Of a stretch of DNA of 26,431 nt, positions 1 through 26,431 are shown one piece after another. Position 1 is the first letter of the stretch, and each line of letters begins with the position of its first letter. This DNA is from an uncultured Syntrophaceae bacterium (GTDB lineage Bacteria; Desulfobacterota; SM23-61): contig CAYQWO010000007.1 of the NCBI GenBank assembly GCA_964421095.1, positions 1 through 26,431 on the forward strand. The letters are read 5' to 3'. Made by a program: the position numbers and the translations under genes. The notes beneath the pieces were generated by a model. It saw only the letters and a program-made list of their open reading frames with translations. It was not told the origin of the DNA and searched no databases.

Positions 1-168
1 CGTTCGTAATCTTCCATCCCCTGACAAATTTTGATTCTGCATGTTACAGGAAGAAGTTAATACATCATTCGGCATCGTCTGTCAGGTTAACTCTCGAGTT
101 TGGCAAAGCACAGTGAAATTGATCCACAAACCCAGAGGGGATTAAGGGGAGGGGGAACTTAGTCTATT

Positions 169-206
169 CACCCCCACCCACACCTCCCCCGTCGAAGGGG
201 GAGGGG
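169..206. repeat. REP-like GC-rich palindrome
   Basis: Perfect 8-bp stem CCTCCCCC(183-190)-GTCGAA-GGGGGAGG(197-204) preceded by CACCCCCACCC; intergenic, downstream of the leftward train. Confidence 0.65.
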
Positions 207-324
207 AATAAATTGAATTTCCAGTGGTCGAGGTTAATTAGTTAAAAATAGGTCATTGTTTTGGTTGCAGCTATGCCGTGCTGTGTTCTCCATGGTGAAA
301 TTCCTGCCCGAAACTTTTCCGAGA

Positions 325-726
325 CTACCCCGTAAATTTCTTTTTGATGAAATCCGCAATAATCTTGATGGGGGTCCCCGGAATGAAAACTTCGGCCACC
401 CCCATTTCTTTCAGCTTGTTCGTATCCGTCGGGGAGATGATTCCCCCCACAAGGATCATTTTGTCTCCGGCACCCTTTTCCCGGAGGTTTTGGATGACCC
501 GTTTGGTCAAGCTCAAATGGGCACCGGAGAGGATGCTTAACCCGACGACATCCACATCCTCCTGAATTGCCGCATTGGTAATCATCTCCGGGGTCTGCCG
601 GAGGCCGGTGTAAACCACTTCAAAGCCAGCATCTCTTAGCCCGTAGGCCACCACTTTTGCCCCGCGATCATGGCCGTCCAAACCGGGCTTGGCCACGAGA
701 ACCCTGATTTTCCGTTCCTGATTCAT
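325..726 (-). CDS. B12-binding (small) subunit of split acyl-CoA mutase, MCM C-terminal domain family
   Basis: [15 protein letters not shown] with DxHxxG cobalamin motif, [13 protein letters not shown]; RBS AAGGAGG upstream. Confidence 0.95.
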
Positions 727-777
727 TGAATCGCCTCCTTAGAAAGGTGAGTAGAAAGTTCTATAAGATTCATCGCT

Positions 778-925
778 AAATCCGAAATTAGAATTTCGAA
801 TCCCGCGAAACGCGGGACGAAACAAATCCGAAATGCCAATTTCAAAATTCGAAACGCATGTTTGATCCATTTGGATTTTGAGCGTTCGAATTTATTTCGA
901 ATTTCGTGCTTCGGATTTCGAATTT
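778..925. repeat. TTCGAA/AAATCCGAAAT-rich fold-back intergenic repeat
   Basis: Five TTCGAA hexamers (795, 848, 885, 896, 917), AAATCCGAAAT at 778 and 824, inverted TTCGGATTT at 910-918, perfect hairpin TCCCGCG-AAA-CGCGGGA at 801-817. Confidence 0.75.
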
Positions 926-929
926 TTCG

Positions 930-2672
930 TTATATCGTCGCCGGGTGGTATTCGCCGAAAATTCCTCTCAAAACATCGCATATTTCCTGCTCGGTTACGT
1001 AAGCCTTGGCGCACTCGATAAAATGGGGAATTAAATTTACCTCTTCTTTCTGGGCAGCTGCCCCGAGTTCTTTGAGCAGACGGCTAACTTCTCCATTGCT
1101 CCGGTGCTGCTTCACTTCTTTAAGATTTTCGATCTGTCGGCGTTCCGCCTCTTCCCGGCGATTGGGATCATATGGATGGGGAACCAAGCGGGTAGTGGTG
1201 ACCTCAAGTTCGCTCTCTCCCAGGAAACAATTCACGCCCACGATCAATTCTTTTCCCTCTTCGAGTTTTTTCTGGCGTTCGTAGGCGCTGCGGGCCACCT
1301 CGCGCTGCATATACCCGCTTTCGATGGCGGCTACAGCTCCGCCCATTGATTGAATCTTTTCGAATTCCGCCCAGGATGCGCCTTCGATTTGATCCGTCAA
1401 CGACTCCACGTAGTAAGACCCTGCCAGAGGATCCATCACGTCCACCAGGCGGGCTTCATGCTGCAGAATGCGGGCTGCATCCTCACTGAGTTGAATAGCC
1501 TCCAGGCTCCATCCCAGGCCCAGGGGTTCATCAAAAGGCGGGTAGCAGCCGGGGGGGCCACCGGCCATGGCTGCGGCGATGCCCCCGACGACAGAGCGGA
1601 CGAGGTTGTTCAGGGGTCTTTGCACCGTGCAGTTGAAGTTTCCCGGATAAACGGTAAGGGGAACGCGCAGAGTCATGGACCTTTCATTCTTGGCTCCAAA
1701 CTTTTCCTTAAGAAGCCTAGCCCACATCCTCCGGGCGGCCCGGTGAAAGGCGACTTCCTTAAAAAATTCCATGCTCCCGCCAAAAGCATTAAAAGTAAAA
1801 CGCGGGGCAAAGGCATCCACCGCCAGCCCGGCATTCACCCCTTCCTGCAGGTAAGCCGCCCCAATGGCCATGCTAAAGGCCAGGTCTTGCTCCCGCGTAG
1901 CCCCGGCCTCTCGGATGTGGTAACCCCCGATACTGGTGATGTTCACATTCGGAAGATTCTTGGTAAAGAATACCAAACTGTCTCGAAACATGCGCATGGC
2001 CGGACGGGGAGGAAAGATATAGGTACCCCGGGCCACGTATTCTTTCAGAATGTCATTTTGCGGTGTGGCCCGCAGCTTATCCCAAGCAATTCCCCGTTTT
2101 TCTGCCAGCCCCAGGTACATGGCCATGAGGATGTTCGCGGGGGCATTAATCGTGAAATTTGCCGCTGTGCGGTCTATGTCATTTTCTCCGGAGAAAGCTT
2201 CAAAGATGACCTCCAAGTCCCGCAGCGTATCCACGGCCACGCCCACCCGGCCGACTTCTCCGGCAGCCACCGGGCTGTCCGAATCGTAGCCGCACTGGGT
2301 GGGCAGGTCGAAGGCAACATTGGGGCCGGAGCGGGAACCCAGCTTCTTCATGTGCAGATAATAATCGCGAGTATCTTCCGGCGCCCCATAACCAGAATAA
2401 CGGCCAGCCCGCACTAATCCGGCGGCCTGGGCGATTCCCCCCGAACCCCTTTCCCCTGTCCGGTAGGGAAAGGTCGGATAAGTCCCGGCTGTAAAGGGAT
2501 ACTGGCCGGGGAACCCGACATGGTCCAGGAAATTGAATCCATCTTTCAGGTCTGAGGGGGCATGGAACTGAGTGGGTGACTCTTTGAGCTTAAACCTTTC
2601 CAGGGCCGGCTTGAGAGTCTTATCCTCCCACTGCTTCTTGGCCTCTTCTATTTTCTTTCGCGCTTCTCCCAT
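930..2672 (-). CDS. Acyl-CoA mutase large (substrate-binding) subunit, MCM family, divergent (mutase 1)
   Basis: FPGQYPFTAG, AFDLPTQCGYDSD, GEVGRVGV, PQNDILKEYVARGTYIFPP, GGYHIREAG, DPLAGSYYVESLT, IVGVN; no B12 domain; RBS AGGAGG. Confidence 0.93.
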   Translation of the reverse strand: MGEARKKIEEAKKQWEDKTLKPALERFKLKESPTQFHAPSDLKDGFNFLDHVGFPGQYPFTAGTYPTFPYRTGERGSGGIAQAAGLVRAGRYSGYGAPEDTRDYYLHMKKLGSRSGPNVAFDLPTQCGYDSDSPVAAGEVGRVGVAVDTLRDLEVIFEAFSGENDIDRTAANFTINAPANILMAMYLGLAEKRGIAWDKLRATPQNDILKEYVARGTYIFPPRPAMRMFRDSLVFFTKNLPNVNITSIGGYHIREAGATREQDLAFSMAIGAAYLQEGVNAGLAVDAFAPRFTFNAFGGSMEFFKEVAFHRAARRMWARLLKEKFGAKNERSMTLRVPLTVYPGNFNCTVQRPLNNLVRSVVGGIAAAMAGGPPGCYPPFDEPLGLGWSLEAIQLSEDAARILQHEARLVDVMDPLAGSYYVESLTDQIEGASWAEFEKIQSMGGAVAAIESGYMQREVARSAYERQKKLEEGKELIVGVNCFLGESELEVTTTRLVPHPYDPNRREEAERRQIENLKEVKQHRSNGEVSRLLKELGAAAQKEEVNLIPHFIECAKAYVTEQEICDVLRGIFGEYHPATI

Positions 2673-2842
2673 AATTATTTTACCTCCTATTCCCAGCGAT
2701 CACGTTGCTCCTGGAGTATTATCCTCCCGGGTTTTCTGCGGCGAATCTTTTGTAAGGAATCTTTCCCCTCCTTGCCTGTCCTTTAATTCAGGACTGGAAA
2801 TTGTGAACTTAGATGGATTAGACTGCTGGCGAATTTTCCCTC

Positions 2843-3820
2843 TTATTTTATCAAGCCTATCTTCTTATAAAAAGCGTTAAACCATTCGTAATTAGCCGGT
2901 GCCTCCTTATCGATATCTGCGCCGTCCTTGTAGTCATAGGGAAGATTGATCTGCACCAGCAGCTTCTGGAATTCCGGGCTCTCGGCGACTGTCTTAAAAG
3001 CGTCTTTCAACTTCTTGACGATGGGGTCGGGGAGACCTTTGGGACCCGCTACCATCAGGCCATCCGCGGGATAGTCCTCGCAACCCAGTTCTCTTGAGAT
3101 GGGGATGTCAGGGTAACTGGGGTCCCGTTTGGTGGCATTATAAACCATGAGCAGTCTGAATGCCCCCTGCCTGACGTAGGGAATGTGGGAGCCAGACCCG
3201 GCGATGAAATCGGTATGCTTGCCCAGAAAGGCGGTAATCGCTTCTGCCCCTCCCTTGTAAGGAACATGCTTCAAGTGCAGCCCCTTACATTGGGCGAATA
3301 GGTCCACGGCCAGATGCTGCTGGCTGTACATCCCCGGCGACCCATAGGTGAGGCCCGGGCGGGACTTGGCGTAGGCAATGAACTCGTCGATGGTCTTGAT
3401 GGGAGATTCGCTGAGCACGCACAGGCCGCCGATATACCGGCTGTATTGCAAGAGCGGGGTAAAAGCATTGAATGGGCTGTAAGAGACCTTATAAATCTGG
3501 GGCAGCTGGGCGATCACCCCGGTGGGCACGACCGCCAGCGTGTACCCATCTGGCTTCTTGCTGGCCAACAGGGAAGCGCACACCGTCGAATTTCCCCCGG
3601 GTTTATTCTCGACCATAATCGGGACTCCCAACAGTTTTTCCGCACCCGTGGCCAGTGCTCTCGTCGTGATGTCGGTCGTAGCCCCGGCGACGTAGGCGCA
3701 ATAAAGGGTAATGGACTTGGTCGGGTAATCCTGGGCTGATGTCGAGTAGGGCAGGGAAAGTAGGAAAACCAGAATCAGCCCGGCAAAGAATATTTCCCTA
3801 AAAATTCTAATCGTTTTCAT
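2843..3820 (-). CDS. tctC: Tripartite tricarboxylate transporter substrate-binding protein (TctC/Bug family)
   Basis: Signal peptide, YPTKSITL..AYVAGATTD, VENKPGG, HVPYKGGAEA, PKGLPDPIV. Confidence 0.92.
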   Translation of the reverse strand: MKTIRIFREIFFAGLILVFLLSLPYSTSAQDYPTKSITLYCAYVAGATTDITTRALATGAEKLLGVPIMVENKPGGNSTVCASLLASKKPDGYTLAVVPTGVIAQLPQIYKVSYSPFNAFTPLLQYSRYIGGLCVLSESPIKTIDEFIAYAKSRPGLTYGSPGMYSQQHLAVDLFAQCKGLHLKHVPYKGGAEAITAFLGKHTDFIAGSGSHIPYVRQGAFRLLMVYNATKRDPSYPDIPISRELGCEDYPADGLMVAGPKGLPDPIVKKLKDAFKTVAESPEFQKLLVQINLPYDYKDGADIDKEAPANYEWFNAFYKKIGLIK

Positions 3821-3872
3821 TTTCTTGTCTCCTTTTTATTAGATTTTTCTCAAGGTAAATGGGTCAGTTATT

Positions 3873-5378
3873 TTACCTCGCTTCTTCTAACATCTTTCGC
3901 CTGCGTTTGCGGAAAGCAGGATGGGCCGCCAGGATCAGAAGCACGGCGGCCAAGATTAAGCATCCGCTCGAGATGGGGCGAGTCAAGAAAATGGTGAAGT
4001 CCCCACTCGAAACGATCAGGGATCGCCGCAAGGCTGTCTCTAACATGGGACTCAGAACAAAAGCCAGGATGAAGGGTGCGGGTTCATACTCGAATTTGCG
4101 CATCAGGTAACCTAAAGCACCGAAAAAGAGCATTATGGCTACATCTACCGTACTATTGTTGATCGCATAGGCACCGATGAGGCAAAATAGGAGTATAAGG
4201 GGGAATAAGATGGCGTAGGGAACCCGCAGGACCCGGACCCAGAGGCCAATTAAGGGCAGATTCAGCAGGAGGAGCATAACATTGCCCACGTACATACTGG
4301 CGATGACCCCCCAGAAAAGATCGGGGTGCTCCTTCAATAACATGGGGCCGGGAGTGATGCCGTGCATCATCAGAGCACCGAGGAGAATGGCCTGGACGAC
4401 ACCCACCGGGATCCCCAGGGTGAGCAAAGGGATGAACCCCCCGCTCGCGGCAGCGTTGTTTGCTGATTCAGGACCAGCAACCCCTTCAATTGCTCCGTGG
4501 CCGAACTTTCCCGGAGTCCCTGAACTCATTTTCTCAACGGCGTAAGAGACAAAAGACGCCAGGACGCCTCCGCCGCCCGGCAGAATGCCCAAGAAAAATC
4601 CCACCACGGACCCCCGGACGATGGCCCACTTGCTCTCCATCCAATCCCTAAAGCTGGGCAGGAGCCTGGTGATCTTCGTCGAAATTACCTGCCTCTGGAT
4701 CGTCTTTTCCAGGTTCACGAAGATCTCCGCAATGCCGAAAAGGCCCATGGCCATCGGGACGATTCCCAGCCCATCCAAAAATTCGGGGATATCGAATGAA
4801 AAACGAGCTACGCCCGTTATGGTGTCCAATCCCACGGTTCCCAGAAAGGAACCCACCCCGGCCATCATCAAAGCCTTGATGATCGATTTCTCTACCAAAA
4901 AAATGAGAATGATGAGGCCAAGGATCATAAGAGAAAAATATTCAGGCGCGCCAAATTTGAGGGCAACGGAAACAAGGGGGGGTGCGAGAGCCTGGAGAAT
5001 AATAATCCCCAACGTGCCGGCGATAAAAGATCCAAAGGCAGCAATCCCCAGGGCTGGCCCAGCTCGGCCTTGTCGGGCCATCTGGTAACCATCGAGGCAG
5101 GTGATGACCGAAGCAGCCTCACCGGGAATATTCACCAATATAGAAGTTGTGGAGCCGCCATAATAGGCCCCGTAATAAATACCGGCGAGCATGATGATCG
5201 CGGTAGTGGCAGAAATGCCGTAAGTCATGGGTAAGAGGATAGACATGGTTGCCACTGGCCCGATTCCGGGAAGAACACCGATCAGCGTTCCGATGAAAAC
5301 GCCCAGGAAGCAGAATAAGAGGTTATGGGGTTGGCAAGCAACGCTTAAGCCGGCCATTAAACTACTAAAAAAATCCAT
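3873..5378 (-). CDS. tctA: Tripartite tricarboxylate transporter large permease TctA
   Basis: IGVLPGIGP, YGGSTTSILVNIPG, GPESANNA, TLGIP motifs; ATG at 5378 lies 9 nt after AGGAGG. Confidence 0.95.
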   Translation of the reverse strand: MDFFSSLMAGLSVACQPHNLLFCFLGVFIGTLIGVLPGIGPVATMSILLPMTYGISATTAIIMLAGIYYGAYYGGSTTSILVNIPGEAASVITCLDGYQMARQGRAGPALGIAAFGSFIAGTLGIIILQALAPPLVSVALKFGAPEYFSLMILGLIILIFLVEKSIIKALMMAGVGSFLGTVGLDTITGVARFSFDIPEFLDGLGIVPMAMGLFGIAEIFVNLEKTIQRQVISTKITRLLPSFRDWMESKWAIVRGSVVGFFLGILPGGGGVLASFVSYAVEKMSSGTPGKFGHGAIEGVAGPESANNAAASGGFIPLLTLGIPVGVVQAILLGALMMHGITPGPMLLKEHPDLFWGVIASMYVGNVMLLLLNLPLIGLWVRVLRVPYAILFPLILLFCLIGAYAINNSTVDVAIMLFFGALGYLMRKFEYEPAPFILAFVLSPMLETALRRSLIVSSGDFTIFLTRPISSGCLILAAVLLILAAHPAFRKRRRKMLEEAR

Positions 5379-5397
5379 GAGCAAAAGCCTCCTGGAG

Positions 5398-5856
5398 TCA
5401 GATCCCCAAGATCCCCATGGGCAAGGTCGCTTTCAAAAGAGTATGGAACAGCAAATAAATGAAAGCTGAAGCCGAGAGGGGGATCAGAAGGGCTTTCCAC
5501 CAGGGGAATTTTTCCAACCACTTAAGCATGAAAAAAAGGAGAATGAGGGAGGTAAGAAAAAAACCGGCTCTTTCCAGGGCCAGAATATAGCCCAACATCA
5601 GGAGTCCTACCGCAAGGGGTCGATGCCAATTCAGCCCCTCCCAGAGAGAGGAGAGTTTGGCCTGAAACCCCCGTCCTGGGATGAGCGATCTCAATAATAC
5701 AATGATGGCCATCAGGCTGAAAAAGCATCCGGCCAGGAAAGGGAAAAAGCCCGAACCCGGCTCCCGAAAGGTTCCCAGTTCCAGCAGCACAGACCCATAA
5801 ATGCAGATAAGGCCGAAGACCAGCCAAAAAAGACCACTCACCCGATCGGCTCCCAT
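5398..5856 (-). CDS. tctB: Tripartite tricarboxylate transporter small permease TctB
   Basis: 152 aa, four hydrophobic segments, EPGSGFFP motif, C-terminal LPMG, adjacent to tctA. Confidence 0.9.
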   Translation of the reverse strand: MGADRVSGLFWLVFGLICIYGSVLLELGTFREPGSGFFPFLAGCFFSLMAIIVLLRSLIPGRGFQAKLSSLWEGLNWHRPLAVGLLMLGYILALERAGFFLTSLILLFFMLKWLEKFPWWKALLIPLSASAFIYLLFHTLLKATLPMGILGI

Positions 5857-5865
5857 TGTTTACTC

Positions 5866-7206
5866 CTATTTTCCAGTGAGGTGATCGACTAACTCCATGG
5901 ATAGGCCTGTGTATTTCTCCGGGTCCAGAAGCTGGTCAACTTTCTTCGGGCTTAAATGAGAAGCAACCCGTTCATCAGCCAGGAGCGCTTCCCGGAAGGC
6001 CTGCCCCGTATCGTGAGCTTTCATGGCGATTTCATAGATGATCCTGTGGGCGGCATGATGCCCAACTTTTTCAGCCAAAGCGAACATCACCGGTTCTGAA
6101 AGAATGAGGCCTTTCATCACGTCGATATTGGCCCGCATCTTCTTCTCGTTCACCCAGAGGTCCTGGAGAATGGTTTTGGAATGCTTGAGAACGCCCGAAG
6201 TAAAGATGCAGACCTGAGGGACCATCTCCCATTCCACCATCCATGCGCCCATGTCCCTCTCGTGCTCCTGGACCATTGCTTCCAGAGCCAGGGCGGCGTG
6301 ATAGCGGGTGATCTTGGAAAGAGCGACGATGGCCTCACATATGTGCGGGTTACGCTTCTGAGGCATTGTGCTGCTGCCGACCTTGCCCATGGCGAAAGGT
6401 TCAGCCAGTTCTCCCACCTCGGTCTTCTGGAGGTTGATGACCTCCTTGGCGATCTTTCCCATGGTGGCGCAAATGCCTGCCAGCAGCGACACAAACTCGG
6501 CAATTCGGTCGCGAGCCGGGTGCCAGGTAATCTCAGGATCGCCCAGTCCCAGTTCTTCCATAACTCCTTTTTGTACCTTTAATCCCAAAGCGCCCATGGC
6601 GGCGTGGGTCCCGACGGCCCCGCTGAGATTTCCCACCAGAATTCTTTTCCGGCTTTGCTCCCATCGTTGCAGATGACGTTGAACCTCAGCGAGCCATACA
6701 GCCACCTTGAACCCTAAGGTCAATGGCAGGGCATGCTGCCCGTGGGTGCGACCGGCCATCGGGGTGCCCCGATGCTTTTCGGCCAGCGCCCGGAGGGTTT
6801 CGGCGATGTCTGTCAGATCCCGGAAAATGACTGCCGATGCCTCCTTTATCTGCAACATCATTCCCGTGTCCATGATATCTTGGGTGGTAGGTCCCCAATG
6901 AATATATTCCCCAAAGGCTTTCTGACAGACTTTCTGCAAACCCCAGATCAAGGGCATGATGGGATGAACTGTACGGTCGGCGGATTCCTTGAACTCGTCG
7001 AGGTTGAGGTTTTCGACCTTGGCTTTGGCCGCAATCTCTTGGGCTGCTTCCTTGGGGATCATGCCTAGGTTGCTCTGAACCCGGGCCAGAGCGGCTTCCA
7101 CGTCCAGCCAGCGCTGGAGGCGATACTCATCCGTGAAAATCTCCCGCATCTCCTGGCTCCCAAACCAGTCGCGGAATATCCTGGAATCGATCATCGTTAC
7201 GGCCAT
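5866..7206 (-). CDS. Fumarase/aspartase-superfamily lyase (PcaB / adenylosuccinate-lyase-like clade), substrate unknown
   Basis: Signature GSSTMPQKRNP, HWGPTTQDIMDT, AGRTHGQHA, HERDMGAWMVEW, C-terminal LLDPEKYTG. Confidence 0.88.
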   Translation of the reverse strand: MAVTMIDSRIFRDWFGSQEMREIFTDEYRLQRWLDVEAALARVQSNLGMIPKEAAQEIAAKAKVENLNLDEFKESADRTVHPIMPLIWGLQKVCQKAFGEYIHWGPTTQDIMDTGMMLQIKEASAVIFRDLTDIAETLRALAEKHRGTPMAGRTHGQHALPLTLGFKVAVWLAEVQRHLQRWEQSRKRILVGNLSGAVGTHAAMGALGLKVQKGVMEELGLGDPEITWHPARDRIAEFVSLLAGICATMGKIAKEVINLQKTEVGELAEPFAMGKVGSSTMPQKRNPHICEAIVALSKITRYHAALALEAMVQEHERDMGAWMVEWEMVPQVCIFTSGVLKHSKTILQDLWVNEKKMRANIDVMKGLILSEPVMFALAEKVGHHAAHRIIYEIAMKAHDTGQAFREALLADERVASHLSPKKVDQLLDPEKYTGLSMELVDHLTGK

Positions 7207-7230
7207 GGTTTCTTAACCTCAAAATTTTAT

Positions 7231-8442
7231 TTATCGTTCAGGATGAAATTTTTTCATGTCTTTCTCGCGCACAAGGAAGATGAGAATCAACAGGGCTGCA
7301 ACCCAGGAGATGGCCAAAAAATCCCAGGCTGGGGTGTAAGAACCCAGGCGGTCGACGAGGTGGCCGAAGAACGGTGGAAACAGGATAACCCCTAAAAAAG
7401 TAATGGTCATGGAGAAGCCCATGGCCAGTCCGACCAGTTTATGGTCAGCCTGCTCGGCGATGAAGCTTAAGAGGACGCCGTGAAAGCCGATGGCCGTGAA
7501 TCCCAGGAGCACGATGATTAGAAAAAGAAACATGCCTGGTTTATCCGGCTCCATGCGGCCCAGAAGAAAGAGCTGCCCAACGGCGATGATTCCAATGATC
7601 AAGAGGATAGATTTTCTCTTTCCTCTTACCAGGAAATCGCTGATTAACCCCCAGCCAACCCGTCCAGCCGTTCCCCCCGCCTGGGAGACAGCCAGATAAA
7701 TCCCAGCCAGGACCGAAGAAAAAAGGAATTTGCTCTTCAGAAATAAAACCAGGTGGGTAATGATAGAGAGCTGAACACCGGCCAAAAATATCCCCATGAT
7801 CGAAAGGGCCAGGATTTCCCTGTTAGTAAAAACTTCCCAGAGCTGGCCCCAGCGTATCGGAGCCCGCTGGCTTTGGATGCCCGGAGGTGGCGCCATTAGG
7901 AGCCAGGGAACCAATAGAAATAGGCATGTGGTCAGGCCTGCGAAGACGATGGAGGTGCGCCATCCGAAAACTAAAGCCAAGCCAGGAAGGGCTAAAGCGG
8001 CTAAAATACCGCCTAAGGGAATGCCCGTCTGTTTGATCCCCATAGCCGTAGCTCTTCCTTGGGGCGGAAACCAACTCATCACTACTTTCGTGGTGGCCGG
8101 ATTCACGCTACAGTAACCGATGCCCGCCAAAAAAAGGAAAAGGCCCCCGATGAGGAGAGTATGGATCGAAGCGAAACTGGTCATGAAGGCTCCCTGTATT
8201 CCCAGACCGAATACCAGAGCCCGGCGTTCTCCCAGGAGGTCGGTCAACCAGCCAGCAGGGATGGAGGCAGAGACGACGCCAGCGTAAAAAGCAGACATCA
8301 GCATTCCTACCTGAGCGTGAGTGAGATGCAGTTCATCTCGCAAAAAGGGGGTGAGAGGAGGGATGCTCAAATTGCAAAAAGAAGATACGGTATGCGAGAG
8401 CGTCATGACCATCAAAATAGCCACTAAGCGGGGATTTCTCAT
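7231..8442 (-). CDS. MFS transporter (organic anion type)
   Basis: About 12 hydrophobic segments, motif-A-like GWLTDLLGERR, WFPPQGRATAMG, GLISDFL; start moved to ATG 8442 to avoid overlap with dctM. Confidence 0.85.
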   Translation of the reverse strand: MRNPRLVAILMVMTLSHTVSSFCNLSIPPLTPFLRDELHLTHAQVGMLMSAFYAGVVSASIPAGWLTDLLGERRALVFGLGIQGAFMTSFASIHTLLIGGLFLFLAGIGYCSVNPATTKVVMSWFPPQGRATAMGIKQTGIPLGGILAALALPGLALVFGWRTSIVFAGLTTCLFLLVPWLLMAPPPGIQSQRAPIRWGQLWEVFTNREILALSIMGIFLAGVQLSIITHLVLFLKSKFLFSSVLAGIYLAVSQAGGTAGRVGWGLISDFLVRGKRKSILLIIGIIAVGQLFLLGRMEPDKPGMFLFLIIVLLGFTAIGFHGVLLSFIAEQADHKLVGLAMGFSMTITFLGVILFPPFFGHLVDRLGSYTPAWDFLAISWVAALLILIFLVREKDMKKFHPER

Positions 8443-8495
8443 TTTTTCATTCTTCTCAACACATGAACAGATCCCCTGGCAGTATAGAAAAAATT

Positions 8496-9776
8496 CTACC
8501 GAGGCATCAATAAGTTCGGCAGAAAGAGGGTGTACGCGGGCCAATAGGTGATAATAGCGAGCTGAATCAGGCCTAAGCAGGTAAAAGGAAAGGTCCCCTT
8601 GATGGTCTCCCAGAGGGGAGCCTTACCCACGCCGGAGATGACATAGAGGTTTAACCCAACAGGAGGGGTTTCTAAGGCAAGTTCCATGTTCACCGTCATG
8701 ATGATGCCGAAATGAACCAAGTCAATGCCCAAATAGTTCACAACCGGGATGATGATGGGTAGAGTAATTAACATAATTGAGACGACTTCCAGAAAACAGC
8801 CGAGGATGAGCAGGGAGATATTGACGAAAAGCAGGAACCAGAAAGGCGTAAGTTTCATCTCCACGGCCATCTCCACAAGCCGCTTCGGGATGCCCGCCTC
8901 GGTAAGCCAGTTGCCAAACACAATGGCAGTAGAAATGATGAACATGATCATCCCTGCCGACATCATGGATTCCCCGCTAATGGATACGACCTCCCGTGGT
9001 TTTACCTCCCGGTAAACAAACATGCTGATAGCGATGGCCACCCCCGCACCCAGGGCCGCAGCTTCGGTAACCGTGACAAACCCAGAGTAAATTCCGCCCA
9101 TGATGACGGCAGGCATCGATAGGGCAGGGATAGCTTTCCCTGTCGCCCGAAGGGTTTCTTGCCAGTCGGCCTTAGGGGCACCTCCAATTTTCTTATGTTT
9201 GCAATAAAAATGGATGTAGATCAAGTAAAAGGTAGACTCCATTAAACCGGGCAGCACTCCTGCCAGAAATAGCCGGGGGATGGATTCGTCGGCTAGGATG
9301 CCATAAATGACCAGGGCTATACTAGGAGGGATCATGATGGCTACCGTTCCTGCAGCCGCCACCACTCCCAGAGCAAAAGTGCGGGGGTAGCCGTACTGTA
9401 ACATGGCCGGGATGACGATTACACCGATAGCCAGGGCCGTGGCCACGCTGGAGCCGCATATGGCGCCAAAAATCGTGCAGGCGACAACGGTGACCATGGC
9501 CAGTCCTCCCCACAAGTGCCTGATGTAGCAATCCGTGGCCTGGATGAGATATTTGGATGTTCCCCCCTTGACCATGAACTGGGCGGCCAGGACGAAAAAG
9601 GGGATGGCCATCAGGGGAAACGTGTCGAGGGCGTTGTACATGACCTCGGGAACCATCGAGATGGGAGCGGGGGAGTAAAAGGCAATCATGATCAACGCCG
9701 TGATCCCCAAGACGAAGGCGATGGGGAGTCCCAAGCAGAGCAAACCTAAAAAGATAAGAGCAAGAAATAAGATCAT
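8496..9776 (-). CDS. dctM: TRAP transporter large permease DctM
   Basis: LMAIPFFVLA, GAICGSSVAT, IMIPPSI, LFLAGVLPG, ETPPVGLNLY. Confidence 0.95.
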   Translation of the reverse strand: MILFLALIFLGLLCLGLPIAFVLGITALIMIAFYSPAPISMVPEVMYNALDTFPLMAIPFFVLAAQFMVKGGTSKYLIQATDCYIRHLWGGLAMVTVVACTIFGAICGSSVATALAIGVIVIPAMLQYGYPRTFALGVVAAAGTVAIMIPPSIALVIYGILADESIPRLFLAGVLPGLMESTFYLIYIHFYCKHKKIGGAPKADWQETLRATGKAIPALSMPAVIMGGIYSGFVTVTEAAALGAGVAIAISMFVYREVKPREVVSISGESMMSAGMIMFIISTAIVFGNWLTEAGIPKRLVEMAVEMKLTPFWFLLFVNISLLILGCFLEVVSIMLITLPIIIPVVNYLGIDLVHFGIIMTVNMELALETPPVGLNLYVISGVGKAPLWETIKGTFPFTCLGLIQLAIITYWPAYTLFLPNLLMPR

Positions 9777-10300
9777 GAGATTTTATCCTCCCGGCTCATT
9801 TCGTGAGATTCCAGAATCTGCGAGGGTTGGAACTGAAAAATTAATCGATAAATCCGAAGGACATACCTCAGGGCAACGAGCGTGCAGCCAGCGGCCACCG
9901 ATAGGTAAGGGAGCCAGAGGGGAAATCGCAGGGCCGTCAGGGATCTCTCATCCGTAAGGTAAGCTTGAGTGACAATCCTGTACCCAAATAGGGCGATTAA
10001 TACACAAAAGCCAAAAGCAATGAGCCCATTGAAGAGGGCCAGGATCCGGCGAATTTTCAAGGGGAACCGCTCGACAAGCAGAGTGGCAGCTACATGACCT
10101 TTTTCCTCCGCCAGCGTACTGGCCATGATAAAGACAGCCCAGATGACCATATAAATGACTATTTCATCGGCCCAATCGGGTGGAGATTTAAACAAATACC
10201 GCATAATGACGCCATAAAGAGAGACTATAGTAGCGGAAAAAGCGAGGACCCCAACAATGAACTTCTCCATCCCATTCCATCTTTTCAAAACCTTATTCAC
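9773..10300 (-). CDS. dctQ: TRAP transporter small permease DctQ
   Basis: VIMRYLFKSPPDWADE, GHV, four TM segments; 4-nt overlap with dctM. Confidence 0.92.
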   Translation of the reverse strand: MNKVLKRWNGMEKFIVGVLAFSATIVSLYGVIMRYLFKSPPDWADEIVIYMVIWAVFIMASTLAEEKGHVAATLLVERFPLKIRRILALFNGLIAFGFCVLIALFGYRIVTQAYLTDERSLTALRFPLWLPYLSVAAGCTLVALRYVLRIYRLIFQFQPSQILESHEMSREDKIS

Positions 10301-10320
10301 TTAAGAACCTCCATCGTTTG

Positions 10321-10371
10321 TCCCCTCACCCTTCCCCTCTCCCCAATGGGAAGAGTGAAAAGATGAGGGGA
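10321..10371. repeat. REP-like palindrome between dctP and dctQ
   Basis: TCCCCTCA(10321-28)...TGAGGGGA(10364-71) outer stem with an inner imperfect CTCTCCCC-AAT-GGGAAGAG hairpin. Confidence 0.6.
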
Positions 10372-10385
10372 ATAGTGGTGCGAGA

Positions 10386-11411
10386 CTACATGCCCAGTGC
10401 CTTCTTGGCTAATCTGACCAGTTCCGGGTCGTGTTTGAGGTCCTTGCTCAACCCATCTTGAATCGGGAGGATATGCTGGCGCCATTTGGCCAGCTCCTCG
10501 TCGCTGGGCTCGTAAATTTCCACTCCCTTGCTTTGCATGATCTCTTTGGCTTCCTTCTGCTCGCGCCTGGCGATCTCCCGCTGTTTGGGCACATGCTCGC
10601 CCCAGATTTCCAACATTATCTTCTGTAGGTCTGCTGGAAGACTTTCCCAGAACTTTAAATTCACCAGGGGAATATAATAACCCTGGAAGTTCCGGGTAAA
10701 TATTCCATATTTGACGCCAGCCTCCCAGAGCTTGGCGCTCTCAACGCTCTTGCAAGTTGAGGCCAGCCCATCGACCGCCCCCCCGACTAACGCCATTGGA
10801 ACATCCGGCCAGGCGATAAATACGGCACTTGCCCCCAGAGCTTTAAAGCGCTCTGCGGGAATCGAGCCTCCAGAATGGCGCATCTTTAGACCTTTGAAAT
10901 CCTCTAACTTCGTGATCTTCCGCTTCGTGGTCCAACATTGATCGAAGCCGAGCTCATACCATCGGCCGAGGGCTTTGGCCCCCACCTTCTTTTCCAGCGA
11001 CTTATTTACGAATTTCCCCACCTCTCCATCGACCAGCTCCTCTGTGATTTTAGCGGGCTGTCCCAAGAACATGGGTAGCATGGTCAAGCTCGTGTTGGTG
11101 TCAAATCCCTCCAGTACCCAGTTCCCCGGGATGGCCATTTCCACTGTCCCCGTTCTGAGGGCCTTGGTCACATGGGCATCCTTGTAAAGCTGGGCGCTGT
11201 GGTAAAGTTTGGGAACCAGCCGCCCTCCGGATCTCTTTATCAATTCCGGAATGAATATCTCCAGCCCCATGCACCGGGGATGGTTCGGCACCGTATCCAC
11301 CGAGATCTTGAATTCAAAGGTCTGCGCCCCCGCCTTCTGTTCTCCTCCGAAAAGTAGCCCCAGCATTGCTATTGTCGCCATCGCCAAGATGAATTTTAAA
11401 CTTCTTCTCAT
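10386..11411 (-). CDS. dctP: TRAP transporter substrate-binding protein DctP
   Basis: Signal peptide, EDFKGLKMR with the conserved carboxylate-binding Arg, ALVGGAVDG, KFWESLPADLQ. Confidence 0.93.
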   Translation of the reverse strand: MRRSLKFILAMATIAMLGLLFGGEQKAGAQTFEFKISVDTVPNHPRCMGLEIFIPELIKRSGGRLVPKLYHSAQLYKDAHVTKALRTGTVEMAIPGNWVLEGFDTNTSLTMLPMFLGQPAKITEELVDGEVGKFVNKSLEKKVGAKALGRWYELGFDQCWTTKRKITKLEDFKGLKMRHSGGSIPAERFKALGASAVFIAWPDVPMALVGGAVDGLASTCKSVESAKLWEAGVKYGIFTRNFQGYYIPLVNLKFWESLPADLQKIMLEIWGEHVPKQREIARREQKEAKEIMQSKGVEIYEPSDEELAKWRQHILPIQDGLSKDLKHDPELVRLAKKALGM

Positions 11412-11456
11412 ACCTAAACCCTCCTTTCAGAAAAATCGCGCTGTAATTGCACGAAT

Positions 11457-11485
11457 ATGCTCACATTTTTGAGACAACTTGTCAA
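11457..11485 (-). promoter_or_regulatory. Candidate sigma70 internal promoter for dctP
   Basis: Minus strand TTGACA-N17-GAGCAT with TG at the extended -10 position; the -10 is weak (3/6). Confidence 0.35.
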
Positions 11486-11568
11486 GCGGGTTTCGATACC
11501 GTGCGTTACGGCTTTCCCGAATTATCAGCGATCTCATCCTTCGAGGCCCTGATTGGATCGCCTTGATT

Positions 11569-13131
11569 TCAGACAGGCATTATGCCATGTTTTTTCCAAG
11601 GCCGCTCCTCGATCCGCTTGTTCTCCAACATGAGCAGGGCGTCAATGATCAGGTGACGCGTGTCCTTGGGCTCGATGACCATGTCAATCAGTTGCTTGGA
11701 GGCAGAATAGTAAGGGGTCGAGAAGGTCTCCCGGTAGTATTGACTCTTTTCTTTGCGGAAGGCCTCTGGATCTTTAGCCGTTTTAATCTCTTTCCCATAG
11801 AGGATATTCACCGCTGGCTCAGCACCCATCATGGCCATCTCGGCCGTAGGCCAAACAAGAATTTGATCTGCTCCTGTTTCATGACAGCACATCCCAGGAA
11901 TGGATCCCCCGTAAGCCTTGCGCAGAATACACGTGATCTTGGGCACAGTTGATTCCGACCAGGCATAAAGCATTTTGGCCCCATGACGAATAATGCCCCC
12001 TGATTCCTGCTGAACCCCGGGCATATATCCGGGCACATCGACGAACATGATCAAGGGAATGTTGAAGGCATCGCAAAAGCGGATGAAGCGTGACCCTTTG
12101 TCTGAGGCGTTGATATCAATAGCTCCCGCGAAGACCCTTGGCTGATTGGCTACCACACCCACGGATCGACCTGCCAGGCGGGCAAATCCAATGATCATGT
12201 TCTGGGCATAACGGGGAAAGACTTCTAAAAAATCTCCATTATCGACCACTTCTTTGATCACCAGGCGCATGTCATAAGTCTTTTTTTGATCTGTAGGGAC
12301 AAAATAGGTGAGCTTCTCGCAAAGCCGCTTTGGGTCATCGCCGGTTTCAATCACCGGTGGCTTTTCCCGATTATTCAGGGGGAGATAGGGCAGCAGTTTC
12401 TTTATTAGATCCAGGCAGGCCTTGTCATTTTTGGCCGTAAAATGGGCGATCCCTGAAATGGTGCTATGAATTTTAGCTCCACCCAATTCCTCGAAAGAAA
12501 CCTCTTCCCCCATTACCTCTTTGACCACCGCTGGCCCGGTGATGAACATCTGGCTCGTCCCTTCTACCTGAAAGATAAAGTCCATTAGGGCAGGGGAGTA
12601 GACCCCGCCACCCGTACAAGGGCCCATGATGGCCGCAATCTGCGGAACGACCCCCGAGCTCGTTGTATTCTCAAAGAACATCTCCCCATAACCAGCCACG
12701 TTGTCCATACCCTCTTGCAGTCTCCCCCCGCCTGTATCGTTAAGGCCGATAATCGGAACGCCACTTTTCCTGGCGAGGCGAATGACATTGCAAATTTTTT
12801 GTCCGTGGGCTCGGCCGCAGGAGCCACCGAAGACGGTAGCATCCTGGGAATAGACAAAGACCGGTCGGCCATCGATTTTCCCATAGCCTGTGATTACCCC
12901 GTCTCCCAGGATCTTCTTTTTCTGCATGTCGAACTCGAAGCACTGGGTCTCGGCAAACATGTGAATTTCCCGAAAGGTCCCGGAATCCAGAAGATATTCC
13001 ACCCTTTCCCGGGCCGTCAATTTCCCAGCTTGGCGATGCCGCTCCAGCCTCTCCAAGCCACCTCCCTCCATAGCCAGCTTTTGCTTTTCGTGGAGCAGTT
13101 TGATCCGTTCATCCATTTCATGCTCATTCAT
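11569..13131 (-). CDS. Acyl-CoA carboxylase/decarboxylase carboxyltransferase subunit (PccB/MmdA family)
   Basis: GKLTARER, GDGVITGYG, DTGGGRLQEG, SGVVPQI, MFITGP, DAFNIPL, DVPGYMPG, PWKKHGIMP. Confidence 0.95.
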   Translation of the reverse strand: MNEHEMDERIKLLHEKQKLAMEGGGLERLERHRQAGKLTARERVEYLLDSGTFREIHMFAETQCFEFDMQKKKILGDGVITGYGKIDGRPVFVYSQDATVFGGSCGRAHGQKICNVIRLARKSGVPIIGLNDTGGGRLQEGMDNVAGYGEMFFENTTSSGVVPQIAAIMGPCTGGGVYSPALMDFIFQVEGTSQMFITGPAVVKEVMGEEVSFEELGGAKIHSTISGIAHFTAKNDKACLDLIKKLLPYLPLNNREKPPVIETGDDPKRLCEKLTYFVPTDQKKTYDMRLVIKEVVDNGDFLEVFPRYAQNMIIGFARLAGRSVGVVANQPRVFAGAIDINASDKGSRFIRFCDAFNIPLIMFVDVPGYMPGVQQESGGIIRHGAKMLYAWSESTVPKITCILRKAYGGSIPGMCCHETGADQILVWPTAEMAMMGAEPAVNILYGKEIKTAKDPEAFRKEKSQYYRETFSTPYYSASKQLIDMVIEPKDTRHLIIDALLMLENKRIEERPWKKHGIMPV

Positions 13132-13356
13132 AGAAAATCCTTTCTTCTAAGACTTAAACGTCACTGTCGTGCAAATTCGGTTTTTAGAAAATAGACCCTC
13201 CCATTGTTTTGTGATAAAGTGGTTTCGCCGAAGGAACTACTTCATAAACAGAGGAGAGTCAGTGATAAATAGACTTTGTAACATATTCGGGCAACTCTTA
13301 CAACTCTTTTCCGGAATCGAGTTTCGAAGGGAAAAGATATACAGTCTCCACCCGTA

Positions 13357-13385
13357 TTGACTCCTTTTTTCCAATTTGGTATAGT
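13357..13385 (+). promoter_or_regulatory. Near-consensus sigma70 promoter for the rightward operon
   Basis: TTGACT(13357-62)-N17-TATAGT(13380-85) with extended -10 TG at 13377-78. Confidence 0.65.
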
Positions 13386-13429
13386 CCCACCGAAATTCAG
13401 AACTTAGAACGCCGTTCGAAAAAGGAGGA

Positions 13430-13731
13430 TCATCTCCAAATTAGTTGAGGGCCAAAGAGCTGGTATATTTAAAACGTCCTGTGATTTCAGGGTCCCGGAA
13501 GAAAAGTCATATTGCTTGCAATCATAAGGCACATATCTCTCCCTAACTGTGGCGGGGGTTTCTGCTCTTTCTCCGAAGCTTTCTGATCATGCCCCCGCTG
13601 CGCTTTGCGGATGGCCAGCAGGGAGTTTATGGAGAGGGGATATCCCGCCGATGCTTGCGGCGCAATCTGCCTTTCCTTCCGGGCCCTTGCCAAGCTTTCA
13701 TTAAAAATTTGGTCAACTAATTTGGAGATGA
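13430..13731. mobile_element. 302-bp element bounded by perfect 19-bp inverted repeats (MITE-like, invertible segment or structured leader)
   Basis: TCATCTCCAAATTAGTTGA(13430-48) and TCAACTAATTTGGAGATGA(13713-31), plus nested imperfect inverted repeats; no transposase and no clear target-site duplication. Confidence 0.55.
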
Positions 13732-13767
13732 ATCAAAGAGTATAACTTTCGAGAGGTGGAACGGTAA

Positions 13768-14961
13768 ATGAGCAAGCCATTAGATATGGTGAAGGTACTC
13801 GACCTGACTCAGGCTTGGGCCGGTCCCATCGGGTCAATGCTTTTGGCAGATTTTGGCGCTGAAATCATCAAGGTCGAACCACCGGAAATCGGAGACCACG
13901 TCCGTGCCTGGACTCCTCCAGGCTGCAAGGGAGAGAGCCCCCATTTTTTGGCGGCCAATCGGAACAAGAAGAGCGTAACCCTCAACCTGAAAACTCGGGA
14001 GGGTAAGGAGATTTTTCTGCGGTTAGCCAGAGAAACCGATGTCCTCATGGAGAACTTTCGGCCCGGGGTCATGGAGAAGTTTGGCCTTCATTACAAAGCC
14101 ATCCAACCTATGAATCCACGCGTGATCTATTGCTCCATTTCGGGATTCGGGCAGACGGGGCCATCACGCAATGATGCCGCCTATGACCTCATTGTCCAGG
14201 GAATGGGGGGGGCCATGAGCGTCACTGGAGAAGAGGGAGGTAAGCCTTTGAAGCCCGGTATTGCCCAGGGAGACATCATGGGAGCCTTAGGAGGCACAAT
14301 CGCCATATTGGCAGCTCTATGCGGGCGGTCCCAAACAGGTCAAGGTTGCTACATCGATGTTTCGATGCTTGATATTCAGGTGATGGCCATGGGCCATCAG
14401 ATTGTGAACTATTTGATCAGCGGTAGCATTGCCAAGCCTTTGGGAACATCGCATCCTATTTTGATCCCTTATGAAACCTTTTCCACCAAGACTTTTTCCA
14501 TAAACATTGCGGCCAATACCCCTGGTCATTGGGCTGACCTGTGTTATATCCTGGGACTGCCAGAGTTAATCGATGAGGCGAAGTTCAAAAATGTGGAAGT
14601 CCGCATTCAACATCGGAGGGAACTCATCCCTCTAATGGAACAAGCCTTGCAACGCAAACCCGGGGAGGAATGGATCGCCCTACTCAAAGAAAAGGGGATT
14701 CCCTGTGGACCCATTAACGACGTTTCCATGGTGGTCAAGGAACCCCAGGTTCTCCATCGGGATATGATCATCGAGGTGGAAAATCGGAAGTTAGGCCGAG
14801 TCAAGATCCCGGGAATGCCTCTCCGAGTCTGCGGGATGACCGGAAAAGATCCAGTTACGCCTCCTCCGATGCATGGCGAACATAATGAAGAAATATTATG
14901 CGGTCGGCTGGGATACTCGAAGGAAGAATTAAAGAAGTTTCAAGAGAAAGGGGTCATTTAA
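13768..14961 (+). CDS. Family III (CaiB/BaiF/Frc) CoA-transferase
   Basis: VLDLTQAWAGP, GAEIIKVEP, NRNKKSVTLNLK, ENFRPG, YDLIVQGMGG, catalytic Asp in GDIMGA, PPPMHGEHN. Confidence 0.95.
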   Translation: MSKPLDMVKVLDLTQAWAGPIGSMLLADFGAEIIKVEPPEIGDHVRAWTPPGCKGESPHFLAANRNKKSVTLNLKTREGKEIFLRLARETDVLMENFRPGVMEKFGLHYKAIQPMNPRVIYCSISGFGQTGPSRNDAAYDLIVQGMGGAMSVTGEEGGKPLKPGIAQGDIMGALGGTIAILAALCGRSQTGQGCYIDVSMLDIQVMAMGHQIVNYLISGSIAKPLGTSHPILIPYETFSTKTFSINIAANTPGHWADLCYILGLPELIDEAKFKNVEVRIQHRRELIPLMEQALQRKPGEEWIALLKEKGIPCGPINDVSMVVKEPQVLHRDMIIEVENRKLGRVKIPGMPLRVCGMTGKDPVTPPPMHGEHNEEILCGRLGYSKEELKKFQEKGVI

Positions 14962-15008
14962 TGCCTGGAGCCTGGGAAAGAGCAGTTTAGAACACTGTGG
15001 GGAGAATT

Positions 15009-16613
15009 ATGGAAAAGAAGAAGGAAGAGAGTAAGAAACTTACTGAATCGGGCATTGAAGTAAAGCCTCTCTACAACCAAGAGGATCTCAAGAACTTAGA
15101 TACTTCTCGCGATATTGGGGAACCCGGTGAGTACCCCTATACGAGGGGAATCCATAGAGCGATGTATCGGGATCGATTATGGACGATGAGACAATACTCA
15201 GGATTCGGAACTCCCCGGGATTCCAACCAAAGATATAAATACCTGCTGCAGCAAGGACAAACAGGTTTAAGCGTGGCCCTGGACCTACCCACCCAGATGG
15301 GCTTAGACCCGGATGATCCCATGTCTCTGGGTGAAGTGGGGCGAGTCGGTGTTTGTATAAGTACATTGAAGGATATGGAGACTTTGTTTGATGACCTTTC
15401 TCTGGACAAAGTCACTACCTCCTTTACCATCAATGCTACCGCGGCCATGCTCTTAGCCATGTACCTATGCGTTGCGGAAAAACAGGGAGTTCCCTTTAAT
15501 AAAGTGGGAGGAACCATTCAGAATGATATCCTCAAGGAGTATGTGGCCAGAGGGGCCTGGATTTACCCCCCGGAATTTTCCGTGCGCCTGATTGTGGATA
15601 CGATCGAATACTGTGCGCAACATGTCCCGAGATTCAACTCCATCAGCATTTCCGGGGCTCACTTCCGAGATGCCGGGTGTACAGCAGTTCAGGAAGCGGC
15701 GTTCACCTTAGCCGATGCGCTTGAATATGTCCAGGCAGTTTTGGACCGGGGTATGGATATTGATGATTTTGCCCCGCAGTTGAGCTTCTATTTTTACACC
15801 CATAACAATTTTTTTGAGGAAGTGGCCAAATACCGAGCGATGAGGAAACTCTGGGCCAAATACATGAAGGAGAAGTTTACAGCCAAAAACCCGAGGTCAT
15901 GGTTGTTCCGCTTTGGAGTTGTCTGTGGAGGAAGCACTTTAGTGCCCCAACAGTATGAGATTAATACCATCCGAGTTTCTTATCAAGCTCTGGCCAGTGT
16001 CCTGGGAGGAGTTCAATCCATGTTTACCTGCGCCATGGATGAACCTTTCTCCATTCCTACCGAAGAAACAGCCAGATTAGCTCTAAGGATTCAGCAAGTT
16101 CTTGGTTACGAGACCGGGGTGGCGGATACCGCAGACCCCCTGGGGGGTTCATACTTCGTTGAATCTTTAACCAAAGAGATGGGAGAGAGGATTGAAGAGC
16201 TGATAAGGAGGATCGAAGCGAGAGGGGGTATGATCAAATCGATCAAAGAAGGCTTTATCCAAAAGGAAATCCTCGAAGAAGCTTATAAGAAAGAGAAACG
16301 GATGAGAGCAGGGGAGACGGTGGTCGTAGGTGTCAATCAATTCACCATTGAAGAGGAGGAGAAGGAATACAACCTCCATGAATACAACCCCCAGGTCGCC
16401 AGAGACCAGATCCAGTTGTTGAATCAATTGAGGAGGACAAGAGATAAAGAGAAAGTAAAAAGGGACATAGAACGGCTGAGAGCCGCCGGAAGAAATAATG
16501 AGAATCTAATGCCTTACCTCATAGAAGCGTTTAGGGACTACGTCAGTTTAGGGGAGGTCTGCCAGGTCTTTAAGGAAGAATTTGGAATTTTCGAGCAGCC
16601 TACCGTTATCTGA
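15009..16613 (+). CDS. Acyl-CoA mutase large subunit, MCM family, atypical active site (mutase 2)
   Basis: PGEYPYTRG, WTMRQYSGF, GLSVALDLPTQMG, GTIQNDILKEYVARG, SISGAHFRDAG, DPLGGSYFVESLT; ATG 15009 follows GGAG. Confidence 0.95.
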   Translation: MEKKKEESKKLTESGIEVKPLYNQEDLKNLDTSRDIGEPGEYPYTRGIHRAMYRDRLWTMRQYSGFGTPRDSNQRYKYLLQQGQTGLSVALDLPTQMGLDPDDPMSLGEVGRVGVCISTLKDMETLFDDLSLDKVTTSFTINATAAMLLAMYLCVAEKQGVPFNKVGGTIQNDILKEYVARGAWIYPPEFSVRLIVDTIEYCAQHVPRFNSISISGAHFRDAGCTAVQEAAFTLADALEYVQAVLDRGMDIDDFAPQLSFYFYTHNNFFEEVAKYRAMRKLWAKYMKEKFTAKNPRSWLFRFGVVCGGSTLVPQQYEINTIRVSYQALASVLGGVQSMFTCAMDEPFSIPTEETARLALRIQQVLGYETGVADTADPLGGSYFVESLTKEMGERIEELIRRIEARGGMIKSIKEGFIQKEILEEAYKKEKRMRAGETVVVGVNQFTIEEEEKEYNLHEYNPQVARDQIQLLNQLRRTRDKEKVKRDIERLRAAGRNNENLMPYLIEAFRDYVSLGEVCQVFKEEFGIFEQPTVI

Positions 16614-16655
16614 TCTGAGCTTCTGATTTCAGAAATTAAGGGAGAATCGTTCATC

Positions 16656-17066
16656 GTGGAAAAAGAAAGGAAGATAAGGTTTTTAATGGCCAGCCCTGGT
16701 TTGGACGGACATGACAGAGGTGCCAAGGTGGTTGCCCGGGCGTTGAAAGATGCAGGGATGGAAGTTATCTACGTGGGAATCCACCGCTCGGCAGAAGAAA
16801 TTGTAAGGGCTGCGGTTCAGGAGGATGTGGATTTTATTGGCTTGAGCATGCTTTCCGGAGCCCACCTCATATTGACCGAACAGGTTTTAAAGAAAATGGC
16901 CGAGCAAAAAATTGATGACATTCCCCTCATCGCGGGTGGGACCATTCCCAAAAAAGATGTTGAGAAATTAAAGAAGATGGGAGTCGCCCTTGTTTTTCCC
17001 ACCCAAGCACCTTTGGATCGGATTATTTCCGGGATAAAAGAATACCGATTGCCCCAAAGACCTTAA
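16656..17066 (+). CDS. B12-binding (small) subunit of split acyl-CoA mutase
   Basis: [15 protein letters not shown] (DxHxxG), GLSMLSGAH, AGGTIP; GTG start. Confidence 0.95.
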   Translation: MEKERKIRFLMASPGLDGHDRGAKVVARALKDAGMEVIYVGIHRSAEEIVRAAVQEDVDFIGLSMLSGAHLILTEQVLKKMAEQKIDDIPLIAGGTIPKKDVEKLKKMGVALVFPTQAPLDRIISGIKEYRLPQRP

Positions 17067-17120
17067 ACGGGGCAGGGGTAGATGAAGCCCTATAAAATCA
17101 GGCTCAAAAGGGGGAAGAAG

Positions 17121-18353
17121 ATGGAAAAAAGGAAAATTGGTAAATTGGGGTGGGTCTTCATGATGGTCTTATTTTTCGGTTTTTTGACGGATGGATATTT
17201 ATCTCCACCACCGACCTATGCTCAGGATACCATTCGTTTTGGGGCGGCCTTGTCTTTCACCGGAAGGGCGGCGCGGGAAGGACGCCTGAGCCGCCATGGC
17301 ATGGAACTTTGGCGCGATGTAGTGAACCAGAAGGGCGGGATTAGAGTTGGAAATAAGAATTACAAAGTGGACATTCTCTTTTACGATGACGAGAGCGACC
17401 CCAAGACCACGGCCAAGTTAGTGGAAAAGCTCATTACGGAAGATGGGATCAAATTTATCCTGGGCCCTTACGGGAGTACCACCAGCTTTGCCGCCAGTGC
17501 CATCACCGAGAAATACAGGGCGCTCATCGTGGTCGGGATGGGCTCTGCAGAAGCCATCTTCGAGATAGGCTTCAAGTATCTATTCGGCCCTCTGACCACA
17601 GCTTCCCATTACCTCACGAACTCTCTCAAATTATGTGCCGCCCAAAAACCCAAACCGGAGACGGTAGCCATCATATCCAAGAACGAGCTCTTTTCCATGC
17701 AGTCGGCAGAAGGGGGCAAAAAGACGGCAGAGGATCTGGGTTTCAAGGTGGTCTATTTTGAGAAGTATCCCCCAGATGCCAAAGACCTCTCCTCGGTCAT
17801 AAGCATCGTGCGGGCGAAAAACCCGGATATCTTTATCGTCTCCGGTCATTTCGCCGATAGTTTCCTTGCCGTGAAACAGGCGAAAGAACTCAAGTTAAAC
17901 CCCAAAGTAATCATCGGCAATGTCGGGGTAGCGACTCCGGACTTCATTACTTCCCTGAAGGAGGACGCGGAAAATATTTTAGGACCCACCCAGTGGGTGC
18001 CGAATCTGAAGACCCGTGACTCCGTCTTTGGCTCCGCAGAGGACTATACCCGCCTCTATGAGAAAAAATATAGTTATATCCCGGACTATCACTCTGCCGG
18101 ACAAAGTTCCGCCCCCCTGATCTTCCAGCTCGCCATCATGAAAGCCCAATCTCTGGAGGTGGATAAAGTAAGGGAGGCCATGGCCGCACTGGACACGGAT
18201 AGCTTCTTTGGCCACATCAAGTTCAATGAGAAAGGGATAAACATAGCCAAGGGAATGGCCGTGCTGCAAATTCAAGCCGGAAAACACGTCCCCATCCACC
18301 CCCCCGAAGTGGCTCTGGGAAAGCTTATTTACCCCAAACCGCCGTGGAAGTAG
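17121..18353 (+). CDS. livK: ABC transporter substrate-binding protein, LivK/HAAT family
   Basis: Signal peptide, IRFGAALSFTG, YDDESDP, ILGPYGS, FFGHIKFNEKG; heads the livHMGF set. Confidence 0.85.
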   Translation: MEKRKIGKLGWVFMMVLFFGFLTDGYLSPPPTYAQDTIRFGAALSFTGRAAREGRLSRHGMELWRDVVNQKGGIRVGNKNYKVDILFYDDESDPKTTAKLVEKLITEDGIKFILGPYGSTTSFAASAITEKYRALIVVGMGSAEAIFEIGFKYLFGPLTTASHYLTNSLKLCAAQKPKPETVAIISKNELFSMQSAEGGKKTAEDLGFKVVYFEKYPPDAKDLSSVISIVRAKNPDIFIVSGHFADSFLAVKQAKELKLNPKVIIGNVGVATPDFITSLKEDAENILGPTQWVPNLKTRDSVFGSAEDYTRLYEKKYSYIPDYHSAGQSSAPLIFQLAIMKAQSLEVDKVREAMAALDTDSFFGHIKFNEKGINIAKGMAVLQIQAGKHVPIHPPEVALGKLIYPKPPWK

Positions 18354-18364
18354 GAGGATAATCT

Positions 18365-19240
18365 TTGATCTACCAGATCCTTTCCAATGGGCTTTTGCTG
18401 GGGGGCCTCTTTGCGGTGGTGGCCATGGGCTTTTCCATCGTCTGGGGGGTCATGAACCTGATCAACCTGGCCCATGGAGCTTTCATCATGCTGGGGGCCT
18501 ATATCACCTTTTGGCTTTTTGAGCTATGGGGTATAGACCCCTTCCTTTCCATCCCGATTTCCATGGTTATCCTTTTTGTCGTTGGCTATCTTGTGCAGCG
18601 GCATGTAATTAACTTGGTGGTGAAAGCCCAGGTATTTATGACGCTCATTTTGACCTTCGGGCTGGAGATTCTCATCATGAATCTGAGCACCGTAGCCTGG
18701 ACGGGGAATTATCGTTCCGTTACCACCCTTTACTCAGGAGCTAATATCGAGATAGGCCCTCTCATCATTCCCTCGGTCCGCTTGGCGATTTTTTTGATTG
18801 CCTTAGGCATAACCGCCGGGCTCTATTTCTTCATCAGCAAAACCAAGACCGGCAATGCCATTAAGGCCACCAGTTTGGAAAAGGAGGCTGCTCAACTGGT
18901 GGGGATCGAGATTGGCCGGATGTATGCGATCACTTTTGCTATCGGAGGGGCCCTGGCGGGAGCGGCCGGGTCTCTCTTAGCCATCATATCCGCCATATCC
19001 CCCTACATGGGAGGGCCTTATACCTTAAAGGCTTTCGTGATCTGCGTTCTCGGGGGTTTAGGGAGCATTATCGGGTTGATCATCGGGGGCATAACCCTGG
19101 GAATGGCCGAATCGGTGGGGACTCTCCTTCTGGGCCCGGGCTACGCCGATGCCATCTCCTTTGTGATTCTGGTGGTTATTCTGGCCATCAGGCCCGAAGG
19201 ATTATTGGGAAAGAAGTTCTTTGCGGAAGTGAAGCACTGA
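18365..19240 (+). CDS. livH: HAAT-family ABC permease LivH
   Basis: GVMNLINLAHG, TGNAIKA, KAFVICVLGGLGS, RPEGLLG; TTG start 7 nt after AGGAGG. Confidence 0.9.
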   Translation: MIYQILSNGLLLGGLFAVVAMGFSIVWGVMNLINLAHGAFIMLGAYITFWLFELWGIDPFLSIPISMVILFVVGYLVQRHVINLVVKAQVFMTLILTFGLEILIMNLSTVAWTGNYRSVTTLYSGANIEIGPLIIPSVRLAIFLIALGITAGLYFFISKTKTGNAIKATSLEKEAAQLVGIEIGRMYAITFAIGGALAGAAGSLLAIISAISPYMGGPYTLKAFVICVLGGLGSIIGLIIGGITLGMAESVGTLLLGPGYADAISFVILVVILAIRPEGLLGKKFFAEVKH

Positions 19241-19260
19241 GCGGGGTAGAGAGAGATAAC

Positions 19261-20238
19261 GTGAATCTTTCGAGCATGACTCCTGGAAAGAAAAAGGCGT
19301 TGTTGTTGGTCCTTTGCGCTTTTTTGGTGGCGGCTCCCGCTCTTCTCACAGGGTACTGGATAAGAACGCTGACGGACATATTCATGTTTGCCATATTGGC
19401 CGCCAGCTGGAATCTCATTGCGGGCTATTGCGGTTATCCCGCTTTTGGTAACGTGGTCTTCTTCGGCCTGGGGGCCTATACGACAGGGATTCTCATGACC
19501 AAACTTCAGTTCTCGCTCCTTTCGGCAGTAGCTTCGGGGGGAATTCTGGCGGTGGTTCTGGCGGTGCTTTTGGGTTTCCCCTTACTGCGGCTCAAAGGGC
19601 ACTATTTTGCCATCGCCACTCTGGGAGTAAATGAAGCGCTGAGAGAAGTCGTTATCAACCTTACTGACCTTACGGGAGGGGGCTACGGAATCACTCTGCC
19701 GATTCTTCCTGGAAAGGTTGAATTCATCCTGGCCTTATTCTATTTCCTCATGCTGGGGCTTCTGGCGGCGGTGATCTTGCTTACCCAATTCATTTCGCAA
19801 AGCCGCTTCGGCTTTGGCTGCCGGGCGATTCGCGCGGACGAAGATGCGGCGGCTGTGCTCGGAATCCATACAACGAAATACAAGATCATAGCCTGGAGCT
19901 TGAGCGCCTTGTTTACGGGCTTGGCCGGAGGGTTATACGCTGCGTGGATGACGTATATCGATCCGGTCAGCGTCTTTGACATGAGCATTGCCGTCAAATT
20001 CTGCATCATGGTCCTGCTGGGAGGGGCGGGAACGGTTTGGGGGCCTGTTATAGGAGCTTTTATCCTCGAAATGATTTCCGTAATGGTCTGGTCCAAATTC
20101 GTCATCCTGCATGCCGCGATCCTGGGATTCATCATCATTCTGGTGGTCATTTTGATGCCTCGAGGGTTTATGCAGTTTATCCGGGGCCGTTTGAGCATGG
20201 CGGTTTTGCTGGCCAACATCAAGGAGAATCGAATCTGA
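19261..20238 (+). CDS. livM: HAAT-family ABC permease LivM
   Basis: SWNLIAGYCG, LRLKGHYFAIATLG, RAIRADEDAA, LGGAGTVWGP, PRG. Confidence 0.92.
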   Translation: MNLSSMTPGKKKALLLVLCAFLVAAPALLTGYWIRTLTDIFMFAILAASWNLIAGYCGYPAFGNVVFFGLGAYTTGILMTKLQFSLLSAVASGGILAVVLAVLLGFPLLRLKGHYFAIATLGVNEALREVVINLTDLTGGGYGITLPILPGKVEFILALFYFLMLGLLAAVILLTQFISQSRFGFGCRAIRADEDAAAVLGIHTTKYKIIAWSLSALFTGLAGGLYAAWMTYIDPVSVFDMSIAVKFCIMVLLGGAGTVWGPVIGAFILEMISVMVWSKFVILHAAILGFIIILVVILMPRGFMQFIRGRLSMAVLLANIKENRI

Positions 20239-21002
20239 TGGAAGTTTTGTTAGAAGGCGAGCGGGTAAGCAAATTTTTTGGGGGGCTGGAAGCGATCCAC
20301 GATCTTTCTTTCCAGGTCCACAAAGGAGAAATTACCGGCCTCATCGGGCCGAACGGAGCCGGGAAAACGACCCTGATCAACTTGATCACCGCTATTTACC
20401 CTGTATCGACGGGGAAAATCCGCTTTAAAGGAAAGGACATCACCCAAACGAAAGCCTACGAAATTGGCGAGATGGGGATCGCCCGAACGTTCCAGATTGC
20501 CAAACCTTTCTCAGGAATGACCGTGGGAGAGAATATCCTGATCGGAGCCTGGTTCGGAAAGTCAGGGATGAAGCGGACCAAGCAGGAGGCCTTGAAGAAA
20601 GTAGACGAGGTCCTGGAACTGGTCGGCCTTAGGAAGAAACAAGGCGTTTTAGTGGAGCAGACGACAATCCCCGACAGGAAAAGATTGGAACTGGGCAAAG
20701 CCCTGGCCATGGAGCCAGAGCTCCTGTTTCTGGATGAAGTAATGGCTGGGCTGACCCCGAAAGAAACGGAAGACGTGATGGCTTTGGTGAAGGAGTTAAA
20801 TCGGAAAGGAATTACCATTCTGGTCATCGAACACGTGATGAAAGCGATCATGGGCATCTCGGACCGGATCCTGGTCCTCGATCAAGGGAAGTTGCTCGCC
20901 CAGGGAACACCCGAAGAAATTTCTAAAAATGAAAGGGTCATTGGAGCCTACCTGGGGGCCAGGTACGCTCAAAAGAGTGGAATCAGGGTTAGCGATGCTT
21001 GA
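20238..21002 (+). CDS. livG: HAAT-family ABC ATPase LivG
   Basis: Walker A GPNGAGKTT, ARTFQ, LFLDEVMAGL, IEH; ATG overlaps the livM TGA. Confidence 0.93.
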   Translation: MEVLLEGERVSKFFGGLEAIHDLSFQVHKGEITGLIGPNGAGKTTLINLITAIYPVSTGKIRFKGKDITQTKAYEIGEMGIARTFQIAKPFSGMTVGENILIGAWFGKSGMKRTKQEALKKVDEVLELVGLRKKQGVLVEQTTIPDRKRLELGKALAMEPELLFLDEVMAGLTPKETEDVMALVKELNRKGITILVIEHVMKAIMGISDRILVLDQGKLLAQGTPEEISKNERVIGAYLGARYAQKSGIRVSDA

Positions 21003-21699
21003 AATAAGAGCGATTGAAGTGGCTTATGGAGACATCCAAGTCCTGTGGGGAATCAACTTGGAGGTCCACCAAGGGGAGATTGTCTCCATTATTGGATCCA
21101 ATGGGGCGGGAAAATCGACCCTGATTCGGACCATCTCCGGCTTGATCCGGCCCTTTCGGGGGGACATCTTTTATAGGGGGACGATGATTACCCATCAGCC
21201 TCCCAGTGAGATCGTAATGAGAGGAATTTCCCAGGTCCCGGAAGGAAGAAAACTGTTCTCCGGCATGACGGTCCAAGAAAATTTGATGATGGGATCCTAT
21301 TGCCGGAATAACCGCCAGGAGATAGAAGAGGACCTCAATTTCGTCTATCATCTTTTTCCCCGGCTGGCGGAAAGAAGAAAGCAGATTGCCGGAACTTTGA
21401 GTGGCGGAGAGCAGCAGATGTCGGCTATTGGCCGGGCTTTGATGTCCCGTCCCCAACTGCTTCTCATCGATGAACTCTCCCTCGGTCTTTCTCCTCTTTT
21501 AGTGGATAACCTCATGGAGGCCATCGGCCAGGTCCATCGAAGGGGGACAAGCATCCTGCTGGTCGAGCAGGACGTGCAAATTGCTCTGGAGCATGCCCAT
21601 CGGGGCTATGTGCTGGAGACTGGCCGTATTGTCCTTTCCGGACTATCCAAGGACTTGCTGGAAAATCCCGAGGTTAGGAGGTCGTACCTAGGGATTTGA
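20995..21699 (+). CDS. livF: HAAT-family ABC ATPase LivF
   Basis: GSNGAGKST, QVPEGRKLF, LSGGEQQM, IDELSLGLSP, LVEQ. Confidence 0.95.
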   Translation: MLEIRAIEVAYGDIQVLWGINLEVHQGEIVSIIGSNGAGKSTLIRTISGLIRPFRGDIFYRGTMITHQPPSEIVMRGISQVPEGRKLFSGMTVQENLMMGSYCRNNRQEIEEDLNFVYHLFPRLAERRKQIAGTLSGGEQQMSAIGRALMSRPQLLLIDELSLGLSPLLVDNLMEAIGQVHRRGTSILLVEQDVQIALEHAHRGYVLETGRIVLSGLSKDLLENPEVRRSYLGI

Positions 21700-21749
21700 A
21701 TTCGATGGAATTTCTTCCTCATCATCCCCTGAGATCTTAACAAAAGGTC

Positions 21750-23000
21750 ATGCCTAAATTTTTATTCAAACCTGCATCTTCCTGGGGCGTCGTGGCGATT
21801 TCCTTCGTCAATATCGCCCTGGCCTACGGCCTGAACTTCTCCTTTTCCGTGTTCTTCGTAGCGATCTTGGAGGAGTTTAAATGGAGCAGGGCCAGTATAG
21901 CGGGGGCTTTCTCGTTATCGTCTCTCGTATTAGGAATCGGGTCCTGGCCGGGAGGAAGGCTTATTGACCGATTCGGACCCCGAAAAATGTTGATGGTCGG
22001 GGCCATCATCCTTTCTTTGGCCACGATGGCCAGTGCGCTGATCCGGGAGGTCTGGCATCTTTACTTTCTTTTTGGAATCTTAGCTGGCCTGGGCATTTGC
22101 GGTCTGGGGTGGGTGCCCAATTCGGTCCTGCTTTCCAACTGGTTCGTGAAAAACCGGGGCAGCATGGTGGGCATCGCCTTCTCCGGGATGGGAATCGGAA
22201 TTCTTGCTGTGGGACCTTCGGCCCAATACCTTATATCCAGCCTGGGATGGCGAATGGCTTACTTGGTCTTTGGCCTGGCGGTCTTGGCGATCCTGCTGCC
22301 GTTAAACCTTTTTTTGCAGGACCGGCCGAATGGAAAACTGAAAAGTGAAGGCTCGGACCCAGATCAACAAAACCCGCTTCCCCAGGCCGAGAGCCCCAGC
22401 GAGAAAGGGGATTGGACCTTAAACCGTTCTATGAAAACCCTGCCTTTCTGGGCGCTCTTTATCTCTTTTTTTCTCATTCCTTTAGGCATTTATCCTGTAG
22501 CCATCCACCAGGTGGCCTACATCATCGACCAGGGCTACAGCAAGATATTGGCTGCTTTTGTCTTCGGAACCATGGGTTTATTGAGCACGGTCGGAAGGCC
22601 CCTTTTCGGAGCTCTCTCCGACCGCATCGGCAGAGAGAAAGCCGTCACCTGGAGCTTTATCAGTTCCATCGCCGGAATTCTCCTTCTCATTTTCTTGCCC
22701 GCCCTAAAAGCGGTATTCTGGCTCTACCTTTACGCCATCCTCTTCGGATTGGGCTTTGGAGCGCGCGGTCCCATCGTGGCGGCCATGCTGGCCGATAGAT
22801 TTTCGGGAAAATATTTTGGGAGTATCTATGGCTTCATTAACATCGGCAATGGGATGGGAGGGGCATTGGGTCCCTGGCTGGGAGGGGTTCTTTACGATTC
22901 GACCGGCAGCTACAGGATTCCCTTCCTTTTATGTATCCCGGTTCTGGTACTGGCCTGCTTCCTTTTCTGGGTAGCTGGGTCCGTCAGAGAGAAGAAATGA
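21750..23000 (+). CDS. MFS transporter (OFA/monocarboxylate-like)
   Basis: GRLIDRFGPR and GALSDRIGRE motif A, WFVKNRG, about 12 TM segments. Confidence 0.9.
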   Translation: MPKFLFKPASSWGVVAISFVNIALAYGLNFSFSVFFVAILEEFKWSRASIAGAFSLSSLVLGIGSWPGGRLIDRFGPRKMLMVGAIILSLATMASALIREVWHLYFLFGILAGLGICGLGWVPNSVLLSNWFVKNRGSMVGIAFSGMGIGILAVGPSAQYLISSLGWRMAYLVFGLAVLAILLPLNLFLQDRPNGKLKSEGSDPDQQNPLPQAESPSEKGDWTLNRSMKTLPFWALFISFFLIPLGIYPVAIHQVAYIIDQGYSKILAAFVFGTMGLLSTVGRPLFGALSDRIGREKAVTWSFISSIAGILLLIFLPALKAVFWLYLYAILFGLGFGARGPIVAAMLADRFSGKYFGSIYGFINIGNGMGGALGPWLGGVLYDSTGSYRIPFLLCIPVLVLACFLFWVAGSVREKK

Positions 23001-23032
23001 GGCAAGAAATGATTTTGCTTTTCCATTCGCCC

Positions 23033-23061
23033 TTGATTTGGTAGGATGTCGGGAAAATAAT
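23033..23061 (+). promoter_or_regulatory. Candidate sigma70 internal promoter for the TAXI-TRAP genes
   Basis: TTGATT-N17-AATAAT, followed by a GCACC-CAT-GGTGC hairpin before the AGGAGG RBS. Confidence 0.4.
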
Positions 23062-23106
23062 TGGATCAGCACCCATGGTGCCAATTTAGGAGAGGAGGTT
23101 AAGAAA

Positions 23107-24255
23107 ATGAGATTTTTAGGAAAGAGCCTTGTTTCCGGGGGGATCATTTTGGGTCTCTTATTGGCTATGATAACCCCGGCACTTGCTGCCGAAAAAACCT
23201 CTGGATTACCGGAGATGATGACCTGGAGTGCGTTCGATGTCGGCTCCAGAGGCTATGTTCAGGGGGCAGCAATATCGAATGCCTTAACCAAAAAATACAA
23301 AACGAAAGTGAGAATCCTGCCCTCGGGTACATCGATCGGCCGGATGCAGCCATTGAAAACTGGGGCGGCCAGTTACGGCCTTCTGGCCGACGAAGTTTTC
23401 TTTGCCGTAGAAGGCCTTTATGAATTCTCGCATATTGATTGGGGCCCGCAGGATCTAAGGGTTGCCCTGGCCCATCCGGCCCCCGTAAGCATAGTGGCCA
23501 CCGCCAAAAGTGGTATCAAAACACCCAAGGATTTTAAAGGGAAAAGGATTGCGTGGATTCCCGGGTCTTCGACGAGTAACGTAAAAACAGAGGCCTACCT
23601 TGCTTTTGCGGGGTTAACCTGGAAAGATGTCCAGAGAGTTGATATGCCCAGTTATGCCTCCGCCATGAAAGGTTTGATTGAGGGCAAGGTGGATGCCATG
23701 AATGTGGGGATCACAGCTCCGACCCTTTACGAACTTGAAACCTCACCCATGGGCATCTTCTGGCCAGAGTTTCCCCCTTCCGACAAGGAGGGTTGGAAAA
23801 GAATGAATGCCATCGCTCCTTGGCTTTCTCCTGGCAAATGCGAAATTGGACCGGGAATTAAAAAGGGACAACCTAAGGATCTTATTTCTTACACGTACCC
23901 TCAGTTGGTAACTTATGCCAAACAAGATGCCGGGGAAGTGTACGCCCTGGTGCAAGGGTTTGATGAAACCTTTGATATGTATAAGGATGCGGACCCAGAG
24001 TTGCCCGAATGGGCTATTTCCAGGTCTGGCCGAACCCCGGCCGGCGCCCCCTTTCACGAAGGGGCGATCCGTTATCTGAAAGAAAAAGGAATCTGGACCG
24101 CCGCCTCCGACCAATGGAACCAGAAATTTTTGGAGCGGGTAAAGAAACTACAAGAGGCCTGGAAAGTCACGCTCCAAGAAGCGAAGAGCAAAGGGATTTC
24201 GGAAAAAGATTTTCCTGAATTTTGGCTTAACAAGAGAAAGGGAATCAAGGATTAA
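23107..24255 (+). CDS. TAXI-family TRAP solute receptor
   Basis: Signal peptide, FDVGSRGY, DFKGKRIA, LIEGKVDA, APFHEGAIRYLKE; ATG 23107 follows AGGAGG. Confidence 0.88.
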   Translation: MRFLGKSLVSGGIILGLLLAMITPALAAEKTSGLPEMMTWSAFDVGSRGYVQGAAISNALTKKYKTKVRILPSGTSIGRMQPLKTGAASYGLLADEVFFAVEGLYEFSHIDWGPQDLRVALAHPAPVSIVATAKSGIKTPKDFKGKRIAWIPGSSTSNVKTEAYLAFAGLTWKDVQRVDMPSYASAMKGLIEGKVDAMNVGITAPTLYELETSPMGIFWPEFPPSDKEGWKRMNAIAPWLSPGKCEIGPGIKKGQPKDLISYTYPQLVTYAKQDAGEVYALVQGFDETFDMYKDADPELPEWAISRSGRTPAGAPFHEGAIRYLKEKGIWTAASDQWNQKFLERVKKLQEAWKVTLQEAKSKGISEKDFPEFWLNKRKGIKD

Positions 24256-24276
24256 GAATATATCTGTAAATACCGT

Positions 24277-24362
24277 TCCCCCCTTTGTAAAGGGGGGTAG
24301 GGGGGATTTATCAGCGGTTTGGCAAGGCAAATCCCCCTAAGTCCCCCTTTTCCAAAGGGGGA
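24277..24362. repeat. Head-to-head pair of REP-like palindromes (BIME-like)
   Basis: CCCCCCTTT-GT-AAAGGGGGG, then GGGGGATTT...AAATCCCCC, then TCCCCCTTT-TCC-AAAGGGGGA. Confidence 0.75.
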
Positions 24363-24413
24363 CTTCGCCCAGCAGCTTATTTACGGACAAGCTCTAAGGG
24401 TTTCTTGAAATAG

Positions 24414-24443
24414 GGCAGGGAGATCGCTCGGGATCTCCCCGCC
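24414..24443. repeat. Intergenic hairpin upstream of the fused TRAP permease
   Basis: GGGAGATC-GCTCGG-GATCTCCC 8-bp stem extended by GGC/GCC after one mismatch; no U-tract. Confidence 0.45.
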
Positions 24444-24495
24444 GAAATCTCTGGGAATGTTTGAGCAAATTGGCCTGCCGGAATAAAGGAAAGGT

Positions 24496-26430
24496 ATGGG
24501 TATGGCCGAGATAAAAAAAATTCCGCGGCTGAATACCTTTTGGCATATTATTTTTGTTCTCTTTTCCATAATTGGCATTGGGCTGGCGGTCAATCAACTG
24601 TTCAGGCTGGAGCTATTTGGGTTTGCCCCGATCGATACTTCTTACTTTTACTTGATCCTGGCTTTTTATCTACCTGGTTCCTTTCTCCTCTACCCTGCGG
24701 GCTCATCCACCAGGGCCAAGCGAGTGCCCTGGTATGATGCCGGGCTCTTTCTGCTTAGTCTTATCATTGGAATATATTTTGCCCTTCACGGCCTGGATAT
24801 TATCGAATTAGGTTGGGAATACACTGCTCCTTTCACGCCCACCATTTTCAGTGTCTTGCTCTGGATTTTCGTTTTGGAAGCAGTGCGGCGGTCCACCGAT
24901 ATTTACTTGACGGTCGTATGTCTGGTTTTTTCGCTCTATCCCCTGTTTGCCTTTTATCTGCCGGGCTTCTTGCAAGGACAGTCCTACGATTTTTTTACTA
25001 CCGCCCGGCTGCATTCTATGGGCCGGAATGGGATCATTGGCATTCCTCTGGATGTCGTATGTACCCTTTTGATTGGTTTTATGGTTTTTGGAATTGTGTT
25101 GCAGGGGACCGGCGGCGGAACCTTCTTCTTTAAGTTAGCCCAGTCTCTATTGGGTCATACCCGAGGAGGGGCGGCCAAGATTAGCATATTGGCCAGCGCC
25201 TTTTTTGGCATGATCAGCGGCAGTACCACCTCCAATACGCTCACGATTGGTTCCATGACCATCTCGGCCATGAAAACCACGGGGTTCCCGGCCCATTACG
25301 CTGCGGCCATTGAAGCCTGTGCCTCGACCGGCGGACCGATCATGCCTCCGGTGATGGGGGCGGCAGCTTTCATTATGGCCTCCTTTCTCAACCAATCTTA
25401 TGCTTATGTGTGCATCGGAGCATTTATCCCGGCCTGTCTTTATTATTTAGGCCTTTTTATTCAGGTGGACGGTTTTTCAGCAAAGGCCAACCTGAAGGGG
25501 CTGCCCAAAGAGGAACTGCCCTCCTTTTGGGGAACTTTGAAGGATGGCTGGTTTTATATTTCGGTGATCGTTATATTGGTGTATCTATTGCTGACTCTAC
25601 ATCTTGAGGCGCGGGCCCCCTATTATGCGAGTGCCGCCCTGGTCGTGCTTTCGATGTTGAAAAAGGAAACTCGCTTGACCTGGATAAAAGCGATTGATTT
25701 GATCGCAGATATCGGCAAAGTGGTGACTCAACTTGTGGCCATATTAGCTGCGGCGGGACTCATCATCGGAGGTCTTTCGATCACCGGGGTGGCCTTGGCT
25801 TTTTCCAGGGAGCTGGTCGGGGCCGTAGGCAACAACCTATTCCTCATTCTGCTGATGGGGGCTTTTTCGAGTTTTGTGTTAGGCTTGGGGATGACGATCA
25901 CGGCCTGCTATATTTTCCTGGCCATTGTCATGGTCCCGGCACTCATCACCCTGGGGCTGGACCCTCTGGCGGCGCACTTATTTGTATTCTACTGGGGGGT
26001 TTTGTCCGAGATCACCCCCCCGGTTGCGCTGTGCGTGAGTGCCGCTTGCGGGCTGGCGGGTTCTAATTTTATGCAGACGGGATGGACTGCTATGAGACTC
26101 GGGGCCATTAAATACATCATTCCCTTCTTTTTCGTTTACAATCCCGCCTTGTTGACCCATGCCGTATGGTGGCAAGTTTTGCTTTATACCTTTTTTGCGG
26201 TGGTTGGCATCTTTTATCTGGGGTCTGCGTTAGAGGGCTATCTTTGGGGAGTCGGAAACTTAGGTTTGATCCCCCGTATTCCCTTGATTATCGGAGGCCT
26301 GTTAACGGCGTTCCCTGAAATCATAACCACCCTGATCGGGATCCTAATTCTCGCAATTGTTAACATCCTACTCCTATTGCTGAGCAGGCAGAAAAAGAAG
26401 GCATTGATGTCTTCTATGAACCTTTCTTGA
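24496..26430 (+). CDS. TRAP transporter fused permease (4TM/12TM, TAXI-associated)
   Basis: GIIGIPL, GGAAK, GMISGS, EACASTGGPIMPPVMGAAAF, LGLGM, SEITPPVAL; stop codon at 26428-26430. Confidence 0.93.
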   Translation: MGMAEIKKIPRLNTFWHIIFVLFSIIGIGLAVNQLFRLELFGFAPIDTSYFYLILAFYLPGSFLLYPAGSSTRAKRVPWYDAGLFLLSLIIGIYFALHGLDIIELGWEYTAPFTPTIFSVLLWIFVLEAVRRSTDIYLTVVCLVFSLYPLFAFYLPGFLQGQSYDFFTTARLHSMGRNGIIGIPLDVVCTLLIGFMVFGIVLQGTGGGTFFFKLAQSLLGHTRGGAAKISILASAFFGMISGSTTSNTLTIGSMTISAMKTTGFPAHYAAAIEACASTGGPIMPPVMGAAAFIMASFLNQSYAYVCIGAFIPACLYYLGLFIQVDGFSAKANLKGLPKEELPSFWGTLKDGWFYISVIVILVYLLLTLHLEARAPYYASAALVVLSMLKKETRLTWIKAIDLIADIGKVVTQLVAILAAAGLIIGGLSITGVALAFSRELVGAVGNNLFLILLMGAFSSFVLGLGMTITACYIFLAIVMVPALITLGLDPLAAHLFVFYWGVLSEITPPVALCVSAACGLAGSNFMQTGWTAMRLGAIKYIIPFFFVYNPALLTHAVWWQVLLYTFFAVVGIFYLGSALEGYLWGVGNLGLIPRIPLIIGGLLTAFPEIITTLIGILILAIVNILLLLLSRQKKKALMSSMNLS

Positions 26431-26431
26431 G

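Follow-up and report, generated by a model that had tools for sequence, protein, structure and literature searches.

To our knowledge, the substrate specificities that have been assayed among acyl-CoA mutases are those of MCM, ICM, ECM, HCM and PCM and, indirectly, of the Iaa enzyme. The E. coli Sbm operon encodes a CoA-transferase (ScpC), a fused canonical MCM (ScpA) and a crotonase-type decarboxylase (ScpB), which act on a dicarboxylate in the order transferase, mutase, decarboxylation. In the iaa pathway of Aromatoleum, IaaL is a phenylsuccinyl-CoA transferase and IaaGH a phenylsuccinyl-CoA/benzylmalonyl-CoA mutase (PMC8360864); the former belongs to the family III CoA-transferases, the latter is a B12 mutase with split subunits, and both act on a free 2-substituted succinate; our literature search for named substituted-succinyl-CoA mutases returned only this paper. 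Ethylmalonyl-CoA mutase (Ecm/MeaA), a fused enzyme encoded beside ccr and mcl, also handles a substituted malonyl/succinyl pair, and the 2-pentylsuccinyl-CoA of secondary metabolism is a product of ECM-like mutases (PMC5719088). The ass/mas islands carry genes for a carboxyl transferase, MmgE/PrpD, crotonase and a split mutase (PMC13685792).

The window analysed here, i.e. the whole stretch of 26,431 nt (contig CAYQWO010000007.1, assembly GCA_964421095.1), comes from an uncultured Syntrophaceae bacterium of sediment (Desulfobacterota; SM23-61), whose metagenome-assembled genome is 80% complete. An earlier note had proposed for it a candidate undescribed pathway in which activation, rearrangement and decarboxylation follow each other; this logic appears plausible by analogy, and it has precedents, since IaaL/IaaGH, the Sbm operon and the ass-island genes share it, so the label "undescribed" does not hold for the type of pathway. 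Pfam and NCBIfam scans of the window recovered every gene that had been named (split mutase pairs, carboxyltransferase, transferase, lyase and transporters), coordinates and strands bear out two operons diverging from 13132-13767, and six transport systems were indeed counted, with four binding proteins. The minus-strand (left) operon consists of the carboxyltransferase, DctPQM, MFS 1, the lyase, TctABC, mutL1 and mutS1, and the plus-strand (right) operon of the CoA-transferase, mutL2, mutS2, a LivKHMGF-type ABC transporter, MFS 2 and a TAXI-TRAP transporter:

325-726, minus strand: mutS1, small B12-binding subunit of mutase 1, 133 aa (PF02310, 84.9 bits; TIGR00640, 174 bits)
930-2672, minus strand: mutL1, large subunit of a non-canonical acyl-CoA mutase (PF01642, 457 bits)
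2843-3820, 3873-5384 and 5398-5856, minus strand: TctC, TctA and TctB, tripartite tricarboxylate-type transporter (PF03401, PF01970, PF07331)
5866-7206, minus strand: lyase, adenylosuccinate lyase/3-carboxymuconate cycloisomerase branch of the fumarase superfamily (PF00206 and PF10397, Lyase_1/ADSL_C)
7231-8544, minus strand: MFS transporter 1 (PF07690, 168.9 bits)
8496-9776, 9773-10300 and 10386-11411, minus strand: DctM, DctQ and DctP, TRAP transporter (PF06808, PF04290, PF03480)
11569-13131, minus strand: carboxyltransferase of PccB/MmdA/12S type (PF01039, 617 bits; nearest PDB entries 1vrg, 1x0u, 1on3)
13132-13767, no strand: divergent intergenic region with a 302-bp MITE-like repeat (13430-13731) bounded by perfect 19-bp terminal inverted repeats
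13768-14961, plus strand: family III CoA-transferase, closest to succinyl-CoA:dicarboxylate transferases of SUGCT type (PF02515, 403.7 bits)
14997-16613, plus strand: mutL2, large subunit of a non-canonical acyl-CoA mutase (PF01642, 678.7 bits)
16656-17066, plus strand: mutS2, small B12-binding subunit of mutase 2, 136 aa (PF02310, 85.6 bits)
17082-21699, plus strand: LivK/H/M/G/F-type ABC transporter (PF13458, PF02653 twice, PF00005 twice), with binding protein 17082-18353, permeases 18365-19240 and 19261-20238, ATPases about 20240-21002 and about 21000-21699
21750-23000, plus strand: MFS transporter 2 (PF07690, 198 bits)
23038-24255 and 24496-26430, plus strand: TAXI-type TRAP binding protein (TIGR02122, 182.8 bits) and fused DctQM permease (TIGR02123, 587 bits)

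The true start of MFS 1 probably lies downstream of the listed TTG, which overlaps dctM. Rfam showed no family in the whole window, including no cobalamin riboswitch, and a promoter and terminator scan of positions 1-14000 gave counts at or below the shuffled expectation.

Both mutase pairs belong to the acyl-CoA mutase superfamily (PF01642, 457 and 679 bits; PF02310, 85 and 86 bits), and the DxHxxG motif reads DGHDRG in both small subunits (residue 17 in mutS1). As the canonical MCM signature we used RQY(A/S)GF, (V/A)R(N/G)TYI, SGYH, R(F/T)H(T/S)QT and GGTQSLHTNS, all of which are present in a mutase on contig C21 of the same genome. In a careful IQ-TREE tree, the large-subunit phylogeny that the earlier note had proposed as a check, this protein falls with that of contig C317 in a canonical split MCM clade (support 99/97), and both window mutases stand outside it; pocket motifs and tree placement thus agree with the earlier view that neither is a housekeeping MCM. 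Both keep the carboxylate-binding Tyr89 and Arg207 of Propionibacterium shermanii MCM, and their pocket strands are rebuilt. In ICM- and HCM-like relatives, Tyr89 is replaced by Phe/Ile and Arg207 by Gln. An assignment to isobutyryl-CoA mutase (IcmA/IcmF; Phe at 89, Gln at 207) was rejected, both window mutases having Tyr and Arg; an ICM-type signature is shown by the host's own mutase on contig C484. HcmAB (PDB 4r3u), the top-scoring solved structure for both large subunits, has the split architecture in common with them, but 2-hydroxyisobutyryl-CoA mutase (Ile/Val at the Tyr89 position of HcmA, Asp117, Gln at 207) was likewise rejected, because both have Tyr, Ala and Arg where HCM has its determinants Ile90, Asp117 and, at the Arg207 position, Gln. 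For Ecm, the signature was read from a Streptomyces malaysiensis mutase verified by an upstream ccr (TIGR01751, 620 bits). This enzyme keeps Tyr89 and Arg207 and has His328 replaced by Gly (RYGVQV), which is the one change that mutL2 shares; however, it is fused, retains Gln330 and Tyr243, and groups with the fused MCMs (weakly, SH-aLRT 63) and not with either window mutase, whose subunits are split and occur without ccr.

Aligned to 1req, mutL2 retains Tyr89, Gln197, Arg207 and His244, and carries Ala for Tyr243 (SGAH) and, in RFGVVCGG, Gly for His328 and Val for Gln330, with VQSMFTCA at the position of the canonical GGTQSLHTNS; as a canonical MCM it was rejected on these motifs and on its place in the tree. 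His328 and Gln330 presumably have the roles in the MCM pocket that the structural literature assigns to them. The SGAH/RFGVVCGG signature is unchanged across the best 120 mutL2 homologues, down to 61% identity. The mutL2 family (support 100/99) is sister to the group that includes the Iaa mutase, and together with the Iaa mutase and the host's own mutases on contigs C153 and C22 it forms one clade (99/99). The iaa reference was the iaa-like cluster of A. buckelii, reached with the iaaF primer from PMC8360864, and not that of EbN1. Its mutase is 47% identical to mutL2 and 36% identical to mutL1 and also lacks His328/Gln330 (RMIAAGGGGG), i.e. it is altered on the same strand as the verified ECM, but at position 243 it keeps Tyr where mutL2 has Ala. 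The mutase 2 family is widespread and uncharacterised: members occur also in Binataceae and Firmicutes, accompanied in every case by a CoA-transferase and in many by SucCD, crotonase and TAXI-TRAP.

Mutase 1 is altered in other ways. Alignment to 1req and 4r3u showed Tyr89, Arg207 and Tyr243-His244 to be retained in mutL1, with Tyr89 preceded by an insertion of 13 aa; the protein carries RVPLTVYPGN in place of RTHSQTSG and has GGPPGCYPPFDE (which contains GGPPGCYPP) in place of GGTQSLHTNSxDE, so both the His328/Gln330 strand and the QSLHTNS strand are rebuilt. It too was rejected as a canonical MCM, by these pocket features and by its position outside the canonical clade. It forms a clade of its own (100/100) with a stem of 1.37, found in 14 of the 17 species genomes of the order; this clade is long-branched and nearly restricted to the bacterial family of the host.

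Among the partners of mutase 2, the CoA-transferase matched succinate--glutarate CoA-transferase best in NCBIfam (322 bits against a cut-off of 750) and SUGCT 9br7 best in the PDB; its orthologues (87-94%) are immediately upstream of mutL2 in the relatives L001, L086 and G009, and mutS2 orthologues (72-91%) follow mutL2 in relatives. In the same three relatives the right module is kept as CoA-transferase, mutL2, mutS2, TAXI-TRAP and MFS 2. TAXI-TRAP genes come after mutL2 in L086 and G009, with orthologues (71% and 62%) also downstream of a mutL2 family member in L088, and MFS 2 orthologues (66-73%) are near mutL2 in L082 and G009. LivKHMGF is missing at the corresponding place in relatives, where a protein of 131-161 aa of unknown family is encoded. 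In sequence searches, the nearest PDB structures of the TAXI, DctP and LivK binding proteins were too distant to suggest ligands. Although the window transferase is adjacent to mutL2, it is only 26% identical to the protein in the IaaL position; moreover, the IaaF-type acyl-CoA dehydrogenase, hydantoinase and ligase genes of iaa were absent from the window in the Pfam and NCBIfam scans, and the window carboxyltransferase stands in place of the decarboxylating dehydrogenase of iaa. In more distant mutL2 family members, the CoA-transferase slot is taken by a ScpC-type or AtoDA-type enzyme, with SucCD and crotonase following; their clusters of ScpC, large and small mutase subunits, SucC, SucD and crotonase are akin to Sbm, from which the window version differs by its family III transferase, its remodelled mutase pocket and the lack of crotonase and MeaB.

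Next to mutL1, the left operon has a different set of partners. Its carboxyltransferase has an unusual acyl-pocket loop, RKAYGGSIPGMCC, which is different in each of eight paralogues of the genome, and scores 760 bits against TIGR01117 (cut-off 999). No partner from a biotin-dependent decarboxylase or transcarboxylase is encoded in the window; the only OAD_beta of the genome is on C21, and a profile scan did not find PYC_OADA in the host genome (80% complete). An orthologue (92%) in the same gene order occurs in L123, where the left module is kept as carboxyltransferase, DctPQM, lyase and mutL1. DctPQM orthologues (62-78%) lie between a carboxyltransferase or epimerase and mutL1 in L122-L124, G007 and G010, an MFS 1 orthologue (65%) has the same position in L122, TctA (75%) and TctC (61%) orthologues adjoin a mutL1-clade paralogue in G007, and mutS1 orthologues (86-89%) come after mutL1 in relatives. 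The lyase belongs to the ASL/CMLE branch, with GSSTMPQKRN intact at residue 277 and THGQ at residue 154; it scores below the cut-off of all NCBIfam equivalogs, its closest solved structures are 3c8t, CMLE 1re5 and Tad1 9h3i, and its orthologues (77-83%) are immediately upstream of mutL1 in L123 and G007. In G007, G010 and L124, the left module additionally encodes two proteins of the PrpD family, an FAD oxidoreductase and a methylmalonyl-CoA epimerase that passes the TIGR03081 cut-off. In L124 the carboxyltransferase beside mutL1 is of the C22 type, and because the partner carboxyltransferase varies between relatives, a strict pairing with mutL1 is weakened.

Such neighbours could suggest that the operons are extra copies of the ordinary methylmalonyl-CoA pathway, in which succinyl-CoA and methylmalonyl-CoA would be interconverted by both mutases and the copies would, depending on conditions, serve succinate decarboxylation or propionate oxidation. 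The retained Tyr89, Arg207 and His244, the closeness of the carboxyltransferase to PccB/MmdA/12S, the epimerase of left-module relatives (above cut-off) and the ScpC and SucCD of right-module relatives (above cut-off) are consistent with this; the ScpC and SucCD next to type-A relatives of mutase 2 pass the NCBIfam cut-offs for genuinely succinate-specific enzymes, which would fit plain succinate metabolism. We nevertheless regard it as quite unlikely, because a canonical MCM is already encoded on C21, where a carboxyltransferase, an epimerase and a Na+-pump beta subunit (OAD_beta) complete the set, both window mutases are outside the canonical clade, the changes at Tyr243/His328/Gln330 are invariant in the family down to 61% identity, and the acyl-pocket loop of the carboxyltransferase is altered.

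The left-module relatives also have the same protein families as the ass/mas islands (PMC13685792), a likeness by family only, and the locus might accordingly be read as the downstream half of anaerobic alkane degradation, with the alkylsuccinate synthase in the unassembled fifth of the genome. This, too, has a low probability in our view. The window is without an alkane-activating glycyl-radical enzyme, as the earlier note had stated, and the genome (80% complete) has no PF02901 match either; no PFL-like gene occurs within 10 kb of the mutase in eight mutL1-branch contexts, and the modules carry importers for hydrophilic carboxylates, including the tricarboxylate-type transporter, and the lyase. 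A link to alkane islands was sought in two distant representatives of the mutL1 branch and none was seen: one context comprises Aconitase_C, mutase, CoA-transferase and TctC, the other hydantoinase, ACAD, mutase, ECH, CoA-transferase, PrpD and MeaB.

The intergenic repeat between the operons matched no Rfam family. Copies or fragments of it are on at least 25 contigs of the host genome, its word depth is 25-80 times that of the flanks in four sediment metagenomes, and loose ends occur at 13425-13428 and 13732-13737 in all four. None of the listed Logan contigs of the four sediment runs spans the repeat, and since this multicopy repeat is unbridged by them, the evidence that the two operons adjoin comes from the MAG assembly. 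A check of neighbourhood conservation, also proposed in the earlier note, gave a divided answer: each operon is kept on its own in relatives, but the twin arrangement is not. Orthologues of mutL2 are present in three of the 17 genomes of the order, the relatives being G009 and G011 only, compared with 14 of 17 for the mutL1 clade; G009 has mutL2 without the mutL1 clade, G011 has the two on separate contigs, and relatives of either operon have different neighbours at the junction position. The reading of the locus as one integrated pathway, which goes back to the earlier note, with the right-operon transferase feeding both mutases and the left-operon carboxyltransferase finishing both routes, is improbable given this distribution and the unbridged repeat. 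It would account for the absence, in the window scans, of a CoA-activating enzyme from the left operon and of a decarboxylating enzyme from the right one, and divergent operons with non-canonical mutases also occur as a pair in a Chloroflexi MAG (L217), where one belongs to the mutL1 branch.

The gene identities, active-site motifs and clade placement, the separate conservation of the modules and their recurrence in the genome are best read, and with somewhat better than even confidence, as two mutually independent modules for the catabolism of imported di- or tricarboxylic acids, placed back to back across a mobile repeat and each built around a different non-canonical, carboxylate-binding AdoCbl-dependent mutase. 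From here we infer the flux direction, the CoA donor, the substrates and a coupling to the one Na+-pump beta subunit of the genome, that on C21. The earlier note's division of the substrates, with carbon-substituted succinates passing through transferase, mutase and decarboxylase and heteroatom-substituted ones through the lyase, would be a conjecture. In the right module, an acid would be imported, probably via TAXI-TRAP and/or MFS 2, and the SUGCT-like transferase would make its CoA thioester, with succinyl-CoA as the probable donor; mutase 2 would then shift the thioester group, converting a 2-substituted succinyl-CoA to a (substituted-methyl)malonyl-CoA, or perform a closely related 1,2-shift on a dicarboxylyl-CoA. 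In the left module, acids may enter via TctABC, DctPQM and MFS, the lyase may catalyse addition to, or elimination from, an acid resembling fumarate or aconitate, and mutase 1 would rearrange the CoA ester, from which the PccB-like carboxyltransferase would take off (or to which it would add) a malonyl-type carboxyl, its biotin carrier and pump subunits presumably being encoded elsewhere.

Mutases and carboxyltransferases catalyse reversible reactions. Flux in the opposite direction, in which an acyl-CoA is carboxylated, epimerised and rearranged to a substituted succinyl-CoA for assimilation or biosynthesis, as in the ethylmalonyl-CoA pathway or the synthesis of the actinonin/matlystatin warhead, would have a parallel in the 2-pentylsuccinyl-CoA-forming mutases. 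We give it very little credence, because crotonyl-CoA carboxylase/reductase, biotin carboxylase, NRPS and PKS are all absent from the window (Pfam and NCBIfam scans) and six uptake systems indicate catabolism.

The combination of a transferase with a mutase, a carboxyltransferase and a transporter is repeated at several places in the same genome. This encodes 12 mutase paralogues, about 23 family III transferases and nine carboxyltransferases that all differ in their pocket loop, and the paralogues form repeated modules (transferase, mutase, carboxyltransferase, TRAP transporter) on contigs C22, C153, C328 and C174. It is conceivable, albeit rather doubtful, that the host family lives largely by B12-dependent skeleton rearrangement, with about nine non-canonical mutases, each having its own CoA-transferase, carboxyltransferase variant and TRAP/Tct importer, which would convert branched or substituted di- and tricarboxylic acids to alkylmalonyl-CoAs whose decarboxylation feeds one shared Na+-pumping decarboxylase, the mutL2 family defining a widespread dicarboxylate pathway with a new mutase specificity. 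The window offers two well-populated, sequence-defined mutase clades in which the catalytic machinery is intact, the carboxylate anchor is kept and the pockets are rebuilt, and the conserved context of each suggests a transporter, a transferase and a decarboxylating partner. Their substrates, if found, would represent new B12 reactions, would clarify the use of branched and substituted organic acids by anoxic sediment bacteria, and might be relevant to the rearrangement step of anaerobic alkane degradation, which is unproven. A first look at the bacterial family as a whole gave 8-22 candidate mutase matches per genome, an expansion that marks a lineage with an unusually high cobamide demand.

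The window spans contig C7 entirely (the MAG has 4.0 Mb in 591 contigs and 80% completeness), and its genes were mapped from an ORF listing with Pfam/NCBIfam scans. The gene content read earlier from the bare sequence, including six transport systems and four binding proteins, was confirmed: a minus-strand left module carries mutase 1 (mutL1/mutS1) and a plus-strand right module carries mutase 2 (mutL2/mutS2), and both small subunits have the DxHxxG cobalamin motif.

Genes of the window, read outward from the divergence point in each module.
11569-13131, minus: PccB/MmdA-type carboxyltransferase, first gene leftward from the divergence point
10386-11411, 9773-10300 and 8496-9776, minus: DctP, DctQ and DctM
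7231-8544, minus: first MFS transporter
5866-7206, minus: lyase (Lyase_1/ADSL_C)
5398-5856, 3873-5384 and 2843-3820, minus: TctB, TctA and TctC
930-2672, minus: mutL1, mutase large subunit
325-726, minus: mutS1, B12-binding small subunit
13768-14961, plus: family III CoA-transferase
14997-16613, plus: mutL2, second mutase large subunit
16656-17066, plus: mutS2, small subunit of mutase 2
17082-21699, plus: LivKHMGF-type ABC system
21750-23000, plus: second MFS transporter (MFS2)
23038-24255, plus: TAXI binding protein
24496-26430, plus: fused TRAP permease

We aligned both large subunits to the methylmalonyl-CoA mutase (MCM) of P. shermanii (1req; literature numbering is the chain index + 1). 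Tyr89, Gln197, Arg207 and His244 are retained in both. Tyr89 and Arg207 we take, from the literature on MCM and isobutyryl-CoA mutase (ICM), to anchor the free carboxylate of the substrate; positions 89/207 in our comparison set are Phe/Gln in ICM-like enzymes and Ile or Val/Gln in those like 2-hydroxyisobutyryl-CoA mutase. Because both window mutases keep the Tyr/Arg pair instead, a dicarboxylyl-CoA is the expected substrate of each. Mutase 2 differs from MCM by three changes, Tyr243 to Ala (SGAH), His328 to Gly and Gln330 to Val (RFGVVCGG), the last two at what are presumably pocket positions. Mutase 1 keeps Tyr243-His244, has a 13-residue insertion preceding Tyr89, reads RVPLTVYPGN in the His328/Gln330 strand, and shows GGPPGCYPPFDE where MCM has GGTQSLHTNSxDE. 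The His328/Gln330 strand is also changed in two reference enzymes with larger substrates: it reads RYGVQV in the ethylmalonyl-CoA mutase (ECM) of Streptomyces malaysiensis, identified by its neighbours, a crotonyl-CoA carboxylase/reductase gene (TIGR01751, 620 bits) directly upstream and, downstream, the gene for a CitE-like lyase, and RMIAAGGGGG in the mutase of an iaa-like cluster of Aromatoleum buckelii (iaa, the anaerobic indoleacetate pathway).

A careful IQ-TREE phylogeny of 44 mutase large subunits placed the canonical split MCMs, including those on contigs C21 and C317 of the same genome, in a separate clade (99/97), and grouped ECM with the fused MCMs. The mutase 2 family (100/99) is sister (99/99) to a group that includes the Iaa mutase, the C153 and C22 paralogues and one sequence of Myxococcota, and mutase 1 falls with the C328 and C174 paralogues in a clade with 100/100 support and a long stem (1.37). 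With altered pocket motifs and positions outside the canonical clade, neither enzyme is a housekeeping MCM, as the earlier note had proposed. SGAH or, mostly, AGAH is present in each of the 120 best database matches to mutase 2, whose identity ranges down to 61%, and nearly all have RFGVVCGG or a near variant; their source names include Binataceae, 'Deltaproteobacteria' and, as a cultured organism, the Firmicute Metallumcola ferriviriculae. Close homologues of mutase 1 (77-99%) are numerous in MAGs named 'Thermodesulfobacteriota/Deltaproteobacteria'; among species representatives the next relative of mutase 1 outside its own family is from a Chloroflexi MAG (53%), and its RAxRYSG(Y/F) feature is common to three other full-length clusters (50% clustering).

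These mutases belong to a large paralogue set: the 4-Mb MAG (80% complete) encodes 12 mutase large subunits, about 23 family III CoA-transferases and nine carboxyltransferases, the last with a different acyl-pocket loop in each paralogue, and all 17 species genomes of the order have 8-22 mutase candidates each as first-look matches. The mutase on C21 has the full canonical MCM signature and is accompanied by a carboxyltransferase, a small subunit, an epimerase-type glyoxalase, malic enzyme, fumarase and the only Na+-pump beta subunit in the genome; together they are its housekeeping set. The transferase/mutase/carboxyltransferase/importer pattern is repeated on C22, C153, C328 and C174.

On C22 (1482-14571), the module comprises CoA_transf_3, an aminotransferase, DUF6282, an arylmalonate-decarboxylase-like racemase-fold protein, a non-canonical mutase (large and small subunits), DctP, fused DctQM, a carboxyltransferase and PrpD; a 126-aa ORF (7712-8092) is a stray C-terminal mutase fragment. 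C21 also encodes an odd fusion (6427-8271) of 614 aa, located between its Na+-pump beta subunit and its housekeeping carboxyltransferase, in which an HMGL-like (5S-type) domain is joined to a Cache/PDC sensor-like domain. A mutL1-clade gene of a related genome (G003:C2:93428-95086) has one in-frame TGA that was read through and may reflect a pseudogene, a sequencing error or a recoded codon.

The linkage of the mutL1 clade to a carboxyltransferase, an epimerase, PrpD proteins, a lyase and TRAP/Tct importers is real, because it is found as clusters in several related loci and genomes. Locus L123 has the window's gene order, with carboxyltransferase (92%), DctPQM (69-78%), lyase (83%) and mutL1 (90%). 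A longer cluster in G007, G010, L122 and L124 holds carboxyltransferase, FAD oxidoreductase, a 153-aa protein, a PrpD-family protein, methylmalonyl-CoA epimerase (TIGR03081, above cut-off), DctPQM and, in G007 only, the lyase, together with mutL1, mutS1 and a second PrpD-family protein. Upstream on the G007 contig are TctBAC (TctA 75%), another paralogue of the mutL1 clade, a family III transferase and a further lyase, separated from the carboxyltransferase by Iso_dh, Amidohydro_2 and two dehydrogenase genes. The accompanying carboxyltransferase varies, being of the C22 type (loop GGAFAAMSN) in L124 (386-1930) and G007 and having the loop GGSIPGMCC in the window (11569-13131) and L123; modules appear reshuffled. 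The closest solved relatives of the window's lyase act on 3-carboxymuconate and trans-aconitate. Because of these lyase relatives, the Tct transporter, and the PrpD-family proteins and Iso_dh-family enzyme seen in related genomes, the left module points to tricarboxylic or hydroxy-polycarboxylic acids as putative substrates.

The mutL1 orthologue of L123 (10001-11743) is without an adjacent small subunit. Since the nearest B12-binding gene, 8 kb away, belongs to a second mutase (19983-21743; about 50% identity with mutL2) located within a block of succinate/fumarate/malate genes, the two mutases may share it.

In the right module, CoA-transferase (87-94%), mutL2 (88-91%) and mutS2 recur as a set in L001, L086 and G009; in the latter two a small protein of unknown family and a TAXI-TRAP system follow mutS2, and G009 additionally has an MFS2 orthologue. 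Clusters of distant mutL2-family members have a GntR regulator and, in the CoA-transferase slot, a transferase of another family, which is of ScpC type (above the NF053853 cut-off) or of AtoDA type; mutL, mutS, bona fide SucC/SucD and a crotonase come next, and TAXI-TRAP is often present. A dicarboxylate that would be activated from succinyl-CoA is suggested for the right module by its SUGCT-like transferase and by the presence of SucCD and ScpC as neighbours in related clusters.

The two operons had been proposed to form one divergent locus, and a Chloroflexi groundwater MAG (L217, 4298-17538) speaks for such a paired unit, since there, too, a pair of non-canonical mutase operons diverges. 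The insertion recurs in one of the two mutases of L217, a member of the mutL1 branch, while its second mutase carries Gly at 243 and the motif RCFGGGG; both operons include a family III CoA-transferase, with crotonases and TctC-like proteins nearby. A conserved twin locus was, however, not upheld by our orthologue survey of the order's 17 species genomes, which all belong to one family. Orthologues of mutL2 (at least 90%) occur, besides this genome, only in G009 and G011, whereas the mutL1 clade is present in 14 of the 17 and absent from G009; G011 has both on separate contigs, and the examined stretch upstream of its mutL2 operon gave no match to a left-module gene except an unrelated, weakly similar TRAP system. 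At the junction (13430-13731) lies a MITE-like element of 302 bp with perfect 19-bp terminal inverted repeats. At least 25 contigs of the genome carry full, partial or internally deleted copies of it, frequently at their ends, and some copies adjoin other mutase genes (C317, C387, C590). In four sediment metagenomes the element has 25-80x the word depth of its flanks, loose ends coincide with its boundaries or lie a few bases off (13425-13428 and 13732-13737), and none of the contigs listed bridges it. Because of the differing distributions, the separate contigs in G011 and this multicopy, unbridged repeat, the two operons were either brought back to back recently or, less probably, joined in assembly through the repeat.

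What recurs is an importer, a CoA-transferase, a mutase that binds a carboxylate and has an enlarged or rebuilt pocket, an epimerase, and a carboxyltransferase or crotonase. This set fits a sequence of activation, 1,2-shift and decarboxylation, in which the CoA-transferase would convert an imported acid to its CoA ester, the mutase would shift the thioester group, and the carboxyltransferase or crotonase would then remove the malonyl-type carboxyl group. Such logic is established for succinate in the Sbm operon of E. coli. It is likewise established in the iaa pathway, for (2-aminophenyl)succinate (PMC8360864), and proposed for alkylsuccinates in the ass islands, whose protein families match the recurring set (PMC13685792); with these three precedents the system is of a known kind, and its earlier designation as a candidate undescribed pathway does not hold. 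In the literature searched, neither the two mutase clades nor an expansion on the scale seen in this lineage appears to have been described. Candidate substrates include methylsuccinate, glutarate, arylsuccinates and tricarballylate, among which sequence does not discriminate.

Placement of mutL1-branch relatives in alkane islands was not seen in the contexts examined. A distant mutase of the mutL1 branch is found in an iaa-like cluster of a complete genome (CP097128.1, 2571-20282) with hydantoinase A/B, SDR, ACAD, mutase, ECH, B12 subunit, CoA_transf_3, aldehyde dehydrogenase, PrpD and MeaB genes. The cluster looks like a composite transposon, because two genes for 434-aa DDE transposases bracket it.

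What the first reader, a model, noticed from the sequence alone, without database searches (positions are those of the whole stretch)
15009..16613. Mutase 2 has Ala in place of the conserved active-site Tyr of SGYH, plus an Ecm-like His-to-Gly change
Seen: RQY (Tyr89 equivalent, codon 15195), QND and VARG (Gln197, Arg207 equivalents) are intact, so a carboxylate-bearing CoA ester is expected. However, SISGYH becomes SISGAH (GCT at 15657-59, at least two nucleotide changes from a Tyr codon, so not a simple read error). RFHTQT becomes RFGVVC, SLHTNS becomes SMFTCA, and QEAG becomes RDAG. Established: Tyr243 helps control the radical in MCM, and His328-to-Gly is a pocket-enlarging hallmark of ethylmalonyl-CoA mutase. 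Inference: the cavity accommodates a bulkier side chain than any characterised acyl-CoA mutase class I recall, so this may be a new subfamily.
Basis: partly seen in the sequence, partly recalled or inferred. Interest (0 to 1): 0.75.

Follow-up and report, generated by a model that had tools for sequence, protein, structure and literature searches.

The report
Unstudied B12 acyl-CoA mutase clade
This gene encodes a vitamin-B12 enzyme that rearranges CoA-bound acids; it belongs to a large, strictly conserved and apparently unstudied branch of the methylmalonyl-CoA mutase family that keeps the clamp for an acidic substrate but has a rebuilt, greasier pocket, so its substrate is probably a bulkier substituted succinate that nobody has identified.

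Summary
The 534-aa protein (15009-16613) is the large subunit of a split AdoCbl acyl-CoA mutase. Aligned to P. shermanii MCM, it keeps Tyr89, Gln197, Arg207, His244 and Glu370. It has Tyr243Ala, His328Gly, Gln330Val, Thr331Cys, His364Phe and Asn366Cys.

This is not a degenerate copy. All 240 relatives collected carry Ala243/Gly328/Val330/Phe364, against Tyr/His/Gln/His in 65 canonical split MCMs. The clade is monophyletic (support 1.0). It spans Desulfobacterota-like MAGs, Binataceae, Methylomirabilis, mycobacteria, Streptomyces, Paraburkholderia, Diaphorobacter, Marinobacter and Sulfitobacter.

Its usual operon is IclR, crotonase, MutL, MutS, family III CoA-transferase, MeaB and a carboxylate transporter. 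The window has a variant: SUGCT-like CoA-transferase, MutL, MutS and transporters, with no adjacent crotonase or MeaB.

Most likely it rearranges a succinyl/malonyl-type CoA ester with a hydrophobic substituent, in a module built like E. coli Sbm/ScpABC. The substrate is unknown.

His328Gly is shared with ccr-linked ECM candidates, but by convergence.

No curated model or open paper names the clade. I could not obtain IaaGH or ActD/MatB sequences to compare.

This scan has already flagged the same clade in other genomes, including one a follow-up agent named as Cupriavidus necator.

The parts
15009..16613 (+). Large (substrate-binding, TIM-barrel) subunit of a split AdoCbl acyl-CoA mutase, 'Ala243/Gly328/Val330/Phe364' clade (P0001). 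A GTG at 14997 is an alternative start.
   Evidence: PF01642 at 678.7 bits and TIGR00641 at 679 bits. Best PDB hits are HCM 4r3u (531 bits) and human MCM (427 bits). SD plus ATG.
15195..15197 (+). Tyr63 codon, equivalent to Tyr89 of P. shermanii MCM (carboxylate clamp, retained)
   Evidence: Alignment to 1req_A; invariant in the clade.
15549..15551 (+). Arg181 codon, equivalent to Arg207 (carboxylate clamp, retained)
15657..15662 (+). Ala217-His218 (GCT CAC), equivalent to Tyr243-His244: Tyr replaced by Ala, His retained
   Evidence: Ala is at 100% in 240 clade members; Tyr is at 100% in 65 canonical MCMs.
15915..15926 (+). Gly303-Val304-Val305-Cys306, equivalent to His328-x-Gln330-Thr331: pocket wall rebuilt
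16023..16031 (+). Phe339-Thr340-Cys341, equivalent to His364-Thr365-Asn366
16656..17066 (+). Small B12-binding subunit (136 aa), with the DxHxxG motif DGHDRG at aa 17-22 (16704-16721)
   Evidence: PF02310 and TIGR00640. Best PDB hits are 2yxb and the HCM small subunit 4r3u_C; the motif is visible in the alignment.
13768..14961 (+). Family III CoA-transferase, SUGCT-like, 47 bp upstream of the mutase gene; predicted succinyl-CoA:dicarboxylate CoA-transferase that activates the substrate
   Evidence: PF02515 at 404 bits. Best PDB hit is succinate-hydroxymethylglutarate CoA-transferase 9br7 (337 bits), against 102 bits for the alpha-methylacyl-CoA racemases. Asp169 is invariant. The adjacency to the mutase is conserved in G007, G009, L195 and across phyla.
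17082..21699 (+). LivKHMGF-type ABC transporter, 15 bp after the small subunit; probable uptake system
   Evidence: Pfam. A Liv-type ABC system also flanks the module in Methylomirabilis L011 and in several metagenome loci.
21750..26430 (+). MFS transporter, TAXI/NMT1-type binding protein and fused TRAP permease (the permease is cut by the window end)
   Evidence: Pfam. Homologues follow the mutase genes in relative G007.
11569..13131 (-). Divergent stand-alone carboxyltransferase (MmdA/PccB-like); a possible decarboxylase for the substituted malonyl-CoA product. The link is weak.
   Evidence: PF01039; TIGR01117 at 760 bits, below its 999-bit cut-off. A carboxyltransferase lies about 4 kb upstream in two mycobacterial loci, but none is present in relative G009 and only 1 of 74 metagenome loci has one.

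Best explanation
Genes 13768-17066 encode a three-part catabolic core.

1. A SUGCT-like family III CoA-transferase loads an imported dicarboxylic acid onto CoA, most likely from succinyl-CoA.
2. The two-subunit AdoCbl mutase then performs the usual radical 1,2-shift of the thioester group.

The mutase belongs to a distinct, widespread and uncharacterised clade. It keeps the carboxylate clamp (Tyr89, Arg207, Gln197), the general-acid His244 and the Glu370 equivalent. It replaces Tyr243, His328, Gln330, Thr331, His364 and Asn366 with Ala, Gly, Val, Cys, Phe and Cys.

Inferred: the substrate is a succinyl-CoA/malonyl-CoA pair carrying a hydrophobic substituent larger than the methyl group handled by ECM. 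That is, 2-R-succinyl-CoA interconverting with (R-methyl)malonyl-CoA, or a 2,3-disubstituted form.

In most carriers the module also holds a one-Glu crotonase and MeaB. This gives the same four functions as E. coli scpA-argK-scpB-scpC (mutase, G-protein chaperone, crotonase-fold decarboxylase, CoA-transferase). The pathway would therefore be a substituted succinate to acyl-CoA plus CO2 route.

In this genome the crotonase and MeaB are not adjacent. A neighbouring carboxyltransferase or an unlinked enzyme would have to do the decarboxylation.

Shown: family, clade, conserved residues, conserved gene neighbours. Inferred: direction, substrate class, decarboxylation step.
For: - Family and residue mapping.
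- Signature in all 120 best hits, and at 100% conservation in 240 sequences against 65 canonical MCMs.
- Monophyly, with support 0.999 and 1.0.
- The genome also has a canonical MCM (signature YFMQRYHHQTHN, G000:C21) and an ICM-type paralogue, so this copy is not the housekeeping enzyme.
- The small subunit has DxHxxG.
- The CoA-transferase is SUGCT-like with an invariant Asp169.
- In 74 metagenome loci holding this type of MutL: crotonase directly upstream in 43/49, MutS first downstream in 54/56, CoA-transferase second downstream in 28/37, MeaB third downstream in 18/29, then TctC/TRAP/TAXI/Liv transporters.
- The same operon is annotated in Paraburkholderia, Diaphorobacter, Marinobacter and Sulfitobacter.
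- The associated crotonases keep GGGAE but have Gln in place of the second catalytic Glu, which is atypical for a hydratase.
- The CoA-transferase-MutL-MutS order of the window recurs in its closest relatives.
- No NCBIfam equivalog reaches its cut-off for the mutase, the CoA-transferase or the crotonase.
Against: - There are no structural or biochemical data. The AF2 model is unreliable in the pocket, so pocket enlargement rests on residue sizes only.
- His364Phe and Met165Phe add bulk, so the net change in volume is unknown.
- Some replaced residues may contact 5'-deoxyadenosine rather than substrate; this is from my memory of the MCM structures and was not checked.
- The window lacks the crotonase and MeaB. 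The genome has no close orthologue of the clade-linked crotonase (best 36% identity), although the MAG is only 80% complete.
- The crotonase is not specifically similar to E. coli ScpB: that enzyme is not among the listed PDB hits (best 60 of 96) or the best 25 NCBIfam hits. Its role as a decarboxylase is a guess.
- Only 3 of 17 genomes of the class carry the orthologue.
Confidence: 0.6

Rival explanations
1. It is isofunctional with, or orthologous to, IaaGH, the (2-aminophenyl)succinyl-CoA/(2-aminobenzyl)malonyl-CoA mutase of anaerobic indoleacetate degradation. The aryl ring would sit in the widened pocket.
For: IaaGH is a split mutase that works with a family III CoA-transferase (IaaL, phenylsuccinyl-CoA transferase) and a binding-protein-dependent uptake system (PMC8360864). 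The same logic is seen here. The substrate keeps a free carboxylate and carries a bulky hydrophobic group.
Against: The window and the typical operon of the clade contain no IaaF-type acyl-CoA dehydrogenase, hydantoinase-like genes or aryl-CoA ligase. Carriers are mostly aerobic generalists. Windows that earlier agents of this scan labelled IaaGH-like did not appear among the look-alikes listed for either P0001 or the Paraburkholderia orthologue; this is weak evidence. The IaaG sequence could not be obtained, so the point is untested.
Confidence: 0.12
2. It is a catabolic methylsuccinyl-CoA/ethylmalonyl-CoA mutase, doing the same reaction as ECM from a different lineage. It would feed methylsuccinate or related C5 dicarboxylates to butyryl-CoA.
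For: It shares His328Gly with ccr-linked ECM candidates. The CoA-transferase is SUGCT-like or mesaconate-transferase-like, which points to C5 dicarboxylates. TRAP, TTT and TAXI transporters fit small dicarboxylates. A crotonase-fold ethylmalonyl-CoA decarboxylase exists in mammals (ECHDC1, PMC8473548 abstract).
Against: ECM handles the extra methyl while keeping Tyr243 and Gln330, whereas this clade removes both. The known bacterial methylsuccinate routes use methylsuccinyl-CoA dehydrogenase and no B12 enzyme (PMC13491972). In C. necator, methylsuccinate accumulated when mcd1 and mcd2 were deleted. An earlier agent of this scan reported the clade in C. necator, but I did not check that, and whether B12 was supplied in that study is unknown.
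Confidence: 0.13
3. It acts on a longer (C5/C6) dicarboxylyl-CoA, for example glutaryl- or 2-hydroxyglutaryl-CoA converted to methylsuccinyl- or beta-methylmalyl-CoA. This would be ICM-like chemistry, with the carboxylate one carbon further from the radical centre.
For: The nearest solved relative of the CoA-transferase (SUGCT) uses glutarate and hydroxymethylglutarate (molecule name). Extra room around positions 243 and 328 could take an extra methylene. The chemistry is feasible on paper; this is inference.
Against: The clamp residues are in the same sequence positions as in MCM. The new pocket residues are all apolar. The operon has no follow-up enzymes such as a dehydrogenase or lyase.
Confidence: 0.08
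4. It is simply a divergent methylmalonyl-CoA mutase, or an inactive or degenerate paralogue.
For: Databases call it methylmalonyl-CoA mutase family protein. The carboxylate clamp and His244 are intact.
Against: It scores 562 bits against the 876-bit cut-off of the MCM equivalog NF006944. Six pocket positions differ and are fixed across phyla. A canonical MCM is present in the same genome. The gene sits in a dedicated, conserved operon with its own regulator and transporters. The frame is open, with 74-91% identical orthologues.
Confidence: 0.05

Closest known systems
Methylmalonyl-CoA mutase (MCM, EC 5.4.99.2; P. shermanii 1REQ, human 2XIJ, M. tuberculosis 6OXC; split archaeal/Firmicute-type MCM)
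   Same: Same fold and family (PF01642 large subunit plus B12-binding subunit with DxHxxG). Tyr89, Gln197, Arg207, His244 and Glu370 equivalents are retained. About 50-57% identity to split canonical MCMs.
   Different: Tyr243Ala, His328Gly, Gln330Val, Thr331Cys, His364Phe, Asn366Cys, Met165Phe, Phe117Leu and Glu247Asp. It forms a separate clade, scores below the MCM equivalog cut-off, and has a different operon.
2-Hydroxyisobutyryl-CoA mutase HcmAB (Aquincola tertiaricarbonis, PDB 4R3U)
   Same: Best-scoring solved structure for both subunits (531 and 121 bits). Same split architecture.
   Different: HCM has Ile at the Tyr89 position, Asp at 117 and Gln at the Arg207 position. It keeps Tyr243, His328, Gln330, His364 and Asn366 (alignment). 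This protein has the opposite pattern.
Ethylmalonyl-CoA mutase (Ecm/MeaA); here represented by mutases immediately downstream of ccr in two actinomycete genomes (G047, G084)
   Same: Carboxylate clamp retained. His328 is replaced by Gly, followed by Val (RYGVQ against RFGVV).
   Different: The ECM candidates keep Tyr243 and Gln330. They sit in open frames of about 670 aa that extend roughly 170 aa past the mutase domain (the B12 domain was not scanned), are about 36% identical to P0001, and branch with the fused MCMs (support 0.975), far from this clade. There is no ccr near the window gene.
IaaGH, phenylsuccinyl-CoA/benzylmalonyl-CoA mutase of the iaa operon (Aromatoleum aromaticum; assigned from the pathway, PMC8360864)
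   Same: Split mutase partnered with a family III CoA-transferase that activates a substituted succinate. The substrate has a carboxylate and a bulky apolar group.
   Different: No iaaF-type dehydrogenase and no other iaa genes are present here. The sequence relationship is not testable with the data I could reach.
E. coli Sbm/ScpA-ArgK-ScpB-ScpC succinate-to-propionate operon (from my knowledge of Haller et al. 2000; not held in the library)
   Same: The clade's typical operon has the same four functions: mutase, MeaB-type GTPase, crotonase-fold enzyme and CoA-transferase.
   Different: The mutase is split and has a rebuilt pocket. The CoA-transferase is family III, not family I. The crotonase is not ScpB-like by sequence. 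In the window itself the crotonase and MeaB are missing from the locus.
ActD/MatB, proposed hexylmalonyl-CoA/2-pentylsuccinyl-CoA mutases of actinonin and matlystatin biosynthesis (PMC5719088)
   Same: Described there as split, HCM-subclass mutases acting on a malonyl/succinyl-CoA pair with a long alkyl substituent.
   Different: Those are biosynthetic, and are clustered with a CCR, an epimerase and NRPS genes. No such genes are near this gene or in the Streptomyces sp. N50 clade member's locus, which is catabolic. Their sequences were not obtainable.

Membership tests
AdoCbl-dependent acyl-CoA mutase superfamily (PF01642 + PF02310) | Large-subunit TIM-barrel domain matching PF01642/TIGR00641 above the cut-off | tested here: met
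   678.7 bits (cut-off 22.1) and 679.2 bits (cut-off 303.8), full-length match.
AdoCbl-dependent acyl-CoA mutase superfamily (PF01642 + PF02310) | Cobalamin-binding partner with the base-off/His-on DxHxxG motif | tested here: met
   Separate 136-aa subunit 42 bp downstream; TIGR00640 at 143 bits; DGHDRG at aa 17-22.
Methylmalonyl-CoA mutase (EC 5.4.99.2) | Carboxylate clamp Tyr89 + Arg207 (with Gln197 and His244) | tested here: met
   Tyr63, Arg181, Gln171 and His218 align to these residues of 1req_A.
Methylmalonyl-CoA mutase (EC 5.4.99.2) | Canonical pocket residues Tyr243, His328, Gln330, His364 and Asn366, invariant in solved MCMs and in 65 split MCMs | tested here: not met
   Ala, Gly, Val, Phe and Cys at these positions.
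Methylmalonyl-CoA mutase (EC 5.4.99.2) | Score above the NCBIfam equivalog cut-off (NF006944) | tested here: not met
   562.3 bits against a cut-off of 876. Note that the model is for the fused form.
Ethylmalonyl-CoA mutase (Ecm/MeaA) | His328 replaced by Gly with Tyr243 and Gln330 kept; long open frame reaching past the mutase domain (C-terminal B12 domain expected from memory, not scanned here); ccr next to the gene (as seen in ccr-linked candidates) | tested here: not met
   Only the Gly328 feature is shared. Position 243 is Ala and 330 is Val, the architecture is split, there is no ccr in the window, identity is 36%, and the candidates fall in a different clade.
2-Hydroxyisobutyryl-CoA mutase (HcmAB) | Ile at position 89/90 and Asp at 117; no Arg at 207 | tested here: not met
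   Tyr63, Leu91 and Arg181 here. The HCM chain 4r3u_A reads RQIAGF, DFDMPT and AQKE at these places.
Isobutyryl-CoA mutase / IcmF / PCM | Phe at position 89 and Gln at 207 | tested here: not met
   Tyr and Arg here. An ICM-type paralogue (FFMQQ...) exists elsewhere in the genome.
IaaGH arylsuccinyl-CoA mutase | Sequence orthology to IaaG of Aromatoleum | not testable with these tools
   No IaaG sequence could be fetched.
IaaGH arylsuccinyl-CoA mutase | iaa context: IaaF-type decarboxylating acyl-CoA dehydrogenase plus IaaL-type family III CoA-transferase | tested here: inconclusive
   A family III CoA-transferase is adjacent. No acyl-CoA dehydrogenase is among the window's 23 ORFs scanned or in the gene strings of the clade; ACADs were not in my reference set, but no extra conserved gene appears.
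Uncharacterised 'Ala243/Gly328/Val330/Phe364' mutase clade (named here only for convenience) | Signature residues and placement inside the monophyletic clade | tested here: met
   Signature YLFQRAHGVCFC; clade support 0.999 and 1.0.
Uncharacterised 'Ala243/Gly328/Val330/Phe364' mutase clade (named here only for convenience) | Typical operon: crotonase, MutL, MutS, CoA-transferase, MeaB | tested here: inconclusive
   MutS and the CoA-transferase are adjacent (with the CoA-transferase upstream). The crotonase and MeaB are absent from the 26-kb window. The single MeaB is on another contig.

The most novel reading that the evidence does not exclude
The clade catalyses a rearrangement not yet described for any purified acyl-CoA mutase. 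The substrate would be a succinyl/malonyl-type CoA ester with a bulky apolar (branched alkyl, aryl, or 2,3-bridged/disubstituted) group. The clade would be the core of a widespread, unrecognised 'substituted succinate to acyl-CoA + CO2' pathway, present in model bacteria such as Paraburkholderia (shown here) and, according to earlier agents of this scan, Cupriavidus necator.
Probability: 0.45. Interest if true: 0.7.

Novelty: new variant of a known kind. Interest (0 to 1): 0.55.

Why it matters
Only a handful of acyl-CoA mutase specificities (MCM, ICM/IcmF, ECM, HCM/RCM, PCM) have been characterised biochemically. Each new one has opened both a metabolic pathway and a tool for making branched building blocks.

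This clade is large, with well over 240 clusters at 90% identity in the two searches. Its pocket is fixed across at least six phyla, and it comes with a compact, self-contained operon in easily grown bacteria. The question 'what does it rearrange?' can therefore be answered directly by expression, assay and knock-out.

Databases currently label all members 'methylmalonyl-CoA mutase (family protein)'. That label is probably wrong about the substrate.

The host MAG and its 16 class relatives carry many mutase genes each: at least 11 different pocket signatures in this one genome. This lineage is therefore a rich source of further untested specificities.

Tried and rejected
- The genome-contig scan with the clade alignment chose a generic pattern (QNDILKEY). 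It returned mostly canonical MCMs; only 7 of 80 loci were of the clade.
- The AF2 model from an 11-sequence alignment was poor (pLDDT 62; pocket segments below 50). Model coordinates are not exposed to scripts, so no pocket volume could be computed.
- Papers by Erb 2008, Kurteva-Yaneva 2015 and Jost 2015 are not held. The roles of Tyr243, His328 and Gln330 are therefore cited from memory only.
- My own recollection of a Y243A MCM mutant structure is unreliable. 5req scores lower than 1req against a query that has Ala at that position, so I do not use it.
- Looking for ECM in plasmid records failed. The Nonomuraea record was too large. The second Streptomyces hit looks IcmF-like (about 500-aa N-terminal extension, 34% identity), and the Microvirga pair is two adjacent mutase-family genes of MutAB type. 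ECM candidates were finally found by ccr synteny.
- Two weak CCR paralogues (G069, G099) had no mutase nearby, so no MatB/ActD-like gene was found.
- The Streptomyces sp. N50 clade member (Ser at 243) sits in a catabolic cluster, not an actinonin-type one.
- Rfam found no cobalamin riboswitch or any other RNA family in the window.
- The promoter/terminator scan was at background level.
- One script call was lost; its output files were read.
- The tally of CCR-positive genomes includes five unpublished genomes (G025, G042, G048, G050, G054). No claim here rests on them: only G047 and G084 were used, and a region of G065 that was also fetched gave no mutase match.
Full report
**What is in the sequence.** Window 15009-16613 (+) translates without a stop to a 534-aa protein, P0001. 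It matches PF01642 (678.7 bits) and TIGR00641 (679 bits) end to end.

RQY is at aa 61-63, QND at 171-173, VARG at 179-182, SISGAH at 213-218, RDAG at 220-223, RFGVVC at 301-306 and SMFTCA at 337-342. Codon 15657-15659 is GCT and the next codon is CAC. A GGGAG box lies 5 nt before ATG 15009, and most close homologues are also 534 aa, so ATG 15009 is the likely start.

I fixed the numbering on the HMMER alignment to P. shermanii MutB (1req_A, chain index +1):

| This protein | P. shermanii MCM |
|---|---|
| Tyr63 | Tyr89 |
| Gln171 | Gln197 |
| Arg181 | Arg207 |
| Ala217 | Tyr243 |
| His218 | His244 |
| Gly303 | His328 |
| Val305 | Gln330 |
| Cys306 | Thr331 |
| Phe339 | His364 |
| Cys341 | Asn366 |
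| Glu345 | Glu370 |

Human, M. tuberculosis and P. shermanii MCM and Aquincola HCM all read SGYH, R-x-H-x-Q-T and SLHTN at these places.

**It is a conserved clade, not a broken copy.** All 120 best hits in the 5.8-billion-protein collection share the signature. A tight group at 74-89% identity comes from 'Deltaproteobacteria' MAGs. A very large group at 60-63% includes Binataceae and the cultured Firmicute Metallumcola ferriviriculae.

A second search, seeded with a Paraburkholderia member, returned another 120 clusters at 73% identity or more from Pseudomonadota.

I compared 240 clade sequences with 65 canonical split MCMs from many phyla. Fifteen positions separate the two sets. Six are fixed at 100% on both sides: Met165Phe, Tyr243Ala, Glu247Asp, His328Gly, Gln330Val and His364Phe. 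The others include Phe117Leu, Thr331Cys and Tyr210Trp. Position 117 is the one where HCM has its specificity-determining Asp.

In ML trees of 164-166 family members the clade is monophyletic, with support 0.999 and 1.0. Its nearest neighbours are other unnamed pocket variants.

The library of 50%-identity representatives shows that the 328-331 and 364-366 segments vary enormously across the family, while Tyr89/Arg207 are mostly kept. This pattern fits these segments being substrate-specific walls. That reading is an inference.

**Genomic context in the window.** The mutase gene is the second of three tightly spaced genes:
- a family III CoA-transferase (13768-14961);
- the large subunit;
- a 136-aa B12-binding subunit (16656-17066) with DGHDRG.

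A LivKHMGF-type ABC system starts 15 bp later. It is followed by an MFS transporter, a TAXI-type binding protein and a fused TRAP permease.

The CoA-transferase is closest to human succinate-hydroxymethylglutarate CoA-transferase (SUGCT, 9br7, 337 bits) and far from the alpha-methylacyl-CoA racemases (102 bits). It has Asp169, which is invariant among the mutase-linked transferases. From memory, this is the catalytic Asp of formyl-CoA transferase.

A stand-alone MmdA/PccB-like carboxyltransferase lies divergently upstream.

**Context elsewhere.** In annotated replicons of Paraburkholderia largidicola, Diaphorobacter, Marinobacter and Sulfitobacter the clade member sits in a shared core operon. 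The order is crotonase, MutL, MutS, family III CoA-transferase, then a MeaB-type GTPase. The GTPase is Pfam-confirmed in Paraburkholderia, annotated 'GTP-binding protein' in two others and 'hypothetical' in Marinobacter. In three of the four an IclR regulator lies upstream and a TRAP, TTT or TAXI binding protein follows.

A degenerate DNA pattern for FRFGVVCGG pulled 80 metagenome loci, of which 74 hold this type of MutL. The neighbours were counted where enough DNA was available:

| Position relative to MutL | Gene | Count |
|---|---|---|
| Directly upstream | crotonase | 43/49 |
| First downstream | MutS | 54/56 |
| Second downstream | CoA-transferase | 28/37 |
| Third downstream | MeaB | 18/29 |
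| Beyond | transporters | various |

Other arrangements:
- Methylomirabilis has LivKHMGF, CoA-transferase, crotonase, MutL.
- Mycobacteria and a Streptomyces have MutL, MutS, a luciferase-like monooxygenase and the CoA-transferase, with a crotonase and thiolase(s) nearby. The mycobacterial locus adds YrbE/MlaE permeases and a carboxyltransferase, and the Streptomyces locus adds acyl-CoA ligases. This is a lipid-type catabolic setting.

The associated crotonases keep the GGGAE glutamate but have Gln in place of the second catalytic Glu. The exception is the mycobacterial one.

The window's own sub-lineage (orthologues at 78-91% identity in G007, G009, L193 and L195) shows MutL-MutS wherever the DNA reaches, with the CoA-transferase directly upstream in G007, G009 and L195. 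It lacks an adjacent MeaB. One member (L193) has a crotonase 2 kb downstream.

This genome has no close orthologue of that crotonase (best 36% identity) and a single MeaB on another contig. The MAG is 80% complete.

The carboxyltransferase link is weak. It is absent from relative G009, and only 1 of 74 metagenome loci has one.

**How it most likely works.**

Shown: a complete AdoCbl mutase (barrel plus B12 subunit) with the MCM carboxylate clamp and His244, partnered with a dicarboxylate-type CoA-transferase and carboxylate transporters.

Inferred:
1. An imported dicarboxylate is thioesterified, with succinyl-CoA or the pathway product as CoA donor.
2. The mutase shifts the thioester group between neighbouring carbons, as MCM does.
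3. The resulting substituted malonyl-CoA is decarboxylated to an ordinary acyl-CoA.

The typical operon holds a mutase, a MeaB, a crotonase-fold enzyme and a CoA-transferase. To my knowledge this is the same four-function set as E. coli scpA-argK-scpB-scpC, which turns succinate into propionate. This is why I read the module as a 'substituted succinate decarboxylation' route.

The pocket changes point to a larger and apolar substituent:
- Tyr243Ala and His328Gly remove bulk.
- Gln330Val, Thr331Cys and Asn366Cys remove polarity.
- His364Phe and Met165Phe add apolar bulk.

ECM candidates handle one extra methyl with His328Gly alone, keeping Tyr243 and Gln330. Opening a second wall at position 243 therefore suggests either a bigger substituent or a second substituted position.

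Which acid it is remains unknown. I rank the candidates as follows:
1. Alkyl- or aryl-succinyl-CoA forms as a class.
2. Methylsuccinyl/ethylmalonyl-CoA, the IaaGH reaction, and a C5/C6 glutaryl-type substrate.
3. Plain MCM activity, which is unlikely because the genome has a canonical MCM and an ICM-type paralogue as well.

**Comparison with known families.** The protein fails the defining pocket features of MCM, HCM and ICM, and it scores below the MCM equivalog cut-off.

For ECM I had no reference sequence, so I located ccr (TIGR01751) in actinomycete genomes and read the mutase immediately downstream in two of them. However, these proteins sit in roughly 670-aa frames that extend well past the mutase domain, are 36% identical to P0001, and group with fused MCMs (support 0.975) far from this clade. 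The shared Gly is therefore convergent.

Two proposed mutases for bulky substituents exist in the literature:
- IaaGH, for arylsuccinyl/benzylmalonyl-CoA (PMC8360864);
- ActD/MatB, for hexylmalonyl/2-pentylsuccinyl-CoA (PMC5719088).

I could not obtain either sequence. The gene contexts differ: no IaaF-type dehydrogenase and no CCR/NRPS genes are present here.

No NCBIfam equivalog covers the mutase, the transferase or the crotonase. RefSeq and UniRef names are generic. The only open paper using a term of the form 'X-succinyl-CoA mutase' for such an enzyme is the IaaGH one (the one other hit is a methylmalonic-acidemia proteomics paper). No open paper combines the operon's components.

**Earlier notes of this scan.** Other agents had already met this clade in other genomes, including one they named as Cupriavidus necator. 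They reached the same 'uncharacterised dicarboxylyl-CoA mutase operon' verdict. I treated these notes as leads. The operon statistics, the specificity-position analysis, the trees and the ECM test above are my own.

**Verdict.** The 'new subfamily' reading is supported in the sense of a distinct, conserved clade that appears unstudied. The 'bulkier side chain' reading is plausible but unproven.

This window is an atypical member by locus, since it lacks an adjacent crotonase and MeaB, and it comes from an uncultured lineage. The experiments are better done on the Paraburkholderia or Cupriavidus orthologues.

Noticed in passing
whole genome G000 (e.g. C21:10063-11607, C317, C484, C22, C387, C153, C130, C590, C328, C174; window 930-2672): The 4-Mb MAG carries 12-13 PF01642 genes with at least 11 different pocket signatures. 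These include a canonical MCM, an ICM type (Phe/Gln) and nine unnamed variants, most of which keep Tyr89/Arg207. All 16 relatives in its class also have many (7-20 first-look candidates each).
   Followed up: partly
window 930-2672 (-) with 325-726 (-): A second split mutase ('mutase 1') has yet another pocket (signature YFFQRYH-P-T-V-Y) and a lower Pfam score (457 bits). It lies next to TctABC, a PcaB/XcbD-like lyase, and MFS and TRAP transporters.
   Followed up: no
L113, L114, L116, L117, L122, L123, L125, L126 (relatives G003-G016); own genome C317: One paralogue type reads SVGAYH ... RFHTQTGG ... QSLAVCSYDE, so His364 and Asn366 are changed and Ser241-Gly242 reads Gly-Ala. It recurs across the class and in the own genome, which makes it another conserved unnamed specificity.
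   Followed up: no
L092:9095-9898, L094:8168-8947, L095:8135-8911, L096:8186-8959, L011:5311-6279: The crotonases linked to this mutase clade keep the first catalytic Glu (GGGAE) but have Gln where enoyl-CoA hydratases have the second Glu. They are probably not plain hydratases.
   Followed up: partly
L273:4585-6609 (-) and L274:4286-6295 (-), next to ccr (G047:C2:287673-288866; G084:C2:269363-270556): The ccr-adjacent mutases (ECM candidates) read NICSYH, RYGVQVNS and RAVQLPAWNE. Tyr243 is kept, His328 is Gly, His364 is Gln and Asn366 is Pro. This is a usable ECM signature.
   Followed up: yes
window 13131-13768: A 637-bp intergenic region separates the divergent carboxyltransferase from the CoA-transferase/mutase genes. 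Another first-stage note describes a 302-bp fold-back element at 13430-13731. The best promoter-like site (TTGACT-17-TATAGT with an extended TG) is at 13357-13385, but the scan as a whole was at background level.
   Followed up: no
L063:8254-9918 and L063:11988-12941; L091:11990-12946: In mycobacteria the clade member is flanked by two YrbE/MlaE (Mce-type) permease genes. In mycobacteria and Streptomyces a luciferase-like monooxygenase lies between MutS and the CoA-transferase. This hints at a lipid-like substrate in Actinomycetota.
   Followed up: partly
L091 (Streptomyces sp. N50, NZ_CP137550.1 861779-863332): A clade member has Ser instead of Ala at position 243 and reads RFGCVAGG. P0119 has Ala at position 328. 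Small variations within the clade therefore exist.
   Followed up: no
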